Below are positions 1 through 64,000 of a stretch of DNA of 64,000 nucleotides, piece after piece (positions within the stretch are counted from its first letter, which is position 1; every line of letters begins with the position of its first letter). Location of the stretch: the IMG/VR virus record IMGVR_UViG_3300021960_000048, positions 18,792 through 82,791 of that record. The stretch is one strand, 5' to 3'. Under the pieces are notes generated by a model. The model did no database searches and was not told where the DNA came from. It saw only the letters and a list, made by a program, of their open reading frames with translations. Source of the DNA: a virus. Position numbers and translations under genes: made by a program.

Positions 1-269
1 GCAGTGTACGATTTTTGACGTAGGATGTTAGACAAATCAGTAAGGACACAATCAGTTACGAATCCTTGAGCGGCAGGTGATTTCATTCCACCTAATGCTT
101 GAATTGTTTCACGTAGATTCGGGTCGTTTGCTTTTCTTGAGAAAAGGTCGACGACTGGAGAATCATCCACGAAAATACCGTTCTGAACACCCCTATCAAT
201 GTAGGGCTGTAAACGGCTCTGTACGTTCTTTGGCAATTTCTTTGTTTTACTAGCGGTCTTTGACGGCAT
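1..269 (-). CDS. Hypothetical protein, runs off the left window edge (MPSKTASKTKKLPKNVQSRLQPY...)
   Basis: Manually translated open frame from ATG at 269 to the edge; TTTATAT TATA-like box at 294-300. Confidence 0.7.
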   Translation of the reverse strand, partial: MPSKTASKTKKLPKNVQSRLQPYIDRGVQNGIFVDDSPVVDLFSRKANDPNLRETIQALGGMKSPAAQGFVTDCVLTDLSNILRQKSYT

Positions 270-308
270 ATTCAAAGTCAGAAATCCCCACCCATATAAA
301 GAGCGTCA

Positions 309-2264
309 TCATTCTTCTAAGTCCTCTAGGTGGGATTCCATCAAACTATCCCAAAGGGAGTCATTATCTATGTCGGCTGTTTTCATTGTGGTAACTCTCA
401 TTTCCTCTCTCAACTCTCTCTTAGCCTCAAGTTTCTCGGTAGCCTTTGATTCCCAAGTATTATCGAACCATGCTTGACCGGAGTATAAGACATCTCGATT
501 ATCAGACGTTCCTATTATCTTCCATAGTAAGTTACCTTTGCTTATTGTTCTGAAATAATTCGGCAAGAATAGACTTCGCCAAATCTCAGATTCCTCTTTG
601 GTTTTACATCCGATGCTACGGAGTATCTTACCTTCGTTTTTTGTTAATGCCCGGATTGATTTCGCTCGTTCTGATGTTCCAAGTACATCTGAAAAGTCTG
701 CGATTACATCTTTCAGATTATCTCGAACCGCCTCTATGAATAATGGCGTAAGTGCATATGTATCTAGTAGTCCTTCTCTTGACTTAACTATCTTGTAGGT
801 CTTTCGCCCGCCACCTCGACCGCCACCTCGATTGGCAACTTCGATGAGACCCGCGTCTTCTAATGTAGGCAAATGCTTCTCCTTGATTTGAGATTTTGAA
901 ACCGAGAATGCGTGAAGGTTTAACCACTGTTGAATAGCATCAATTGTGAGTCGGCGTTTTGAATCTGCCATTGTTTGCATCTGCAAGAATGTATTCCACG
1001 CATCGTCCGGTACACCCGACAATGAAGCACGAAGTACAATGTCGCATAATAACAAGCCAACAATATTATCCTCGATAGAAGATAGAATGTATGTTCCTGT
1101 TTTGTCAGTCTGTGTTGGACGTTGATGACTATGTAATAACGTAACTGCGTCGATTACTGATAGGACTTTTTTCACGTCCCTCTGATGTTGAGCATTTCTC
1201 GATGGGAAAAACTCAGCCAATAAAGGTGCGAATATATTTCGTACTCTGTTCTTTCTAAGGGATAGCATAGATGCTTGTAAAGTATGAACCAATGGATTCA
1301 CGGTGAAAGTTTCTGGTCGAGCCTTCGCCATCAATTGATTACGAACAACATTTCCAACTTTACTTACAGATGTTTGAGGTGTCATCAAAAGTTGTCTTGT
1401 GATTTGTTCCTGTTCTTTTGGATTACGTGTTGTTAATGTAATGAAAGCAGGTTGTCCTCTGATAATGAAATCTCTAGTCTCAATCTCTCCTGTCATTTCA
1501 TTTTTCATTGGTGTTTTCCAAATGAGTTCCTTATCGTCTCCCGACATGAGAGGTTTCATCCTCTGAATGAATGCAAACGATTCGTCTTTCTCCAAGATGA
1601 TAATACATTTCCCATCTACGTTGACAATGAAGTTGCCGTCCTCATCAATTTCATCATAGTCATACTTCATTGCTTCTCTCGATGCACCCGCTAATACCAT
1701 GCACATTGATTTGGGAAAACCGTTTCTAGCAGTGAGTGTCATGTATGTTTTTCCCGACGCGGATTGACCTATCAATTCGAGATTCAATGGTGCATCTGTC
1801 TTACATGATAGCATGACTAGGAATGTGAGAATAAGATTAGCGTCATCACCTACGAACGGCATGTCTCTTGATTCGTGGAGTATTGTATTCACCTTGTCGA
1901 GTAAGTTAGTATCTCCAAGGAAATCGTTCACGTCTTTATCTTCTATATCTCCGTACAATGATTCGGCTTCTTTCTTTTCAGCAGATACAAACTCGGCTGC
2001 TTCGTATTCTCCATCTTTTAGAATAAGACCCGCTTTCAACATGTTAGTTTGGAAATCCTCATCTTTTATTTTACAGTCTTTTGCTAGACGTTTGATACTG
2101 TATTGAGATAGAACATTGACTTTGCCTCTAGGTTCGTCATTCAGAGATACAGAGAAGTCCATGCGGCCTTTTGTCGCAGATAGGAAAGTCAAGACTACAT
2201 CATAGCCAATCTCTTCAACGTGATACACTGTTGCATTCTCATTTGACTGTCTTACATGAACCAT
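309..2264 (-). CDS. P-loop (AAA+/MCM-like) ATPase with C-terminal winged helix; candidate replicative helicase
   Basis: Walker A ELIGQSASGKT, degenerate Walker B IIILEKDE, sensor-like FITLTT, possible Arg finger ITRQ, wHTH-like LPTLEDAGLIEV...GRKTY. Confidence 0.55.
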   Translation of the reverse strand: MVHVRQSNENATVYHVEEIGYDVVLTFLSATKGRMDFSVSLNDEPRGKVNVLSQYSIKRLAKDCKIKDEDFQTNMLKAGLILKDGEYEAAEFVSAEKKEAESLYGDIEDKDVNDFLGDTNLLDKVNTILHESRDMPFVGDDANLILTFLVMLSCKTDAPLNLELIGQSASGKTYMTLTARNGFPKSMCMVLAGASREAMKYDYDEIDEDGNFIVNVDGKCIIILEKDESFAFIQRMKPLMSGDDKELIWKTPMKNEMTGEIETRDFIIRGQPAFITLTTRNPKEQEQITRQLLMTPQTSVSKVGNVVRNQLMAKARPETFTVNPLVHTLQASMLSLRKNRVRNIFAPLLAEFFPSRNAQHQRDVKKVLSVIDAVTLLHSHQRPTQTDKTGTYILSSIEDNIVGLLLCDIVLRASLSGVPDDAWNTFLQMQTMADSKRRLTIDAIQQWLNLHAFSVSKSQIKEKHLPTLEDAGLIEVANRGGGRGGGRKTYKIVKSREGLLDTYALTPLFIEAVRDNLKDVIADFSDVLGTSERAKSIRALTKNEGKILRSIGCKTKEESEIWRSLFLPNYFRTISKGNLLWKIIGTSDNRDVLYSGQAWFDNTWESKATEKLEAKRELREEMRVTTMKTADIDNDSLWDSLMESHLEDLEE

Positions 2265-2291
2265 ATTCCCACTCTCCTTATCCTCACCCTA

Positions 2292-2570
2292 TTAAGGTGT
2301 TACATCAGACCGCCATTTGGTGTCCGGTGGGAATTGTGATACTAGCGACCAATACAAACCGCAGTCATTGTCTCCACATACAACTACGCTATTCGGCCAC
2401 ATATTGCCCGGTGCTAGAGCCATACAATCAACTGGACCTTTTCTTTTACAGTTAGGGCATTCGGGTAGGGTGAACAAACCCACCACTTCACACTCACGTG
2501 CAGGTTGAGATTCAGTCGAAGGAGCAAGGACTTTGTTCGGTATTGTCCTATTCATTAGGTATCTTGTCAT
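2292..2570 (-). CDS. Small Zn-ribbon protein
   Basis: CPNC and CGDNDC motifs; overlaps the upstream gene stop. Confidence 0.55.
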   Translation of the reverse strand: MTRYLMNRTIPNKVLAPSTESQPARECEVVGLFTLPECPNCKRKGPVDCMALAPGNMWPNSVVVCGDNDCGLYWSLVSQFPPDTKWRSDVTP

Positions 2571-2896
2571 TCCTCTTCCCCCAATATCATAGATGCTCTT
2601 TTACTTATCGTGGCATATCTTTGAATGTCCTCACGTGTCGTTATCCATTCGCTATGAGATTCAACAAGCCTGTCCCAAAATAACTCTCGGAAACTTATCC
2701 ATTCTATCCATGCTTTGTTGTTGACATAACCTTGTTTTTGATACTGTCGATTGACTTTGCTCCAAAGAGCCTCGGCTGATTTGTATAACGGTTCTCCGTT
2801 TTCGTGCATTACAAAACACATTATCGCTCTCTTACTTTTCAACTCTGTTTTGAATTGCGGATTGCGTTTTGCGAATATCATCTTCTTTTTGTTCAT
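2567..2896 (-). CDS. Hypothetical protein (likely start MNKKKM at 2896)
   Basis: ORF track; start overlaps the helicase stop codon. Confidence 0.6.
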   Translation of the reverse strand: MNKKKMIFAKRNPQFKTELKSKRAIMCFVMHENGEPLYKSAEALWSKVNRQYQKQGYVNNKAWIEWISFRELFWDRLVESHSEWITTREDIQRYATISKRASMILGEEE

Positions 2897-4632
2897 CCTA
2901 CGTGTCTCCTTAACCATGTTGGCATAGGTCCGATATTGTTTCTGAACCAAGCCGGAAGCATACCTGCATTCATCCTCTGAAATCTAGCCCACGATGAATC
3001 CAAGATGAATATTTGTCCCTTGTCTTTTGGTGAACGTACTATTCTACCCGCACCTTGAACGATAGTCAAGGCAGTTTGAAGGTTGTACCATTTCTTACAA
3101 GGAGCAGGGCAAGCAAACGAACCACACATCCCATTACTATACTTACTAGGTGGCTCGTATGGACAATCCTCAGTGCCTTCATACTGCCTACGCCACGCAT
3201 GTTCGTCCTCTAGTAATCGCGTCGATATAACAGGGTCTATGACGGGTAAATACGGTACTTTGCACAATACCAACCACTCGGCTAGTTTACCTTTGAAGTC
3301 AAACCCTTCATTGACATAAGTCGAGATTAAAACTAGGTTGTTTTCTTTGCTTGTCATAAAATAATCAATGGCTGAATCTCGACCGCCCGCATCTGAATCA
3401 TGAGTTACAATTCGGTCTCCATAACCTGCGGCTCTCAAGCCTTCAACTATGCCCTTCCTTATGTAATGTGTATGAGGTAAAACTACACCACGCTTGTTCG
3501 GGTACTTCTCCATTATTCCGATTATTGCTTTGACTTGCTTTGGAATAGTTGAATCCCTCTTTGAAAATGACATAGAACCAACTGGAGCATAATGAATATT
3601 GAAACAATCTTTTGGGAATGGACTTTCAGTTACGTTGACGTAGAGAGTTTTTTGGTCCTCAAGTCCCATAGAATGAAGGTACGTGTCTACGTCAAGTATA
3701 GTAGCAGACAAGAAGATTCTTTTTCTCGCAACTGAGTTCAACATATCAACTGCATAATCACGTACTCGCACTGGCTTAAACTCAACAAACCTACCGAATC
3801 TTGTCTTATCCATTTTGACGACCACGTTGTCCGGTTGTTGTAGGAGTGTGAGAATCGTAGTTCCTTTCTCTAAGATACTACGGAACGACTTTATCTTGGG
3901 GTCATTCTCTTCATCTTCTGCGGCCTTGAGATGTGCTTCGCAAGACTTCACGAAGTCCTTTACATCATCAAGCCAGTCGGCGGGGTAATAGTGCATTGGG
4001 AAGTTCCATTTTGGACCATGTACTTGTTGCCAGTCTTTTTCTGATATTCTAGTGCCGAGAAGGTCAAGAAGAAAACCTTCCATCCTGTGAGCCTCATCTA
4101 TGATAGCGAAGTCTCTCTGTTCAAATCTAGGGTCGCCCTGTATGACCCTAAATAGATAAGCGGGATTGGATAGGGTGATTCGTGCGTCAGAGGCAGCAAA
4201 CTTCTGTTCGTAGTAGGGGCAGGGGTCGGTCTCTTTTGAATGAGGACAAGAGCCACCTCTCTTCGTCCAACATGGCGCACCGTCAGCAGTCCCGCTCTTT
4301 ACCCAACATGGGAAGTTTGAACGACCCCTCACTTCTTTCACGACATGACCGTAGTCGGCAAGATACTGTGTCGCGAGGCCGAGGCTCGGAGTCAGTAAGT
4401 AAGCAGACTGAAACTGTGCTTGAACGGTCATGGCTATGGCTGATTTCCCTATTCCAGTAGGGGCTTGAATGACTATGTTGTCGAAGTCATCTTTCTTCAA
4501 TGCGTGATAGATAACTGATAGTGCTTCATTCTGAAACTTTCTCGGTGAAGGCATTGGGAAATCCGGTTGTATCTCATCCCAAAGATTCGGTAGTTTTGAT
4601 TTACTGGGAATGTTGATTCTTACGACGGCCAT
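2893..4632 (-). CDS. DinG/XPD/Rad3-family SF2 helicase with Fe-S cluster
   Basis: Q motif PRKFQ, Walker A APTGIGKS, four-Cys cluster (FPCW..APCW..SCP..PCPYY), DEAH, motif III SAT, motif VI QGAGRIVR. Confidence 0.9.
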   Translation of the reverse strand: MAVVRINIPSKSKLPNLWDEIQPDFPMPSPRKFQNEALSVIYHALKKDDFDNIVIQAPTGIGKSAIAMTVQAQFQSAYLLTPSLGLATQYLADYGHVVKEVRGRSNFPCWVKSGTADGAPCWTKRGGSCPHSKETDPCPYYEQKFAASDARITLSNPAYLFRVIQGDPRFEQRDFAIIDEAHRMEGFLLDLLGTRISEKDWQQVHGPKWNFPMHYYPADWLDDVKDFVKSCEAHLKAAEDEENDPKIKSFRSILEKGTTILTLLQQPDNVVVKMDKTRFGRFVEFKPVRVRDYAVDMLNSVARKRIFLSATILDVDTYLHSMGLEDQKTLYVNVTESPFPKDCFNIHYAPVGSMSFSKRDSTIPKQVKAIIGIMEKYPNKRGVVLPHTHYIRKGIVEGLRAAGYGDRIVTHDSDAGGRDSAIDYFMTSKENNLVLISTYVNEGFDFKGKLAEWLVLCKVPYLPVIDPVISTRLLEDEHAWRRQYEGTEDCPYEPPSKYSNGMCGSFACPAPCKKWYNLQTALTIVQGAGRIVRSPKDKGQIFILDSSWARFQRMNAGMLPAWFRNNIGPMPTWLRRHVG

Positions 4633-4679
4633 GATGAATCAGATTAACCCCACCAATATAATGAGAGTTGTATTAGAGG

Positions 4680-4815
4680 TGCGAGAGATGGATGCAATTA
4701 TTATGGGAAATAACACAAACCCGCCCCGACGGACATCCATCCCTCGACTTCATACATGAGCAACGTATGTTGAGGTATAACCGTCGAGGTAATTGGGGGG
4801 TGTTCCCCCACCATT
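4680..4815 (-). ncRNA. Candidate structured RNA element with pseudoknot or alternative pairings
   Basis: ORF-free. Nested stems CCUCGACGG/CCGUCGGGG, CCUC/GAGG, CAUACGU/AUGUAUG plus crossing GAUGGAUG/CAUCCAUC. G-U wobbles favour the minus strand. Confidence 0.5.
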
Positions 4816-4821
4816 ATTAAT

Positions 4822-5205
4822 TCAACGGTCTAACCAGTGGGTTCTACCGCCCCAGTAGACATTAAAGCCCTCGTTCTGCAACTCAGCATACAATTCGTTT
4901 GTTAGTTGATTGCAGCCACATATACAGTCGCGGTCGTCTGCTGATGTGTTGTGAGGCACTTCAACTTCTAAGTCGTAAATGGTGTCGGGGAAGCGGCTTC
5001 TACCTTGGTTGACCCTGTGGTATGAAACTCTTGATGTGATTAAGTTGCGTGGGATTCCAACTGATGTAAGTGGGCGTACTCTGTAAGACCATACACGTAC
5101 GGATGTTGTTCCGTACCTTTGCATGTAACAGTCTCCGGGTTCTAAAGTTGGCCTGTCCGGTAGTTCTCTGATTTGTGTTATTAGTTCCGTGATGCGGTTG
5201 CTCAT
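4822..5205 (-). CDS. Stand-alone cassette gene 1, hypothetical (MSNRIT...)
   Basis: ORF with its own TTATATA box 22 nt upstream of the ATG. Confidence 0.75.
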   Translation of the reverse strand: MSNRITELITQIRELPDRPTLEPGDCYMQRYGTTSVRVWSYRVRPLTSVGIPRNLITSRVSYHRVNQGRSRFPDTIYDLEVEVPHNTSADDRDCICGCNQLTNELYAELQNEGFNVYWGGRTHWLDR

Positions 5206-5248
5206 GTTCTATCGGAAGGGGTTAGGGTATATAACATTATGCCTATAG
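5206..5248 (-). promoter_or_regulatory. Cassette promoter (TATA within ATATAAC-N6-GTTATAT-like palindrome)
   Basis: tatataac at 5228-5235; second TATA at 5244, 16 bp away; same layout as the other cassette promoters. Confidence 0.8.
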
Positions 5249-5281
5249 GGATTTAATGATGAGTGTTCCCCTAGTGATGTT

Positions 5282-5377
5282 ACACATACACTACCCTTGT
5301 ATGTGTGTGCCTGTAAGGGGTATTGGAATTGTATTAATTCTTGTAGAAGGGTTTCCCCCTACGGGGAAACACTTCTA
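5282..5377. repeat. Two DNA/RNA hairpins in an intergenic region
   Basis: ACACATACA-CTACCCT-TGTATGTGT (5282-5306) and TAGAAG-G-GTTTCCCC-CTAC-GGGGAAAC-A-CTTCTA (5344-5377). Confidence 0.75.
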
Positions 5378-5446
5378 ATGATGACCCCTTTTTGTTCACA
5401 TAGGATGATTACACTATATACATGCAAACCTTTATAAGTAAATACA

Positions 5447-5620
5447 CTGCCCCCAATACAGAAGCGAGGCGGCGGAAACAACGCCTCACAACTGCCCCTA
5501 GGCACATGAAGCCTACTAACGTGATGAATGAGATGGGGCGGCTTCTAACGCAGCACCCCTGTGATACAAGGGGTGGTCTGTCCCGATAGACAACCAATGC
5601 GAGTACACTATTCGGGGCAG
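5447..5620 (+). ncRNA. Candidate multi-branched structured RNA of about 175 nt
   Basis: Closing stem CTGCCCCCAATA/TATTCGGGGCAG. Internal stems AGAAG/CTTCT, GAGGCG/CGCCTC, CTGCCCC/GGGGCGG, TAGGC/GCCTA, CACCCCT/AGGGGTG, GTCTGT/ATAGAC. TATA-like sequences at 5415-5438. Strand tentative. Confidence 0.6.
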
Positions 5621-5621
5621 A

Positions 5622-7433
5622 CTACTGCACCGTTAAACTCGAAGCCAACCTCATAGTTGCTGCTATATCTGATGGTTGTTTACCGACTGTAATTGTCATA
5701 ACAGAATCAGTTGTTGAGTATTCCCAATTCACGTCAAATATTTCTTGGCGACCTGCTAATCCACCGTCAACAGATGCAAAGTCCATTATGTCTCCCGCTC
5801 TCAAATCAAATCGCTCTGGCAAGCCCTCAACTATCCATTGACTGTAAGCAATTCCTTGCCTCATCAATATCTGTCTGCCGAGAGTTTCAGCGTGTGCAAC
5901 GGTCGTAACACTGTCGTCTTTGATGTATCTATGAACAGGTCTTTCTGAACCTAATGAAACAGTCGCACTAATGTTTAACCCTTCATTTTCAATTGTAACT
6001 TTGTTGAAGAAGTCATCATCGTTTGCATTTCTTTCAATCATTGTTGGATAAAAGTCGAGAGGAACTAATGTCTTTGGAACACGACCTGCTGTGTAAGGTG
6101 TCAATGTAGAATCGTGCAATTCTTTTTTCTTGGCTACGTGAATGTAACCATAAGCGTCTGCGTAGATTTGATATTGTATTGGCCCAGAGTTCACAAAACT
6201 CAGCAAAGTTTGGATTGCTGCGAGTCTTGTTTTTCCTTTGAACTTCAACCCAGTCGGTAATGTAAATGACAAGTCAGAGATGATACGAGCAATAGGTGGA
6301 TTGTACGATGAGTTAGCAACTATGGACTTGATGAGGGTAGCAATATTTCCATTTGCGTGTGCAGGTTGTTCGGTGATATATTCATTCGTCAAGAATCCAA
6401 GTGCGTCAAGACAAGTCAATCGAATACTTTCAGATGATTCTTCAATCCCTGCTACATATCCAGTGAATATCAATGGTGGGTTAGACCACATTCTAGGAGC
6501 AAGATGGACTTGAATTGTTTCACCTATGGATGCTACGCCACTCCTTCTACCCGCAACTGATGAAATAGTGATTGTTAATTCTCTCGGTGTGTTTAGATTA
6601 TCTTTGGAACTAATTGTTCTTACTCCGTGTAATGGTCTACTACCATTTATCATTACAATTGGTGTTTTAGGTGTCGCTTCATCCTCTGATATTTGACCGT
6701 AGATAGTTCGACCAAAGACTTGTCTTGACCTAACGAAGAATACTTTGTGAGGCCAATTATTTCTTAGGTTGCCTAGTTGAAATTGCCTAGGTCTATTCAT
6801 CCATTGAAGTCCTTCGGGATTCCAACCGCCGTTACTATAACCGAGTTTACCTAAGTTAAATGTTGGACTCGGTAGAACCGATGTTGGATAATTGCCTTCT
6901 GTTGGTCCAGTTGTAAATGCAAAACCGCCTCTTGGTCCACCGCCGCGTCTGCTTGTCAAATCGTACTGGTCTGGGAATATCGACGCAGATGCGTAGAGAT
7001 AACCGAACCCATCATCTGCCCCGGTGTAGCCGTTGTGAAGATGAGGGTCGAATGGTTTTGGTGATGCGAGATTAGCATAACAGTGAGTTGTTGGTCCGGC
7101 TGTCGACCATACATTTGAAAGACTGGTCATTGTATCGGGGTGTGGGATTAAACCAAGACCGAAGTCTGTTGGATAGTGGGCGGGTCTGTTTATGGTTTCT
7201 TTATCATTGACATTCATAGAGTGTTCAGCGACCGTATCTCTTGCTCTATAATTCAACCACTGGACTTCCGCCCATGTTCGAGAAACGAATCGAGCAATTG
7301 CCGTTCTCGGCCTACGTGGGTCTTGCCCTAGTTCCTCAACAAAGTCTTTGAGATTATCCGGCGGAGTAATGACGAACTCATCGTCATCGGGGTCTCTAAC
7401 GATACGAACATACCGTTCGGCTTCCTCATCCAT
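5622..7433 (-). CDS. Tail tip/baseplate hub-like protein (likely start MDEEAER at 7433)
   Basis: C-terminal half has hub-like pattern IFTGYVAGIEE..IRLTCLDALG..YADAYG..NKVTI..LRAGD; last gene of tail module. The longer ORF-track start overlaps groES. Confidence 0.65.
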   Translation of the reverse strand: MDEEAERYVRIVRDPDDDEFVITPPDNLKDFVEELGQDPRRPRTAIARFVSRTWAEVQWLNYRARDTVAEHSMNVNDKETINRPAHYPTDFGLGLIPHPDTMTSLSNVWSTAGPTTHCYANLASPKPFDPHLHNGYTGADDGFGYLYASASIFPDQYDLTSRRGGGPRGGFAFTTGPTEGNYPTSVLPSPTFNLGKLGYSNGGWNPEGLQWMNRPRQFQLGNLRNNWPHKVFFVRSRQVFGRTIYGQISEDEATPKTPIVMINGSRPLHGVRTISSKDNLNTPRELTITISSVAGRRSGVASIGETIQVHLAPRMWSNPPLIFTGYVAGIEESSESIRLTCLDALGFLTNEYITEQPAHANGNIATLIKSIVANSSYNPPIARIISDLSFTLPTGLKFKGKTRLAAIQTLLSFVNSGPIQYQIYADAYGYIHVAKKKELHDSTLTPYTAGRVPKTLVPLDFYPTMIERNANDDDFFNKVTIENEGLNISATVSLGSERPVHRYIKDDSVTTVAHAETLGRQILMRQGIAYSQWIVEGLPERFDLRAGDIMDFASVDGGLAGRQEIFDVNWEYSTTDSVMTITVGKQPSDIAATMRLASSLTVQ

Positions 7434-7500
7434 GCTTATAGACGGTAAAGTAAAGTTATTTACCGTATGCTTAATATTACACTTAAGACTCGAACCACTT

Positions 7501-7767
7501 GTGAAAGTTCTAACACCGACAAAAGGATATGCCCTAGTGAAGAGATGGATTCCCGAACAAACAACAACAAGTGGAATAATTATACAAGACGAAGCAGCGT
7601 CATATGGCTTTGGAGTGATAGAAGAAATTACTCCTTTTAGTGGAGAAAGCCCATACGAAAAAGGCGCTGTTGTTTTGATAGAAAAAGACTGTGGGACTTC
7701 CGTACAGTGGAATGGAAATGTTTGCTTGATGGTGAAGATAATGCACATAATAGGGGTGGTTGAATGA
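7501..7767 (+). CDS. groES: GroES-like co-chaperonin (GTG start at 7501)
   Basis: LTPTKGYALVKR..TTTSGIII (mobile loop)..KGAVVLI..LMVKIMHIIGVVE matches the Cpn10 layout; overlaps groEL start; TTAATA about 24 nt upstream. Confidence 0.85.
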   Translation: MKVLTPTKGYALVKRWIPEQTTTSGIIIQDEAASYGFGVIEEITPFSGESPYEKGAVVLIEKDCGTSVQWNGNVCLMVKIMHIIGVVE

Positions 7768-9338
7768 AGAAGTCAATATTTGGTGAAGAAGCAAGAGAAG
7801 CATTGATGAGAGGAATAAATGAGGTTGCTAATTCAGTTAAACCAACTCTCGGACCTGCTGCTAGAACTGTAATACTAGAGAGACAATTTGGCTCACCAGT
7901 TGTAATTAATGACGGTGTTACTATTGCTAAAGATATTGATATGAAAGAAGACCCATACGCAAATCTAGGTGTTCGTCTGATTCAAGAGGCAGCAAGTAAG
8001 GCTCAAGATAATGCAGGGGATGGAACAACTACCGCCTCTATCTTAACTCAGTCATTATGCAACAAAGGATTAGTTGAAATGAAAACAGGTCGTAACCCAA
8101 TACACATAAAGAAAGGATTCGATAAGGCAGTTGAGATAGCAGTAAAGTCAATCGAAGAAGCGGCTACCGAAGTCGATGATGATTCTTTGGTTCATGTTGC
8201 CACTATCGCAGCCAATAACGATGAAGCAATTGGTTCTCTGATTTCTCAAGCGTTTCAAAAAGTTGGCAGAGATGGAATTGTTTCAATCGAAGAGTCGAAC
8301 GGACTCGACACAACTTTGGAAATTGTAGACGGTCTTGAGTTTACTAAGGGTCTCCTTAGCGCCCACTTCATAACAGACACCGAAAAACAAACCACGACGA
8401 TGAAGAAACCATTGATTCTAGTTACCGATGAAATTGTTAGAACCGCTCAAGAAATTGTTGATGTTCTAAATTATGCAGCAGAAATGAAAAGACCGCTTTT
8501 GATTATCGCAGCAAAGATGGAAGGTGAGGCACTTGCTACACTTGCCCTTAACTGTTCACGTGGTATCTTAGAAGTCGCAGCAGTTGAAGCCCCTTCATTT
8601 GGTAATTCACGTGAAGAAATCCTAACCGATATTGCCACTGTTGTAGGAGCAATTCCGATTTTTGCCAGTAAGGGAATGTCAACTCAAAGGAACGGCATAG
8701 AATCACTAGGTGGTGCAAAGTCAGTTACTTGCTCGATGAAGAGAACAACAATAGTTGGTGGTCGTGGAACAGATGGTGATATTAAGAAAAGACAAGAAGC
8801 ATTAATCGCTCAATCGAAAGAGGCTGAAACTGATTGGGAAGCAGAGGCATTGAAAGCAAGAGCAGGGAAGATTTCTGGCGGTGTTGCAGTATTACACATC
8901 GGTGGTAAAACCGAAGCAGAGATGAAAGAAAGAATCGCACGTGTGGATGATTCATTGAACGCTACTAGAGCCGCTTTACAAGAGGGTATAGTGGTAGGTG
9001 GCTCTATCATGTATCTACGTGCTAGAGACGAGATACTAGATGCCTCAGACGACCATGAAGGCGACGAATGGCTAGGTATGATGATGGTACATGACGCACT
9101 AGCAGAGCCGTTCCATCAGTTGTGTTTTAACGCAGGTGTTGATAGTGATGAAGCATTAGAACAAGTCATAGAAATGAACGACCCTAACTACGGTCTAAAC
9201 GCTAAGACGTTGGAGTTTGGAGACCTCATTGAACAGGGTGTCATTGACCCTGCCAAGGTTGTCAAAAACTCACTGGAAACAGCCGCTTCGATTGCAGGGC
9301 TAGTCCTAACAACCGAAGTGCTTGTCGCCGAAGTCTAA
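7764..9338 (+). CDS. groEL: Group I chaperonin GroEL
   Basis: TLGP, INDGVTIAK, AGDGTTTA, GGVAVLHIGGKTEAEMKE, VIDPAKV motifs; no GGM tail. Confidence 0.97.
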   Translation: MKKSIFGEEAREALMRGINEVANSVKPTLGPAARTVILERQFGSPVVINDGVTIAKDIDMKEDPYANLGVRLIQEAASKAQDNAGDGTTTASILTQSLCNKGLVEMKTGRNPIHIKKGFDKAVEIAVKSIEEAATEVDDDSLVHVATIAANNDEAIGSLISQAFQKVGRDGIVSIEESNGLDTTLEIVDGLEFTKGLLSAHFITDTEKQTTTMKKPLILVTDEIVRTAQEIVDVLNYAAEMKRPLLIIAAKMEGEALATLALNCSRGILEVAAVEAPSFGNSREEILTDIATVVGAIPIFASKGMSTQRNGIESLGGAKSVTCSMKRTTIVGGRGTDGDIKKRQEALIAQSKEAETDWEAEALKARAGKISGGVAVLHIGGKTEAEMKERIARVDDSLNATRAALQEGIVVGGSIMYLRARDEILDASDDHEGDEWLGMMMVHDALAEPFHQLCFNAGVDSDEALEQVIEMNDPNYGLNAKTLEFGDLIEQGVIDPAKVVKNSLETAASIAGLVLTTEVLVAEV

Positions 9339-9802
9339 GACATAAGTGAAGCCAATTGTTGCACACTTATTGTTCGCGCATTTTCGTATGGTGGGTTAGC
9401 GATAGGGTCGAACACCCAAGCCGCGTCGTCTCGGTAGTCGCAAGTCCAACCAGTGCCTTCGATGTGGCAGAGTGTTGATATTACGAACTGATGCCATACG
9501 TTGAAACTACCAGACCATTTTTCACCTTCGTGGCTGCGGTGATTCCAGATAACAGTTTCATTAGGTTTAGTGTGGTCGGAACATACCCAAGATGCAGGGC
9601 GGTCGTCGCACCAGTCAGCCCAGTGTTCTAAGACAGTCATACCGCAGAAGTAAACATGGTCGTCTCTAACTTCGGCTCTTTCAGAGCGGCCAAAATGCTC
9701 TAATGAGATATTTAACTCTCTAACGATGTATTCAGCCCATGTCTCGTCTTCTCTTGTCCAACCTTCTTGTCTTCGTGTCTGCCAGTATTCTCTTGCTTTC
9801 AT
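9335..9802 (-). CDS. Stand-alone cassette gene 2, Trp-rich hypothetical
   Basis: ORF with TTATATA 22 nt upstream (9825-9831). Confidence 0.75.
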   Translation of the reverse strand: MKAREYWQTRRQEGWTREDETWAEYIVRELNISLEHFGRSERAEVRDDHVYFCGMTVLEHWADWCDDRPASWVCSDHTKPNETVIWNHRSHEGEKWSGSFNVWHQFVISTLCHIEGTGWTCDYRDDAAWVFDPIANPPYENARTISVQQLASLMS

Positions 9803-9858
9803 GTTCTACCGGAAAGGGTATTGGTATATAACATTAATTGTTCTATACTTTCACAAGC

Positions 9859-12800
9859 CTAAAACCCATGTCGGTTTGTCGTACCTATGACGGCAGTATT
9901 GTCTTGGTCGCCTATGCGGGTTATCAAAGCCCCACTCCAAGGCCAGTACAAAGACGACCCTGCATGTGGTGTTCTGTACCAAGCCAATGGGTTAGTCGTC
10001 CAAGCCAAGTCTAGGTCTGCCGCATTATGCCCCCAAAATCTTTGGTAACGTAACTGTGGTGCATTGTGAGAGAAATCCTCACTACCTGCAAGAGTTTCAG
10101 CAGCACCTAGTATAGACCATTCTGTGCCATCAGTTTTGATTGAAGGTATAGATAACCAACGGACGTTCATAGAACGGATAACATTCTCATCAGCAGTAGC
10201 AGCATCAAACTCAAAAGATGGAAGCCATATTTCCATGAAGTGAGAACGCTGTGTCCAAACACCAGTTGTAGCAGAGTAAGTTATTCCCCCACCTTTTACA
10301 CTCGGCCAGTCGAGTGGATATACGCCATCATCTTCGGGTGTTGGTATTGTACTATATTCTAAGTTACTTCTCCATCTTACAACAATGTGAGTATTACCAT
10401 CTCCATTTGTTGTCATTGTTATGTTGGACATATCAAATGGGTCTCCGCTGATAGGATGGAATAAATGTTTTACAGTTTTAGTTGTTGACGAAAGAACGTC
10501 TTTACTATTCATGGCCGTTATCATTACATCATTAGCAACCACGTCATTGACTTTACTTAACTTACATACAACAAGTATTCTATCTTCCTCGTTTATGATT
10601 GCATCATACCAATCACATACATCAGCATCATTCTCATGTAAATAAAGTGGACTAGCGAAACTATGCACTGTGCCACTACCTAAGTCTCCTTGACAAGCAT
10701 ACACTTTGGCATTCGCTGTGTTGTTATCTTTTCTAAAGAAGATGAAAGGAATGTCGTCGCTTCTAAGAGCCAACTTAGGTGAGTCGATTCTACCACTTGT
10801 CGTATTGTCAACTGAAACCCATCTCCCATCATCCCAAGTTGTTGGACTGCCACTCGGAAGTGCAACCCAACTCGCATTAGGTTCTTTGATTGAATACACG
10901 ATTGAATATTCGGAAGCACTGTTACGGAAGTGTACCGCAGCCAAATGAAGCCTGTCCTTAGAGTCGCATACTAATGTCGGCTGCATCATGTTATCACCAG
11001 TGGAATACGGATTGTTTGTTGCCGAGATGTTTACGGGTGTAACCGCCGACCAGTCCCACTTATACACATGGTCGGGTGAAGATGCGACTATATTTCTAGT
11101 TGCATATGTATAGAATAGTCTGCGTATCGGTGCGCCAGTAATTGTTGCTGAGTCGTCTCTTGCCACTTCTATTACAGCATGAATTGTTCCTAGACTATCG
11201 GAAGCGAACGCTGCTCCGTATATCTTGTCATTACTATCTAAGGCCGAACTCCCTATCTCTGAGTTTAGTAAGACTTCATCGAGGCCACTTGTTGTTGAGC
11301 CAAGATTTTCCGCATGTCGATTCCAGAATAAATCTGAACCCGGTGGTTTGGTGTAATGTACGTACGTAGGTTGATTCCCTCGATTTAATTTTGTGCTAGG
11401 GCCAATTGTGAATTGATGCAATGTTCCATCGGGTGTTCTTAATATTCTTTGACCCTTACCGAGATACCCTTCTGTTGCACCTGTAGCACTTGCACTATCA
11501 TTCATTTCTTCTCGGTTTGTAGTAACATGAGATTGTGAGGGTGTTGACCCTCTAGCATTGACTATACTACCACTATCCCAGTAAGGTCTTACGTGGTTTG
11601 ATACATGGACTTCGGTTGATGATTTCAACTGTTCAGCAATAGCAACCCAGTCTTTCTTACTAAGTTCTTGCGCCCTTGCTAATGTTACATGTGGTTGACC
11701 CGCAGTGTAGACTTTATCCCAGTCGTAATCACTGCCTGTCATAATAGGAATTGCACCCGCGTGGAAGTGGTCTGTTGGATGATTGACCCAAAACGCAGAC
11801 AAAGAATTACCACTAACGAATGGGCCACCTGTTAACTCATTCGGTAATAGAATATCATTGTAAAGAACATTACCACTGTTGGTTGTTCTTCTCCCTGTGT
11901 CAGCCCATAGATTAGTACGCAAGTAAGACTGGCCGATTGTACCGCCACTACCTGCTGCATCAAACCCAGACAACAAACCTGCTGCACCTTCTAAGTGAAG
12001 GGTGTCCGTTCTTGAGAATGGAGTTTCAAGTTCTAAGTCGAGACTTCCTTTTCCACCTGCTCTTGCTCGGACTTGGACTTGACCCGGTGCAAGTAGATGT
12101 AAAGGAATGTCGTAGCCTAAGCCAGCATGGACCTGTTTCCAAGTTCTATCAGTTCTGTACGGATGTGCTTGAGATGAAAGACCGTAATGAAGAGGGCCGA
12201 AATGTGAGAACCCACCGAGAGGGCCGACTAATTGCCTAGCAGCATTTGTTGATAACAACCCCGCGAATGGTGCATCTGTATCACCCTCTGAGTACGACGT
12301 AGTGTCATAGGAACGTGTGTTATACAGAGCCGCAGGGAAAGCCCACCCCGCCCATCCAAACTCGCAGTATGGACTCGCAGATGAGCCGAAATCAGCAAAG
12401 CCAATGGTTGTAGGAATAAATCTAGTCTTTCTCAGATGTTGGTATCTATCAACAGCCCATGTATCTATTCCACTCTTCTCCGTAGTAATGGTGTCATACC
12501 CAAGATAAGAAACACGGTCAGTCATTTGTCTGTAAGGATAACCATGTAAAATAGAACCATCACTTAGTATGTGAGGGAGACACTTAGGTAAGACCGCATG
12601 AGAACAACGGCCTTCTGGATATGAGCCATATGTTATTGGTATCGCTCTTTGTGCTGATTCGGGAAACCAGTAAGCAATTCGAGAACCACTCCACCATGTA
12701 TCATCTTCTATCCAGTTTTGTGTTCCTTTACTTGCCCCATCAACGGTTGAATATTTTATGTCGAACATTGCCTTACCTTTACGCACCTTGCCGTTCTTTG

Positions 12801-15303
12801 CAGGGGTGTCCGACCATAATAGAATGAGACTTCTCGCACTTGAGTTAGCGACCATTTGTCCCCATGTCGGTACAGCACCGAAGTTTGTTCCTGTATAATT
12901 ATTAGAAGTTCCAAAGTCTTGTACTGGCTCTGGATATTGAAATGCAGCCTCACCAGTGCCGCTCAGTGGGTCGCTTTGTTCACTTTCTATTGGGTTGCAT
13001 GTACGTGCCGATGAATCATAATAGAAACCCGGCGGGCATGGATTAGAGAAACCATCGGGATTCCAAGGCCAAGGGTTAATGTCGGGAGTTGGATATTCCC
13101 CATTACTAAATATCATATCTCGGTGAATAGCGGCCATCATCATCTTTCCATCTTCCATGATTCGCAATGACGAACAATGTAATGTTGGATGAAGTAACGA
13201 TGCTGCGTAGGATGTATGGTCCGGGTGTTTGGCCCGGTCTTTTCTTTCTTGACCTAAGTATCTCATTAGTTCAACTTGAGGAAATACCCAATCGTGGATA
13301 GTCCATTGATACATATATTCAGAGATAGAAATGCCAGTTCTAGTATCAAGAGATTCAGACTTACCCACTAATAGATTATACAATGGATTGTTTGTTGCAG
13401 TTGTAGTATCTTCGGTGTATAGAGCGTCATTGTTGGCTGTCCACTTGAATAGTAGTAGTTCACTACCTCTAGGATTCCCTGCTGCTCCATCACCACCATC
13501 AGCCCATACTTGCCCGTTGCCCCACACTGCCGAGTTGAAGTCCGAAGCGTCGATTGCATCTGCCCCTACAAGCAACTCTCCACCGTAAGCATCTGCGTCC
13601 CATAGATGTGAAATGCCACCCTGTTGATAGAATCCACCGGGTTCTACTGTGCCACATAACTTTGGTATTCTCGCCCATGATGGATTTGCTAAGGGTCTGA
13701 ATGGTGTCATCTGATGTAACCCCCATGCAGATTGTGTTACTTGTTTTGCTTGAGCGGTAGTTCCTAATTTAACACCTGTAAGTGTTGGGTCGAGTCTGAA
13801 TATAGCATGATAAATTGTTACGCTATCTTCGGAATAATTTGCTCGAATGTGAGACTGGGCTAATGTTGGTGCGCCCCTAGTATAGTCAACTGTTCCACCT
13901 GCTAGAACTCCCTTGGGTGTGTTAACAACTGATACTAAAATATGATAGTCAACAATTGGTTTTCTAAATGAAACGCCTTCGACTGTAACATTCTCATATC
14001 GAAGAATCGAAGGAACAACTTTGACACGGGTTGGAACTTTATCAGCAAGGAAGGTTGAGGATATTGCAGTTGTCTTAGTCCAAGCCCCTGTTCCTGTTAT
14101 GTCTCCATATATTCTTCCACCTGCCTGTGCTTGAACAGATGTTCGACTGCTGATTGTTGAAGTTCCATAACTCGTACTAGGAGCGGTTCTAATGTTCCTT
14201 CCTGTCATAAATGTAGTTTGGTTGTCATTGGTATCTCCAGATTGACCGGAGCGTCTAGCAGCAGTTCCTAGTGCTTCTTGTAGTGGAAATATAGGAGTAC
14301 CGTCTGTGTAGTTATATCGTGAACCAGTGGCTAAGGAAGAATCGTCATACCACTTACCATTTCTTAGTAGGGTTTGACCCGAATGAACTTGAACATTCAA
14401 CCCCGAATATGTTTCATCCGATTCACTCTCTGGCACACTATGAAACGCAGTAACAACTAACGCACCTTCGTAGCCAACAAGACCACATGAATCTACAACA
14501 ACGTGATTACCTCTTTCAACTGCTCCAATGGAATACGGTAAAGCATCACTGCCCTCAACAACTCTCGGAACTTGAATGGTTGAATAGTTAGTGAGAATGT
14601 TAGAAGTTTCAGTAGCAGATTCAGTGCTTGTTGGGGAAGTTAACGATGTACCACTAGCCAATACGGTTTGTCTTGCGCCTAAGTTAATCCCCCAGTATGA
14701 AGAAGTTGCCCCACTCTCTTCTGCTCTATCAAACATAGCCATATCACTTACCGACTTATCTGAGCGGTCTGCTACGAAACCAATGACTGAATATGCGGTG
14801 TTGTGAAACGACCCGAATGAAATCCCAAGCCCGTTCGATGGAAGGACTGTTGCTGCGTAATGAGCGATATTCAAAGGAGCGCCGTTAGTTGTAGTTCTAC
14901 CCAGAGTCAACTGATTATCTGTTGCAGGTATCGAAGTTGTATCTCTCTTGATAGAAAAAGTATGGTTAGCAGGTTGGCTACCTGTTTCAGTTCTTCTACT
15001 ATGCGCCCCGAACCTACCTGCTTCGGTGAAAGTCATGACTGTCCCCGAAACTGAAACGCTAGTTGCAGTGTTACTATGATGAGAACCCGTTACTGTTATG
15101 TTTTCTATTTGAGATGTTTCAAGCCAACCCATTTCACTATTCAGAGATGGGGGAGAAATGTTTAGCAGTAAGTCGTTTGTTGTAGGTGGTTGTGAAGGAG
15201 ACCATGTGTTGCGAAATGTACCTGCCGCATTAACAATAGAAGTCAAAGGGAGACCCGGTTCAGCACCAACAGGCGGTCTCATATCCACTGGGGAATAAGC
15301 CAT
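9859..15303 (-). CDS. Large virion/tail protein (1814 aa), probable beta-propeller adhesin region
   Basis: S/T/G-rich; repeated DSxGxxH-like blades (TPDGTLH, DSLGTIH, DSKDRLH, NGDGNTH); tail module position. Confidence 0.65.
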   Translation of the reverse strand: MAYSPVDMRPPVGAEPGLPLTSIVNAAGTFRNTWSPSQPPTTNDLLLNISPPSLNSEMGWLETSQIENITVTGSHHSNTATSVSVSGTVMTFTEAGRFGAHSRRTETGSQPANHTFSIKRDTTSIPATDNQLTLGRTTTNGAPLNIAHYAATVLPSNGLGISFGSFHNTAYSVIGFVADRSDKSVSDMAMFDRAEESGATSSYWGINLGARQTVLASGTSLTSPTSTESATETSNILTNYSTIQVPRVVEGSDALPYSIGAVERGNHVVVDSCGLVGYEGALVVTAFHSVPESESDETYSGLNVQVHSGQTLLRNGKWYDDSSLATGSRYNYTDGTPIFPLQEALGTAARRSGQSGDTNDNQTTFMTGRNIRTAPSTSYGTSTISSRTSVQAQAGGRIYGDITGTGAWTKTTAISSTFLADKVPTRVKVVPSILRYENVTVEGVSFRKPIVDYHILVSVVNTPKGVLAGGTVDYTRGAPTLAQSHIRANYSEDSVTIYHAIFRLDPTLTGVKLGTTAQAKQVTQSAWGLHQMTPFRPLANPSWARIPKLCGTVEPGGFYQQGGISHLWDADAYGGELLVGADAIDASDFNSAVWGNGQVWADGGDGAAGNPRGSELLLFKWTANNDALYTEDTTTATNNPLYNLLVGKSESLDTRTGISISEYMYQWTIHDWVFPQVELMRYLGQERKDRAKHPDHTSYAASLLHPTLHCSSLRIMEDGKMMMAAIHRDMIFSNGEYPTPDINPWPWNPDGFSNPCPPGFYYDSSARTCNPIESEQSDPLSGTGEAAFQYPEPVQDFGTSNNYTGTNFGAVPTWGQMVANSSARSLILLWSDTPAKNGKVRKGKAMFDIKYSTVDGASKGTQNWIEDDTWWSGSRIAYWFPESAQRAIPITYGSYPEGRCSHAVLPKCLPHILSDGSILHGYPYRQMTDRVSYLGYDTITTEKSGIDTWAVDRYQHLRKTRFIPTTIGFADFGSSASPYCEFGWAGWAFPAALYNTRSYDTTSYSEGDTDAPFAGLLSTNAARQLVGPLGGFSHFGPLHYGLSSQAHPYRTDRTWKQVHAGLGYDIPLHLLAPGQVQVRARAGGKGSLDLELETPFSRTDTLHLEGAAGLLSGFDAAGSGGTIGQSYLRTNLWADTGRRTTNSGNVLYNDILLPNELTGGPFVSGNSLSAFWVNHPTDHFHAGAIPIMTGSDYDWDKVYTAGQPHVTLARAQELSKKDWVAIAEQLKSSTEVHVSNHVRPYWDSGSIVNARGSTPSQSHVTTNREEMNDSASATGATEGYLGKGQRILRTPDGTLHQFTIGPSTKLNRGNQPTYVHYTKPPGSDLFWNRHAENLGSTTSGLDEVLLNSEIGSSALDSNDKIYGAAFASDSLGTIHAVIEVARDDSATITGAPIRRLFYTYATRNIVASSPDHVYKWDWSAVTPVNISATNNPYSTGDNMMQPTLVCDSKDRLHLAAVHFRNSASEYSIVYSIKEPNASWVALPSGSPTTWDDGRWVSVDNTTSGRIDSPKLALRSDDIPFIFFRKDNNTANAKVYACQGDLGSGTVHSFASPLYLHENDADVCDWYDAIINEEDRILVVCKLSKVNDVVANDVMITAMNSKDVLSSTTKTVKHLFHPISGDPFDMSNITMTTNGDGNTHIVVRWRSNLEYSTIPTPEDDGVYPLDWPSVKGGGITYSATTGVWTQRSHFMEIWLPSFEFDAATADENVIRSMNVRWLSIPSIKTDGTEWSILGAAETLAGSEDFSHNAPQLRYQRFWGHNAADLDLAWTTNPLAWYRTPHAGSSLYWPWSGALITRIGDQDNTAVIGTTNRHGF

Positions 15304-15306
15304 CTA

Positions 15307-18300
15307 TCATGCCCCCAGACCTGCTTCTCTAACGAATACAGCAGTGTAAGGTGTCTGTCCCACATTGCCGCCTTGACGTTGATAGTTGAATGAAGTCATT
15401 CTTCCTACAAAGGTCTTGTTAGTTGCTTGGCCGGAGTAATTAACTGCTTCATATTCAAACTCAACTAAAGCACCACTTTGTAGTAACTCTTCCATAAACT
15501 CAATGTCAGTATTCTCAGTCTCTTTGAGGAATACTCCTTGCATTTCAAACTCATCAACTCTTTGCCCTCTATCTGTTACCTCTGGATAAACAGCATCTAA
15601 TACGGGTGTTTGAGTAAAGGTAGCAACTCTCCTTCTACTGAAAGACGAAGGCTTTGTATTCAATGTTAGTGGAATGATTAATGTTGCAGGTAATACTTTC
15701 ACAACTACCTTAGCAGTGGCAGACGATGTGCCGTTTGAATCTGTAACAACAAGTGTAGCAAGGAACTCACCTGCTTCCGCGTAAGTATGGTCATTGTAAG
15801 ATGTTGCACCAGACACGGCTGATGAGCCATCACCAAATGTAAATGCGTAGGTAGACAAAGTTGCTGTACTGTTTATCGTGTACGAAGAACTTGCGTCAAG
15901 TCGAATTGCTTGTCCCGCCCTTACCATTGTTGGTATCGCTCTAAGGATAGCAATAGGTTCAGCATTTACAATAGTGTAAGTTATTGTAGGGTCCGAAACA
16001 AGTGATTCGTTACCTACATCATCTTTGACATACGCTTTGACTTCTCTTGTTCCAGATGTTGTTGTATAAACATAGGATATATCTTGAGTTATACTTGTTG
16101 CAGGGGTATTTACTTTCACCCATCCACTATCTGTACCATCACCGTACTCAACCTTAAACTCAGAGATGAGGCGGTTTGCGTCTGTTGTAACACCTGTAAC
16201 TCTGAATGTTATCACATGCCCTACCTTGGTTGTGAATGATGTATCACTTGAGCCTACGCTTGTCGCAGTGCTGCCGTCGTATGAGTTTGAAACAACTGCT
16301 ACATCGACTGTCGGCTTCTCATCATACTCAACATCCCATGAAGTAATACAAGGAATGGCAGACCAGTCTATAGGATGTAGTAAGGTTTCAGAAACGGAAG
16401 GTATATAAAAGTTAAACCTCACGACGAAACCACTAGCGACCACGCTGCTTGGCAAACCAGTCAAGTCTAGTGTTCCTATTCCACCAGTGTAGTCCAACTG
16501 TCTGTCTATGAATCCATCTATTGTTGTAGAAGCCTCTTGGTCTATTGTAACAACAGTTGGTGGCTCTAGTAAAGTAACTCGAATATCCATCCCTTTTGTC
16601 TTGTTGATGTTCGTAGCATAGATATTCAGTTTAGTATATCTTGCCACTGTTGTCGAAGGTTGTTGTTTAATTGAATCAACAGTGAACGGTAGCATACCCC
16701 CTGTTGGTAATTGACGTAATGTCATAGAGTCGATTTGTAAATCTTGATTCGATTTCTGCAAAGTTGGATTCGTCAACCGGGTTATTTCACCATTTGAGTC
16801 AAGGAACTCCGTAGGGTCAGTAGGTACGTGTAAAAGAGTTCTTGCGGGATATTCGGGTATGGCATAACTTGATTGTGTAAAACCATTCAATGATGTAATC
16901 GGCATTGAATCGGGTGTGATTGGCTCTCCTTGTAATGTAACAAGAACATAATAACTTGCACCATTAATGAATACACCCGAACTCCCGTAGATATATGTAG
17001 CAGTACCCGTGTTGATAGTTATATTTGCAGGTGAAGCAGTATATGTAACGACTTGCCTTCCTATTGCTATTGGTGTCGCAGAAAGGTCGGTTGAGTCAAA
17101 TGCTACAAAGTGTGCTTCGGTTGCGGTTAAGTCGGTTAGGCGGGCAATCATAGCGGCATTCAATGTAGAGTCAGTGTCGAAACTAGCAGATGCCACTAAA
17201 TCTAGTATAGTCCCCGATGAAGAATATTCCATTTCATCAAGGTAAAGAGTGTACCTTCCACCTTGATGTTCTGTAAAAGCAACTCTATCATCTCGGTTGT
17301 AATCTCTTGTTCCAGTGTTCATTACCGCAGGGTCGCCCTCAGCCCAATGGTTCGCCCAGTGGTCGGTTGTAGAAGATGGATGAGCGATTGGAGTTCTCAT
17401 TGGGAATGTTGCTATGTCGCAAGATTTGATTGACATAGCCCAAACCGGAGTTCTACATGATGGGTCAGTTCCAACAACTTCTCCATTCCAAAGGAAGGTC
17501 ATTCCCTTTGAATTAAAGACTGTCCTTAATGTGTTAGTGCCTTCCGAGAATGTGAAATAATTTGAAGTTCCAAAACCATTTGATAATCTACCAAATCCAC
17601 CAGTGCCGGGTAGATTGAATGTGTTATCTCCATCCACATCAACAAATCCAGTCCATGTTCCACTTGTTGTTAAGTGAGGAAGGCCACCTGTCATCCATAC
17701 TCCACATCTGTTGTATATTGAAGCGGTTGGGAAGGCGTTATCAGCCTTGACACGTGCGTCCTTATTCAGTATGTCAAAGCCCCCTACACTTGCTGATTTA
17801 TTACCAGTAGCATTAGGTGTATGATTCCAAAACAACCTCTTCATATTATGTAGGCCGGGTACAGTTTTCACTGTTCCACCCGTTACGTCTACGTCGTCCG
17901 AATCGAAGTACCCACCACGCCAACCATTCGCATTCTCACCATTATGTTGGGCGGCTGTCAACCTAGTGTAGAATCTCTTAGCACTATCAGTTGGAACAGT
18001 CAATGCAGTTCCACTCACTGATTTTGTTGCACCTAATTGAGATATGCCACTAGTATTCCCATCCCAAACAGGCGATAACCCCATGCCATAATTCTGTGCA
18101 GGGGTGTCCATGACCATAGAATGTCTGCCGAATACTGGATGTTCTTCATTACTATCAAACTCAACCATAATCATTCTGTTTGGTCTAGCAGGGAAGAACG
18201 CAGTAATCTCAGCGTCAAGAAAAATAGGAGATGCCGCCATCTCTGAAAGCCCATACTTAGTAGTTGCACTTCTAGCCGGAACAACATCTCCCGATACACT

Positions 18301-20910
18301 ATCTGTCCAAGTTGCAGAATGGTCGGCACTACGTAACAACGTAGGACTCATAGATAATCTAGTTCCAAGTCGTTCATGACCCGGCCAAGGACGGTTTCTA
18401 CCATACGTCCAAGTTCCACTTGTAGTAAGAGCAGTTCCCACTGGCTTAATGTAATCCCACGCTCGGCGACCAGTGTTAGTATCAGTATAAGACCAGAATG
18501 GTGTGCTTACACCTCGGAACAACCACTTGTCATGTCCATACTCTCCATTCATTCTTGGAAAGCCACTATCGGCTCTCAATCTATCAGTATAGTCGCCACT
18601 TACAGTAATGTATCTATCCGACAAATCATACCCCAATGGAGACGGAATACGTAAACCACCATCACCTTCATTGTATCTATTCGGAGCAGACAATATCTTA
18701 CCTTCAACATCTTTAGTAACTATACCAATCGAACGTAATACAACTTTTCCATCTCTATGTTTTCCATCAACCGAAGGTAAACTTCTCTCACCGATTGTTG
18801 GTCGACCGGGGTAAGTTGCATCTACGGAACTCCTTGCCGGAACATTGCTGTCCATTTGTGAAACACCAACTTGGAAACCAGTTCCGATTTTTGAATGTGA
18901 AGGACTTCCTTCGGCGTTGGCATTTCTTTTCTCAATTCCAAAGATGTTCCCTGCTGTTGCATCATCATCTGCATCGGGAGTGTGAAAGTATTTCTGTTCT
19001 GAACCACCAACCATACCTCTTCTTAGGTAAGCATCACCTCTATTGAATAATATAATTTCATTCAAAGCCGTTCCTGTTTCAAACAATGCAGTCTTGAATG
19101 TAAAGGCAACGAAAGAACGGGTTGTACCACCATAACCATTTGCTACTGTTTGACCGGACTTATCATACATACCTGCCGGAGCATCGGCGGCTTGCCATGC
19201 CGCGTCTGAATTACCCGTCTCTATTGTAGCATCAGCGTTAGTTATCCACCATCCATTATAGGAACGCCCTACATCAGTAGAGTCGATTGAATCATCATAA
19301 GTTGTACCATCTTGGTTGCCTCTCAACCCCCATCTATCCGGCCATAGTTTATTCTCTGCGCTTGGGAATGTTGCATCGTTAGTAGTTCCGAGATTGCCTG
19401 TTAAGCCTTCTAAATAGATAGGTGTCCCCGCAGGTAGAAGAGTCTGTTCAGTGGTGTCCATGTGGTCGCAAAAGACGGTGATTGTTGACCCCGATTTCTT
19501 TATTCCTAATATCGCCATTCTATGAGGCGGTGGAGCAATAACAGTGTTCAATACACCATTTGTATTTGCATTAGTCGTATGCCTAGAAGTCATCTGTTCG
19601 TTAGTCCAGTTGTTGCTTTGAGCGGAAGGGGTAATTGGTCCTTGAGTGAAGTCAAAGAATGGAAATATTTGAGCCGAGCAGTCATCGGTTTCAAGATAAC
19701 CACCCGAAAAATAACTACCATCATCTTCACTGCCATAACCTTGTAGACCATCCCATACTGAATACAGTGTGCTTGTTACTGTTCCACCAATGTGTCTTGT
19801 TTGGTCGTAACTGTATGGAACAATAGCACCATCATTCAATGAGTAAACACCATCTTTTAGGAAGCAAGCCAAAGCCATCTTCATCCTATATTTTGGTGAA
19901 GGCACTGCTGATGAATCAAACGATTGGAAATAATTACTGTTCGGTAAGTTAGCATGAAGGTTCGCATGAAGGAGACCCGTTAAGTGGTCTCCAGATTTTC
20001 CGAATACTTTGTATTTGATAGTTGAAGAATCAAGCCCAGTTGGGTCAGAGTCATATCTAGTAATTCCATTAGAGAAATATGATGCAGATGTTCCCCCATT
20101 TCTTATACCACTTGATACTTTTGTTGAAGCACCGGATATATCTTTGTGAAACTGATTAACGTCAAGCAACATTGGGTGGAAAACAGTTGCTCTGTAAGGA
20201 GAAGTTGCAGGTATGTCATCATGGCCGAATGTAGACTCACTGTTGGTATCTACCATCCACACAATACGAGGGTCAGCCCCATGTGCGGGGTTCGCAGTTG
20301 TCAACAATACATCTGCCGCTTCTCCAGTTGGTCTACCTGTAACGCCATGTGGTAAGAATGAAGGCTTACTAGCATTAAGTTGACCGACATGACGATAGTC
20401 GTCAATAAACTCAGCAAGTTCTTGAACCGTCATAAAAACTGGGTACGGACCATTATCTCGAACATGTTCTGAAAATCCTACATTGTTCTCACCCTGCATT
20501 GGACTTGTTCTCTTCTCAGCAGTATAGTCAGTGTCATAGAGACCGAATGAATCAGTAGGCGCAGATGTTGGAGCAATAAGAAAGACTGATGTCTTAGTAG
20601 CATCAGCATGAGTAAGCGTACAGATTGGCTTGAAGCCACCAGAGCCAGAGATAGTTAGAGTTGGTTCAGTGGTTACATCTGTTCCATCATCATTGATTGC
20701 TTCGACTCGAATACCGGGTGTATTGGCAACGTCATCTACGAGGCCGCTTAGAGACGCGGTTGTAGGTCCGAACTTTGAGTGAAATATTTGAGGGTCAACG
20801 GTCAAACCACCGTTGGCTTTTACGAAAGCGGGCCACATTGGTTGTAGTTCAGCAAGACCGTTCTTAATACGAGAGAAGGGCTTGTCAATATTTTGTGTTG
20901 AACGTGCCAT
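15307..20910 (-). CDS. Large tail protein (1867 aa) with PKD/Ig-like domains and possible Dit-like C-terminus
   Basis: PKD motifs VEYGDGT and FTFGDGS..HTYAEAGEFLATLVVTD; immediately downstream of the tape measure gene. Confidence 0.7.
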   Translation of the reverse strand: MARSTQNIDKPFSRIKNGLAELQPMWPAFVKANGGLTVDPQIFHSKFGPTTASLSGLVDDVANTPGIRVEAINDDGTDVTTEPTLTISGSGGFKPICTLTHADATKTSVFLIAPTSAPTDSFGLYDTDYTAEKRTSPMQGENNVGFSEHVRDNGPYPVFMTVQELAEFIDDYRHVGQLNASKPSFLPHGVTGRPTGEAADVLLTTANPAHGADPRIVWMVDTNSESTFGHDDIPATSPYRATVFHPMLLDVNQFHKDISGASTKVSSGIRNGGTSASYFSNGITRYDSDPTGLDSSTIKYKVFGKSGDHLTGLLHANLHANLPNSNYFQSFDSSAVPSPKYRMKMALACFLKDGVYSLNDGAIVPYSYDQTRHIGGTVTSTLYSVWDGLQGYGSEDDGSYFSGGYLETDDCSAQIFPFFDFTQGPITPSAQSNNWTNEQMTSRHTTNANTNGVLNTVIAPPPHRMAILGIKKSGSTITVFCDHMDTTEQTLLPAGTPIYLEGLTGNLGTTNDATFPSAENKLWPDRWGLRGNQDGTTYDDSIDSTDVGRSYNGWWITNADATIETGNSDAAWQAADAPAGMYDKSGQTVANGYGGTTRSFVAFTFKTALFETGTALNEIILFNRGDAYLRRGMVGGSEQKYFHTPDADDDATAGNIFGIEKRNANAEGSPSHSKIGTGFQVGVSQMDSNVPARSSVDATYPGRPTIGERSLPSVDGKHRDGKVVLRSIGIVTKDVEGKILSAPNRYNEGDGGLRIPSPLGYDLSDRYITVSGDYTDRLRADSGFPRMNGEYGHDKWLFRGVSTPFWSYTDTNTGRRAWDYIKPVGTALTTSGTWTYGRNRPWPGHERLGTRLSMSPTLLRSADHSATWTDSVSGDVVPARSATTKYGLSEMAASPIFLDAEITAFFPARPNRMIMVEFDSNEEHPVFGRHSMVMDTPAQNYGMGLSPVWDGNTSGISQLGATKSVSGTALTVPTDSAKRFYTRLTAAQHNGENANGWRGGYFDSDDVDVTGGTVKTVPGLHNMKRLFWNHTPNATGNKSASVGGFDILNKDARVKADNAFPTASIYNRCGVWMTGGLPHLTTSGTWTGFVDVDGDNTFNLPGTGGFGRLSNGFGTSNYFTFSEGTNTLRTVFNSKGMTFLWNGEVVGTDPSCRTPVWAMSIKSCDIATFPMRTPIAHPSSTTDHWANHWAEGDPAVMNTGTRDYNRDDRVAFTEHQGGRYTLYLDEMEYSSSGTILDLVASASFDTDSTLNAAMIARLTDLTATEAHFVAFDSTDLSATPIAIGRQVVTYTASPANITINTGTATYIYGSSGVFINGASYYVLVTLQGEPITPDSMPITSLNGFTQSSYAIPEYPARTLLHVPTDPTEFLDSNGEITRLTNPTLQKSNQDLQIDSMTLRQLPTGGMLPFTVDSIKQQPSTTVARYTKLNIYATNINKTKGMDIRVTLLEPPTVVTIDQEASTTIDGFIDRQLDYTGGIGTLDLTGLPSSVVASGFVVRFNFYIPSVSETLLHPIDWSAIPCITSWDVEYDEKPTVDVAVVSNSYDGSTATSVGSSDTSFTTKVGHVITFRVTGVTTDANRLISEFKVEYGDGTDSGWVKVNTPATSITQDISYVYTTTSGTREVKAYVKDDVGNESLVSDPTITYTIVNAEPIAILRAIPTMVRAGQAIRLDASSSYTINSTATLSTYAFTFGDGSSAVSGATSYNDHTYAEAGEFLATLVVTDSNGTSSATAKVVVKVLPATLIIPLTLNTKPSSFSRRRVATFTQTPVLDAVYPEVTDRGQRVDEFEMQGVFLKETENTDIEFMEELLQSGALVEFEYEAVNYSGQATNKTFVGRMTSFNYQRQGGNVGQTPYTAVFVREAGLGA

Positions 20911-23552
20911 CAGATAACCCCCTGCGCCCCTCTTCTCATTGAACGGTTGATGATTTTTGGCAGTTCACGTTCAATCATAGCCTGTATCTCATGTTTGTTC
21001 AACCCATCACCGTTAATCACAATATCGCCAAATGATATGTTAGCACCCATACCACCGCTTGCACTAGCGATACCTGCCCCTATTTGTTTGAGTTTGTCAT
21101 TTGTCAAAGGTATAACTGCTTCTCGGTCTCCACCTTCACCTATCATACCTACTGTTGGTTTACTAACAATACCACCTTTAGCGAACAAAGGCATTGGGGT
21201 AGGTTCTATTCCTCTAGCCAATAACGCCGCATTGATTTCTTCTTGGGTCATTCCGGCTGTTCCGCCCGTACCTCTGTTACCCAAAGCATTTCCTAATGTA
21301 CTTCTGTTTGACATATTAACAGATTTGGCTATTTCATCTGCACTACGTGGGTCGAGTAATGAGTCTTTTACTCTGCCGAAGAACTTTGTGAAACGATTAT
21401 TCTTCAAGACGTTGCCAAGTTGTTGGACTGCGCTTTTCAAAGCATTAACTTTGTTCGTTATGAAGTTGATTGGACGCTTTAAGAAATTAAGACTCTTCAA
21501 GAAACTACCTGCACCACCAGCCGCGCCTCGGAACATACGTCCTAAACCGGGCAACCTTTTGCCAATCTTCTCAAATATTTTTGCGAGACCCTTCCCGAAC
21601 CCTACGAAGTCGGCTAAAGTGTGGAAGAACTTAGACGCTGTTTCATTAGTCCCTTCAAAGAAAACACCGAGAGTCCTCAAGGCATATCCAACCCCACTGA
21701 ATAGAACTATTGCTTCCATTACAAAAGAGAAAAGTGTAGTAAATATGTTCAGTAATCCCCTCAATGAACCGTCGAATGTAAGCACCGCATCAACCACGTC
21801 CATGAACATATCAAACAGTCTTACTAATGGAGTTGCCAAAGCCGTTAATATTCGACCAAGTAATGCTAGTGCGGGTAGTATTCTTACTACTGCCTTCAAG
21901 ACTTCTATGAACAAAGGTACAGTAGCGACCATTGTGTCGATTGCAGACGGTAGATTTGTTTTCAGAGTATTTGCTAATTCTATTATCTGCGGTGTCAATT
22001 TTTCAACGACTCCACCCGGTTCGTTCAGAGTCTTACCAAAGTCGCTAAGGACACCCGTAGTTTTCTGTCCTTGATAATCTACATCGAATAAGGCTCTAAC
22101 GAAATGAACACCGAGAGTAATCGACGCTTCTTCAACCTGTGATTTGAAAACACGCAATGCTTCAAAAGATGATTGTTGTAGTGTGGTTGAGAATTGTTCT
22201 GTTGTACCTGCCGCATTTTTGTTTGCTGCTACAAGTTCATCGAACGCATCTACTTGAGACATCAATGAAAGGACCGCCGTACCACCACGAACACCGAATA
22301 TCTCCAGTGCTTGAGCCGCAGTAATGTTACCATCACGCATTTGATGAAGTAAGTCCGTTAATGAAGTCAGACCCATAGTCTGCATCTCAACTGTCTTGAT
22401 TAAGTCATCAGACCTTTTCTTCAATGACGATTGTCTTTCTTCGGCTGTTTTCATAGCAGCAGATGTCTCCATCAACTGTATTGTTCTCTTTTGAGATGTT
22501 ATACTAAGTTCTTCATTAGCCATTTCCAATCTTCTGATTTGTTCTAACTCAGATTCAGTCAACTCTCTTTGTTGTGAAGCCGCTCTAAATCTAATCTCTG
22601 AGATTGCTAATTGATTCTTTCTTTCAGACATAGCCAAATCATCTAACTCACCTTGTAAGTTATTGACTTCCATAGTTAGTCTTGATGTGATACGTGCTGT
22701 AACGTCCATCTGCGTCATAGTGGCTTTCAGTGTTGCATTTGCAGACTTACCTGCATCAGATAATACGAATACATCTAACCCCAAATCATTGATAACTTTT
22801 CTAGCATCGAAAGTTGGTTTCAATAGTTTATTTATGGACATACGTAAACCTGTACCTGCCACTGTACCACGTAGACCTGCATTACCTAACGCACCGATAG
22901 CCGCCGCTGTTTCTTCAATTCCAATACCTGCTGCTGCTGCAACTGGAGCAACGAACTTCATTGCTTCTCCAAGACCGACCACATCTACGTTTGCACTTGT
23001 GAATGTCTTAACTAGAACGTCAGTTGCTTCGTTCAGTTGACCCATCTCCATACGGAACGCCTTAACTGATGCTACACCGATTGTTGTAGCAGTTTGAATA
23101 TCAGTTCCACCTGCGATAGCGAACTTCACTAACTTGTCAATAACTTCATCATCAACCATCTCATTAAATGAAACACCTGCGATAGCCAAAACCTCGGCTG
23201 CCTGTGCTGCTTGAGACGCAGTAAATCTTGTTGACTTACCTATGTCTCTGATTGTATTCTCAAGTGTCATGGCTTCTTCGCCTGTCGATTGCATAACCGC
23301 TTGTGTACGGACTAGCGTATCGTTAAACTCAATGAATAGTTCACTGGATTGTTTGAGAAACCCTGCTGTCAGAGATGCACCGACGGCACTGGCTGAAAGA
23401 GTGATTGCTTTGAAATTAGCATTCATCACCGTACCCAAACGAGATACTTTTCCACCTGCTGCTAGTAGAGACCTACCTACAGCAGACATGTTCTTACGAA
23501 ACGACGTAGTATCAGCCGTAACCCTTGTCATAATGGTAGTTACTTCTGTCAT
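20910..23552 (-). CDS. Tape measure protein (TP901-like)
   Basis: GKSTRFTASQAAQA, LGEAMKFVAPVA, GLRGTVAGTGLR, FAKGGIV..GEGGDREAVIPL motifs. Confidence 0.93.
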   Translation of the reverse strand: MTEVTTIMTRVTADTTSFRKNMSAVGRSLLAAGGKVSRLGTVMNANFKAITLSASAVGASLTAGFLKQSSELFIEFNDTLVRTQAVMQSTGEEAMTLENTIRDIGKSTRFTASQAAQAAEVLAIAGVSFNEMVDDEVIDKLVKFAIAGGTDIQTATTIGVASVKAFRMEMGQLNEATDVLVKTFTSANVDVVGLGEAMKFVAPVAAAAGIGIEETAAAIGALGNAGLRGTVAGTGLRMSINKLLKPTFDARKVINDLGLDVFVLSDAGKSANATLKATMTQMDVTARITSRLTMEVNNLQGELDDLAMSERKNQLAISEIRFRAASQQRELTESELEQIRRLEMANEELSITSQKRTIQLMETSAAMKTAEERQSSLKKRSDDLIKTVEMQTMGLTSLTDLLHQMRDGNITAAQALEIFGVRGGTAVLSLMSQVDAFDELVAANKNAAGTTEQFSTTLQQSSFEALRVFKSQVEEASITLGVHFVRALFDVDYQGQKTTGVLSDFGKTLNEPGGVVEKLTPQIIELANTLKTNLPSAIDTMVATVPLFIEVLKAVVRILPALALLGRILTALATPLVRLFDMFMDVVDAVLTFDGSLRGLLNIFTTLFSFVMEAIVLFSGVGYALRTLGVFFEGTNETASKFFHTLADFVGFGKGLAKIFEKIGKRLPGLGRMFRGAAGGAGSFLKSLNFLKRPINFITNKVNALKSAVQQLGNVLKNNRFTKFFGRVKDSLLDPRSADEIAKSVNMSNRSTLGNALGNRGTGGTAGMTQEEINAALLARGIEPTPMPLFAKGGIVSKPTVGMIGEGGDREAVIPLTNDKLKQIGAGIASASGGMGANISFGDIVINGDGLNKHEIQAMIERELPKIINRSMRRGAQGVI

Positions 23553-23770
23553 TATCTACCGACCATCCTTTTCGCTCTTGACGCTTGGCTCGCCCTACGA
23601 TGTGAGTCAGCCGCGTTGCGGTTCTTTACGGAGAAGGCGCTTATAAGGAAATGAGTTTCTCTAGGGTCTAATGATTTCCACTCTGTTAAACTCATGCCGA
23701 GATAGGCTAATAACTCGAAGAGGAATTGACCTTCGTCAGACTCGGCATACTCTTCGATTAATCTAAAGGG
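23552..23770 (-). CDS. Frameshift extension of the tail assembly chaperone (gpT-like; -1 frame)
   Basis: Slippery C CCT TTA at 23770-23764; -1 frame open (RLIEEYAESDEGQFLFELL...RMVGR) to a TAA overlapping the TMP ATG. Confidence 0.85.
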   Translation of the reverse strand, partial: PFRLIEEYAESDEGQFLFELLAYLGMSLTEWKSLDPRETHFLISAFSVKNRNAADSHRRASQASRAKRMVGR

Positions 23771-24075
23771 ACGTTAACTGCTTCCATTATTGCTGTTGTT
23801 AGTTGCCCTATTACTGTCAATGGAAGTCTTTGAAAACTATCCCATGTAAGTGTTTTATCACACTTCATCATCATCTCAAAGACCATAAGCATTCCAAGTT
23901 TTTCTGCTCTATCTTCTTCGTTTAATCCCCTCAATTCTGGGTTCGCTTTCAAGCCGTTGTATTCCTTTACAGATAGGGGTAAAACTTTGATTTCATCTAC
24001 TCCTATATTCAAATGGTTTACAACCACAATTACTGGTTCTGAAGCCTGTTCAATTATATTATCTATCCATGTCAT
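23758..24075 (-). CDS. Tail assembly chaperone (gpG-like)
   Basis: Between tail tube and TMP genes; ends in a slippery heptamer. Confidence 0.85.
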   Translation of the reverse strand: MTWIDNIIEQASEPVIVVVNHLNIGVDEIKVLPLSVKEYNGLKANPELRGLNEEDRAEKLGMLMVFEMMMKCDKTLTWDSFQRLPLTVIGQLTTAIMEAVNVPLD

Positions 24076-24089
24076 GTTTAATCACCGTC

Positions 24090-24527
24090 TCAACTGTCAG
24101 CCGCAGTGTACGCCCAACTTAACGCTTCAAATGAAGCATTGAGTAATAATGGTCCTTCTCCACCTGCTTCAAGACCTTCTGTTGCTAGGTCAGTAAATAC
24201 GCAGTTGCTTAGTGTGAAAACTTTAGTTCCAGATGTTGTTCCTACTGCCTGTGTTCCGGCTGCTGCAAATCTAATCTCGAACTCTTCGTCATTGGTTAAC
24301 ATAGCATGCAACTCACTTGATTTAAGTCCCCATGCTGCGGTTATTGAGCCGCTTGCTGATTTCAGTCCTCTTGTGTTCGCAGTTGCATAAGATGACCCTA
24401 GTTCAACATATTTTCCAGTAGCGGCTGCCAATGTGAAGTCTCCCTGCACATACCCCACCAATGCTCCAGTTGTAGTACCGGAAGTTCTGATTGAACCAGT
24501 TACACCTGTAAATGAATGTAATGCCAT
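24090..24527 (-). CDS. Major tail tube protein
   Basis: 145 aa beta-rich protein (SGSITAAW..FEIRF..FTLSNCVF..ASFEAL) upstream of chaperone and TMP. Confidence 0.75.
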   Translation of the reverse strand: MALHSFTGVTGSIRTSGTTTGALVGYVQGDFTLAAATGKYVELGSSYATANTRGLKSASGSITAAWGLKSSELHAMLTNDEEFEIRFAAAGTQAVGTTSGTKVFTLSNCVFTDLATEGLEAGGEGPLLLNASFEALSWAYTAADS

Positions 24528-24615
24528 TGAGTCAAATGCTGTCGAACATGGGTATTAAGTAAAGCGGTTACGTAGGTACTTTGCGTACTTTATATACTGT
24601 CAGGATTTAATGAAC

Positions 24616-25032
24616 TTACTCTTCCATTAAGTCTTGGTAAAACGCTTCGGAGACGAAAGCAATACCGACGTAAAACTCGCCGTTGTCAGTATTTTCACCG
24701 GACTCGAACATTACTGCTCTAAGATTTCTGCTTCTAGCGATTTCAGATGGAGATACTAAGTCTCCCTCGATGGTCGCCATAATGTCGTAGCGTAGTACGT
24801 ATGGGGATAGAAGGTGGAATGATGAAAGGCCAGATGGATTTTCACCGTCGCAGTAAGCGTTTTCTGATTCGGTTCTGCGTGAGATGATTCTCTCTAAACA
24901 AGGAGATGGCCCGTTAAAGTATTGAGCCATAGTGTGATTCAATTCGATGTAACCTATTGAACCCTCTTGGATAATGTCATTCCAGTTGTCGGTGTTACGC
25001 ATGTCGTTTTCGGCTGTTATTGGGTTGCTCAT
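24616..25032 (-). CDS. Stand-alone cassette gene 3 (MSNPIT...)
   Basis: TTATATA 22 nt upstream; perfect ATATAAC-ACTTTA-GTTATAT at 25056-25075. Confidence 0.75.
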   Translation of the reverse strand: MSNPITAENDMRNTDNWNDIIQEGSIGYIELNHTMAQYFNGPSPCLERIISRRTESENAYCDGENPSGLSSFHLLSPYVLRYDIMATIEGDLVSPSEIARSRNLRAVMFESGENTDNGEFYVGIAFVSEAFYQDLMEE

Positions 25033-25078
25033 GTGTTAGGGGAGAGGGTGGGGGTATATAACACTTTAGTTATATGCT

Positions 25079-25363
25079 TTAGTAAAATCTCTTATTATCC
25101 CAACGCCGAGATACTTGATTAGCCAAAACCTTACGTGGTTTTATTTTACCATCATAAGGGTCGATGCAATACCAACCTGCGGGTCTATCTTCATCCCGCT
25201 CTTTGATACATAGAGGACACAAGTGTTTGGAATACTTGTTGTGTTTCTCTGCTTCGGGAACTATCTTTTTTAGTCTATCCATAACGTCTTGCCTTGCATC
25301 TTGAAAGCGTATCTGAATATCACAACCAATGCCATGAGTCTTGCATGTATGTTTACACTTCAT
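25079..25363 (-). CDS. Cys/His-rich hypothetical protein
   Basis: CKHTC..H..C and HLCPLC motifs. Confidence 0.55.
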   Translation of the reverse strand: MKCKHTCKTHGIGCDIQIRFQDARQDVMDRLKKIVPEAEKHNKYSKHLCPLCIKERDEDRPAGWYCIDPYDGKIKPRKVLANQVSRRWDNKRFY

Positions 25364-25367
25364 ATTC

Positions 25368-26699
25368 TCAACCTATCAATGAGTTATTCCCTAATGGATG
25401 TGGTGTCTCAGAAGCCTCTTTTAATATTTTTTCAACTTGAGTTGTTATTTGATTCCAGTCAAACTTTTCTTCTGCAAACTTTCTGGCGTTCTTACCCATA
25501 GTAGTACGGAGTTCCTTATCTAATGATAAGTCTAACATTGCTTGTGCCTGTTTGACAACATCCACTAATCCCATGTTTACTCCCCACTTTGGACCTGTTA
25601 TGAATGTCGAACATGGTACTAAGATTCCTCGTTGATTCTTGCCAATTAATTCTGGACCCGTAGAATTGTCGGGTAAGATACAAGGTAAACCACATGCCAT
25701 TGCTTCGGCTGATGGAATACCAAATCCTTCACCGCCTGTTGCCAACATATGAACGTCGCACATTTGGTACAATGCGGCCATCTGGTCGGCTGATAATCCC
25801 TGTAATGGGTTCTCGGACTGGTCGGAAAAAATGACGTGTTCTCGAAGCCCCATTTGCTCGACAAGTAAAGGTAAATCCCAACCACCCATACCATAAGCAT
25901 CAGTCGGACTACCACAATGAATAATCATACCAACCGAAGATGGATTCGGATGTTTGTCAAGCATGAGTCTGAACGACTCTAACATTCTGGGTTGTTGCTT
26001 ACGGTTTGTGTTCTTACCTACGGAGAGAAATACAAACTCCCAAGGCACATTCATTTGTTGTCTCATCAAAAGTTTGTCAGACATACTTATTGGCTTGAAC
26101 TTCTTCAAGTCAACACCATGATACAATACGTCTCCATAGTTGTCAGTATAACGGTCTAACATCGGGTCTCTCAAACCTTCGGGAGCAGTACCTTCCGAAC
26201 CCAACCAGTCAATGTAAGCCTCGAATTGTTCTCGACCATACTCGGCCATCCAAAGAGGTGTATGTAGCAACTTGAGAATATCTTTCCATTTGTATGAAAG
26301 TGGGTAGCCATCAACAGGCATGTAAGCAACATATGGTACGCCTCTATTATTTGTGGATAATACATTTTTACCAATGAACCAAGGGTCAATCAGAGAAAGC
26401 ACCACATCTGGCTGTAATCGGTCTATTGTAGCCCCTAGAACGGTGTCTCCCGCTTGGTTGACTACTTCACCCCCATATTCCCCTACACCTGCGTGTACGA
26501 GCGTCCATCCTTCCGTATGTTTGAAATCTTCACCGTTGTAATCCCAACCCATAACATATACTTCATGTCCTCTCTTAACTAGCCGCTTGACTATTTCTCT
26601 AGTAACCACACCATATCCTGTAGGTCTTGTTGGTTGTTCTGAACACCATAGTATTCTCATTCTTTTTGTCTTGGGCTTCTTGGACTTTTTCTTCCCCAT
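25368..26699 (-). CDS. GT-B fold glycosyltransferase (GT4-like)
   Basis: MRILW..PTGYG..GHEV, VGKNTNRK, EGFGIPSAEAMACGLP motifs. Confidence 0.92.
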   Translation of the reverse strand: MGKKKSKKPKTKRMRILWCSEQPTRPTGYGVVTREIVKRLVKRGHEVYVMGWDYNGEDFKHTEGWTLVHAGVGEYGGEVVNQAGDTVLGATIDRLQPDVVLSLIDPWFIGKNVLSTNNRGVPYVAYMPVDGYPLSYKWKDILKLLHTPLWMAEYGREQFEAYIDWLGSEGTAPEGLRDPMLDRYTDNYGDVLYHGVDLKKFKPISMSDKLLMRQQMNVPWEFVFLSVGKNTNRKQQPRMLESFRLMLDKHPNPSSVGMIIHCGSPTDAYGMGGWDLPLLVEQMGLREHVIFSDQSENPLQGLSADQMAALYQMCDVHMLATGGEGFGIPSAEAMACGLPCILPDNSTGPELIGKNQRGILVPCSTFITGPKWGVNMGLVDVVKQAQAMLDLSLDKELRTTMGKNARKFAEEKFDWNQITTQVEKILKEASETPHPLGNNSLIG

Positions 26700-26759
26700 A
26701 TATCTCGGATAGTGGTGAGGGTTTTGAACCAAGCGGTCATTTAGATTTGATGAGCGGGC

Positions 26760-27146
26760 TTAGATAACAAATCGTGTCCTAAGCGTTTCCGTAGGACGGC
26801 TGTCTAAAGTGTGTTGAAGAGTTCCAGACCCACCCACTGCACGATAAGTCTCCACGTCCAATAATAATCTATTACCACTGGTTGTCATCTTCGGTGTTAA
26901 GGCATTGCCAGATGTACTCCAACCCACACGAACCACGCCGCTTAACCCCGGCCTCAGAGATAAGACGTTAGTACCACTGATAGCATATAGTAGGGTTGGT
27001 GGCGCTACTCCTGTCCCGTCCATAAAATCTGATAGAGATGCGAGTAGAACGTCGGCAGTCGATGTTTCAGTCCCCCATGTGCCTAGGCCATACCATACTG
27101 GATTCCTAAACATAAGACGGACTGTCTCATACCTGTCCATGTCCAT
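26760..27146 (-). CDS. Hypothetical, possibly virion protein
   Basis: ORF with upstream CGTCAATA late-type box. Confidence 0.55.
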   Translation of the reverse strand: MDMDRYETVRLMFRNPVWYGLGTWGTETSTADVLLASLSDFMDGTGVAPPTLLYAISGTNVLSLRPGLSGVVRVGWSTSGNALTPKMTTSGNRLLLDVETYRAVGGSGTLQHTLDSRPTETLRTRFVI

Positions 27147-27182
27147 ACCCTTGACGGGTCAGACAAGGCTATTGACGCTTAT

Positions 27183-27353
27183 TCAGCGACAAGTAGTACC
27201 TGCGTACACTCTTTCACTTTGACAGTTGATACAAATGAAGATGATGTCTCCTGTCTCTCGGTCATAGTGTCGGTGTATGTCGTCAGCGTTTCTTTGGTGC
27301 ATTCCGCCACAGTCTTGGCATAGGTTGTCTGTTTGGTCTATTGGGTTGCTCAT
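27183..27353 (-). CDS. Stand-alone cassette gene 4, 56-aa Zn-finger microprotein (not in ORF track)
   Basis: MSNPIDQTDNLCQDCGG...FICINCQSERVYAGTTCR; TTATATA 22 nt upstream; perfect ATATAAC-CTTTGT-GTTATAT at 27377-27396. Confidence 0.75.
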   Translation of the reverse strand: MSNPIDQTDNLCQDCGGMHQRNADDIHRHYDRETGDIIFICINCQSERVYAGTTCR

Positions 27354-27395
27354 GTTCTAACGGAGAGGATGCCCCTATATAACCTTTGTGTTATA

Positions 27396-27686
27396 TTACT
27401 TTCTCTTTTTGTTCCACAAGTCAATGAGATACAATGCTTTTCTAGCGTCTCCTATTGGTTTGGGTTTTACTTTTTTGGGCTTTGGTCTGTCGGCAAAGCA
27501 AACTTCGCAGCGGGTCAACTTTGATTCGTCGGCTAGATATTTTTCTGGCATACCCGCGTCCGGTTGTTTACCACCGTCGCACTTACGAACTTTGTCATAG
27601 TAGACACTAACGAACTCGCCTTCACCTTCTACTCTTCTCACTTCTTTAAGCAAGTGAAGAACACTCCAGTTATACTTTTGACTCAT
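27396..27686 (-). CDS. Hypothetical protein
   Basis: ORF track; CEVC motif. Confidence 0.55.
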   Translation of the reverse strand: MSQKYNWSVLHLLKEVRRVEGEGEFVSVYYDKVRKCDGGKQPDAGMPEKYLADESKLTRCEVCFADRPKPKKVKPKPIGDARKALYLIDLWNKKRK

Positions 27687-27891
27687 AGTCGGGATGCTCC
27701 TTCGGTAGTTTGTGTAACCTTCGATATGCTAGATTGCCAATTAAGTCAGACACATTTTCTGCCGCCTGTTTAACTCTCTTTCTACTATGCTCGTCCTTCC
27801 CCATTTCTCTTAACACTGGGGCTATGTCAATTTTAGTCATGATGTGCATGAGGATTTCATACTCTGCGTGGCTAATTGTTTTCGCTCTCAT
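27670..27891 (-). CDS. Hypothetical protein
   Basis: ORF track; TTATATA about 22 nt upstream. Confidence 0.55.
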   Translation of the reverse strand: MRAKTISHAEYEILMHIMTKIDIAPVLREMGKDEHSRKRVKQAAENVSDLIGNLAYRRLHKLPKEHPDYESKV

Positions 27892-27923
27892 AGTGTCGAG
27901 ACGGACTATATGTATATAAGACT

Positions 27924-28286
27924 TTATATTAACTCTCTTCTACCTTGTTGCTTTGCTGTTTTCATTCTATGATGATTAGCACAAAGAGGTTCACACTTTG
28001 ATACTTCTTCCATTATCGTGTCCCAACCGTAGCCGTCAGACACCATCAGAGATATGTTTGCTACTTTCTTTGAAGGGTCTAAATGATGCAAGTCAATTGC
28101 TTCGGGGTCATCATTGAAGCCACATACAGCACACGCTAATTGAGACTTGTATTCATCCCACTTACGTTTGAGTAATTGCTTTCTAGCCTTGACCCTAGAA
28201 CGCATTAATTCTTTGTTCTGGTGGTAATACTTGCGTTGATATTCCTTGTTATATTCCCTACGTTTCTTAGGGTCTTTGTAGGGCAT
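27924..28286 (-). CDS. HNH endonuclease
   Basis: CAVCG..IDLHHLDP..KCEPLCANHHR. Confidence 0.85.
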   Translation of the reverse strand: MPYKDPKKRREYNKEYQRKYYHQNKELMRSRVKARKQLLKRKWDEYKSQLACAVCGFNDDPEAIDLHHLDPSKKVANISLMVSDGYGWDTIMEEVSKCEPLCANHHRMKTAKQQGRRELI

Positions 28287-28312
28287 TGAACCGTACAGTA
28301 AAAACGTGGCTC

Positions 28313-28684
28313 TTAACTGTGCTTTTCCTTGTACTCTTTAGAAGCAAATAAACTATCCAACATTTGTTGCCGAGTTAAAGTTCCTAATGGACCTAGAGAA
28401 CGGACATAATGTTTCTTTCCACCTAGGTCTACCTCTCTTCCTAGAACAGCCATGTAAGCCTTCTCTACGAAGTCCTCAACGGACATGTCAAGAGGGTCAA
28501 CACTTGGTAATGTAATATTACCTTTCGATACTTTAACTTCTTCAACAACTTCTTCCTCTTCAGGATAAAGATGATTTGTTAATCTCTCGATAAGGAGAGC
28601 CTTCGTTCCATCTGATGTTAGTCCATGTTCTTCACACAATGCTACTAATTCTGCTTTCAGTAATGACGTTAATTCGTCGGTCAT
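28313..28684 (-). CDS. SAP-domain protein with DUF4214-like C-terminus
   Basis: LKAELVALCEEHGLTSDGTKALLIERL (SAP); FVEKAYMAVLGREVDLGG..FASKEY. Confidence 0.7.
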   Translation of the reverse strand: MTDELTSLLKAELVALCEEHGLTSDGTKALLIERLTNHLYPEEEEVVEEVKVSKGNITLPSVDPLDMSVEDFVEKAYMAVLGREVDLGGKKHYVRSLGPLGTLTRQQMLDSLFASKEYKEKHS

Positions 28685-28717
28685 ATTGATAGGGTCAGAG
28701 ATTACGGTTTATGACTA

Positions 28718-29107
28718 TCACGGTTCAAGACCATATTCAATTATCTGAATTGAGCCATTTGTAAATGCTTCACGCAGAGTTATAGTATTACAAACTGTAT
28801 TTTCATAATATGAGTTGACTGGTAAAGTGAGGTAAAGAAGTCGAGAACCTAGAACTTCTGCTTTGTAAGGAGTTCCGTTGTCTATTGTTCCGTTGATTGT
28901 GAAAATGTAAGATGTTCCCGTTTCATCAAACTTGGCTTCTTTCTTTTCAATCACACCACCTACCCAATAACATTCATCATCCACCCAAGGGAAATAAGTG
29001 GTTGGGTATCTAGCAGGTGAGGTTACTACTACTGCTATCGAGAATGACCACATGACCATCATGACGACCATTAGAACGGCCTTAACAGTGGTAGCCCTAT
29101 CACTCAC
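28718..29107 (-). CDS. Membrane-anchored or secreted hypothetical protein
   Basis: N-terminal hydrophobic helix AVLMVVMMVMWSFSIAVVV. Confidence 0.6.
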   Translation of the reverse strand: MSDRATTVKAVLMVVMMVMWSFSIAVVVTSPARYPTTYFPWVDDECYWVGGVIEKKEAKFDETGTSYIFTINGTIDNGTPYKAEVLGSRLLYLTLPVNSYYENTVCNTITLREAFTNGSIQIIEYGLEP

Positions 29108-29155
29108 AATTAATGGTTGACTGCGAGGTCAATAAGCGAAGGGCATTGAACCACA

Positions 29156-29347
29156 TTAAGAAGATAATACGATTCTCTCACTGCCGCTGTAGAACGCTCG
29201 TCCTCTTCGGAAGTTAAAGGTCGTCTCTACACCGTTTACCATTGCTGTTTGAGTTTCGTACACGTTTACCATTCTGAATGTGCATGTACTTGGTGTGTGC
29301 TGTGTGTTTATTATTTCGCCATTGAAGCCTACTATTTGGTTGCTCAT
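29156..29347 (-). CDS. Stand-alone cassette gene 5 (MSNQIV...)
   Basis: TTATATA 22 nt upstream; ATATAAG-ATGTTC-GTTATAT at 29371-29390. Confidence 0.7.
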   Translation of the reverse strand: MSNQIVGFNGEIINTQHTPSTCTFRMVNVYETQTAMVNGVETTFNFRRGRAFYSGSERIVLSS

Positions 29348-29393
29348 GTTATTGCGGAGCGACTACCCCTATATAAGATGTTCGTTATATGGA

Positions 29394-29906
29394 TTACTCT
29401 TGCCATCGAATCGCAAGCGTGTGCTGAGATTGATAACCAATGCAATCTCCTTCTTTATCTCCACCCATTCCTTTCTTCGGAGATTCAATCTCAACTGCCT
29501 TGGTTTCTTCCGACCTCATGATTTTGATAAAGTGATAATCAGTTCCATTCACCCCGGTTGACCCGGTTAAGTCTGGTGTAGTCAAACTACGGGTGTGCAT
29601 CAAGTCGATGAACTTCCGATACAATTGCCAGTGTTTCGCTCTAGTATCAGCATACAAAGTAACCAACATGAATTGAGTTGCGTCTGTATTTAACGTAGCA
29701 CCTTCCGTTAAATGAACAGGGAATGACATTCCGTAGGAAGGCATGATTGAGATTTGAAATGTCTTTTGACGCTTGAACTCTAGCCATCCAGTATTGACTA
29801 AAGGTGTCCATACACCATCCGGTGAGACCATGTTGGACTCGATTAGATTCTTGACTAATGTATGTGGGTCTGTTGAGGGAACACCAGTATCAGTTATCGC
29901 CATCAA
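29394..29906 (-). CDS. Putative tail terminator/completion protein
   Basis: Size and position after the head-tail connector. Confidence 0.45.
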   Translation of the reverse strand: MMAITDTGVPSTDPHTLVKNLIESNMVSPDGVWTPLVNTGWLEFKRQKTFQISIMPSYGMSFPVHLTEGATLNTDATQFMLVTLYADTRAKHWQLYRKFIDLMHTRSLTTPDLTGSTGVNGTDYHFIKIMRSEETKAVEIESPKKGMGGDKEGDCIGYQSQHTLAIRWQE

Positions 29907-29956
29907 ATATCGACTCCATGCAATCTAAAAACATACGACATGTACTGTACGGTCTT

Positions 29957-30601
29957 TCAGTAGAAGTTGTTGTAGTTGGTTCTGTATTGTCCATAAGTTG
30001 CCACCCCCATTAATCCCATTCTTTGAATACGCTTTAACATTTCCATATATTCTTTTTCTGAACTAGCAAGTAAGGGTCTCCAGAACTCTTTCATCCTTTC
30101 AGTACAGTTCTCATCATTCAATGCTGCCCTAGCCGCTTGACGTACTACAAGAAGTATGGTAGCCATCTTTGCTTCTATAGGTGCGGTAGCAGTACCATAG
30201 ACATAGACGACTTTCAGATATTGTCTTAGAGACTCAGCCCAAGGCTGATGAAATCTAACGATTCCCGCGTCGCCATCTTCTAACCAATAATCATGAGTCG
30301 AACGAATACGCCCTGCGTCTAAGACTGTTTCATTCCCAGAAGCGTCGATAGTTGAAATGGAAGTGATTGAGGCTACTGGTCTCTTGGAAAGGCTGAGATG
30401 GCGAAGCGAGTAATGAATATCAAAATACTCTGTTTCTGTTTCTGTTCCCGCTAGTTGTCTACCTGCATAGGCATCAACCATACGAGATGCGTTAGTTATC
30501 ATGGATTCGACTTGAGAATCAGATGGTCCTATTCCTTCGGAAAAGTCTACACCTGCATACATCTCAACGTCTGCTAAAGTACAGTAGTCTATGGCCGCCA
30601 T
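29957..30601 (-). CDS. Head-tail connector (gp6/gp15-like)
   Basis: YCTLADV..ITNASRMVDAYAGR..RPVASITSI..VVYVYG..P motif string. Confidence 0.8.
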   Translation of the reverse strand: MAAIDYCTLADVEMYAGVDFSEGIGPSDSQVESMITNASRMVDAYAGRQLAGTETETEYFDIHYSLRHLSLSKRPVASITSISTIDASGNETVLDAGRIRSTHDYWLEDGDAGIVRFHQPWAESLRQYLKVVYVYGTATAPIEAKMATILLVVRQAARAALNDENCTERMKEFWRPLLASSEKEYMEMLKRIQRMGLMGVATYGQYRTNYNNFY

Positions 30602-30638
30602 GTTGATACCTTACGCTAAGTGGGTATTAACGAATCCG

Positions 30639-30665
30639 AAAGGATAGGGCCGAAGCCCCGTCCTT
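30639..30665 (-). terminator. cUUCGg hairpin downstream of the major capsid gene
   Basis: AAGGACGGGGC-UUCG-GCCCUAUCCUUU preceded by CGUAA. Confidence 0.7.
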
Positions 30666-30684
30666 ACGATTACGGTTAGCCTAT

Positions 30685-31749
30685 TCAGACTGTGTTGATT
30701 CCAACAACTTCGCATATTGCTTCGCCGTATCTTACTGCGAATGCAACGTCTTGCTTTGGTATTAGAATGAACCTGTCTTTGGTTGGTTCGTCGTGGAAAC
30801 CTATGCTGAATCTTCTTTCAGCAACGGTTGAATTACCTACGATTGGGCTTCTGATGTGAGTCAAGATAGCACTTGTGTAAGTAGATGAAGAACCTGCGTC
30901 AGATGTACCATCTAATGCTTGGTTAACAGGGATAACACCAGTAGCGAACACACGGATTCCGTAGATTCGTCCTACTTCTCCGTTAAGGATAGTAGCCGCT
31001 GGTCCGTATTTGTCGACTGTCTGGAGTTCAGTTAATCCGAGCAGTTGAACTTCGAGGTTTCTAGGTACTATGAATGCTAAGTCCTCTCTGTTGTCTGCGT
31101 AGACACCAAGGTTGGAGATAGCACTTCTCATGTGAGATAGAGCGAATGTTCCGCTTACTGTTACATCAGATGCAGCAGCACTCTTTCTGATTCCGTCGAA
31201 TACTAATAGGTAATCGTTCTTCTCAGAGCCAGATGTTGTGCTTATTCCACCAGTGTTAGTAGATGCGTTGTAAGCACCCATGATGTTGTCAGCCAATGTG
31301 GATTCAGTGTCAGCGTTTAGGAACAAGTTTGCTTCGTTAAATGCTAAACGAGAAGCAATGTCCTCACGTAGAACTGAAAGTAATCCCTCTACACCGTATG
31401 CTACTAGGTAGTTTCCGATTGGGATGTTTGCCATCATAGTCTTAAGTTCCAAACTGATTTCGTTTGTTGCTTGACGGCTCTCTGTAGGTGTATCACCAGA
31501 CTCGGTGTTTGTAAGAGTCTGTTGGTGAAAGTCAATACTGCCAGTTAACTTTGGCACTTTCACAATTCTTCGGCTCATTGGCATGGCAGGGAGTAAACTT
31601 CTCATGAAGTTTCTCTCATAAACCAATTCAATGATTTCTTCGGCGGTCTCTGTCGGTAGGAATGTCGCACCAGTAGAGGAAGCCGCACCTGCTAGAGCAG
31701 CCTTTACTCTCTCTACGACATCCGTAAACTCAATTTCTTCTGTTGTCAT
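30685..31749 (-). CDS. Major capsid protein (HK97 fold)
   Basis: GATFLPTETAEEIIELV, LREDIASRLAFNEANLFLNAD, VGRIYGIRV patterns; follows prohead protease. Confidence 0.92.
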   Translation of the reverse strand: MTTEEIEFTDVVERVKAALAGAASSTGATFLPTETAEEIIELVYERNFMRSLLPAMPMSRRIVKVPKLTGSIDFHQQTLTNTESGDTPTESRQATNEISLELKTMMANIPIGNYLVAYGVEGLLSVLREDIASRLAFNEANLFLNADTESTLADNIMGAYNASTNTGGISTTSGSEKNDYLLVFDGIRKSAAASDVTVSGTFALSHMRSAISNLGVYADNREDLAFIVPRNLEVQLLGLTELQTVDKYGPAATILNGEVGRIYGIRVFATGVIPVNQALDGTSDAGSSSTYTSAILTHIRSPIVGNSTVAERRFSIGFHDEPTKDRFILIPKQDVAFAVRYGEAICEVVGINTV

Positions 31750-31778
31750 ATCTTTTCACTTCCTATTTAATTTGGGTT

Positions 31779-33425
31779 TCAGACCCCACTCCTATCTTCT
31801 AAACGTGCTGATAACCAGCCCGCTAAACCGACCATGCCCGGAGACACGTTTGGTTGGGGGTCGAACTTTGTTACACCAGTCTTTTTCTTTGGTGTTGTTT
31901 CATCAGCAACAAGCGACTTACGTGCCGCCTTTGCTTTTGGGGTTGAGATAGGTAAATCACTTACCACATCTGCTAATCTCTTAGAAACTTCTGCCTCAAT
32001 TTCTGCTTCTTTCTCAGCAGCGGCTTTCTCTTCTGTTAGAGATAGGATTGTTTGTTCTTTCTCTGCAAGTAATGATTTCAGAGATTCTTGCTCGTCTAAC
32101 ATTGTAGACATGTTGTTGACTGTTTGGTCCATGTCTGCTAATGCTTTTACAACTTGCATTAAAACTTCAACTGTTGAAGGTAGGTCAGATTTTTCTTCTA
32201 ACTCTTCTTCAACTTCTTCTTCGAGGTCGTCGTCTGCTTCTTCAACTTCTTCTTCAAGAACTTCTTCTGCTTCTTCTAAGACTTCCTCATCATCTTCGGT
32301 CTCGTCCTCGGACTTTACTACTGTCTCTTCAACAGGCGCAACTGTCTCGATAGGATTCTCTTCTGCGTCCTCAAGGATAGATTTTTCCTCAAGTTCGTCG
32401 TCTGTTATCTCGATGTCCTCAGCGGTCATTGAACTATTGGATGACACAACGGGGGTATTAAGCAAATCGCTTGGCAAACCTTTCTCTTCAAAAGCCTCTA
32501 GGGTTGCTTCAAGTATAGATAATCGGTCAACCAATGCCGATAAAATAGATTTCATCTCATCATCATCTTCGTCATGATAACTTGCATCTTCCATATCTTC
32601 TGCCTTGGCGTATGTAAGATAGTAGTTGCTGTCATCTTCCTCGATAGCAACTATGTGTTTCTCTTCAACTTCGGTTTGTTTATTGTCGCAAGTGCAACTT
32701 GAACCGCCATCACATGACTTCTCTTCACTACGTAACACCGTAGCATGAACCTTTGGTTTAACCTCAAACTGAGAATATTTGTTTGAATCGTAAACTTCGT
32801 CGATGCTAAAATCGACATTTGCTATATCTGAACTAAGGAGCGACTTCTCTACGGAAAATAATGCACCGGGTGAAGCGGGTACATCAACAACCGAAGTTTC
32901 TAACCATTCAATATCTGTGAACTTCATGTAGCATGAATCTTCATCCTTACATTCTTTTACAGCCGCTTTAGCAATAAAGCCAATTGAGAATGCTCTCAAC
33001 ATACCTTTGCGAATCTTTCTAGTAATATCTTTCTCACCGTTATCAATACGTGCTACACCTATTGGTACAGAGACGGTTGTTCCATCCGGTTTCTTGAATG
33101 AACCCATTTGCACATCTTCCATAACACCAATGACACCGTATGTCTTAGAATGGTTGTATAATATAACTGGGTTCTTTCGATAGCCTTCCCATGCTTCTAT
33201 GATTGCATCATTGTCTACCAATTCATTGTGTCTATCTAGCATATCGTCGTCTCCGACATATACTGGTCCTTTGATTCGTACGTCAGAATCTTTGTCGTCG
33301 TGTACTCCTTTCATAGTTACGAAAGGTGTCTCTACACGATAGAGAATTACCGCTTCGGATTCATCTCCTTCTAGTGAGTCAAAGAGCCTGTGGTCTCGAA
33401 TCAGCGTTGCCGATAACGTGTCCAT
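31779..33425 (-). CDS. Prohead protease fused to acidic coiled-coil scaffold
   Basis: DRHNELV, ILYNH, LRAFSIGF, LETSVVDVPA (HK97 protease); E/D-rich C-terminal half. Confidence 0.9.
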   Translation of the reverse strand: MDTLSATLIRDHRLFDSLEGDESEAVILYRVETPFVTMKGVHDDKDSDVRIKGPVYVGDDDMLDRHNELVDNDAIIEAWEGYRKNPVILYNHSKTYGVIGVMEDVQMGSFKKPDGTTVSVPIGVARIDNGEKDITRKIRKGMLRAFSIGFIAKAAVKECKDEDSCYMKFTDIEWLETSVVDVPASPGALFSVEKSLLSSDIANVDFSIDEVYDSNKYSQFEVKPKVHATVLRSEEKSCDGGSSCTCDNKQTEVEEKHIVAIEEDDSNYYLTYAKAEDMEDASYHDEDDDEMKSILSALVDRLSILEATLEAFEEKGLPSDLLNTPVVSSNSSMTAEDIEITDDELEEKSILEDAEENPIETVAPVEETVVKSEDETEDDEEVLEEAEEVLEEEVEEADDDLEEEVEEELEEKSDLPSTVEVLMQVVKALADMDQTVNNMSTMLDEQESLKSLLAEKEQTILSLTEEKAAAEKEAEIEAEVSKRLADVVSDLPISTPKAKAARKSLVADETTPKKKTGVTKFDPQPNVSPGMVGLAGWLSARLEDRSGV

Positions 33426-33471
33426 GTTTCAGCGGTAGGACATGTCATGGTTAATGAGTATTAACTTTTGA

Positions 33472-33633
33472 TTAATGCTCCATGAAACCCGTACTTGGTG
33501 AAGCACAAGTGGAATAACATTCCCTACATATGAATGTAAAGTAAGTTACTCCTTCAAACACTTCTGATACGTTCCTAACTATGTTAAACTGGTTGCTGTT
33601 GCATTCTGGTTGGCTGCATGCTATAATTGTCAT
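33472..33633 (-). CDS. Stand-alone cassette gene 6, 53-aa Zn-ribbon microprotein (not in ORF track)
   Basis: MTIIACSQPECNSNQF...TFICRECYSTC...; TTATATA 21 nt upstream, second TATA 16 bp further. Confidence 0.7.
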   Translation of the reverse strand: MTIIACSQPECNSNQFNIVRNVSEVFEGVTYFTFICRECYSTCASPSTGFMEH

Positions 33634-33674
33634 GATTGGCGGTAGGGGTATAGGTATATAACATTTACCCTATA

Positions 33675-34631
33675 TCACTTACGAAGTCTTGCTTTCTCAT
33701 CAGAGATTACTTTTCTCATATGTGAGAGACCTCTGCTACCAACCATTAACCATTTGACTTGAGCAATCACACCTGCAAGTCTGAAATCCTTGTAGTGCCT
33801 AGCCGACCATGCTTCTCTGAGACGGACGGCCTTCTCATCTGTTGGAGTCTTGGCTTCTCCCATTTGACTATGGACTTTTGATAATCGAGTAAATTGTGTA
33901 TTACCTAGAATGTTCCCACCCCTTTTCCATATCTGAGGCCATTCCTCTTTCAACTTCTGAGCCTCGGCAAGAGGGAATTGGTCGTACTCAGAATTACGTA
34001 GGCTCACCTTCTTATCATCTCCCCTCTTTGGAAAATTAGTCTTAGGTGCTTTCTCTACTACCTGCTTACTCTTAGAAGATTGAGGATGCCCTGCGGGTAG
34101 TAAGTCGGTGTCATGCTTGCCGCCTCTAAATCTACCATTGCGTAAAACATAGAGAAAAGAATTGACTCTAGCATACGCCCATTGTTCAGCCGAAGTTACG
34201 GTTGGACGAACGCTGCCGGGATTTGTTTGATATGCACCAACACCTCGGTCAAACACGGCACTCAACGTACGGACGTTGGTTCTCTTACTTGCCACGTTTC
34301 CAACATCTGCGTTATGTTTCTCTGCTTTTTCTTTGAGAGTTTTCTTTACAGCAGCACTGGCTTTTTGCTCACCTTTTGTTTCTGGTTTCTTTATCTTACG
34401 GAGCATCTTAGTTCTAACTGCAACTCTTCTATCGGACCGGGTATAAGTTCCATCTTCGTTATTGACGTACACCCTTACAATACCAACTGTTTCGCTAGAA
34501 CTTGCTTCGATTGTTTCAGTACCACCACTTGAAGTAACAACTTGGTGTTTACCTGCATTATTTACAGACTCGACCTGTCCAACATACCTACCTTTTCGTG
34601 TAGCCCAACTTACATAATCTCCTTTATTCAT
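33675..34631 (-). CDS. Basic head-module protein with N-terminal Tudor/SH3-like domain
   Basis: KGDYVSW..GQVESV; located between portal and protease. Confidence 0.5.
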   Translation of the reverse strand: MNKGDYVSWATRKGRYVGQVESVNNAGKHQVVTSSGGTETIEASSSETVGIVRVYVNNEDGTYTRSDRRVAVRTKMLRKIKKPETKGEQKASAAVKKTLKEKAEKHNADVGNVASKRTNVRTLSAVFDRGVGAYQTNPGSVRPTVTSAEQWAYARVNSFLYVLRNGRFRGGKHDTDLLPAGHPQSSKSKQVVEKAPKTNFPKRGDDKKVSLRNSEYDQFPLAEAQKLKEEWPQIWKRGGNILGNTQFTRLSKVHSQMGEAKTPTDEKAVRLREAWSARHYKDFRLAGVIAQVKWLMVGSRGLSHMRKVISDEKARLRK

Positions 34632-35059
34632 GGTAAATACACCTTCTTTATTGATTCCTTAACTGCTTTACTTACTCCTTTACTACCCATTTTGCTACGT
34701 TTATTCTTCATAGCAACTGCGTCAACTGCGGGACGTAGATACGGCCTAGGTGCAAATGGAGCATACTCGAATCGTCCAAACTCAACTACACTTGCGTATC
34801 TTACCTTTGTGTTACCGAATCTAACTTCCATTGCTCTCCTGTATTTTGATATTGCTCTCTTACTTCTTACCACTCTTCCAGAGTTTTTGAGAGCCGATGT
34901 CTGGACCGGAACTAACTGTTGAGCAATTCTAAGAATCTCCTTAGCAACCTTCTCCGTGTAAGGTTCGCTGAAACTTTCGTTGATGTGAGCGCCGAGATAA
35001 TTGAAATCGTATGCTGCTTTGAAAAACGCATTACCATCAACAGTTGCATACTTCGGCAT
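34628..35059 (-). CDS. HK97 gp10-like neck/morphogenesis protein
   Basis: AQQLVPVQTSALKNS..YASVVEFG..PRPYLRPA. Confidence 0.8.
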   Translation of the reverse strand: MPKYATVDGNAFFKAAYDFNYLGAHINESFSEPYTEKVAKEILRIAQQLVPVQTSALKNSGRVVRSKRAISKYRRAMEVRFGNTKVRYASVVEFGRFEYAPFAPRPYLRPAVDAVAMKNKRSKMGSKGVSKAVKESIKKVYLP

Positions 35060-36516
35060 TATTCCTCATTCTCCAGTCCAAGTAAACGATATTCAAGAAG
35101 TTCGTCCATACCAAAGACTATGCCTTCTTCAACCAGATTCTCTGCCGCTTCTTCAACTGATTCGGGTTCTTCACCTTCCCCATCTTCAACCTTGCCTTTG
35201 TTAATTGCTAACTTAGGTGATAGGAAGAATGGGTCGTTTGCTTCTTCCTTGTCTAGTAATGGCGCAAGTCCTAATACTTCTCTTGCTTCATTGATACTGA
35301 TTGCCGACTCTTGTCTTAGGTTGGAAATTGCTTGTGAGCGTAGACGGAAAGTGTCTGCTCTCTCTGATTCACGTGATGGTCTAATTGTATTGAAATGTAT
35401 TTTCCAATCTGTTACTTCTAGTAACGGTAATAGTTTATTGTTGATAGCCGAAGATACTCTATGATGGTAAGACTCGACTACATCATACCAAGCATCTAAT
35501 TGTTGTTCGGGGTTAGACATCTTACCTGTCTGAACCCATCCAAGTTTCATTGGTGGAATACCGAACACTGCACATATCTCTTCACGGTAGTAGTATAGTA
35601 AATCCAACTGCTGTCCTTCTTTAGTTGAATCAATAAGCCTGTGCATATTGAAACCCGAACCGCCGTTGATTGCTACAAGTCCGAATGGAGACTTACCTGC
35701 TGTCAATTGTTGTTCTAGTAAACCTAGCATTGCCTTCATTTCAGAATTGCTTATGTCTCCAACATTAAGTATCGTCTTAGGTAGAGTTCCAGTGAACATC
35801 TCGTTTAGGTAGTTGCTGAGATTCATTTGACCTGCAATTGTATTCAACAATGGTATCAATGGCGAAGTTCCGTAGCCTCGCCCTTGTTTGAACTTCGAGA
35901 TATGAAGAATCTTGTTTGAAGCGAACCTACGCTTCTCCTTTCTTATCTCTTGAATGTAAGCCATTTCTGGTGGCTCTGGTCTTTGATTGCCGGGTAATAA
36001 TCTCATTGTTTCAGCAGGTACAGGCCACACACTTACTAAGTTCCCACCGTAAACCCAGTCCTCTCCGTTGGCGCTACTCTCATCATCGTCGCCATCTAAC
36101 TCAAGGTATGAGTCTCCGAATAATGCTAAGTCGTAGACTAAAGATTCTAGCCATTCATCACCCATGTCATCGGGGTTAGGTGTTCGGAAAAAATCATGCA
36201 ACCTTTGTAATTGTTCTTCATTGCCTTCTTCTACTCCAGACATAAGTCTGAACTCATAACCATTGGCTAACACGTCATCTACGGTTCTTCGTAGAATAGC
36301 ATTGACGACTTCCGATTTCAGAGAAATATCTCGCAGTAAATGATATGAAATCTGTGTGTTCGCTCCACTTGCCGCCGCTTTCTTTGCTGAGACTGTTGCT
36401 ATCTTAGATAAAGACGCTAGACTTTTAGCGTCCCAAGGGATGTCATTCCTTACAGGTTTGACCTCTTTATTCTCCCGTCGACGAAAGAAATTGAAACGTC
36501 TGCGTTCCTCTGCCAT
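35059..36516 (-). CDS. Portal protein (HK97-like)
   Basis: FRTPNP, LALFGDSY, GYGTSPL, REEICAVFGIPP, SINEAREVLGL. Confidence 0.93.
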   Translation of the reverse strand: MAEERRRFNFFRRRENKEVKPVRNDIPWDAKSLASLSKIATVSAKKAAASGANTQISYHLLRDISLKSEVVNAILRRTVDDVLANGYEFRLMSGVEEGNEEQLQRLHDFFRTPNPDDMGDEWLESLVYDLALFGDSYLELDGDDDESSANGEDWVYGGNLVSVWPVPAETMRLLPGNQRPEPPEMAYIQEIRKEKRRFASNKILHISKFKQGRGYGTSPLIPLLNTIAGQMNLSNYLNEMFTGTLPKTILNVGDISNSEMKAMLGLLEQQLTAGKSPFGLVAINGGSGFNMHRLIDSTKEGQQLDLLYYYREEICAVFGIPPMKLGWVQTGKMSNPEQQLDAWYDVVESYHHRVSSAINNKLLPLLEVTDWKIHFNTIRPSRESERADTFRLRSQAISNLRQESAISINEAREVLGLAPLLDKEEANDPFFLSPKLAINKGKVEDGEGEEPESVEEAAENLVEEGIVFGMDELLEYRLLGLENEE

Positions 36517-36657
36517 GTCGTACCCTCATAGGTGGTGGGTTTTTACGTTGTCGTATCGAGTTCAAGTTCTTTAACTTTACAACAAACACAATGTTCGTCA
36601 TGCGGTAAACTCAACTGAGAGCAAGTATTCACTGGACCATTCAAGCAATATTTGAAA

Positions 36658-36906
36658 TCAGTCTTTATTGTCATCTTGTTTCTTCTCTTTTGCCTCTTCG
36701 ATGATTTCTTCTACATCTTCTTTGGCTTGTTCCACTTTCTCAACGCCTTCTTCTACTGCATCTAGGACTTCTCCTAAACTCAGTTTGCCGTCAGCCATTA
36801 GAGTCTGATACTTACGTAGACCCCATATAGCAAGTGGTATTAGAACCGCTACGACTGCTAAACCCATTAGTAAATCGTCTGTAGTCAGTCCTTCGAGCAT
36901 GACCAA
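36658..36906 (-). CDS. Small single-TM membrane protein
   Basis: Hydrophobic LLMGLAVVAVLIPLAIWGL followed by an acidic helix. Confidence 0.65.
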   Translation of the reverse strand: MVMLEGLTTDDLLMGLAVVAVLIPLAIWGLRKYQTLMADGKLSLGEVLDAVEEGVEKVEQAKEDVEEIIEEAKEKKQDDNKD

Positions 36907-36932
36907 AGGGGGGAGAACATCGTTAATAACGG

Positions 36933-37550
36933 TTACTCGGACTTCTTATCGGTCTTTTTTGCTACTGGTTTCTTGTCTACTGGCTTTGCTCCAGTTGCTA
37001 TTGAGTTAGTTCCAGTTACACCGAATGCTTCCATGTTTAATTCGTGTGCTTTAGACATCCTCTCGATTTCTAAATCGTGCTGTAGTTTTAGTTGCTCTAG
37101 TAAACGCACGTGTGCTTTCTCTGCTTCTGCTGAATCAACTTCACTTTGTAGTTGGTCTGGTAGAATGTTTATCTTTGCTCCTTCTTTACCTTTGAATAAG
37201 TCAAGAACAGATGTAATGATAAGAAGTGCTGGACCGCCTAATAGACCAATAACTGTTAGTTGTGAGTCTGAAATCTCACGTTGCTCTACTATACTAAAGT
37301 AAGATGCGGTGGCTGCTATAACTACCCAAGCCAGTACAACACCCATACCGAATGTCAACATAAGTTTCTCATTAGGATTCGACATTCTCATTGCCATCGG
37401 TTTATATGAGCGAAAGAGGCGGTATTTGAGGGTAGTTGTGAAAAAGTATATAAGCCGCCATCCCATATAGGTAGTGGTTGTGAGTAGGGCGGCGAGCATA
37501 ATCAACAAAGATAGTGTTCCTAATGCTATCATTTCCATAGCCTCGCCCAT
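36933..37550 (-). CDS. Multi-TM membrane protein, holin-like candidate (start uncertain)
   Basis: 2-3 hydrophobic helices, then coiled coil and a Lys-rich tail. Confidence 0.55.
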   Translation of the reverse strand: MGEAMEMIALGTLSLLIMLAALLTTTTYMGWRLIYFFTTTLKYRLFRSYKPMAMRMSNPNEKLMLTFGMGVVLAWVVIAATASYFSIVEQREISDSQLTVIGLLGGPALLIITSVLDLFKGKEGAKINILPDQLQSEVDSAEAEKAHVRLLEQLKLQHDLEIERMSKAHELNMEAFGVTGTNSIATGAKPVDKKPVAKKTDKKSE

Positions 37551-37660
37551 AAGAAATTAAGAGCATGGTTAAGCATTTGCGTAGCCGACATTATACCGAA
37601 GCAAAGCATGACAACAAAGACACCCATTCCACATGCTGAAATTAAATCGTTTATTGTCAT
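37529..37660 (-). CDS. 43-aa hydrophobic peptide (not in ORF track)
   Basis: MTINDLISACGMGVFVVMLCFGIMSATQMLNHALNFLWARLWK, fills the gap between neighbours. Confidence 0.45.
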   Translation of the reverse strand: MTINDLISACGMGVFVVMLCFGIMSATQMLNHALNFLWARLWK

Positions 37661-37661
37661 A

Positions 37662-37901
37662 TCACATCAACATCGGTAAGCCAGACGTAGCAACTATCGC
37701 AGCAAGTAGATACATGCCATATCTCTTAAGCAAGTCCTTTATTTCTTTAACGAATCCTTCTACACTTGTTAACCGTTGGTCGATTGATTGTACTTCTAAT
37801 TTCATAGAAGCCATGTCTTTCTCAACATGATGAAGATGATTGTCTCTGATTGTTCTAACATCTTCTACTAAGACCTTAATCAATTCAGATTGGTCATCCA
37901 T
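37662..37901 (-). CDS. Coiled-coil protein with C-terminal TM helix
   Basis: IRDNHLHHVEKDM coiled coil plus YGMYLLAAIVATSGLPMLM. Confidence 0.65.
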   Translation of the reverse strand: MDDQSELIKVLVEDVRTIRDNHLHHVEKDMASMKLEVQSIDQRLTSVEGFVKEIKDLLKRYGMYLLAAIVATSGLPMLM

Positions 37902-37934
37902 GTCGATAGCCCTATACTATCTAGTTATTGACGA

Positions 37935-39461
37935 TTAACCCCCGAATACTCTTATCTCTGGCATCCCTATGTCCTCTACTAACTCTGCTGCAAGCCTAGC
38001 ATATAGTAAAGCGTGGAATGCGTGGTCGTCTCCATCTCGTCCATATTTTGTAAGTTTTTGACCTCGCACTGGTCGAGTATCTTTCTCATCTTTTTCTGCT
38101 GATGAATTGAGAGAACACCATTCATGTAGAACCCATTCAAATGAAGTATCTGCGTAGGGTAAGTGAATCTCATTATTTTTTATCGCCTCAATTGTTTCTT
38201 CAACGTAAGTTGTTCTATCAACAACTAACATATAGATTAGATTTCGATTATTGTCTCGCCTCTTATATTCAAACGGAGTCATAGGCCGAGATGAATAATA
38301 ACACGAACGTACACGCTCGCCAAACTCTGCTTGTAGTTCCTTCACCTGTCTTGCTCCATACCCTATGTCTGCGACCACTTGCGTACAGTTGTAGCGTAGC
38401 ATTAGGTCTTTGATGACCGCTACCTCATCGAACTCATTGTCGGCCTTAGAATCGAGTTTTAGACAATTCAAAATCGTACCGTCTTTCTTCATGATAACGA
38501 CTGTTGTTTCATTACCCCAGTCCACACCCATAACAGATTCTTCGGGGGGTGTCAATCCTTTGAGATTCTTTTCTAGTTGCGGTCGGGCCGCTTGTAAAAC
38601 GACATCGAATGTAAGGGGCTTCGTAGAACCTGCGAAGAACTCGCCCAGAACCTCGTTTGCGAATCGTCGTGGAGTGTAGGTGTTTCGTTTGTATTCTATT
38701 TCTTCGGGGTCAATATCGGGGTGCATCTTTTGACTGATATGATAACCAATAATATCTGATTCTCCATGAACCCACTTCTCGCCATCCCACTCACCTTTAG
38801 TTGATTTCTCCCATAGTTTCCAAAACTCTGAACCCTGCTCACGGGCAGTTCCACTTACTACAACCCACTTGTATTCAGACTGAGCAAGCATCTCAATTAG
38901 CATTGGCAAAACATCAGCGTCAGAGTCTTGGTATTCGTCCACACAACATAGGTCAGCCTCAACCCCAAGTAACGCATGTGCGTCGCCCCAGTTAGAGTAA
39001 GCATAGAAATGATTCAGAGAACGCGCTCCAACATCAAATGTTTGATGACTTACAGATTGTTTTACTCTCGACTTCATTAGACAACCGTGATTGATGGACG
39101 ACATTAACGCACCATTGAATCTCTCATCTACGAATCTCGTTACCTGTGGTTGTCTCGGTGCGGTATAGACGGCGTTGAAGTATGGTATGTTCATCAGTCC
39201 ATACATTAAGAGATTACAAATCGTTTCAGTTTTCTCAACCTTACGACTACACTTCAAGACTATCATTTTTGTTTTTCTTGATTTCTGAGTTGCACCAAAG
39301 TGTCGGTATATCTCAATTAGATATGGTCGCTCATGTAACATGAATGCCTTACCATCTATGGTTCGGAAATACTGAGACCAACGGTCTGGATAGAGAGCAA
39401 TATCCCTAGCCTGTTCGGGAGTCAGTTTGCCGCCCGTATAGTCGTGTGTGTCCACGTCCAT
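37935..39461 (-). CDS. terL: Terminase large subunit
   Basis: Walker A variant KCSRKVEKTE, Walker B CCVDE, SGT, nuclease GVDWG, VVADIG, DDHAFHA. Confidence 0.9.
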   Translation of the reverse strand: MDVDTHDYTGGKLTPEQARDIALYPDRWSQYFRTIDGKAFMLHERPYLIEIYRHFGATQKSRKTKMIVLKCSRKVEKTETICNLLMYGLMNIPYFNAVYTAPRQPQVTRFVDERFNGALMSSINHGCLMKSRVKQSVSHQTFDVGARSLNHFYAYSNWGDAHALLGVEADLCCVDEYQDSDADVLPMLIEMLAQSEYKWVVVSGTAREQGSEFWKLWEKSTKGEWDGEKWVHGESDIIGYHISQKMHPDIDPEEIEYKRNTYTPRRFANEVLGEFFAGSTKPLTFDVVLQAARPQLEKNLKGLTPPEESVMGVDWGNETTVVIMKKDGTILNCLKLDSKADNEFDEVAVIKDLMLRYNCTQVVADIGYGARQVKELQAEFGERVRSCYYSSRPMTPFEYKRRDNNRNLIYMLVVDRTTYVEETIEAIKNNEIHLPYADTSFEWVLHEWCSLNSSAEKDEKDTRPVRGQKLTKYGRDGDDHAFHALLYARLAAELVEDIGMPEIRVFGG

Positions 39462-39496
39462 ACAGGGGTCAGCCCACTACACGGCACTTAACGGTT

Positions 39497-40279
39497 CTAA
39501 GCCCTTTGAATGGTGCTGTGTTGGTCAACCCATTCCTCGGCAGTCCTTCGGTCAGAGAAGGTCATAATGACTCCACCAGTGTCGTTGTCAACTACGTTCC
39601 ATTCGCCGCCAGTTGTTTCAAGAATGTCAGCATTTACTTTTTCGTACTGTGCTTCTTGAACTACCCTTGCTGTTTTGGTAGACCAAGGCAAACCCCAGTT
39701 CTTCGCACATGTTGGACCGTAGCCGTGAGCGGTACTCTCTTCGGTTTTCAAAGCCTTGTGGCAGAAGCAGCAGTTTCCAGTTTTTGCACCGTAGTCTCTA
39801 GCCGCATTTACTGGGTCGTTGTTTAACAATGTAAGGAACTTGGTAAACAAAGCCTCGTCATTTTCACTGGTTGAGCGAGCAAAAGATAGTCCACCCTGCG
39901 GTGAAACTTTTCCGATGTAGTCCTCGTTCATAGTGCGGATTGCTTTCAGATAAATGCTGCCGGGATTTCTGCCACTAGCAGGGGCTAAGGAAATACATAG
40001 GTCAGTGTAAGCAGATACAGAGAAAGTTACTTTTGGATATTTGAGTTTCTCACCTGCTCGACTTAGCAAAGCGACCATAGGAGCGTAAGGACCTTCGACT
40101 ATTGGCTGTGGACTAGAATAGTCGTGGATTCTTTGAAGAATGTTGAGTTGCTTTGGAGACATTCTTCGTCCCTTGTCTAGTTGCTCTTGACAAGATGAGA
40201 CAAAGGATTTCTCCCAGTCATTCTTGGCGTTCTCGGTTGCTTTCTTGATTAGAACTGTGGTTTCCATTGTTGCGTTCAT
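39497..40279 (-). CDS. Stand-alone cassette gene 7, with C-terminal CCFC..GYGPTC Zn finger (DUF6011-like)
   Basis: TTATATA 22 nt upstream (40302-40308); CCFCHKALKTEESTAHGYGPTCA. Confidence 0.75.
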   Translation of the reverse strand: MNATMETTVLIKKATENAKNDWEKSFVSSCQEQLDKGRRMSPKQLNILQRIHDYSSPQPIVEGPYAPMVALLSRAGEKLKYPKVTFSVSAYTDLCISLAPASGRNPGSIYLKAIRTMNEDYIGKVSPQGGLSFARSTSENDEALFTKFLTLLNNDPVNAARDYGAKTGNCCFCHKALKTEESTAHGYGPTCAKNWGLPWSTKTARVVQEAQYEKVNADILETTGGEWNVVDNDTGGVIMTFSDRRTAEEWVDQHSTIQRA

Positions 40280-40312
40280 GTTATACCGTAGGGGCTAGGG
40301 GTATATAACAAT

Positions 40313-40759
40313 TCAGTTTTGTGATTCTTTAATTAACCTTCTGAACACTGCGCCCGGAGATTCGCCAAACTGTTTTTTCATTTGTTCGAGATAATTGATT
40401 TCTGTTTCTCCAACGATAACTGAGATTGTCTTACGGACTTGCTTAGGTTCTATAACGTCGGGGTCGTCAACTGCTTGATTCAAGTTAATTGAATAACCCA
40501 ATTTGACACGCGGATTCCCATGATGGTTGATACCGTTCTTACTCAAGACTACTGCCTCGATGCCATTACCTTCTTCACGTGCCAACTTCTTCAAGTCAAA
40601 GGTAAGTTGTCTAGCACTTCTTTGCATGTTATGTGGCAAGTTTGGGTCGGCATTATAGCGTTCTGCTATTTCACTACTGGTAAGTACCTCATGCCCTTGT
40701 CTCTTAGCGTTCATTAGTGCTTTTTTTATTAGTTGCTTTTGTTTATTCTTTAACTTCAT
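40313..40759 (-). CDS. Putative transcription regulator (wHTH plus ribbon-helix-helix)
   Basis: LTSSEIAERY..RQLTFDLKKL (HTH-like); C-terminal KTISVIVGETEINYLEQMKKQFGESPGAVFRRLI (RHH-like). Confidence 0.55.
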   Translation of the reverse strand: MKLKNKQKQLIKKALMNAKRQGHEVLTSSEIAERYNADPNLPHNMQRSARQLTFDLKKLAREEGNGIEAVVLSKNGINHHGNPRVKLGYSINLNQAVDDPDVIEPKQVRKTISVIVGETEINYLEQMKKQFGESPGAVFRRLIKESQN

Positions 40760-42507
40760 TCTTTCACCTCTATTTTTCCATTTCTGCAATGAGGACATTG
40801 TACTTCCTCAACTTTACAGTGCGCGGGAGTTGTTAAGATAACACGGCCATTACATGTCTTACAACGGCGTTCTTTGTGATAGAAACCTATTGGGGGCGCT
40901 CCACTTACATTAACAGTAATGGGCGCTCTCACGTCCTTCCATGAGGGTATAAACTCGGAAGCATGTGTTGGGCGTGGAACTTTCGTTTCTTCTACTGTGT
41001 CGTTCACAATTTCACTCCATGTCATTGGCTTATGTTCTGCTTTATAGATACTGCGTAACGCACTATGAAATTGGATTTCTTTGTATATACCACTTTCGGG
41101 ATATACAGATGGTTTGAGAGAGAACCCTTCGTCATTGAGTGTGATAAATGAGTCAGCAAGAATATGACCGCCAGAAGGCTGTTTATATGGACCGTTTTTC
41201 TGAATAGAACACATACCCACACAAAGCCCATAGAATGCCTTCTGTCTACGTGCATAGTGCCTAGGATTGGCCGAAGCAAGTGCGCTCGACATTGCGAGGT
41301 TTCTACATTCATAATTGAAAGATGTGCGAGGGATTACTTCGCCGTCAGCCATTTTTACAAATAGGTTTTCGTATTCTTCCCCAGTCAATGTAAATATTTT
41401 CTTACCTCTTGGTGAACATTCTGATACGTCAAAAACCTCTTCCTCATATGCTGAAAAAATAGTACGATTGTCAGATTTAAGACTGCTCTTGATATTGTAA
41501 ACACTTTGACGGAAATTAACACATAGTTTCAGTAGTGAGTCATATTCGTCTTCTGGTAATGATGGTTTAGGATGTAAACCCCTCAAACAAAAGAAACCAA
41601 GAAGTCTATGACAAAACAAGAAATGTGTTTTTGATAATGTAATTTGAAATACATTTGGGTCAGAGATTATTGTTTTTAAGTCCTGTTCTAACTCAAACTG
41701 AGGGTACGCAGGTGGGTAGTCTATTGTAGTCCAATATGGAGTGTAAGATTCGTATTTTGTGTTGACCATTTCGCTGTGAAAATATTGACTCACAAAGTCC
41801 TCTTCTGATTTCATTGGAACAATTCTCCAAGGGTTCATTTCTAACCTTGCTTTTCCACCGTTTACTGATAAGAAGTCAGAAGCCCCCTTATAGTATTCCC
41901 TTCCTACATGAGTTTTGGTTTTGGATTCGTCGGACAAGTACCTATTGACGTTGCGATGAAACTCATAGAGATAATTAGTATTCTCACTTGAAGTAATACT
42001 TTGGTACATTTTATTAAACTGGTAATTACAATTTTGGAATTGAGTTAACCAATTGTAAATTAATGTTTGAGAAGATACTATTGGGTCAGCATAATAATTC
42101 TCGTTCTCTCCATTATTCAACTTTTTGATAGCCGCTTTAGATTGTACGTAACTGTGTTTATGATAGATTTCATTATTGACTTCGTGTTCGTTAAGCAACC
42201 TCATATATTCAAGTCCTAATTTCTCAAGTGGACCGATTTTTTTATTCATTGTTCGCGCACCAAATATGTCATGAATTGTTTCATTAATTTTCATTTCAGA
42301 CATTATTTTTGTCATTGCTTTGTCTCCCCAACGGTTGTTAACGTCTTTAGACATACCTTCTAACATACTATAATGGTTAGGTAAAAAATATTCGTTGAAT
42401 AGTGGGATGTTCCCTTCTTTACTGGCAACTAACATTGTATGAAACAACGTACCTACTTCGCTCCATTCTTCTTTTGTCCAAATTGATTTATATTCTGCTG
42501 CTTTCAT
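40756..42507 (-). CDS. Hypothetical 583-aa protein, AT-rich, C-terminal Zn ribbon
   Basis: ORF track; CKTC..CPHC at the C-terminus. Confidence 0.6.
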   Translation of the reverse strand: MKAAEYKSIWTKEEWSEVGTLFHTMLVASKEGNIPLFNEYFLPNHYSMLEGMSKDVNNRWGDKAMTKIMSEMKINETIHDIFGARTMNKKIGPLEKLGLEYMRLLNEHEVNNEIYHKHSYVQSKAAIKKLNNGENENYYADPIVSSQTLIYNWLTQFQNCNYQFNKMYQSITSSENTNYLYEFHRNVNRYLSDESKTKTHVGREYYKGASDFLSVNGGKARLEMNPWRIVPMKSEEDFVSQYFHSEMVNTKYESYTPYWTTIDYPPAYPQFELEQDLKTIISDPNVFQITLSKTHFLFCHRLLGFFCLRGLHPKPSLPEDEYDSLLKLCVNFRQSVYNIKSSLKSDNRTIFSAYEEEVFDVSECSPRGKKIFTLTGEEYENLFVKMADGEVIPRTSFNYECRNLAMSSALASANPRHYARRQKAFYGLCVGMCSIQKNGPYKQPSGGHILADSFITLNDEGFSLKPSVYPESGIYKEIQFHSALRSIYKAEHKPMTWSEIVNDTVEETKVPRPTHASEFIPSWKDVRAPITVNVSGAPPIGFYHKERRCKTCNGRVILTTPAHCKVEEVQCPHCRNGKIEVKE

Positions 42508-44717
42508 TGTACCACCCTGTTCCTTCTAACACGGTCTAACATGTCCTCGATTAAGTGAAGTCCTTTGTCAGTGATGTCTGTTAGGTTCTTTACAGATAAG
42601 TGGTGTTCGTAGTATTGATGTACTGGAGAACCGCAGATTCCTAGAGCGAATAATTCTACGCCTCTTGGTGGATTTGCTGCTACGATAGATAAGTCCTCTG
42701 AAACAGAGCGACCGCTCGGAGATGGGCCGGCGGGCGAGCCGTCAGAGATTGTAAAGACCATGTTAGCCGCAACGTCTGATGGCATTTCTGCTAGTCTGTT
42801 GTAACACCAGTTAACCGCTCTGCCGTCGGAGTTTTCTGCTCCAGTTGAAGGCAATGCGATAGCCGCTTTTGTGCGGTTGTTTAGTGGTGTATTGTATAGT
42901 TTGTTGATTGCGATTTGAGTACCGCCTTGAGTACCGTAGTCGTACTCAGATGAGAAGTCAACTACTTCACAATTGAAACCTAGTCTGTGGAATACTTCAT
43001 GGAATATGATTGAAGCATTTGCAGCGTGGTGAGCCGCAGAAGTACCCTTAGTGTAAACATTCTTACTGTGTCCACCCATTGAACCGGATGCGTCCACTAG
43101 AATGATTACGTTTGCTGTTGGGTCGTCTTGTACGTTTCTCTTCTTGAATAGGTTGCGAGATTGACCGTAGCGAGATAGTCTGCGAGTGTCGAGTTTGCCT
43201 CTGCGTAGTTGGTTGTTCCAACGTGTGTCTAGCCCTGCTAATTTCCTTTGGTATAATTCTACTAGAGTAGTGATTGAGTCCTCGTACTTTGCTACTATGT
43301 TGTCATAGTGTTCTGATGCTTGGTCGATGTTGTCAGCGTCGCCGTTTACTCTGTAGCCAGTGCGAGTTTCTCTAGTGTCGAAGAAGTCAACTACTTTCAT
43401 GAAATGACCGAACTCGTCGTTGCCGCCGATTACTTCGTCAATTCCTGTGTATGCTTCGTACTTCTCTTCGTTGTAGTCTGCTTCGTCGTGCAGAGATATT
43501 AGGTCGTCAGTCTCGACGCACTCTAGTGCTTCTCTGATGATTGTGTCCATGTCAACCATTTCACCGTTGCTTGTGATGATGGTGTTTGAACCTCTACCGC
43601 CATAACCTGCAAGTCCGTCTTTGTCTTGAGCGCCGTCCATGTGGTCAGCATTTACTTCGGTGTCGTCGTAGTCGTCTAGTTCGTTACCCAACTCACTCTC
43701 GCCGAGTTCGACACCAACTTCTTTGCCTTTGCCTTTGCCAGTTGATTCACCTTCTCCTTCGCCCTCTGAGTCGCCCTCTGAGTCGCCCTCTGATGCTGAT
43801 GCACCTTCGCCCTCTGCTGTAGGCATAGGAGCGGCCTTAGCGTCCTCTGCTGTAGGCATTTCCATGTCGTCAAACCTTACTGGACTAACGTCTTCTGCTT
43901 TGCCACCGTCTCCGCTGCATTGCTTTGCTGCTGCTTCTTTTAATGAGTCCTCTGTGTGAGAGTCCATAGAGTCCATAGAGTCGGATTCTGAATTGTTTGC
44001 TACTGGGAAGTGTTCACGTAGTTTGTTTACAACTCTTCTTGCTTGGCGGATAACTTCGGATGTGTTTGGTTGCTTGATTGCATTTTGATACAAAGGACGT
44101 ACGTCGTCAATGCAAGCAACTACTTCTTCGTTGGTGAACCAATGTGGAGTATTGGAAATAGTTTCAGACATGATTGCGGTCATTACTGCTGAAAGTTTGT
44201 CGTCGTCTGTTTCGATAGTTTTCTTAGCCCAGTGAGCCATGTGCTGTTGTGTGTAGTAGTGGTTGGTCAAAGCAACTCTCTTACCGCTACCTGCGAAGTC
44301 TTGTGAAAGCAAATGGTTGATTCTTGTGTCCTCTAAGATGTTAACCATGTCCGGCATTAGTCTGTCTTCTTTGCCACTGTTTACTTGTTGGATTAGAGAA
44401 TGCCATGCGTTGAAGTCAGTGTAGCGAAGATGCCCTGCTGCTTCGTGGGCTAGGATTGCTTCTTGAGCAATTAGATTCATTGCTTCGTCGTTCGGTACTG
44501 CTTCTAACGGGACCCACACTGTACTGCCGTCAGTACATGCTCTACCATATGGGTCTAAGATAACTTTAGTTGCTTCTGCTCCACCTGCTCCGTATTCACC
44601 GGATAGGATTCTAGCGACTTGTGCTAGTCTGCGCTGCCTTGCTCTAGCCCTAAACTGTTCGTCATTTGCTTTGCCTGTTATACTGGTCATTGGGTTGTCC
44701 ATTGTCATGTTGCTCAA
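42504..44717 (-). CDS. vWA (MIDAS) protein, CobT-like, with N-terminal HE metal motif
   Basis: LAHEAAGH, NILEDTRI, acidic linker, GKLDTRRL, LVDASGSM, TISDGSP. Confidence 0.85.
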   Translation of the reverse strand: MSNMTMDNPMTSITGKANDEQFRARARQRRLAQVARILSGEYGAGGAEATKVILDPYGRACTDGSTVWVPLEAVPNDEAMNLIAQEAILAHEAAGHLRYTDFNAWHSLIQQVNSGKEDRLMPDMVNILEDTRINHLLSQDFAGSGKRVALTNHYYTQQHMAHWAKKTIETDDDKLSAVMTAIMSETISNTPHWFTNEEVVACIDDVRPLYQNAIKQPNTSEVIRQARRVVNKLREHFPVANNSESDSMDSMDSHTEDSLKEAAAKQCSGDGGKAEDVSPVRFDDMEMPTAEDAKAAPMPTAEGEGASASEGDSEGDSEGEGEGESTGKGKGKEVGVELGESELGNELDDYDDTEVNADHMDGAQDKDGLAGYGGRGSNTIITSNGEMVDMDTIIREALECVETDDLISLHDEADYNEEKYEAYTGIDEVIGGNDEFGHFMKVVDFFDTRETRTGYRVNGDADNIDQASEHYDNIVAKYEDSITTLVELYQRKLAGLDTRWNNQLRRGKLDTRRLSRYGQSRNLFKKRNVQDDPTANVIILVDASGSMGGHSKNVYTKGTSAAHHAANASIIFHEVFHRLGFNCEVVDFSSEYDYGTQGGTQIAINKLYNTPLNNRTKAAIALPSTGAENSDGRAVNWCYNRLAEMPSDVAANMVFTISDGSPAGPSPSGRSVSEDLSIVAANPPRGVELFALGICGSPVHQYYEHHLSVKNLTDITDKGLHLIEDMLDRVRRNRVVQ

Positions 44718-44726
44718 GCCTTGGGA

Positions 44727-45488
44727 CTAGGTATGCCTATATGAATGCTTGCCTTTAGATGTTTGAGGTATGTATGGAGTTTTACGATAGTTAGTGGTTC
44801 TACTTCGTAGTAATTTCACGTTGTCCCAAGATACCATACTAAGGTCGTCCGTAAGCCAAGCCTTTGAATGTAGAAGGTGAGTTTCGTTTACAACATTTGG
44901 ATTCTCGTCATTGTATAATGCACCTTTCAAAACTGCGATTGGATGTACTGTTTGAGAAGCGTGATGAAGTCCTGTAAGGATGGCCTTAGTTACATTAGGT
45001 TCAACGACTCCGTTCGTTACAGAGCCAGTTCCAAATGAGAGTAATTCATTCTTAGCAGTGAGCCAAGATTTACATGTAGTTGAGATTGATTCAATAGCGG
45101 TTTCGCTACGCTTTAATCCGAGATGAAGTGATAGGTTTCTAAGGTATTCAGATAACTGTTCTTTAGTTGGTGCATGATGATAGGTATGCTTTGCCTGTTT
45201 ACGGATGTTCCAAGGCACTGTTTCTATGTGTTGGACTTCTATTACCATTCTAGGCGGTGAAGCCTTTAGAACGTCTGTAATGGCCTTCCATTCAGACTTC
45301 TTGTAATACTCTGCTTCTAGCAAAGCGATTCGTCCTTTACCTAAGAAAGATGGATGTCTCGCATCAGATAGAATTGACTTTGGATTATCGCCAGTTACAA
45401 CTTCTAAACCTTCGGCCTTGCTTTCGCTAAGTATTCGCGTAGTCTTTCCAGACCCAACTGGACCAGAAATAATTTGAAGATTATTCAT
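44727..45488 (-). CDS. Degenerate clamp-loader (RFC large subunit-like) ATPase
   Basis: IISGPVGSGKTT; overall RFC-like layout, Walker B poorly conserved. Confidence 0.5.
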   Translation of the reverse strand: MNNLQIISGPVGSGKTTRILSESKAEGLEVVTGDNPKSILSDARHPSFLGKGRIALLEAEYYKKSEWKAITDVLKASPPRMVIEVQHIETVPWNIRKQAKHTYHHAPTKEQLSEYLRNLSLHLGLKRSETAIESISTTCKSWLTAKNELLSFGTGSVTNGVVEPNVTKAILTGLHHASQTVHPIAVLKGALYNDENPNVVNETHLLHSKAWLTDDLSMVSWDNVKLLRSRTTNYRKTPYIPQTSKGKHSYRHT

Positions 45489-45651
45489 AGTCAGAGATTT
45501 TCCTTTGAAGTCGGTCAACTATTGCTTGACCCATTTTCTTTCTCTGAGTTTCTAGTAAAGTGTCAACAACTCTTTCGAGATACGATACCTTACTATTCAA
45601 TTCCTCTATTGTCTTTTCCAGTGCTTGTATTTGCTCTTGCATAGATGTCAT
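45481..45651 (-). CDS. 56-aa coiled-coil protein (not in ORF track)
   Basis: MTSMQEQIQALEKTIEELNSKVSYLERVV...; GGTGTGATG RBS-like sequence upstream. Confidence 0.55.
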   Translation of the reverse strand: MTSMQEQIQALEKTIEELNSKVSYLERVVDTLLETQRKKMGQAIVDRLQRKISDYE

Positions 45652-45766
45652 TTGCACATCACACCTTTATGAATATTCTAGTCTGAGAGAAGTGTTGGGA
45701 GCGGGTTGGAATGCAACCAAACATAAGAGGGTTCAGTGAAGAACCCGCCCCCGTTTCACTTCGCCC

Positions 45767-46981
45767 TCAGTAGTCGGATAACCTCGCTCTTGCAGTCATT
45801 TTAACTGTCTCGATTTCTCTAGGTGTGAACTTGCCAATGAATGATTCATTGACTGCCTCAGAGATTGAGAAGCCGTCTCTTAAGTCCATTAGGATGTGGA
45901 TTAGAGACCTTGTAGATACGTCGCTTGTGATACCCTTGCGGTTCTCTTTTAGGGTACGTAGGTCGTTTGCTAGGTTAACGATTTCAGTAGCAACTCTGTT
46001 GTTCATGAAACCACTCTGAGACTGGATTACAGAAGTCTCTTGAGCCGCAGGTAAGTAGCCGAATTGTAGGGAGCGGGAGAAGCGGTTTCTGAATGCTTCA
46101 TTCTGCTCATTTGTACCCGCATAGCCGGGATTATAAGTTCCTACTACCATGAAACCTTCTTTGGCTTTGACAACTCTGTTGTTGTCGTCCGGTAGGACTA
46201 GATAGCCGCTGTCCATTGCTGAGAACATTGCTATTTGTGTATTGTCTCTCATAGCGTTTATTTCGTCGCAGATGAGTACAGTTCCGTTTTCCATAGCCTC
46301 GACTAAGATACCGTCGATGTAGCGTGTGCTGCCGTTGTCTAGGTCGATTCTACCTAGTAGTGTTTCTTCACTAACACCGTCAGACATGTTGATTCTGATA
46401 GCAGGGATTTGCATGTGAGCGCAGAACTCTCTAGCCATTAGTGATTTACCGCAGCCGGTCGGACCGAATGCTGCTACGTGAGCATTTACAGTGTCGCCAC
46501 CTTTAGAACGACGTAGCATTGCTGCTAGATGTCTAAACTCATTTCTGTCAGATTCTACGAAGCCCTGTATAGAAGGGATTTGTTCTGCTAGATGTGTAGG
46601 CCAGTCGTCAACGTGGTGTCTTGCTAGACCATAGAATGTACCATGTGGTGCGTCAGCGTCATTCACTGTCTCGGCTACCATTGCAGGGTTTATACCGATA
46701 CCGGATAGGTCTCCTTTCTCTAGTTTCTCAGCCAGTTCTCCTAGCCAGATTTGTTTGGTGTTACCGATAGTTACTCTCTCTACCCCTGCCGATGCCATTC
46801 TGTTTCTTGTAAAACAATTTGATTTGAGGCTCGCTAATGATGGTGCATATTCTTCACCTACATTTGCGACGATAATGTCTCGTACCGCCTCTAAGAAGAT
46901 AGATTCCTCTACCTTACCACCGTGTCTCTCGCATGCTTCTCTCATAGCCAATTGTGTACTGTTTCTTGCCATATTTCTCAT
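45767..46981 (-). CDS. MoxR/CbbQ/CobS-family AAA+ ATPase
   Basis: GPTGCGKS, LICDEIN, GTYNPGYAG, EAFRNRF, VSTRSL. Confidence 0.9.
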   Translation of the reverse strand: MRNMARNSTQLAMREACERHGGKVEESIFLEAVRDIIVANVGEEYAPSLASLKSNCFTRNRMASAGVERVTIGNTKQIWLGELAEKLEKGDLSGIGINPAMVAETVNDADAPHGTFYGLARHHVDDWPTHLAEQIPSIQGFVESDRNEFRHLAAMLRRSKGGDTVNAHVAAFGPTGCGKSLMAREFCAHMQIPAIRINMSDGVSEETLLGRIDLDNGSTRYIDGILVEAMENGTVLICDEINAMRDNTQIAMFSAMDSGYLVLPDDNNRVVKAKEGFMVVGTYNPGYAGTNEQNEAFRNRFSRSLQFGYLPAAQETSVIQSQSGFMNNRVATEIVNLANDLRTLKENRKGITSDVSTRSLIHILMDLRDGFSISEAVNESFIGKFTPREIETVKMTARARLSDY

Positions 46982-47249
46982 TCCTTTTTTCGTTTTGTAT
47001 TCCCCCGTGTTTGGTTCGGGGCAGAGTGTCCTAGAGGTTTCTACCTTTAAGGGTTTCGATGTATAGTCTTCTTGTCCTTTATCCTTCTACAACATTTCCC
47101 ACATGTTTGTAATTTGATTTCTCTAGCAGTAAAAGACACATATCGTTTCTCTAGTTTACACTCTTTACATTTGTACGTACGGCCACCAACGTCTTTTCTA
47201 GCAGCCATACAACTCAATTACAAACCACACCCTATTAAAGAGTGATATA

Positions 47250-47717
47250 TTAGTTGTATTTCATCATCATGTAAGTAGAAATATTTCTTTCCTTGAATTG
47301 TTTTCTCGCCCTAGTATTTTCAAATCTTAATATCTTGTTAGGTTGATACCATAAGTGATAGTGGTCTTTAGTTCCAGATTTGACTTTGAAGTGTTTACCT
47401 ATCAACGTAGTTGCTTTACTTGCTACTATGTAAGGAAGAATCGGTCCAATATCTCTATCGGGATGACTAGGCCAACAAGCATTGAATATTCTAAGACTGG
47501 CCTCTTGTATAGTTGGGGCTGAGATTGCTTGAATCACAATTGCGTTTATCTCATCTTGAAATGCTTCTGTTTCTTTCTGCGCTTCTGCATACATCATATC
47601 TTTGAAGTGATTGTACGTACCGTAGTTATCTAAGAGTATTCTTCTAGCCTCATGATGAGTAAACCCACACTTGATTCTCAAGGTTCGATACATGTCTCTT
47701 TTCCAAGTCTCTTTCAC
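47250..47717 (-). CDS. Hypothetical protein
   Basis: ORF overlapping the PolB stop. Confidence 0.6.
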   Translation of the reverse strand: MKETWKRDMYRTLRIKCGFTHHEARRILLDNYGTYNHFKDMMYAEAQKETEAFQDEINAIVIQAISAPTIQEASLRIFNACWPSHPDRDIGPILPYIVASKATTLIGKHFKVKSGTKDHYHLWYQPNKILRFENTRARKQFKERNISTYMMMKYN

Positions 47718-50305
47718 TCAAACCACTTCTCAAAACTTTCTGTACCTGTTCTATTAATTGCCTTATCCCAAGATGTATTCATTGCACCTAGTATTCCGAT
47801 GAAAGAGTTAGACTCTCCGATGTACTTGTCTAGGCTCGCCTTCCTATCGACTACTATACCAAAGTCATCAGGATTCTCACCCCATTCTACCGCTACCCAT
47901 CTGTTCTCCGGTAGTGGATGTTCAGACTTCTTTGCTAAGTATAGACATGGCTTGTCGCCTAAGTCAAACTCTGTTCCTAGATATTTGTTCGACCACATTG
48001 AGGCTTTGTACGCTTGAGTTCCGGTTTTCTTCATACCCGAAGGCTTTCCGTAGTTAGCACTAGGTGTTTCACCAGAAAGAAGTTTGTCATTCCACTCACG
48101 AAGTAATTCATTCAATGTAGTTGCGTCGCCGCCATCCAAGATACAAGCGAAGATTGCTTTCTGAATATCTTTCACAACCTGCGGTGTAGATGAACGTCGA
48201 ATCTCGACACCTCTGAATCCATAGTTACCGTCAAAGTCCACGTAAGCATATCTTTTCTTTACTCCCCATTGGAAATATCTAGCGTAGTACGCATCGGGTT
48301 TGATTCTGAAAAACTCATTCTTATCCACATTCAAAGTTTCTTTTACGAAGTCGTCGAAAGAATCGTTGAGTTCGTCGCAGAGTATTTCGGCAAACGTCTC
48401 TACGTCCGTCCGTAGCACAGGTCTCACTTTACGAAGTTCAGCCAGATTTTTGATTGCACATTTACAAGAATCTGTATCTTGATACAGAACATCGAAGTGA
48501 ACCTCGATACCTTCCCATTCTAATATTCTCTTTTGGATGTAATGTTTATTCCAATCATTGTGCATTCTAGCAACTTCGGTAATATCAGAACCGATTTCTG
48601 GGTCGGCCAGTCTGAAAGGTCGCCTCTTTGTTTTCTCTGTTTTACCACTTCCTAACACACCATACCAACTATTCATATTCTCTTTCATAACTCTCTGGCG
48701 GCGGTCAAGTGATTGATACTCTTCACTACCATACTCAACGTGCTTCATTGCACCTCTTGTTTCTTCTCTAGTTTGAGCCAGTGTTCTGAGAACCCTCGGC
48801 ATGATACCTTCTGCGTCTCTTCGATAATATCGACCACTAGGAGTTATTGTAACTGGGAACGGAAAGCCATCGGGATAATCGTCTTTGTTTACTTTGGTGT
48901 CGGGTGAGAAGTTACCAGTAATCATAGCCGATGGATATTCCATAGAGTTGTCAACTTCAAAAGCACATTCGTAAACTCCAGTTGGTGCATCCATAACAAA
49001 CCCACCTGCTTCGATACCACCGTCTATCTTAGATGCGGTCAGAGATGCACTAGGCATGACTATGTTCTCATCCATCAATAGATGTCCCATCATATCTTCT
49101 ACGAGCAACATATTACTATGGCTATGTTGAAGTGTTGAATTGTGATAAGCGGTCTTGGTGATATAGAAAGGTAATAGATTCAATTCAGACATACACCTAG
49201 CCGCACATACATTATCCCATGCGTTGTAAACACATAGCATAACTGGGTCTTTCACCATAAGGTCGGTGATTCTAGTTCTAGGCACTTTACCATACCCTAG
49301 AGTCTCCCCTGCCATCCAAGATAGACTAGCCGCTCCAGTGGTAGCAGCCGCACCTTGCACTTGTTCAGCGTAGGCAATCTTCGTATCAAAGAAAGGCATG
49401 TATTTGATGTATCTCATATTTGGAAAAGTATGACTTGTTTTTCGAGATGTATTTTTCTCATTCATCACACGGCATCTATTGATAACGTAAGGATGGTCGT
49501 AGCCAATTATATTTTGACCAGCAATTGCGTCTGGGTCATAATGTTGGATTCGATTATGAAACCACCAAAGTAAAGCCGCTTCTCTTTCATCCTCATCTTC
49601 TTGGTCGAAGCACTTGACAACTATCTTATCGGGGTCAAGTGGTGGGATTGGATTCGTATGTTCGACAACTGATTCAAGGGCTTCTTGAGATGCAAGAAAC
49701 TTCTTCACCATTCGAGTTGAACATGGGACGGTTGTTCCTATCTCATGTATGTCCGTAGCCTCATCATAGATAGCGATAGAAACTATTCTCTCCGGCGCGT
49801 TTTCCATATCCAAAGAATCGGCTGTTTCAATATCGTAGTATAGTAAGTCGATAGTAAAGTCATCAACCTCTTTATCAGATGGTTTGATTTTATCATAAGA
49901 ACAAACATAAGAGCCATCCTCTGCCTTTGTCATAGAACCAAGTGGCACTTTGACAACTGCTGTCCAACCGTAAATCCATCTAACAAGTGAACCCCACTTT
50001 GCATCTGCACAATAGTGAGGGAAGAAGTGGTCTCTTACTTCTCGAATCTCGGATGGTTTCTGGACCTGTACTTCCCAGAGTTGTTTACCTTCTATGCTAC
50101 GCTTATCCGTAGCAAGTATTTCCACCGGGGTCTTGACAAGTTCAGAATCATAATCTGAAACCTCAGTCCAAAACTTAGGTTGGCAATCAATTACTTTGAT
50201 GATTATTGTTTCACCTTCAAGATTCTTCGCACGAATCTCCGTCCACCATTTAGTCGGCTTCTCTATTGCTCTCACCGAGACGATGAGTAAGTCATTCCAA
50301 ATCAT
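47714..50305 (-). CDS. polB: Family B DNA polymerase with 3'-5' exonuclease
   Basis: ExoI YDIET, ExoII NIIGYD, ExoIII YNAWD; Pol motifs DNSMEYPS, KENMNSWYG, YQDTDS, KKRY, GVEIRRS. Confidence 0.96.
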   Translation of the reverse strand: MIWNDLLIVSVRAIEKPTKWWTEIRAKNLEGETIIIKVIDCQPKFWTEVSDYDSELVKTPVEILATDKRSIEGKQLWEVQVQKPSEIREVRDHFFPHYCADAKWGSLVRWIYGWTAVVKVPLGSMTKAEDGSYVCSYDKIKPSDKEVDDFTIDLLYYDIETADSLDMENAPERIVSIAIYDEATDIHEIGTTVPCSTRMVKKFLASQEALESVVEHTNPIPPLDPDKIVVKCFDQEDEDEREAALLWWFHNRIQHYDPDAIAGQNIIGYDHPYVINRCRVMNEKNTSRKTSHTFPNMRYIKYMPFFDTKIAYAEQVQGAAATTGAASLSWMAGETLGYGKVPRTRITDLMVKDPVMLCVYNAWDNVCAARCMSELNLLPFYITKTAYHNSTLQHSHSNMLLVEDMMGHLLMDENIVMPSASLTASKIDGGIEAGGFVMDAPTGVYECAFEVDNSMEYPSAMITGNFSPDTKVNKDDYPDGFPFPVTITPSGRYYRRDAEGIMPRVLRTLAQTREETRGAMKHVEYGSEEYQSLDRRQRVMKENMNSWYGVLGSGKTEKTKRRPFRLADPEIGSDITEVARMHNDWNKHYIQKRILEWEGIEVHFDVLYQDTDSCKCAIKNLAELRKVRPVLRTDVETFAEILCDELNDSFDDFVKETLNVDKNEFFRIKPDAYYARYFQWGVKKRYAYVDFDGNYGFRGVEIRRSSTPQVVKDIQKAIFACILDGGDATTLNELLREWNDKLLSGETPSANYGKPSGMKKTGTQAYKASMWSNKYLGTEFDLGDKPCLYLAKKSEHPLPENRWVAVEWGENPDDFGIVVDRKASLDKYIGESNSFIGILGAMNTSWDKAINRTGTESFEKWFE

Positions 50306-50526
50306 TCTTCTTCATCCAGTTTACGTAAGATTTGTGCTGATAGATAAATAACAAGGTCGAGGATTTCTTCTAGTCCCATTTCAGTCCATGAGTTCTTTCT
50401 AGTTCCGTATTGTTTGGTATCATCATCTATTCTCATACCATGTCCGTATCTCTCTTGACCTACTTTCATTCTTTCTTTTATTATCTCAAGTATTCTTTGG
50501 TTGTCATCTTCAAACTCTGCTGTCAT
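50302..50526 (-). CDS. Small all-alpha NTP-pyrophosphatase-like protein
   Basis: GQERYG..WTEMGLEEILDLVIY acidic helix pattern. Confidence 0.45.
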   Translation of the reverse strand: MTAEFEDDNQRILEIIKERMKVGQERYGHGMRIDDDTKQYGTRKNSWTEMGLEEILDLVIYLSAQILRKLDEEE

Positions 50527-50674
50527 ATTACACACCCGTATTCCCATCTTTATAACATGTTATCTATTATATTCTTCAATAAAGTCTTGAAGCCATTGGT
50601 AAATGTATTGTTTCACCCACCAAAGAGCGGGCGCTACTACAATAAAACCCAACAATACTGTACCCAAGAATTGC

Positions 50675-50872
50675 TCAATGCTCAAACTCAATCACTGTCC
50701 TATCTCCACGACAAATGATATGGTCTCCATCAGATTCTACAACTGCAATTCCACCGTATGCGTCATCATCGACTGCTGCTATTAAAGTACCAATTCTAAT
50801 TACATCATCGGGGTAATTAACCAGTGTTACCTTCACTCTCTTGCCTATCTTACTTCTCATCCAAACCGCCAT
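50675..50872 (-). CDS. Sm/Lsm-like protein
   Basis: IGKRVKVTL..IGTLIAAVD (Sm1-like) and IICRGDRTV (Sm2-like) in 65 aa. Confidence 0.55.
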   Translation of the reverse strand: MAVWMRSKIGKRVKVTLVNYPDDVIRIGTLIAAVDDDAYGGIAVVESDGDHIICRGDRTVIEFEH

Positions 50873-50876
50873 AATT

Positions 50877-51860
50877 TCACATCGTTAAATTACGCACAAA
50901 ACACTTCAATGCCAGTGCGGGGTCTTGACTTACCGAGACATGGTGTAAAGCATTTCCGATGTGCGTCAGAATCTTATGACGTAGTTTATCGGGCATCCTC
51001 TCATCTATCGTGGTGAGATTGTATATGGAATGAAGTATATCGGACGGCATCATTCCTTGTGATATTAGGTTGTCAATGTCCTTGTCTATCTTTCTATAAG
51101 CATCGAGATTCTTTGCTTTAACAATTGAAGTAAGAATCTTTTTTGCTTCTTTTGGTTTTATTGTTTGAACAATATCTTCAACATCTTCGATTACGATTTC
51201 TCCGGGGACGAGACAAATTATCTGGAGTAAGTTAACGCATGTCCTTAGCGAACCGTTGCTCGATTTTATCGTACGCTTCAATGCCTCTTCGGTAAACTCA
51301 CATTTTGCGTTCTTCGCATATGATGAAATGAAGTTGCTCATTGTTTCATCGTCAATTGGTTTGAACCGAGATGTTGAGAATGCACATCTATCTTGAATGG
51401 GTTGTATTATCTTATGAGGATAGTTACAAGAGATAATGAATATTGTTTTGGAATACTTCTCCATTATTCTACGTAGAGCCGCTTGAGCATCGGGAGTGAG
51501 ATTATCGGCCTCATCAAGAAAGACTACATTGAATGGAATTGGTTTTTCTTCTCCATCAACAGTGTAACTACCGATTACACCTCGACTCGCAAACTCTTTG
51601 ACTTTCGTTCTAATGACGGAGATACTTCGCTCATCACTTGCGTTCAGTTCTAACCAATTCTCTTTCCAACTTTCACCAAACGCTGTTCGCATCAAAGCAA
51701 TAGCCGTTGAAGTTTTACCGACACCCGCTGGACCTGCGAACATCATATGAGGCCAATTGAAATTATTCGATTCAACCATTTGGTTGAGTCTCTTTACTAT
51801 GTGGTCTTGACCTAGAACATCGTTCAAAATGTTTGGTCTTATTTCATCAGAGATGGGCAT
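50877..51860 (-). CDS. rfcS: Replication factor C small subunit
   Basis: RP..LNDVLGQ, GPAGVGKT, LELNASDER, FLDEADNLT..AQAALRR, SCNY, QDRC. Confidence 0.95.
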   Translation of the reverse strand: MPISDEIRPNILNDVLGQDHIVKRLNQMVESNNFNWPHMMFAGPAGVGKTSTAIALMRTAFGESWKENWLELNASDERSISVIRTKVKEFASRGVIGSYTVDGEEKPIPFNVVFLDEADNLTPDAQAALRRIMEKYSKTIFIISCNYPHKIIQPIQDRCAFSTSRFKPIDDETMSNFISSYAKNAKCEFTEEALKRTIKSSNGSLRTCVNLLQIICLVPGEIVIEDVEDIVQTIKPKEAKKILTSIVKAKNLDAYRKIDKDIDNLISQGMMPSDILHSIYNLTTIDERMPDKLRHKILTHIGNALHHVSVSQDPALALKCFVRNLTM

Positions 51861-51902
51861 GGAAACTAAGAGGATATTCACACCTTAATAAAAGGTGTAA
51901 TA

Positions 51903-52235
51903 TTATCTCCAGTCTCTACCGCCGCCATGTGTGTTGTATTCGAGTTTGTCAACTAAGTCTTGATGGAACTCAACTAAACCCCAAGTGATTGTCGAATGTC
52001 CTTTCATTGTCTGTTGACTCTCATTCATAACCATGAACCGTTCGTCTCTACGTAGTAGATTAGATAATTGATTTGTTGTTGGAAATAACCTCGGTCTTTT
52101 GCCGTTTTTGGTTCGGACACCTTCGGTAATTTTCATTGAGGTGGCTGGTCCATTTTGTTCCAAGTAGTCATACACTCTCTGTATGTTCGCACGATGTTTT
52201 CTATTTCTCGGCTTTGGTCTTTCACTTTCAATCAT
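51903..52235 (-). CDS. Winged-helix DNA-binding protein
   Basis: VYDYLEQNGPATSMKI..TTNQLSNLLRRDERF..TWGL. Confidence 0.6.
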   Translation of the reverse strand: MIESERPKPRNRKHRANIQRVYDYLEQNGPATSMKITEGVRTKNGKRPRLFPTTNQLSNLLRRDERFMVMNESQQTMKGHSTITWGLVEFHQDLVDKLEYNTHGGGRDWR

Positions 52236-52380
52236 AGTAGTCCCTTTCTTTTTCTTTCTTCTCTTTTCCATTTGAGATAGCATTTGCCGCAACGGTCGTC
52301 CATACTCCCCGATTTTACATTAACCGAAGATGTGTTGTATGTTGTTATTGCTTTTTTACAGTCGCGGCAGATGAGGTCTC

Positions 52381-52629
52381 TCATTGTTCTTCTGCGAGGC
52401 TTAGTTGACTTTCAATGTGTTGGGAGATAACATGTGTAAACTCTTCCTGTTCGATAGCACCTACCGAGAAGTCGAGAACAACGTCTGTTTCTTCCTCACC
52501 TGTTATTGGCGTTGGTCTGAAAACAATTATGTCTGTTTCATTCGTGTTCGCCATTAACCATTCAACCATAGACTTTGAAGTCCAATAGGTTACACCGTCT
52601 GCGTCAATTTTTTCTATTTCGTTTGTCAT
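52381..52629 (-). CDS. Acidic hypothetical protein
   Basis: ORF track. Confidence 0.55.
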   Translation of the reverse strand: MTNEIEKIDADGVTYWTSKSMVEWLMANTNETDIIVFRPTPITGEEETDVVLDFSVGAIEQEEFTHVISQHIESQLSLAEEQ

Positions 52630-52644
52630 AGTATCGACACCGCC

Positions 52645-53115
52645 CTAAGCGAACGGGTCTCTTTTGATTTCAGCCATACGTGCTTCTCTCTCTTCACGGC
52701 GTGAGTCTCTCAAGTCCTTTGCTTCTTTTCTTACAAGATATTTCGCCCACGCTTCTGTTCCCCAGTCAACTGAGGTTTCAACAATAACGTCAATGAGTGG
52801 GTCAGTAGGGCTTTCAATAAAGACACGCCAGTCAAAACCTCGATGCGTGTATTTCACGTCGTCCACGTAGTTACCTGCGTCTTTTATTATGTCCTTTATT
52901 TCTTGGAACACCACGTCTTTCACCCATATACTCGCGGGTGTACCTTGGCCGCCATAAATGGCTGCTACGTTTTGGTGGCTTTCGTCGTTCATGCGTATAG
53001 CAACATAATTTACTGCTCCCGCACTTCTTTCAAGTGTGGAGCAACCTGCGGCTGTAAAAGCCTCGGCAATTTGCTGTTGCGTTTTCTGTTTTAGGGAAGC
53101 GTCTGTTTCGCTCAT
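52645..53115 (-). CDS. Hypothetical protein
   Basis: ORF track; likely start MSETDAS. Confidence 0.6.
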   Translation of the reverse strand: MSETDASLKQKTQQQIAEAFTAAGCSTLERSAGAVNYVAIRMNDESHQNVAAIYGGQGTPASIWVKDVVFQEIKDIIKDAGNYVDDVKYTHRGFDWRVFIESPTDPLIDVIVETSVDWGTEAWAKYLVRKEAKDLRDSRREEREARMAEIKRDPFA

Positions 53116-53116
53116 G

Positions 53117-53662
53117 TTAACTCGGTGTTTCCCCACCTATATGAAATGTATAGTCTTGCGACCAGTTACCATTATTGAACTCAATACAGCATTTTCTACA
53201 CGCAGACATACTAGAAGGCCGTTTTTTACGCCTTACAGTACGATTACAGTTCTTACATGTCAAAATATATTCTCCATCGGATTCATTCAGAGATGATGAG
53301 AACAAAACCGTTTCATCTTTGTATTCAATATAATGTTTCCATCCCTTCTCGCATTTCTCGAATACTTCATCATGTGCATGTTGTGGTCCAACTACCCAGT
53401 GAACTAATTCGTGGTGAATGAGACCCTTCAATAGAATAGGGTTGTCCCAGTCGAAAGCACGTGGGTGTAAATGAATAGTTGACCGACCGCCGTAGGGTGG
53501 AGTTTCAATTCGTGCTTGAATAACTTGATTGTCAGCGTCGAGATAAACCCAATCAAACTCCATAGGATTGACAGGCGTTCGCCAGTCCCGTTCATTCACT
53601 ATCTGATAAAAGAGAGAATGAACGCTGTTCATATCTTCATTATTCAATCTGCCGTGATACAT
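53117..53662 (-). CDS. SprT-like zinc metalloprotease
   Basis: LIHHELVH (HExxH), H..HDEVF, C-terminal CKNC..CRKC Zn ribbon. Confidence 0.8.
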   Translation of the reverse strand: MYHGRLNNEDMNSVHSLFYQIVNERDWRTPVNPMEFDWVYLDADNQVIQARIETPPYGGRSTIHLHPRAFDWDNPILLKGLIHHELVHWVVGPQHAHDEVFEKCEKGWKHYIEYKDETVLFSSSLNESDGEYILTCKNCNRTVRRKKRPSSMSACRKCCIEFNNGNWSQDYTFHIGGETPS

Positions 53663-53850
53663 ATTTTGTCTTTCCTTCTGAAAACCTTGAACGCAAGATT
53701 CGGGTTCATTATAGTTAGAGTTTGAATCAACATCCCTATTTCCTTCGGGCTTCCCGTTACGTCCATCTCCCATATCTTATCTCCGTCCATGTCGTATGTC
53801 AGACAAGATAGGGTTTTTGACCGCACCTATTTAGAGTGCTGTAAATGATA

Positions 53851-54780
53851 TTATTTTTCAATAATTGGATAACGATAGCCGGTAATATGTTTCGTCTTGA
53901 CATTTTTCAGTTTTCGTTTGATGTTCTTTGGGTGAGAGCCATGATTTTGTCTCATGTGGTCTAGCATGATTCTAAGTTCGTGCTTCGCTTCTTGTCTTGT
54001 TGGCGACCACTTTTCGTTCGTTGGCGGCTCACCTCTAACCCTTTTCCATTCTGAAAAAGCCATGCCTATGTCAAAGAGCGGAACTTGCCCGTTATTGTAG
54101 TCATGTTTGATTTGAAAACGGTGAAGATTGTCCCACGCCCATTCCAACCAATATTCTAATTGTATTTGTCTTGCTCTCGACCATGCTTCTTTTGCTTTGC
54201 CACTATTCCTTTCTTCTCTAGTGTATTCAGATTTGGGTTCGTCTATATGTAACCAATAGGGTGTCTTACCTTCTGGATATTCCATTTTCATTCCGCCGTC
54301 GTATTTTGATTTGTAATAACGTCGATACGCTACCACTGCGTCCTTGTCCTTGTACTCGTCCGGCATTGCTTGAGCGAATGGTGTAATTTTTCTTGGGTTG
54401 TATAAGTCTACTGGTATGTAATGAGATAATGCGGCACATTGTTCTATTACTGAATGACACGCATGTACTTTGTCATACCTGCGTGTGAACTCTTTAGATA
54501 ACTCGTAGCCAAGACTGCATAGCCAGAGATAGTTTGCTTGATTCTCTCTCGCCCATATAGTACAGGGATGATTCGGGTGTGAGCGACGATATGCTTTGCC
54601 CGACTTTGCTTTAGGTAATGTCTCTTCAATGAAGTCATTATGAAAACCACTTTCTTCCATACATATACGCACTGCGGTGCATAGCATTTGGGCGGTCTCC
54701 AACGTCATTTTCGTTACGTGTGTATTGGCGTGGTATTTGGCGTTCTTCTTGTGGTCTTTGTCTAGTACAAATATGTTCAT
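53851..54780 (-). CDS. Pyrimidine-dimer DNA glycosylase/endonuclease V-like protein with C-terminal extension
   Basis: MNIFVLD..HVTKMTLETAQMLCT, HPNHPCTIW, FAQAMPDEYK..VVAYRRYY. Confidence 0.8.
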   Translation of the reverse strand: MNIFVLDKDHKKNAKYHANTHVTKMTLETAQMLCTAVRICMEESGFHNDFIEETLPKAKSGKAYRRSHPNHPCTIWARENQANYLWLCSLGYELSKEFTRRYDKVHACHSVIEQCAALSHYIPVDLYNPRKITPFAQAMPDEYKDKDAVVAYRRYYKSKYDGGMKMEYPEGKTPYWLHIDEPKSEYTREERNSGKAKEAWSRARQIQLEYWLEWAWDNLHRFQIKHDYNNGQVPLFDIGMAFSEWKRVRGEPPTNEKWSPTRQEAKHELRIMLDHMRQNHGSHPKNIKRKLKNVKTKHITGYRYPIIEK

Positions 54781-54949
54781 GCGGCTCTCCGAGTGAGACA
54801 TCGAATATATATGTTTCGATGCCTATAACAAGCCAAATTAATTATGATGGTATATTTAGTAATTTTGGTGGTGTTTTTTCGATAGATGCCTATAGTTGGC
54901 GTATATAGTTTTCTAAAACCTATAGTGTAATCAACCTATGTGAGCAAAA

Positions 54950-55190
54950 AGCCCCTCGAATTAATTTGAATTAAATTGGGGTAAAACCGTTGTACTACGG
55001 GGCTACTTAGATAAAAAATAAATTAATTCGACTGGTGAGAGACCCCCTTGCACACACACACACCTTACCCCCCTTGTGTGTGTGTCCCCCCATAACCTTC
55101 CAAATTAATTTAATTAATTTTATTTTTTAATTTATTAATAAGTATATAGTATAATAATAGTATAAAGAAAGAGGGTAGGGGTGGGGGGTG
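54950..55190. other. Candidate replication origin: inverted repeats, CA/TG hairpin and very AT-rich tract
   Basis: TCGAATTAATTT (54956-54967)/AAATTAATTCGA (55020-55031); (AC)n-CCTTACCCCCCT-(TG)n hairpin 55052-55085; nearly pure A/T 55102-55170; G-tracts after. Confidence 0.5.
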
Positions 55191-55686
55191 TGGACGCACT
55201 GCCAAAACGTCAACTTACATCACGTTCACTAGATGGGCGGGACGGTTCTTACGTCTCCAATCCTTACGCAACTATCGCTACGGCCTCAGAGTTGGCTACT
55301 ACCATTCCTCTTGTGAACACCCCCCACGTATAGGGGTGGAATGTGGGTTGCGACATGAGCCTAATTAATGTCTTAATTCTCTCACGCTTCTGGACCAGTC
55401 TCCCATAACACATTCTCTTATCCGATTTGTGGCCTCAGAGATGTGATGAGCGTCGTAGGGGGATTTCTCCCTCAACCATAGAACTCTCCCTCAACATTGG
55501 CGGGCTTTACATGACTGTTTCCCGCAGTTCCGGTCAACTTCTTTCCGTAAGGAGTTCCGCTGTCCATTCCTGTCTGTCAAATCCCTGTTGAGACGCACGA
55601 CCCGCATCCGGCATCGTGGTTCTTCACATTCTTCCCGCTAACCCACTCGTTTTACCGAGTGTTAGCCGCCGAGTTCGACTCGACTG
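55190..55686 (-). ncRNA. Candidate large structured non-coding RNA of about 500 nt
   Basis: No ORF of 60 aa or more; TTTAAGTA box at 55708-55715 with early-promoter context; many nested stems and a long-range UCCUUACG/CGUAAGGA pairing. Confidence 0.65.
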
Positions 55687-55865
55687 TTTGATGGGACAGG
55701 GTATCGGTACTTAAAGGTATCTATAGTTGACTTTGTATATAGCCTCATAAGAAAAATTGACTCATAGCGAGCGAAACCAGTATGCGGTCGAATCGAAGGA
55801 TGAAAATGGCTGTCATCAATCATAGGGGTGGGGTACTGGGGGTCTCAGTTTCTCATATTTCTATA

Positions 55866-55948
55866 TTTAGAGGCTCATATAGGCCGTTTCTCTATAACTA
55901 GACTCTGAACCACTGGCTAAAGAAAAGAGCCTCTTAGATTGGCTCTAT
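55866..55948. repeat. About 85-bp element, diverged inverted copy of 58611-58695
   Basis: TTTAGAGG..TCATATAGGCC..GTTTC..TATAACT..ACTCTGA..TGGCTCTAT is collinear with the reverse complement of 58611-58695. Confidence 0.75.
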
Positions 55949-55974
55949 TGATGCAAGAATAAGGTAGCCGCTTT

Positions 55975-56385
55975 TCAGCGGCGGCCTTTTTTGTATGCTC
56001 TTGTATTTCTTGCTTTGGCTGCCTCAGTTCCTCGCGCCCATTTTACTTTTGAAAGTCCGCCTTGATGAGATGCACCGATTCTCTGAACCCATGCTTTATC
56101 CATTGGTTGAGTTGACCTTCTTAGGTATGCGGTCTTGACTTGACCTTGAACTATGATTAGAACTACCATGTCGCCGTTGGATTCGTAACCAGTGTTGTCG
56201 GTCATTCGGCGTTGGCTTAGGTCTAGTGCTACAACTGCCACGGCTCTATGACCGGCGTTGTATGCGTTATCCCATTCGCGTTGGCTAACTGTGATTGCCT
56301 GTTTTAACTCGCCTTCAACCAATCTGATTGAGGCTCTATCTAGTGCGTGTTTTGTGCCGGTTAGTGTCGGTGCTTGGGTTGTCAT
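55975..56385 (-). CDS. Cassette gene 8, possible BECR/RelE-fold RNase-like protein (start MTTQAP)
   Basis: TKHALDRASIR and VKTAYLR resemble HAxxRxxxR/VxT motifs; perfect ATATAAC-ATGTAG-GTTATAT at 56410-56429. Confidence 0.5.
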   Translation of the reverse strand: MTTQAPTLTGTKHALDRASIRLVEGELKQAITVSQREWDNAYNAGHRAVAVVALDLSQRRMTDNTGYESNGDMVVLIIVQGQVKTAYLRRSTQPMDKAWVQRIGASHQGGLSKVKWARGTEAAKARNTRAYKKGRR

Positions 56386-56537
56386 CAGTCTACGGGAGAA
56401 GATGCCCCTATATAACATGTAGGTTATATGAACCTCAACAAAGGCCCTCTTTCCACCATACCGGGAAGCCCTCATTTAAGTCGCATTCTTTGAGCATTTC
56501 AAACTCTTCGGACATGATTAAAACTTGAACTTTCATT

Positions 56538-56675
56538 CTACGCACCACCGTTAAGACGTGCCATGATAACTTGAATATTGCATGAGTCGCAACATTCGCC
56601 AGAGGCTAAAGGTTCGGCGTTATTTGGGTAAGCATAGAATGAATGCTCACAGATGCAACACGTGAACTCTTTCAT
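56538..56675 (-). CDS. 45-aa Cys-rich microprotein (not in ORF track)
   Basis: MKEFTCCICEHSFYAYPNNAEPLASGECCDSCNIQVIMARLNGGA. Confidence 0.6.
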   Translation of the reverse strand: MKEFTCCICEHSFYAYPNNAEPLASGECCDSCNIQVIMARLNGGA

Positions 56676-56995
56676 TCTTCTGAACCCCCATTTGAGACCA
56701 ATGCTTGAGTTAATGCGTCGGTGAATGTTTTTTCAAGGTTGAAGTCTGATAGACTTACATATTCGTCTACAGTATAACGGTCAAGATAGTTGTATGCTTC
56801 TTTGTTGATGGCGTTTGTTATTGCTTGACTGAACTGGTCGGCTAAGTCCTCAAGGTCTCGGCTATATTTCAACCTCTCATAGATTGGAAAGTTTAACTTG
56901 ATTTTAACATTAAACTCAAGGTCTCCTTTCAAGACGGTCTCATTTTTGGCGGTTTTATATTTTTTATTTATTTCTTCATTTTCCATGTATGTCAT
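56672..56995 (-). CDS. Hypothetical protein
   Basis: ORF track; GGAAGTGA RBS-like sequence. Confidence 0.6.
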   Translation of the reverse strand: MTYMENEEINKKYKTAKNETVLKGDLEFNVKIKLNFPIYERLKYSRDLEDLADQFSQAITNAINKEAYNYLDRYTVDEYVSLSDFNLEKTFTDALTQALVSNGGSEE

Positions 56996-57190
56996 TTTTT
57001 CACTTCCTTAATTACAAATGTGTTCAATTAATTCTTTCTTCGTTTCATGTTTGGTATTACAGCAAAAGCAGTTATGCTCTCGGCTTCTGATTATTAATTT
57101 CATTAGGCTCATCTCGGTTATCTCCAGTCTACCGGAGCGCGCATTAGTATATCAATAGTTCTATAGGTTAAACTCTCTATAATGCGTAAA

Positions 57191-57601
57191 TTATACAGTT
57201 GAGTCAATTGACCCACTACCGCCCTTAACCAATTGACGGTCGCACCATGCGTCTTGCTTCTCACGTGTCCAGAAGTCCGGTTTTCTACTGTCTACTACCC
57301 ATACGCCGGTCCAACCATTAATTCGCTTACCTTGGAAGGTATTCAACTTCTTTCGATATGCTCTAATTTGCGTGTCTGTTTCGCATGGCTTACCCGCTGG
57401 AAAGAAAATGTATTTTTCATATTCATAATGAAAGTCTGAACGTACTTCTTGACCATACTTCGCCATACAGTCTCTATTCTTGACTAAGACGTTTCTTATT
57501 CTCGGTATTCCTCTTCTCAATTCGTCGTCGGTGTAGAGCATTTCTAACCCACTTCTCTTTATTCCCTGTGGCCATGTTTGACCCTGCTTATATTTACTCA
57601 T
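57191..57601 (-). CDS. Hypothetical protein
   Basis: ORF track; AGGAG RBS-like sequence. Confidence 0.65.
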   Translation of the reverse strand: MSKYKQGQTWPQGIKRSGLEMLYTDDELRRGIPRIRNVLVKNRDCMAKYGQEVRSDFHYEYEKYIFFPAGKPCETDTQIRAYRKKLNTFQGKRINGWTGVWVVDSRKPDFWTREKQDAWCDRQLVKGGSGSIDSTV

Positions 57602-57754
57602 GTTTTCTGTCTCCTGTTTGTTTATCGCTTTAGCGTTTCAAGTCCTTACCTCACTTTATTATATGAGCGACTGGGTTTTATCGAACCATTTTTTGCTTAA
57701 GAATGTATGGTTCATATAGTCTCTATCGCATAAAAGCGAAAGACTATAAACCTC

Positions 57755-57774
57755 TAACCCATATCACTAACCCC
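57755..57774 (+). repeat. 20-bp repeat TAACCCATATCACTAACCCC, copy 1 of 4 (others 58535, 61028, 61105)
   Basis: Exact copies, each just downstream of GAAAG(AC/GT)TATAA. Confidence 0.9.
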
Positions 57775-57803
57775 ATATGCACCCATGCGCCCCGGTACTG
57801 AGT

Positions 57804-57880
57804 AAAAAAAGCGGCCACTGAGAGCCGAAGCCCTCAGCGACCTTACGTTGTCCGAGAAAAGAAAAGAGAGGCCGAAGCCT
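57804..57880 (-). terminator. Tandem cUUCGg hairpins with U-tracts
   Basis: AGGC-UUCG-GCCU then CUCUUUUCUUUU; CGCUGAGGGC-UUCG-GCUCUCAGUG then U7. Confidence 0.75.
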
Positions 57881-57887
57881 ACTCAAT

Positions 57888-58430
57888 TCAATTCGAGTCG
57901 AAGCGAACAGGCGCGGCGACTGTGCGAGCCGATACACGGCGCATGTCTGCAAGTACCTCTTGCCCGTTTGCCAGTGCTTCGGGGCTAAGGTTGATTGCGT
58001 TCATTATTGCATTACCTACTTCTTCGGTGGATGCACCTTCAACGCCGCTCTGAATAGCCTCTAAGACCGCGGTTCGTACTGTGCCTCTGAACATACCTAG
58101 AAGGGATGCACTGAGTAACATAGCCACTGATGTCGGGAAAGCCATTGTTTGACTTCGGATGTAGTCAGCGCCAACAATTAAGTCGCCTTCAATGGTTCGT
58201 GTGTCGCCGGTTCTGTTGTCGGTTATTGTATAACTAACGTCAGTAACAGAGTCTTGACCCAGTGTTTCACGTGCTGATACTGTGGTGTCGCCACCTATAA
58301 CAGCCCTTGAAGCACGTATAACAGTTTCAAGACCTGCAAATGCTCCTAATGTGGTTACAGAGCCACTCTCTCGGTCTATGACCAATTCGTTCGTTCTTGT
58401 GCTTTCGTTTCGGATGTTTTCAGTTTCCAT
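57888..58430 (-). CDS. Early-region hypothetical protein
   Basis: ORF with GAGGT RBS, own promoter and terminator. Confidence 0.7.
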   Translation of the reverse strand: METENIRNESTRTNELVIDRESGSVTTLGAFAGLETVIRASRAVIGGDTTVSARETLGQDSVTDVSYTITDNRTGDTRTIEGDLIVGADYIRSQTMAFPTSVAMLLSASLLGMFRGTVRTAVLEAIQSGVEGASTEEVGNAIMNAINLSPEALANGQEVLADMRRVSARTVAAPVRFDSN

Positions 58431-58610
58431 TTGAACTACCTCAGACCTGCCGAGAGGCTGCCTACTAATAAGGGTATCTATAGTTCGATTTCACTATAAC
58501 TAGAGAATCTTAAAACAGAAAGACTATAAACCCTTAACCCATATCACTAACCCCGTATCGACCTTCCGGGTACGGCTACGACAAAAAAAGACGATTTCAA
58601 TAATTGCCCG

Positions 58611-58695
58611 ATAGAGCCATTTTAACGGCTTCTTTCAGGCTCAGAGGTCTCAGAGTACCAGTTATATGAAACGTGGCCTATATGACCCCTCTAAA
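58611..58695. repeat. About 85-bp element, inverted partner of 55866-55948
   Basis: See partner; both copies retain an AGCC..GGCT hairpin. Confidence 0.75.
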
Positions 58696-58721
58696 CGCTC
58701 GCAATTGATACGTTTAGATAT

Positions 58722-58753
58722 GGCCGCCCAAGAGCCGAAGCCCTTGAGCGGTT
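58722..58753 (-). terminator. cUUCGg hairpin downstream of the ardC-like gene
   Basis: ACCGCUCAAGGGC-UUCG-GCUCUUGGGCGGC preceded by CGUAA. Confidence 0.7.
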
Positions 58754-58774
58754 TACGATTTTCAAAGGTTGTAC

Positions 58775-59782
58775 TTATTCGGTTGTGATTCCGTCAAGTA
58801 CACCCTCGGCCAACTCGCTTGAAGAGTCTGGGCCTTCGTGGCGGTCGGGTGCGCCAGTGATGACCCACTCCGCCGCCGCTATGCTTCTCGATAGTGCTTT
58901 GAGAATTGCCGCTCTTGCTTCTTTTTGTGGTGTACGAGAAGCCCAACCGCTAAGGTATGCACTTGAACGGGTTAGGTCTGCTTCATAGCCTAGAGCGCCA
59001 CACGCCGCGATTGAAGCCAGTTCCGCGATTAGTTCCTCTGTTGCGTAGTCTGTGCCTCTTGAGGTCATGCCTTCAAGTGGACGTGCTAGTCTGTGAGGGT
59101 GGCCGGTTGCGTGTGCTGCTTCGTGAAGTAATACAGCGGCGTAGTCGTTCTCTGATTCCCATGCGGTCAACGGTGGCATAGTGATTACGTCTGTTCTTGG
59201 TGTGTAGTAAGCAGCGCCACCAGTTGCGAAAGTAACTCCCTTCAAGTTTGACTCTACGGTGCTTAATAGGTCGCTAACTTCTACAGGCTCGTTAATTTCT
59301 ACGTTGAGCCTCTTGAAAGCCCACTCGCTCGGAATATTTGTATTTTCGATATTCCAAACAGCATAGCCAGTAAAGCCAGTCAAGAAGCGAGAAGTCTCTT
59401 CGTCGTCGCCTTCTTTCGATTTTACTTTGTATTGAATAGGTCTAAAGTGATAAGTGTCTGCTTTGCCACCCTTTACGAATGCGACTAATTCCGTATTGTT
59501 TTCTTTGTTGTATTCTTCGATTAATTTCTTTGCTTGACCTGCTGCAACGAATAAAGGACTTGAGTAATTATTTCGGCTCATTGCCATAATTGATGCCCAT
59601 ACATTAAGACCTGTGAAACCTTTCCCTGTGTGTCCGTTTGTTGGACTGAAAAGGCCATTCCAAGGCTTAGACCATTGAGGGAGATTACCCTCGCTGATTT
59701 GTGAAATTACTTCGTCAGCAATTTCATTCATTCTTTCTTGTGTCGTCGTTTTTGGCTTTCGTGTTCGGCTCATTTGCGTCAT
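58775..59782 (-). CDS. ardC: ArdC-like antirestriction protein (ssDNA-binding domain plus zincin metallopeptidase)
   Basis: PQWSKPW, NGHTGKGFTGLN, AYYTPRTDVITMP, LLHEAAHATGHPHRLAR, YATEELIAEL, SAYLSGW. Confidence 0.9.
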   Translation of the reverse strand: MTQMSRTRKPKTTTQERMNEIADEVISQISEGNLPQWSKPWNGLFSPTNGHTGKGFTGLNVWASIMAMSRNNYSSPLFVAAGQAKKLIEEYNKENNTELVAFVKGGKADTYHFRPIQYKVKSKEGDDEETSRFLTGFTGYAVWNIENTNIPSEWAFKRLNVEINEPVEVSDLLSTVESNLKGVTFATGGAAYYTPRTDVITMPPLTAWESENDYAAVLLHEAAHATGHPHRLARPLEGMTSRGTDYATEELIAELASIAACGALGYEADLTRSSAYLSGWASRTPQKEARAAILKALSRSIAAAEWVITGAPDRHEGPDSSSELAEGVLDGITTE

Positions 59783-59929
59783 CTCCAAGTAAGCGGAGCG
59801 GGTATCACTATATGAATACTACTATAGTTATATCAGGATATTAGTTAAGAATCATATAACTGAAAGATTATATACCGCCATCTCGTCTTAGACACGGGGT
59901 GGACGGCTCTGCTAAAGCATCGAGGAAAT

Positions 59930-59972
59930 AAAAAAAGGGCGACCCCGCCCCAAACCGGGACGAGGCCGCTTT
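59930..59972 (-). terminator. GC-rich hairpin plus U-tract
   Basis: GCGGCCUCGUCCC-GGUUU-GGGGCGGGGUCGC then U7; paralog at 60311-60350. Confidence 0.75.
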
Positions 59973-59978
59973 ACGGTT

Positions 59979-60155
59979 TTACAGAGTGAACTCTTCACGC
60001 TCGACGACTTCGCCGCACCCTTGACAAGTGCAAGCCGACCAAGCGAAGTGATACACTTTGAACGACGCACCACATGAAGGGTGTGTCAAAAGTTTTCCAT
60101 TCTTACCGGCGCGAGACCTGCCGCTTGCATATTTCGTGTTATTGTTTCGTGTCAT
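59979..60155 (-). CDS. 58-aa Zn-ribbon microprotein (not in ORF track)
   Basis: MTRNNNTKYASGRSRAGKNGKLLTHPSCGASFKVYHFAWSACTCQGCGEVVEREEFTL; GAGGT RBS; leader shared with the 60754 gene. Confidence 0.8.
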   Translation of the reverse strand: MTRNNNTKYASGRSRAGKNGKLLTHPSCGASFKVYHFAWSACTCQGCGEVVEREEFTL

Positions 60156-60310
60156 TTATGTTACCTCAGACCTACCGAGAGGCTTCCGCCTTATCAATAC
60201 TTCTATATTTATATCTGGATATAATCAGTAATTGATATAACCGAAAGATTATATACCCCCATCCCGTCAGAGAAACGGGGTGGACGGCGATTTTTTACCA
60301 CCGGGTAAAG

Positions 60311-60350
60311 AAAAAAAAGCGACCCCGCCCATATAGAGCGAGGCCGTTTA
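60311..60350 (-). terminator. GC-rich hairpin plus U8
   Basis: CGGCCUCGCUC-UAUAU-GGGCGGGGUCG then U8. Confidence 0.75.
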
Positions 60351-60370
60351 CGATTTTCACTTATTCAATT

Positions 60371-60754
60371 TTAGAATGTGTCTCTGCTTAGTTCTCTTGA
60401 ATTGTAGTTCTCAGAGCCTCTGAATATTACGGTTAGTTCGCCGTAGAGATTTTGAGCGCGGAAGCGGCTAAACAGTGAGTCAAATACAACGCCTTGAAGG
60501 TCGTCCATTCTACTGAAGAAGTTAGGGTTTGAAGATTCAGGGTCTTGAGTAGTTCCGTAGTCGCCAGAGATGTCATATTCGTCCGGGTTCACTGTGATTA
60601 TTACTTCCCAGTTAGTACGAGACTTGTGCCATACTTCTGTAAATAATATGCCGAGAATTGCATGTCCTTGCGTCATTAGCGCATTAACATATAATTCCTC
60701 GTCGATTTCGTTCGCTCGCATTCTTGGGTTGCCGTAGTCAATATTTCGTGTCAT
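60371..60754 (-). CDS. Early-region acidic hypothetical protein (MTRNID...)
   Basis: ORF with own promoter, RBS and terminator. Confidence 0.7.
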   Translation of the reverse strand: MTRNIDYGNPRMRANEIDEELYVNALMTQGHAILGILFTEVWHKSRTNWEVIITVNPDEYDISGDYGTTQDPESSNPNFFSRMDDLQGVVFDSLFSRFRAQNLYGELTVIFRGSENYNSRELSRDTF

Positions 60755-61252
60755 TGATGTTACCTCAGACTATCCGAGAGGCCACCGGGTATTAAAGATA
60801 TCTATATGTTAATCTGTATATAATCAGTAATTAATATAACCGAAAGGTTATAAACCCGCATCTCATCTCGTAAACGGGGTTGGATGCGAGGACTGAGGAA
60901 CCGGGCCAGTGGCCGGGTCTTGAAGCCGCCCGCCCACCCCCTATGAGGTAAGGCTTAGGTATTAAACTTTTCTATAGTTTGATTATCATATACTTCAGAT
61001 GTATATAACCGAAAGGTTATAAACAATTAACCCATATCACTAACCCCGACTTCAAAAATCGCGCGGAAATGTGAGACCTATATAGGCGAAAGACTATAAG
61101 CAATTAACCCATATCACTAACCCCGTCTATACATCGCGACCCTACAAAGTGAGAATGCTACAGGCAAACATTCATATAGTATGACTTCCTCTGAGGATTA
61201 TGGGCCGAGGTGCGTAGCGTATGCTTTTTTGAAAATGTGGAAAAATTGTGGA

Positions 61253-61353
61253 AAGTATCGACTAAGTATCGAGTAAACGTGCATCAAATGTGAGAAGTAT
61301 CGGCTAAGTATCGAGTAAATGAGCAGTTTTAATCGGAAGTATCGACTAAATCG
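61253..61353. repeat. Phased direct repeats AAGTATCG (iteron/pac-like)
   Basis: AAGTATCGRCTAAGTATCGAGTAAA at 61253 and 61295, partial at 61337; 42-bp outer and 11-bp inner period. Confidence 0.85.
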
Positions 61354-61916
61354 TCATCCGTCTCTGCTTTGTTCTCGATGTCAATAATCTCTTTCTGTAG
61401 AACCTCACGCATCTGTTCCAACGGGTCGTAGCCAATGTTTACTATTACCTGTGGCTTTGCGTCTTGCGCTCCAGACATCTTGTCCAGTCCGTCCTGTTGT
61501 TTGATTAGACCACCAACCATGAACGACACTTGACCCAACTTCGACACGGTGTCTGCTTGTTCTTCTGCTTTGATGATTAGACGTTCCATTCTTTCCATAG
61601 AACGCCTTCTTCTTGCATATGAATCCAACCTAAGCCAGTCCGTATCGTCGAGTTCAGCCTTCATCACTACCATCTCTCGCATATTTTCCGCTAATTTTCC
61701 GGCATCGGACATAAGGCGATTCCATTCATCGGGGTCGAGTCGCCTCTCTAAACTTGCATCTGCCACTTTTCTTCGTATCTGGCTAGGCTTCATTCCTCGG
61801 ACCAGTAATTGTGCTGTCCACCTTACTAGAGGGTCATGTTCGTTCTCTCTTGTATCAGCAGGTAGTGTTTCGCCATCCCACTCATCAACTTCATCAAAGT
61901 CGTCTTTCATATACAT
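61329..61916 (-). CDS. Putative terminase small subunit
   Basis: N-terminal HTH-like AQLLVRGMKPSQIRRKV, helical core, C-terminal strand PQVIVNIG; typical TerS architecture, no direct homology check. Confidence 0.45.
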   Translation of the reverse strand: MYMKDDFDEVDEWDGETLPADTRENEHDPLVRWTAQLLVRGMKPSQIRRKVADASLERRLDPDEWNRLMSDAGKLAENMREMVVMKAELDDTDWLRLDSYARRRRSMERMERLIIKAEEQADTVSKLGQVSFMVGGLIKQQDGLDKMSGAQDAKPQVIVNIGYDPLEQMREVLQKEIIDIENKAETDDDLVDTSD

Positions 61917-61951
61917 CAGATATACTTCGTTGTGGTAATTCACGTTTTCGG

Positions 61952-62896
61952 TTACAGATTTACCCAGCGCGGGGCTTCGCCAGCGAACCATTTCTCTAAT
62001 TTTTCAAAGGAAACATCATCGGTTTCAGTAGGAATATGCGTAGGGTCGGAGTAGTCAATTAACGTAGCAGCGTTAGAAGAAACGATAACATTCCAAGGCC
62101 GTACATCACCATGACTGCCTATCTCCTTCCGAACATCATCGAGTATCAAAAATGGAACAGGTTTCGTTCCTTGAAAGTATTTCCACGTATGCAAATTAAT
62201 ACCCGGCAGCCAATCACGACGTGGCTCTTTACTATCCATGAACATCACTTCTTTACTATCCCAATCCGAGATAATCTTGAGACGCGGCTTCAAATGTTTA
62301 GGGCATCCAATATATCTTTGACCGAGACGAGTCCGAGATTGCTGCGACAAAAAGATAGGTCGTACGCCGCCGTCAAGGTGCGACTTACCTTCTCCAAGCC
62401 TTTCCCAGTCCTCTCCTATCTCCCAAGCCTGTACTAGCCTCTGTCCACACGCATTGGACTCAGTAGGCATCTCAAAGATGACGTTATCTCCTAGGTTCTC
62501 GATGAGTTGACACGTTCTATTCACATCTCCATTGATATGATGAACAACCGACATTGCCAATACTAAATCAAAATGTTCGACATCACCAAGAAGTGCCAAG
62601 TCTCCTTGCGTCATACTTTTTGTCAACACGATTCCTTGTCCGTTGATACCAGCCAACTCTGTTAATTGACGGGCGTACGTAGGATGTCCTTCAACCATCA
62701 CCGCGTGGCAGTTCTCAAAATCTTCCATCAATCTGAAAGAGAAATATCCAAGATTAGCACCGATGTCTAAAACTGTAAATGGTCGATTGAATTGTTTGGC
62801 TATCGACTTAATTATCTCATACCTATCGGCACACTCACGTACGCCATCACCATCTGCTTTGCCTCTTACCCAACGGGTCTGATACTGTTCCACCAT
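61952..62896 (-). CDS. SAM-dependent methyltransferase fused to a kinase-like remnant (WbdD-like architecture)
   Basis: VLDIGANLGYFS, FDLVLAMSVVHH; C-terminal HGDVRPWNVIV..LIDY. Confidence 0.75.
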   Translation of the reverse strand: MVEQYQTRWVRGKADGDGVRECADRYEIIKSIAKQFNRPFTVLDIGANLGYFSFRLMEDFENCHAVMVEGHPTYARQLTELAGINGQGIVLTKSMTQGDLALLGDVEHFDLVLAMSVVHHINGDVNRTCQLIENLGDNVIFEMPTESNACGQRLVQAWEIGEDWERLGEGKSHLDGGVRPIFLSQQSRTRLGQRYIGCPKHLKPRLKIISDWDSKEVMFMDSKEPRRDWLPGINLHTWKYFQGTKPVPFLILDDVRKEIGSHGDVRPWNVIVSSNAATLIDYSDPTHIPTETDDVSFEKLEKWFAGEAPRWVNL

Positions 62897-63064
62897 CTAT
62901 CTCAGTATGGCGAGGCACTCGATACACTTGTAAATTGTGCGGCCAAAGAATCGTCTTGTCTTTACTTCTTTGACTTTAACATCACACTCACACCACTCGC
63001 AATAATTGTTTCCAGACTTTTCAATTGCTGCATCAATATCAGAATCATTATCATAACGCTTCAT
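62897..63064 (-). CDS. 55-aa Zn-finger microprotein (not in ORF track)
   Basis: YCEWC..YKCIEC; GAGGTGA RBS. Confidence 0.6.
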   Translation of the reverse strand: MKRYDNDSDIDAAIEKSGNNYCEWCECDVKVKEVKTRRFFGRTIYKCIECLAILR

Positions 63065-63298
63065 CGTATTTCTCACCTCTTAGTGTGGTTTAAGGTCATT
63101 GGGTAATGACCCAAAAGGTCCGGTTTCTATTTTATTACTTGAAAGATAGTACCAGATTTCATGTGTATGTCTGCACCATTCTCATGATACACAACTGCCG
63201 CTATTTCTGTTTTCAAGATTCTAGCAGTACCAGTTTTTACATTCACGTCAAATATATTGTCGTCCTTCTCTTTTCCAAATATTTTCTTGAACTTCATT

Positions 63299-63604
63299 TC
63301 ACTCACTGTCCATTATTGCATATGGTAGAGACTCGCCATGACATTCGTCGCAGTCTCCGTCGTATGCTGTTGCCTTAATTTCTTCACCGTAGTTGTAAGG
63401 TTCGTCCTCAAGACATAAACAGATGGAACAGATGTTCATACTGCCCTCTATATGTGTATGTCCGTCCATGTCAACGTCTCTAATACTGCAAAGATACATT
63501 CCTGTCAAAGATGATGGTTTCATTTTCCACTTCTCAGCCATTACTGCGTTTCCTTGCTTTAGTCTCTTTACTCGCTCACTTGCTTCTGCACTTGTTCTGC
63601 TCAT
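63299..63604 (-). CDS. Cys-rich hypothetical protein
   Basis: CSIC and CDEC motifs. Confidence 0.55.
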   Translation of the reverse strand: MSRTSAEASERVKRLKQGNAVMAEKWKMKPSSLTGMYLCSIRDVDMDGHTHIEGSMNICSICLCLEDEPYNYGEEIKATAYDGDCDECHGESLPYAIMDSE

Positions 63605-63713
63605 TTTTTATGTCTCCTTTTGTATGCTGCCTTCCGTTTGAAGTATTCTTCCCACGTCATGCTGTTTTCTCCGATAATGCTGTAGTATATAATATGTATG
63701 TTATATGCCCCTC

Positions 63714-64000
63714 TCATCCCCACTGTTCCGCCATTGCATCTGCAATTCCTTGAAAGGTCGTACTTCTTATTTTCCATCTGTCCGGGCTTGGGGGTAAATA
63801 GTGAAGTCTTTGACGGACGTTCTTAGGTAGAGCCATAGTTTCATCTTTCAAATCCGTAGTCGGCAACAGTATAGGTAAGCCCTGCAACCAAAGACAAGTA
63901 GCCTTCGTTTCTTTATGACCGAATTGATACGGTTGAATTATTTGTGTATATTTACGTCCACCGATTCTTGAGACTGCATACTTGTGAGGGATAGGATTCT
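63714..64000 (-). CDS. C-terminal part of a phage-type C5 cytosine DNA methyltransferase (5' end outside window)
   Basis: Manual translation ENPIPHK..QIIQPYQFGHKETKATCLWLQGLP..RSTTFQGIADAMAEQWG matches the small phage Dcm-like family. Confidence 0.8.
   Translation of the reverse strand, partial: NPIPHKYAVSRIGGRKYTQIIQPYQFGHKETKATCLWLQGLPILLPTTDLKDETMALPKNVRQRLHYLPPSPDRWKIRSTTFQGIADAMAEQWG

Follow-up and report, generated by a model that had tools for sequence, protein, structure and literature searches.

The window analyzed here is a 64,000-nucleotide stretch that covers bases 18792-82791 of the 82.8-kb genome of a magrovirus-like tailed archaeal virus of marine origin. Pfam matches identify an HK97-type morphogenesis module, PolB and a clamp loader. 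The virus also encodes a GroEL-like chaperonin on the plus strand, as do magrovirus groups B and C (PMC5434244). The contig ends overlap by ~2 kb at 90% identity, which points to a terminally redundant genome, and because of this overlap a promoter site at genome position 1693 is the same locus as that at 63692. The gene content is that expected of a magrovirus, a virus of Marine Group II archaea with a terminally redundant genome of ~80-100 kb. A search of the magrovirus literature returned nothing on the control of transcription.

A predicted promoter of one type, about 50 bases long in each copy, heads roughly a dozen small unrelated genes of this virus. The sequence-only reading had listed nine such sites in the window, and all nine are present on the minus strand. 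Class I promoters lie outside the late region, ahead of isolated genes, at 5206-5250 (TATA box 5228-5234, degenerate distal arm CTATAGG), 9803-9847 (TATA box 9825-9831) and 56386-56431 (perfect palindrome 56410-56429, inside a longer mechanical ORF reaching 56475). Their payload genes encode proteins of 127 aa (4822-5205, beginning MSNRI), 155 aa (9335-9802, convergent with the plus-strand chaperonin gene) and 136 aa (55975-56385), respectively, none with a family match. The late region contains class I promoters at 25033-25077 (perfect palindrome 25056-25075, BRE-like AAAG), 27354-27398 (perfect palindrome 27377-27396), 29348-29392 (palindrome 29371-29390 with one mismatch), 33634-33677 (TATA box 33655-33661, distal arm GATATAGG) and 40280-40324 (TATA box 40302-40308, distal arm CACAAAAC and not ATATAAC). 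These head genes for a 138-aa protein (24616-25032, MSNPI), a 56-aa CxxC...CxxC microprotein (27183-27353), a 63-aa protein (29156-29347, MSNQI), a 53-aa Cys-rich microprotein (33472-33633) and a 260-aa DUF6011-containing protein (39497-40279) upstream of the large terminase. The four N-termini MSNRI, MSNPI, MSNPI and MSNQI are present as claimed, and the payload genes of the window belong to separate families. Family searches of the payload genes yielded no recognizable function.

The class I-like site at 63661-63708, whose palindrome has one mismatch, had also been read as a gene promoter. The site exists, but what follows it is just a 19-codon ORF (63601-63660), and the stop of this ORF overlaps with the start of the next gene, which encodes a 101-aa Cys-rich protein (63299-63604) and is led by a Shine-Dalgarno sequence. 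Several sites were absent from the earlier reading, including a variant strong TATA promoter on the minus strand at 27892-27935 (TATA box 27913-27919, 21 nt before the ATG at 27891), a site at genome position 14822 outside the window, and weaker TATA variants at ~53144 and ~50555. The promoter at 27892-27935 heads a 73-aa gene (27670-27891) for a three-helix protein that occurs clade-wide in 16 members, always with a TATA box ahead. On the plus strand, a copy of the palindrome, BRE and TATA box without an ORF lies at 59854-59900 (site at 59868) and is followed by CGGGGTGGACGGC, and a second palindrome copy without an ORF lies at 60235-60290 (site at 60249) and is followed by a hairpin and a T6 run.

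The spacing of the element is nearly invariant. As claimed, the gap from TTATATA to the ATG is 22 nt at 5205, 9802, 25032, 27353, 29347 and 40279, 21 nt at 33633, 23 nt at 56385 and 25 nt at 63660; nine of ten window sites have a gap of 21-23 nt. In the non-redundant genome, the first ATG lies 21-25 nt downstream of a coding-strand TTATATA in 11 of 15 cases, compared with 6.7% at random positions (binomial P ~1e-10). Archaeal TATA boxes are centered about 26-27 nt ahead of the transcription start, and the TATA boxes here are centered at about -26 from the ATG. If transcription is assumed to start at the ATG, this geometry fits a canonical archaeal BRE/TATA promoter for a leaderless mRNA. Position -1 is C in eight of ten sites and T in one, which fits a pyrimidine-purine initiator, and the 22-nt TATA-ATG interval of the cassette sites contains no Shine-Dalgarno sequence (GGAGG or GGTGA). 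AAAG, CGAAAG or TGAAAG precedes the TATA box at roughly half of the sites and an A-rich spacer (ACAT, AAAT, TAAT) at the others, a partial match to the archaeal BRE consensus CGAAA (PMC4983044).

The palindrome ATATAAC-N6-GTTATAT is strongly overrepresented, with 11 matches at two or fewer mismatches in the window against 0.35 expected. It is perfect at 25056, 27377 and 56410 and has one mismatch at 29371 and 63687, in agreement with the earlier reading; the copies at 33656 and 40303 have two mismatches, and that at 5229 has more than two. Conservation spans ~55 nt and takes in the distal arm, the first 4-5 codons and positions outside the core, and the promoter regions within the genome resemble one another at a level detectable by BLAST. 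Core late genes instead have a weaker GTTAATACC box or a Shine-Dalgarno site, and the class I motif was not found before them.

A set of 80 related IMG/VR loci was used for comparison. Among these loci the TATA-to-ATG gap is 22 nt in 102 of 146 cases, 21 nt in 29 and 23 nt in 11, so that 142 of 146 fall within 21-23 nt. Only AAC-N6-GTT of the palindrome persists in the near clade, the distal arm reads CACAAAAC in L009 and ATAGGC or ATAGAC in the distant clade, and distant relatives keep mainly TATA, GG.G and ..CTACG.TTAAAC. In distant relatives, the same promoter type also precedes some core genes (glycosyltransferase, tail fibre gene).

Do the genes behind these promoters behave as exchangeable cassettes? 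The moron-like organization suggested from the window is supported by the relatives. A given slot, inserted between conserved late genes, can contain an unrelated gene, cassettes in tandem or no gene at all, and some payload families sit in different slots or modules in different viruses. The payloads form 56 families, 28 of which are singletons. The G94/H145 slot measures 40-84 nt in L065, L072, L073, L074, L075 and L077 and 432-552 nt when filled, and other slots vary from 240 to 1713 nt. The slot of 24616-25032 contains no gene in six distant relatives and an unrelated gene of 114-126 aa in L009 and L010; that of 29156-29347 holds at least four unrelated gene families across nine relatives; and that of 27183-27353 contains in L001 two tandem cassettes, each with its own, nearly identical promoter copy, including a new 33-aa gene. 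Payloads also diverge faster than their neighbors, with identities in L001 of 46-85% versus 86-99% for flanking genes; the 53-aa gene at 33472-33633, for example, is 67% identical between flanking genes at 94-98%. Homology ends past ATGAGCAACCAA and returns at GGTTCAA ahead of the next gene's promoter. The GC content of payload genes (45.5%) differs only slightly from that of core genes (42.8%).

Not all of these genes are variable. The 260-aa gene starting at 40279 is 96-98% identical in the closest relatives and conserved in the near clade, with its slot occupied by 56-73-aa Cys-rich genes in L060 and L079, and the 73-aa gene behind the same promoter type is clade-wide. These two conserved genes are therefore not accessory.

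We propose that the element is probably a strong archaeal core promoter, specific to the virus lineage, that heads small accessory genes, which are gained, lost, duplicated and replaced in fixed slots. Read from the predicted anatomy, each copy would comprise an A-rich BRE-like spacer, GTTATATA at -30 to -23 from the ATG, a C4 or G4 block, CTCCGnTAGAAC and a C/A initiator, and the host TBP, TFB and RNA polymerase would start transcription at or beside the ATG to produce leaderless mRNAs. Over evolutionary time, promoter-gene units would come and go between conserved genes, with replacement probably by recombination that falls, at the left, within the common promoter and initial codons and, at the right, immediately ahead of the weak late promoter of the following gene. 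If Sulfolobales viruses are a guide, the cassettes are likely to be expressed apart from the late genes, probably early, and their payloads would be candidates for host-takeover or anti-defense functions.

An alternative that we consider unlikely, though the most probable of three, is that these are ordinary operon-head promoters of the late region, each followed by a short, fast-evolving first ORF and then by read-through into structural genes, with no separate cassette system. The promoters do divide the module into groups that would make plausible operons (terminase-portal, protease-capsid, connectors and tail), and very long transcripts span the morphogenesis module of halovirus HF2 (PMC8707807). 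The genes ending at 24616, 27183, 29156, 33472 and 39497 are followed by neither a T5 run nor a hairpin; a hairpin or T-rich tract occurs only past 4822, as a GGGGGG/CCCCCC hairpin, and past 55975, as a hairpin with a T-rich tract. The proposed role of each cassette as a single-gene transcription unit is putative, since cassettes of the late region lack terminators and their transcription may run on into late genes; the units at 63660 and genome position 14793 head multi-gene runs. However, the genes downstream of most cassettes each have a TATA-like box 22-25 nt before the ATG and no Shine-Dalgarno sequence. Moreover, the late genes stay intact in distant relatives with empty slots, the tandem duplication in L001 brings a promoter together with a new gene, and the same promoter precedes isolated genes outside the late region (5205, 9802 and 56385). 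In run X1, an abundant assembled RNA contig over the capsid and protease genes stops at 33366, short of the cassette at 33472-33633, a weak, contig-level hint in the same direction.

It is very unlikely that each gene independently converged on the optimal consensus promoter of the Poseidoniales host, with neither common descent nor a dedicated regulator. BRE, TATA box and initiator are generic archaeal elements, and distant relatives retain mainly TATA, GG.G and ..CTACG.TTAAAC, but conservation over ~55 nt that includes non-core positions, the nearly identical tandem copies in L001 and the BLAST-detectable similarity between promoter regions argue against convergence. Still less probable is that the 7-6-7 palindrome is primarily a recombination site at which a site-specific recombinase moves integron-like cassettes, since the inverted repeat with its fixed 6-nt spacer and the differing cassettes of relatives are outweighed by one arm that forms a canonical TATA box with exactly the spacing to the ATG expected of a promoter, by a distal arm that is lost or altered in relatives still exchanging cassettes, by a right-hand border at which no matching repeat was found, and by the lack of any integrase or recombinase family among the 40 window proteins scanned.

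Returning to the proposed accessory-gene promoter, a regulator probably binds at the conserved distal arm, which spans -43 to -37 (ATATAAC, core AAC-N6-GTT). The gene at 40313-40759 on the minus strand encodes a protein with an N-terminal winged helix and a C-terminal beta-alpha-alpha, ribbon-helix-helix-like tail, a tail confined to the near clade, and this wHTH/RHH-like protein is a possible candidate regulator of the distal arm. The suggested dimeric regulator that occludes TBP/TFB was an inference only, and it is not favored by the distal arm of L009 or the distant relatives, which is not palindromic. A bolder scheme, which we regard as doubtful, would give the ~55-bp block of distal arm, BRE, TATA box, initiator and first 4-5 codons a double use, both as an early promoter under the control of a viral dimeric wHTH/RHH protein that recognizes AAC-N6-GTT and as a homology handle for swapping small anti-defense or host-takeover genes among fixed slots of the late module. 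If this scheme is true, promoter-bounded exchange would parallel the PeSL shuffling of T4 in an archaeal system and would provide a ready-made catalogue of anti-defense genes for the uncultured Marine Group II archaea.

The sequence-only reading knew of no description of this architecture, but related systems have been described (PMC11065993, PMC8707807 and PMC2839356). In Sulfolobales viruses, conserved regulatory sequences precede early or putative anti-defense genes (Bhoobalan-Chitty et al. 2024, PMC11065993). As in those viruses, a strong BRE/TATA promoter lies here within a longer virus-specific consensus, where "virus-specific" is meant relative only to other genes of the virus. The consensus is likewise repeated ahead of small, unrelated and poorly conserved genes, mostly single ones in the Sulfolobales viruses, and a small DNA-binding protein is the presumed regulator. 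The combination used in that study, a strong predicted promoter with a shared surrounding regulatory sequence in one genome, is found here, and inverted repeats overlapping the BRE in SMV2 were taken as a repressor site (PMC11065993). Unlike the Sulfolobales rudi-, lipothrix-, bicauda- and fuselloviruses, the present virus is a tailed, Caudoviricetes-type virus of marine archaea. Its units are interleaved with late structural genes and not clustered at genome ends, they combine a strict 22-nt leaderless geometry with common first codons, and early expression and an anti-defense role are putative.

In the archaeal tailed virus HF2, intergenic repeats of class I (58 bp) and class II (29 bp) have been demonstrated to act as promoters (Russ et al. 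2021, PMC8707807). The two viruses resemble each other in having two classes of repeated intergenic promoter sequences. In HF2 the longer class accompanies earlier genes and the short class is found in the morphogenesis arm; the repeats are presumed to be bound by factors that the virus encodes, and some TATA elements are bidirectional. In HF2 and its relatives, however, both the repeats and the places where they lie are strongly conserved, with no link to variable payload genes. The sequences of the two viruses show no similarity, and here the strong class occurs within the late module.

The morons that Hendrix and colleagues described in lambdoid and other tailed phages are extra, variable genes with their own promoter, placed between two genes found side by side in related phages. 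Classical morons have sigma-70 promoters and a terminator, often with deviant base composition. The units here are similarly inserted between genes adjacent in relatives, with their own predicted promoter. Because the same positions carry different genes, extra copies or nothing, we regard these units as archaeal counterparts of phage morons and their payloads as candidate early or anti-defense genes. Unlike morons, they have an archaeal, leaderless promoter common to all units, no late-region terminator and only slightly different composition. The mobile regulatory PeSL cassettes of T4-type phages offer a second bacterial parallel (Arbiol et al. 2010, PMC2839356; PMC4122927). In both systems, variable genes adjoin copies of a conserved promoter motif, and PeSL copies have been proposed to mediate modular shuffling by recombination. 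PeSL combines a bacterial early promoter with a stem-loop terminator, whereas neither a stem-loop partner nor any conserved hairpin adjoining the promoters was found here; the cassettes are bordered by the promoter and by GGTTCAA ahead of the weak promoter of the following gene. The surface ocean is rich in Marine Group II archaea and their viruses, which are uncultured. The fixed 22-nt leaderless geometry provides an annotation rule that corrects start codons and finds microproteins of 33-70 aa. Because the promoter marks accessory genes with fast turnover, these genes would be the best candidates for anti-defense or host-takeover functions, by the logic validated in Sulfolobales viruses, and the moron/PeSL idea of promoter-linked gene shuffling would extend to archaeal tailed viruses.

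The promoter feature of this virus is real and highly non-random. All of the promoter sites claimed in a sequence-only reading are present on the minus strand, where TTATATA precedes the ATG by 22 nt for the genes starting at 5205, 9802, 25032, 27353, 29347 and 40279, by 21 nt at 33633, by 23 nt at 56385 and by 25 nt at 63660. Across the non-redundant genome, 11 of the 15 coding-strand TTATATA copies have their first ATG 21-25 nt downstream, compared with 6.7% of random positions (P ~1e-10). The palindrome ATATAAC-N6-GTTATAT is perfect at 25056, 27377 and 56410 and, with up to two mismatches allowed, has 11 copies in the window where 0.35 would be expected, a count reached in 0 of 100 shuffles. 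The shared N-terminus MSN(R/P/P/Q)I was likewise confirmed in four genes, and the payloads, the small genes behind the promoters, are unrelated to one another as proposed, their proteins sorting into separate families. Further sites had been overlooked, namely one at 27913 (minus strand) that heads the gene starting at 27891, one at genome position 14822 outside the window, plus-strand promoter copies lacking an ORF at 59868 and 60249, and weaker variants near 53144 and 50555. The 63660 site is atypical in that the ORF behind it has 19 codons and a stop that overlaps a Shine-Dalgarno-led gene of 101 aa. The mechanically called ORF at 55975-56475 (166 aa) contains a promoter, and the real start of this gene is probably the ATG at 56385 (136 aa).

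The window comprises bases 18792-82791 of a single virus contig of 82,791 bp, has a GC content of ~43% and carries almost every gene on the minus strand. The 2-kb stretches at the two ends of the contig (genome 1-2000 and 80789-82791, the latter being window 61998-64000) match at ~90% identity, which reflects terminal redundancy, an imperfect terminal repeat or assembly from two strains, and the unit genome is ~80.8 kb. Because the contig ends overlap, the promoters at genome 1693 and window 63692 represent one locus. A Pfam scan of the window proteins identified an HK97-type capsid protein (30685-31749), prohead protease (31779-33425), portal (35059-36516), large terminase (37935-39461), tape measure protein (20910-23552), family B DNA polymerase (47714-50305), clamp-loader ATPase (50877-51881), an AAA/vWA pair, a helicase, an ArdC-like protein and a GroEL-like Cpn60-family chaperonin (7764-9338, plus strand). 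When the chaperonin was queried against genome contigs, the best match was a bacterium (41% identity), a Nanoarchaeia MAG was also matched and no Poseidoniales chaperonin was returned. The chaperonin gene is the sole long plus-strand gene and converges on the cassette gene at 9335-9802 with a 4-nt overlap at its end. In its gene set, its terminally redundant genome and its possession of a GroEL-type chaperonin, the window virus matches the magroviruses of Marine Group II archaea (PMC5434244). Outside the window, genome 3850-9870 contains extensive internal nucleotide repeats of 70-80% identity (self-BLAST) within genes for 847-aa and 1141-aa products, which are repetitive structural proteins.

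Three start types are used by the virus genes. In the first, strong class, a near-clade consensus aligned on the ATG consists of a distal arm, (a)tAAc, at about -43 to -37, an A-rich spacer of 6 nt that often reads AAAG or CGAAAG, the TATA element GTTATATA at -30 to -23, a CCCC or GGGG block followed by CTCCGnTAGAAC, a C at -1, and the ATG followed by AGCAACC.AA. This is the layout of the canonical archaeal core promoter, in which a purine-rich element directly precedes a TATA element centred about -26 and the start is pyrimidine/purine. The BRE consensus of haloarchaea is CGAAA (PMC4983044). No Shine-Dalgarno sequence was found in the 22-nt interval between TATA and ATG at the strong-class sites, and in the simplest reading, which places the start site from sequence, transcription would begin on the ATG to give a leaderless mRNA. 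A literature search yielded no specific account of promoters or leaderless mRNAs in Marine Group II. The second type, the 'late promoter' of the sequence-only reading, is a weaker (c)GTTAATAcC-like box that lies 22-25 nt before the ATG of many morphogenesis genes lacking a Shine-Dalgarno sequence (upstream of 24527, 27146, 28286, 28684, 30601, 33425, 36516, 37901 and 39461) and is moderately enriched at this spacing. Distant relatives retain the weaker promoter, for example as GTGATAAACC and TCAATAACCCC. The third type comprises closely spaced genes whose ribosome sites read GGTGA or GGAGG. An equal frequency of the motif before core late genes would have counted against the proposal of the sequence-only reading, but the capsid, protease, portal, terminase and tape measure genes all lack the strong element.

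What distinguishes the genes behind the strong promoter? We compared 80 related IMG/VR loci with capsid identities of 64-99%, including several complete genomes of 78-82 kb. The exact palindrome is absent in relatives beyond the nearest clade, and a looser TATA-spacing scan, which collected genes with 25 or more codons downstream of a TATA heptamer, was therefore applied to the 80 loci and the window genome. Among the 146 genes obtained, the spacing is 22 nt in 102, 21 nt in 29 and 23 nt in 11, so that the whole virus group shares the fixed geometry. These genes fall into 56 families, 28 of which are singletons. In slots defined by conserved flanking genes, the content behind the promoter changes. 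Across nine relatives, the slot between the 170-aa and 129-aa connector-region genes holds at least four unrelated genes, all behind the strong promoter (55-63 aa beginning MSNQI, 104-112 aa with a GWFDH motif, 54 aa and 91 aa). The pre-protease slot contains Cys-rich genes of 52-55 aa or genes of 98, 105 or 113 aa, often as two tandem cassettes with one TATA box each. Ahead of the tail-tube gene, the near clade has a filled slot of 432-552 nt, compared with 40-84 nt in six distant relatives.

A close relative, L001, whose capsid is 99% identical, carries an additional CxxC gene of 33 aa, behind a near-identical second copy of the promoter, beside the homologue of the 27353 gene (tandem cassettes at 13634-13764 and 13784-14016, encoding 33 aa and 67 aa), where the window has a single cassette. 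Its payloads are 46-85% identical to those of the window virus, compared with 86-99% for flanking genes, and thus diverge faster. When one slot is aligned across seven viruses, homology spans the upstream gene and the promoter up to ATGAGCAACCAA, is then lost and returns at GGTTCAA, just upstream of the weak promoter of the next gene, thereby defining the cassette borders. Payloads also change slots: one family lies between the homologue of the 205-aa gene and the portal gene in L043 and before a glycosyltransferase gene in L060, L069 and L079; another lies before the terminase gene in L079 and near the tail fibre gene in L067; and the 54-aa gene occupying the L010 slot has a 62-aa homologue in another module of the window genome (43% identity, E = 1e-10). 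Unrelated payloads, empty slots, tandem copies and slot changes in relatives back the proposal of moron-like, exchangeable cassettes, and these sequence comparisons support gain, loss, duplication and exchange of promoter-gene units that behave like morons. Variability does not extend to the 260-aa and 73-aa genes. Conservation of the 260-aa DUF6011 protein is 96-98% among the closest relatives and 62% in the relative L009, the 73-aa gene behind its strong promoter is clade-wide, and in distant relatives the strong promoter type also precedes a glycosyltransferase gene and a fibre gene. Some strong-class promoters therefore head non-variable genes.

No recognisable function was found for any payload in Pfam, PHROGs or ESM Atlas; Pfam and PHROGs returned only weak zinc-ribbon hints and, for the 260-aa protein, DUF6011, and ESM Atlas gave no usable match for the 155-aa and 138-aa proteins. 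No recombinase was found among the proteins of a non-exhaustive scan, in which Pfam was applied to the window, to the right of the first 18.8 kb of the genome. Neither a T-run nor a hairpin follows the late-region cassettes, and read-through into the late genes is therefore possible; the cassettes are putative single-gene transcription units. Relatives of the region occur as assembled contigs in four metatranscriptome runs, with cover highest over the capsid and protease genes. One RNA contig ends at 33366 and none of those listed spans the cassette at 33472-33633, in a type of data, assembled contigs, that cannot show RNA starts or absence. We hypothesize that the cassettes may be expressed early.

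The proximal arm of the palindrome is the TATA box itself. The distal arm is well conserved in the window virus and its closest relatives, reads CACAAAAC in four L009 slots and at 40303 in the window, and becomes ATAGGC or ATAGAC in the distant clade; the near clade shares only AAC-N6-GTT, and no compensatory change between the arms was found on comparing the window virus with its relatives. Archaeal activators and repressors bind around -43 to -37, and the conserved element at this position is therefore a plausible, putative regulator site. That the palindrome acts as the operator of a repressor is a hypothesis. The 40313-40759 protein, encoded directly upstream of one strong promoter, models as a winged helix, with top Foldseek matches to Orc1/Cdc6, TFE, PadR, MarR and Lrs14-type winged-helix domains (E 0.007-0.2), and carries a C-terminal beta-alpha-alpha tail that looks ribbon-helix-helix-like. 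Among its homologues, this tail is restricted to the clade with the AAC-N6-GTT arm, a correlation over two clades, and the protein is only a lead as a candidate binder of the distal arm. Assignment of the tail as a ribbon-helix-helix was not retained: the Pfam hints were non-significant (SeqA_N, E = 0.067), and whole-protein Foldseek returned winged-helix matches only. The second protein suggested earlier, 51903-52235, has a winged-helix look by eye and no significant family match. The 73-aa protein (27670-27891) was considered as a regulator but received no DNA-binding assignment: its AlphaFold model was confident (pLDDT 93, three helices), and neither its sequence nor its fold matched an entry in the PDB.

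A shared leader, CCTCTCGGnAGGTCTGAGGTA, precedes three minus-strand ATGs (58431-58460, 60156-60185 and 60755-60785) and could form a CCTC/GAGG stem-loop that includes a GAGGT ribosome site. The stretch 59780-61340 is ORF-poor and contains repeated units and several palindrome/TATA copies in both orientations; downstream of the two plus-strand copies, at 59868 and 60249, come a short hairpin (CCCGT...ACGGG) and GTGGACGGC, with a T6 run at 60285. No Rfam family matched in the window, and this stretch may encode small RNAs or represent a control or origin region.

The best explanation of the feature is a strong leaderless promoter, specific to this lineage, behind which fast-turnover accessory genes occupy fixed slots of a magrovirus. 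The promoter is useful for annotation and provides a candidate list of putative anti-defence genes. The magrovirus literature that we searched makes no mention of promoters. Morons are a bacterial analogue of promoter-linked accessory units. The T4 PeSL cassettes, which combine a promoter with a stem-loop, are another (PMC2839356). The terminator and stem-loop parts that define these two systems were not found here. Two intergenic repeat classes of halovirus HF2 are demonstrated promoters (PMC8707807); these are conserved in position and have no tie to variable genes. Among described systems, the closest is a conserved regulatory sequence of Sulfolobales viruses that lies before early genes which are small, unrelated to one another and mostly single. 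The sequence places a strong BRE/TATA within a virus-specific consensus, has inverted repeats over the BRE in SMV2, and has been used to predict anti-defence genes (PMC11065993). The text of that study does not mention Caudoviricetes or euryarchaeal viruses. Under its two sequence criteria, the magrovirus genes described here would count as such candidates. The promoter-cassette feature is not a new principle.

Follow-up and report, generated by a model that had tools for sequence, protein, structure and literature searches.

Few structured non-coding RNAs exceed about 400 nt in length, and each new class has opened a part of RNA biology, as with ribozymes, RNP cores, and RNA-only cages. For the ornate phage RNAs ROOL, GOLLD, and manA, the supposed role is to act in trans, as a scaffold or as a decoy for a host factor. 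A structured transcript can also serve replication. ColE1 RNA II is such a transcript and primes replication, and the T4 and T7 origins consist of a promoter plus an unwinding element. ROOL, GOLLD, and OLE are large ornate RNAs of bacteria and their phages, and they have been studied by cryo-EM (PMC12286853). The manA motif is Rfam family RF01745 (PMC2864571), and manA RNA cages have been described as well (bioRxiv 10.64898/2026.07.01.735769).

We searched the literature, magrovirus descriptions included, and found no structured non-coding RNA above about 400 nt for a virus of archaea; non-coding RNAs go unmentioned in the magrovirus descriptions that we examined. Here, we analyze a candidate RNA of this kind. 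It has comparative support for its fold, lies in a defined cassette, and comes with a natural with/without comparison in sister genomes. A preliminary description, made from the letters alone, had proposed that an early-type promoter at this locus points into about 500 nt of ORF-free DNA encoding a large structured RNA of a new class, comparable in scale to ROOL and GOLLD.

Results

The virus and its probable host

The window, which is the whole stretch of 64,000 nt that was analyzed, covers positions 18792-82791 of an 82.8-kb IMG/VR record (IMGVR_UViG_3300021960_000048) that is rated 100% complete. Nearly all long ORFs and every annotated gene are on the minus strand. The annotated genes encode a tape-measure protein, a terminase, a portal, PolB, an RFC-like clamp loader (Rep_fac_C), and an ArdC-like protein. 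In many genes, which are leaderless, the ATG follows 26-30 nt after a TATA-like box (TATAGG, TTATATAC, or TTATATTGG). Judged by the boxes and their spacing, the genome-wide promoter geometry is archaeal, not bacterial. We considered a bacterial T7-like promoter reading of ACTATAG and rejected it, because the boxes lie 26-30 nt before ATGs and because the proteins scanned include no single-subunit RNA polymerase that we could find.

Among isolates, PolB is matched best over its full length by haloarchaeal tailed viruses (24-25% identity). Metagenome runs of marine, estuary, and seawater samples, 14 studies in all, bear the locus. The archaeal-type promoters, the RFC-like clamp loader, the affinity of PolB, and the marine runs together point to an archaeal host. 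The virus is therefore probably a magrovirus-like tailed virus of marine archaea.

An ORF-free gap holds a predicted RNA behind a putative promoter

On the minus strand, an intergenic gap of 1.17 kb extends from the stop of a 166-aa gene (55975) to the start of a 316-aa gene (54801). Reading of the minus strand revealed no credible ORF in this gap. The longest stop-free run across 55175-55705 is 56 of 177 codons with standard stops. When TGA, TAG, or TAA was read as sense, there was still no open frame, either in the window or in the two relatives that carry the locus, L001 (3300025759_000107) and L002 (3300006793_000493). The ORF-free character given in the preliminary description is thus borne out. 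We consider it probable that the gap holds a stand-alone structured non-coding RNA gene of a new family, about 520 nt long, on the minus strand from about 55699 to 55181. The parts of the locus are as follows.

55745-55850, minus strand: element X, a conserved stretch of 105 nt with the C-rich head CCCCACCCCUA, upstream of the cassette and kept in an RNA-less relative
55708-55742, minus strand: putative promoter module of early type with three phased TATA-like boxes, from sequence reading
55742-55735, minus strand: box CTATATAC of the promoter module
55725-55720, minus strand: box TATAGA of the promoter module
55715-55708, minus strand: box TTTAAGTA of the promoter module
55181-55699, minus strand: structured RNA body of about 520 nt, with a consensus fold, no ORF, and no Rfam family
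55161-55180, minus strand: C/U-rich tail CCCUACCCUCUUUCUUUAUA, a putative archaeal-type oligo-U termination zone, from sequence reading
55142-55149, minus strand: right-hand copy of the direct repeat CTATATAC, whose left-hand copy (55742-55735) is inside the promoter module
54946-55141, minus strand: AT-rich tract with hairpins, an origin-like or other cis element, kept in RNA-less relatives

The module before the RNA reads TATAT-N11-TATAGA-N4-TTTAAGTA. The same module, with a TTTAATA-like third box, precedes early genes at about 60976, 60806, 60207, and 58482, and the alignment shows that the module is kept in L001 and L002. The TTTAAGTA box at 55708-55715 and the two TATA tetramers at 55725-55722 and 55741-55738, spaced by 16 bp, are exactly where they had been placed in the preliminary description. 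We estimated the RNA start from the distance of 26-30 nt between TATA box and ATG at leaderless genes. With TATAGA as the TATA box, transcription is predicted to begin around 55699-55697, immediately ahead of helix 1; with TTTAAGTA as the box, it is predicted to begin around 55689. At the other end, pyrimidine/U tracts occupy the tail position in L001 and L002 as well. The sole RNA library with words of the locus was X20. It gave three short contigs that may stem from DNA carry-over, one of which spans 55308-55411 and another 54800-54919.

The RNA matches no family of Rfam 15

The RNA is not detectable as a member of any described family. We searched with Rfam 15, a set that includes ROOL, GOLLD, OLE, HEARO, RNase P, SRP, tmRNA, 6S, group I and II introns, and small ribozymes. 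There were no matches at the gathering score in the whole window. At E<=10, searches of 1.4 kb around the locus, of the 541-nt RNA alone, and of L001 and L002 gave only sub-threshold chance matches; ROSE_3 on one hairpin scored 18.6 bits, against a threshold of 43. Neither the 82.8-kb genome nor the RNA alone yielded a match to the manA model (RF01745, 192 positions) at E<=10, and ARAGORN found no tRNA or tmRNA gene in the window. No group I or group II intron model matches the RNA, and both of its flanks are non-coding. The non-coding region around the RNA is bordered on one side by a gene that ends in a terminator and on the other by a gene that has a promoter of its own, and the flanks that are joined in an RNA-less relative are also non-coding. 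A collection of phage records held no DNA similar to the locus. These results agree with two statements made from the letters alone. One was that signatures of RNase P, SRP, tmRNA, and group I/II introns are missing, and none appeared with Rfam 15 or ARAGORN. The other was that no Rfam match is to be expected, which held both at the gathering score and at E<=10.

The consensus fold has three domains

We used RNAalifold to derive a consensus fold from three sequences: the window, L001, and L002. A total of 146 pairs make up 21 helices, which are arranged in three serial domains.

55633-55696, minus strand: domain 1, a three-way junction closed by UCCC/GGGA (consensus fold)
55684-55668, minus strand: hairpin H2 of domain 1 (consensus fold)
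55666-55637, minus strand: hairpin H3 of domain 1, with 4 compensatory pairs
55339-55631, minus strand: domain 2, a multi-branched core whose closing helix is GAAUGUG/CACAUUC, 55631-55624 with 55346-55339 (consensus fold)
55522-55574, minus strand: 53-nt expansion at the tip of H8, an alignment gap that folds alone as an extension hairpin
55181-55327, minus strand: domain 3, whose closing helix joins the G-run GUGGGGGGUGU (55327-55317) to the C-run ACACCCCCCAC (55191-55181) (consensus fold)

Paired cells made up 95.8% in this fold, compared with 33-47% when the partners were slid. Fifteen pairs are compensatory, with both sides changed. Shuffles, which ignore relatedness, gave 6.0±1.8 such pairs, and none of 500 reached 15; the slid controls gave 0-2. 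The double changes are concentrated in H3 (4 pairs), H17 (3 pairs), and H14 (2 pairs). There are 39 G·U cells and 4 A·C cells, a count that is biased in that the fold was predicted on the minus strand, and this excess of G·U over A·C indicates that the minus strand is the folded one. The folding energy of the single sequence is ordinary (z = -1.9, with -2.1 for the opposite strand). Therefore, the case rests on the comparison between sequences. The three full sequences, which are 79-85% identical and come from one narrow clade, represent few independent events of covariation, without significance of the R-scape type. Many core helices are invariant among the three and so are outside the reach of covariation. 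Overall, the locus has the generic properties of a structured non-coding RNA gene, namely, no ORF, conservation, compensatory change, and strand-specific G·U.

In domain 1, the H3 helix ACUCG/CGAGU is changed to ACAUG/CAUGU or ACUUG/CAAGU. Domain 2 comprises H5, H6-8, H9, H10, H11-12, and H13-14, and it is the most conserved part of the RNA. Positions 55392-55489 are nearly invariant, and 55415-55600 are almost unchanged among strain variants. The H14 helix AAUUAA/UUAAUU is changed to AAUGUA/UACAUU, and the H5 loop is larger in L001. The 53-nt expansion of H8 is present in the window and its strain variants and absent from L001 and L002. Domain 3 comprises H16-17 and the variable arm H18-19 (55299-55253). 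H15 has one compensatory and one wobble change, and H17 has three compensatory pairs. A fourth H17 variant, GUGUAGGU/ACCUCGC, found in a Logan contig of run X9, still pairs. In L001, a different sequence takes the place of the H18-19 arm, and runs X12 and X14 carry 76 other letters instead of 55211-55308. The indels are located at helix tips.

Most helices of the preliminary description recur in the three-sequence fold. They are the hairpin GUCGAG/CUCGGC; GCUAAC-ACUCG/CGAGU-GUUAGC, with 4 compensatory pairs; CACGAU/GUCGUG; CUCAACA/UGUUGAG; GGGA-GAAA-UCCC; CACAU-CUCU/AGAG-AUGUG; and CGUGAG-AAUUAA/UUAAUU-CUCAUG, with 2 compensatory pairs. The proposed helix AGAAC/GUUCU is invariant in the three sequences, so covariation neither supports nor contradicts it. 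GUUCAC/GUGAAC, which had been offered as a long-range pairing, is in the fold as an extension of helix 16. However, the proposed CGCAAC/GUUGCG enclosing CAUUCC/GGAAUG is contradicted, as these segments pair elsewhere with covariation support. The partner of GGAAUG is ACCGUCC, with 3 compensatory pairs, and the partner of CACAUUC is GAAUGUG, which closes domain 2. The other suggested long-range contact, UCCUUACG/CGUAAGGA, is not conserved and joins two lineage-specific pieces. UCCUUACG sits in the 53-nt insert (55574-55522) that is missing from both relatives, and CGUAAGGA sits in the arm that is replaced in L001 and the strain variants. CUCUGAGGCC does occur twice (55440-55431 and 55291-55282), as had been read. 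The second copy is absent from L001 and the strain variants and is therefore dispensable, and the kissing-loop idea rests on the 4-nt GGCC palindrome inside CUCUGAGGCC, one copy of which is dispensable. The homologs do carry compensatory substitutions (15 pairs, L001 and L002 against the window). Together with the lack of an Rfam match, these changes support the core of the preliminary description, a new large promoter-preceded viral non-coding RNA outside known classes.

The RNA is an accessory cassette of a narrow clade

L001 and L002 have the RNA at the same place as the window. Their PolB is 96% identical to that of the window, and their RNA is 79-85% identical. The divergence of the RNA, 15-21%, is about that of the neighboring coding genes, and the pairing is nonetheless kept. 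The complete relative G001 (L087/L195), a record of 80.7 kb with 81% identity in PolB and 65% in the clamp loader, is different. The RNA is missing from the whole record, and both flanks are kept and directly joined. All three RNA domains are also missing from 24 loci of relatives with 52-60% PolB identity. We gathered about 1.7 Mb of related loci via the downstream gene, the clamp loader, and PolB, and we searched them by nhmmer with the full RNA profile and with the covariance models R1, R2, and R3. Matches were confined to the window, L001, and L002. When IMG/VR was scanned for exact matches to four segments of the RNA and to a flank pattern, the same contigs came up together with a chance 18-mer, L082. 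A pattern scan of species genomes gave no match, and a clamp-loader search of the species genomes found only distant cellular archaeal RFC genes. Relatives P0003-P0005, at 75-77%, were seen as proteins.

The RNA is single-copy in its genome. Two 8-bp copies of CTATATAC bracket the cassette, and the junction in G001 (L087) has a single TACTATATACT. The comparison shows an accessory cassette, made up of promoter module, RNA, and U-rich tail, in a small group of related tailed viruses from marine and estuarine waters. It was either gained by, or deleted from, a non-coding region that is itself conserved. The optional nature of the RNA and its narrow clade were absent from the preliminary reading.

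The flanks and neighboring genes are independent of the RNA in several respects

Element X has a weak consensus structure (-3.7 kcal/mol) and is therefore conserved as sequence. Beyond the tail, the AT-rich tract is accompanied by a (CA)n/(TG)n hairpin between G-runs (about 55091-55044), by AATTAATT repeats and a T6 tract, and by the hairpin GCCCC...GGGGC-U5. The tract and its CA/TG hairpin are kept in L087/L195 (81% PolB identity) and in L196/L197 (58%), and the CA/TG hairpin flank that G001 keeps is equivalent to about 55170-54950 of the window. GC skew is monotonic along the genome because all genes are on one strand, and it is uninformative on an origin. The position of the RNA beside the origin-like tract could also be read as a sign of a role in cis instead of in trans.

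For the downstream gene (54801-53851), there is a separate TATA box, located 26 nt ahead of a leaderless ATG. The approximately 380 nt between the RNA and this gene contain T-tracts and a GC hairpin followed by U5. The N-terminal half of its 316-aa product is DenV/Pyr_excise-like. Assignment of this gene as an SSB was considered and rejected, as its relatives carry PF03013 (Pyr_excise). The upstream 166-aa gene had been called RNase-like, a label that found no match in Pfam, PHROG, or PDB. Searches of a protein atlas with a language model gave sub-threshold leads to RelE/DUF4258 clusters. A homolog of the upstream gene (55%) is inverted in the RNA-less G001. A nearby 65-aa ORF, previously described as Lsm-like, had no Pfam match either. 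A search for antisense targets of the RNA in the viral genome gave nothing beyond chance, with exact matches of at most 12 nt.

Discussion

A tentative role in trans

The RNA shows no tie to the neighboring genes and, beyond chance, no complementarity to the viral genome. Therefore, a trans-acting folded RNA is the most economical reading. By analogy with ROOL, GOLLD, and manA, we tentatively suggest, with opinion close to evenly balanced, that the RNA acts in trans during early infection, as a folded RNA or an RNA-protein particle that serves as a scaffold or a host-factor decoy. In this scenario, it would be transcribed early from the phased TATA-box module that it shares with early genes, and the transcript would end at the U-rich tract. 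The product would be a compact folded RNA or RNA-protein particle that takes on the scaffold or decoy function, and it would act neither by antisense pairing nor as the leader of a neighboring gene. Within it, the working part would be the invariant core (55392-55489), with the 53-nt expansion and the replaceable arm of domain 3 at the periphery. No partner protein, oligomerization signal, or target was found for the RNA.

Other readings of the locus

The RNA could instead be an origin-linked transcript that primes or activates replication at the AT-rich unwinding tract, with the G-run of domain 3 (55327-55317) holding C-run DNA in an R-loop. Several features speak for this. A 70-bp AT-rich tract starts 10-15 nt past the 3' end of the RNA and is followed by the G-run-flanked CA/TG hairpin, the AATTAATT repeats, and then repair and replication genes. 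The tract with its hairpin is kept down to 58% PolB identity. The length of about 520 nt and the elaborate fold recall RNA II, and the pairing of G-run with C-run could equally be between RNA and DNA. However, G001 and L196/L197 keep the tract without the RNA. The tract is thus independent of the RNA, and this weakens the origin reading. Furthermore, the tract is origin-like only by sequence, GC skew gives no guidance, and R-loops are usually stabilized by G-rich RNA, whereas the RNA here has a C-rich run at its 3' end. We consider an origin transcript improbable.

The presence or absence of the RNA between intact flanks, the 8-bp direct repeats CTATATAC on both sides, and the inversion of a neighboring gene at this slot in a relative are what one might expect of a selfish or passenger cassette. 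Such a cassette would spread via TATA-like repeats, and its fold would serve its own maintenance, as in a ribozyme or a retroelement-like RNA. Yet the cassette has no terminal inverted repeats, and no transposase, reverse transcriptase, or endonuclease is nearby. There is no second copy in the genome and none elsewhere in the approximately 1.7 Mb of related loci or in the IMG/VR pattern scans, and Rfam 15 detected no small-ribozyme or intron family in the RNA. The repeats are ordinary promoter boxes, so homologous recombination would be enough for deletion or insertion. For these reasons, a selfish cassette is very unlikely in our view.

A role in cis, as a leader, processing platform, or attenuation region of a transcript that reads through from early genes to repair and replication genes, seems more doubtful still. 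All genes are on the same strand, and a promoter-like module at about 55865 could read through element X and the RNA. However, a separate TATA box precedes the downstream gene (54801-53851), the intervening 380 nt or so hold T-tracts and the GC hairpin-U5, and relatives have the same genes without the RNA. It is hardly credible that the locus makes no functional RNA and is a DNA-level element (protein sites or a single-stranded DNA fold) or a product of recent ancestry with covariation by chance, because, although there are three sequences only and the shuffle control ignores relatedness, 15 double changes with several in one helix (4 in H3, 3 in H17, 2 in H14) stand against 0-2 in slid controls, the bias of G·U over A·C is strong, the indels are at helix tips, and pairing is kept at a coding-like divergence of 15-21%.

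Comparison with known systems

A broader view can also be put forward, which we regard as rather unlikely as a whole. The RNA would be the founding member of a large ornate RNA class of marine archaeal viruses. It would form an early RNA-only or RNA-protein particle that either self-assembles or is a decoy for a host defense or gene-expression factor, and it would be exchanged as a promoter-plus-RNA cassette at a conserved non-coding slot.

Among the described systems, the ColE1 RNA II and the T4 and T7 origins resemble the locus as read here: a promoter precedes a structured RNA of about 500 nt, whose end lies at an AT-rich tract close to replication genes. The G-run/C-run interaction is a further likeness to RNA II. 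Unlike RNA II, the viral RNA has no homology to it, and the AT-rich tract persists in relatives without the RNA. With manA, the RNA shares the property of being a structured RNA of a marine virus. However, manA is about 190 nt long and usually lies in 5' UTRs, whereas the RNA described here measures about 520 nt and precedes no gene that it could regulate.

The likeness to ROOL, GOLLD, and OLE is in architecture. The RNA does not match the Rfam models of these three even at E<=10, its host is probably archaeal, it has no tRNA genes nearby, and it is confined to one narrow clade. The comparability with ROOL and GOLLD that had been proposed stands for size and setting and extends no further. What the RNA has in common with ROOL, GOLLD, and OLE is that it stands alone in a tailed virus, lacks an ORF, and runs to several hundred nucleotides in several domains, with an invariant core, variable peripheral arms, and GNRA-type loops, here the H14 loop GACA or GGCA.

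Variation within the RNA and its possible source

The arm of domain 3 of the RNA differs between strains. In strain variants, 96 nt at window positions 55211 to 55308 are swapped for 76 unrelated letters, and the remainder of the RNA is almost unaltered. These variants came from two independent seawater data sets (X12 and X14), and a short RNA-library contig (X20) shows the same swap. Part of the 53-nt expansion that is specific to the window (GACAGCGGAACUCCUUAC) recurs elsewhere in the genome, as a sense-strand match of 17 of 18 nt at 28865 to 28882 on the minus strand (E = 0.13). This copy may be due to chance or may be a clue to the source of the expansion.

Elements and genes flanking the RNA

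Features on either side of the RNA, with their counterparts in RNA-less relatives (L087, the locus of the complete relative G001; L196, a relative with 58% PolB identity)
55975-56475, minus strand: upstream gene, 166 aa; homolog at G001:C1:68803-69201 (equivalent to L087 4028-4426, opposite strand)
55745-55850, minus strand: element X, non-coding block of 105 nt; L087:4540-4649
54946-55170, minus strand: AT-rich/hairpin stretch; L087:4660-4900 and L196:3479-3653
53851-54801, minus strand: downstream gene; PHROGs label, DNA-binding protein

Element X is retained in the relative that has no RNA (L087:4540-4649). Its C-rich head, CCCC-ACCCC-UA, resembles the 3' end of the RNA, its core CGCATACTG is invariant, and it has a promoter-like module of its own upstream, at about 55865. 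Because the consensus structure is weak (-3.7 kcal/mol), element X is conserved as sequence.

The stretch downstream of the RNA contains an AT-rich tract and a (CA)n/(TG)n hairpin flanked by G runs, both of which are kept as far as relatives with 58% PolB identity. It also has AATTAATT repeats, a T6 tract, and a second hairpin, GCCCC...GGGGC-U5. We suggest that this stretch may serve as an origin or as some other cis element; GC skew was uninformative on an origin role.

The N-terminal half of the downstream gene product is akin to pyrimidine-dimer glycosylases of the T4 endonuclease V type; its relatives carry PF03013. The C-terminal half, fused to the glycosylase-related half, was found in just a few relatives, all full-length (P0002 to P0007). 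The G001 homolog of the upstream gene product (55%) is inverted relative to the surrounding genes, consistent with the inverted repeats that the preliminary description placed around the early block. A 94% homolog in another relative, G002, has an in-frame TAG.

Promoters and leaders of the viral genes

Early genes at 60976, 60806, 60207, and 58482 (minus strand) have in common a phased TATA-like box module. At the last three, the module is followed by a shared leader resembling GCCTCTCGG-N-AGGTCTGAGGTAAC, which in the predicted fold can hide the GAGG directly before the ATG. The RNA itself contains two copies of UCUGAGG. Middle and late genes on the minus strand (25032, 9802, 5205, 40279, and others) carry CATATAAC-N8-10-GTTATATACC or TTATATTGGTGGGG about 26 to 30 nt upstream of the ATG. 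Such a promoter geometry is of the archaeal type, and the mRNAs would have no leader or almost none.
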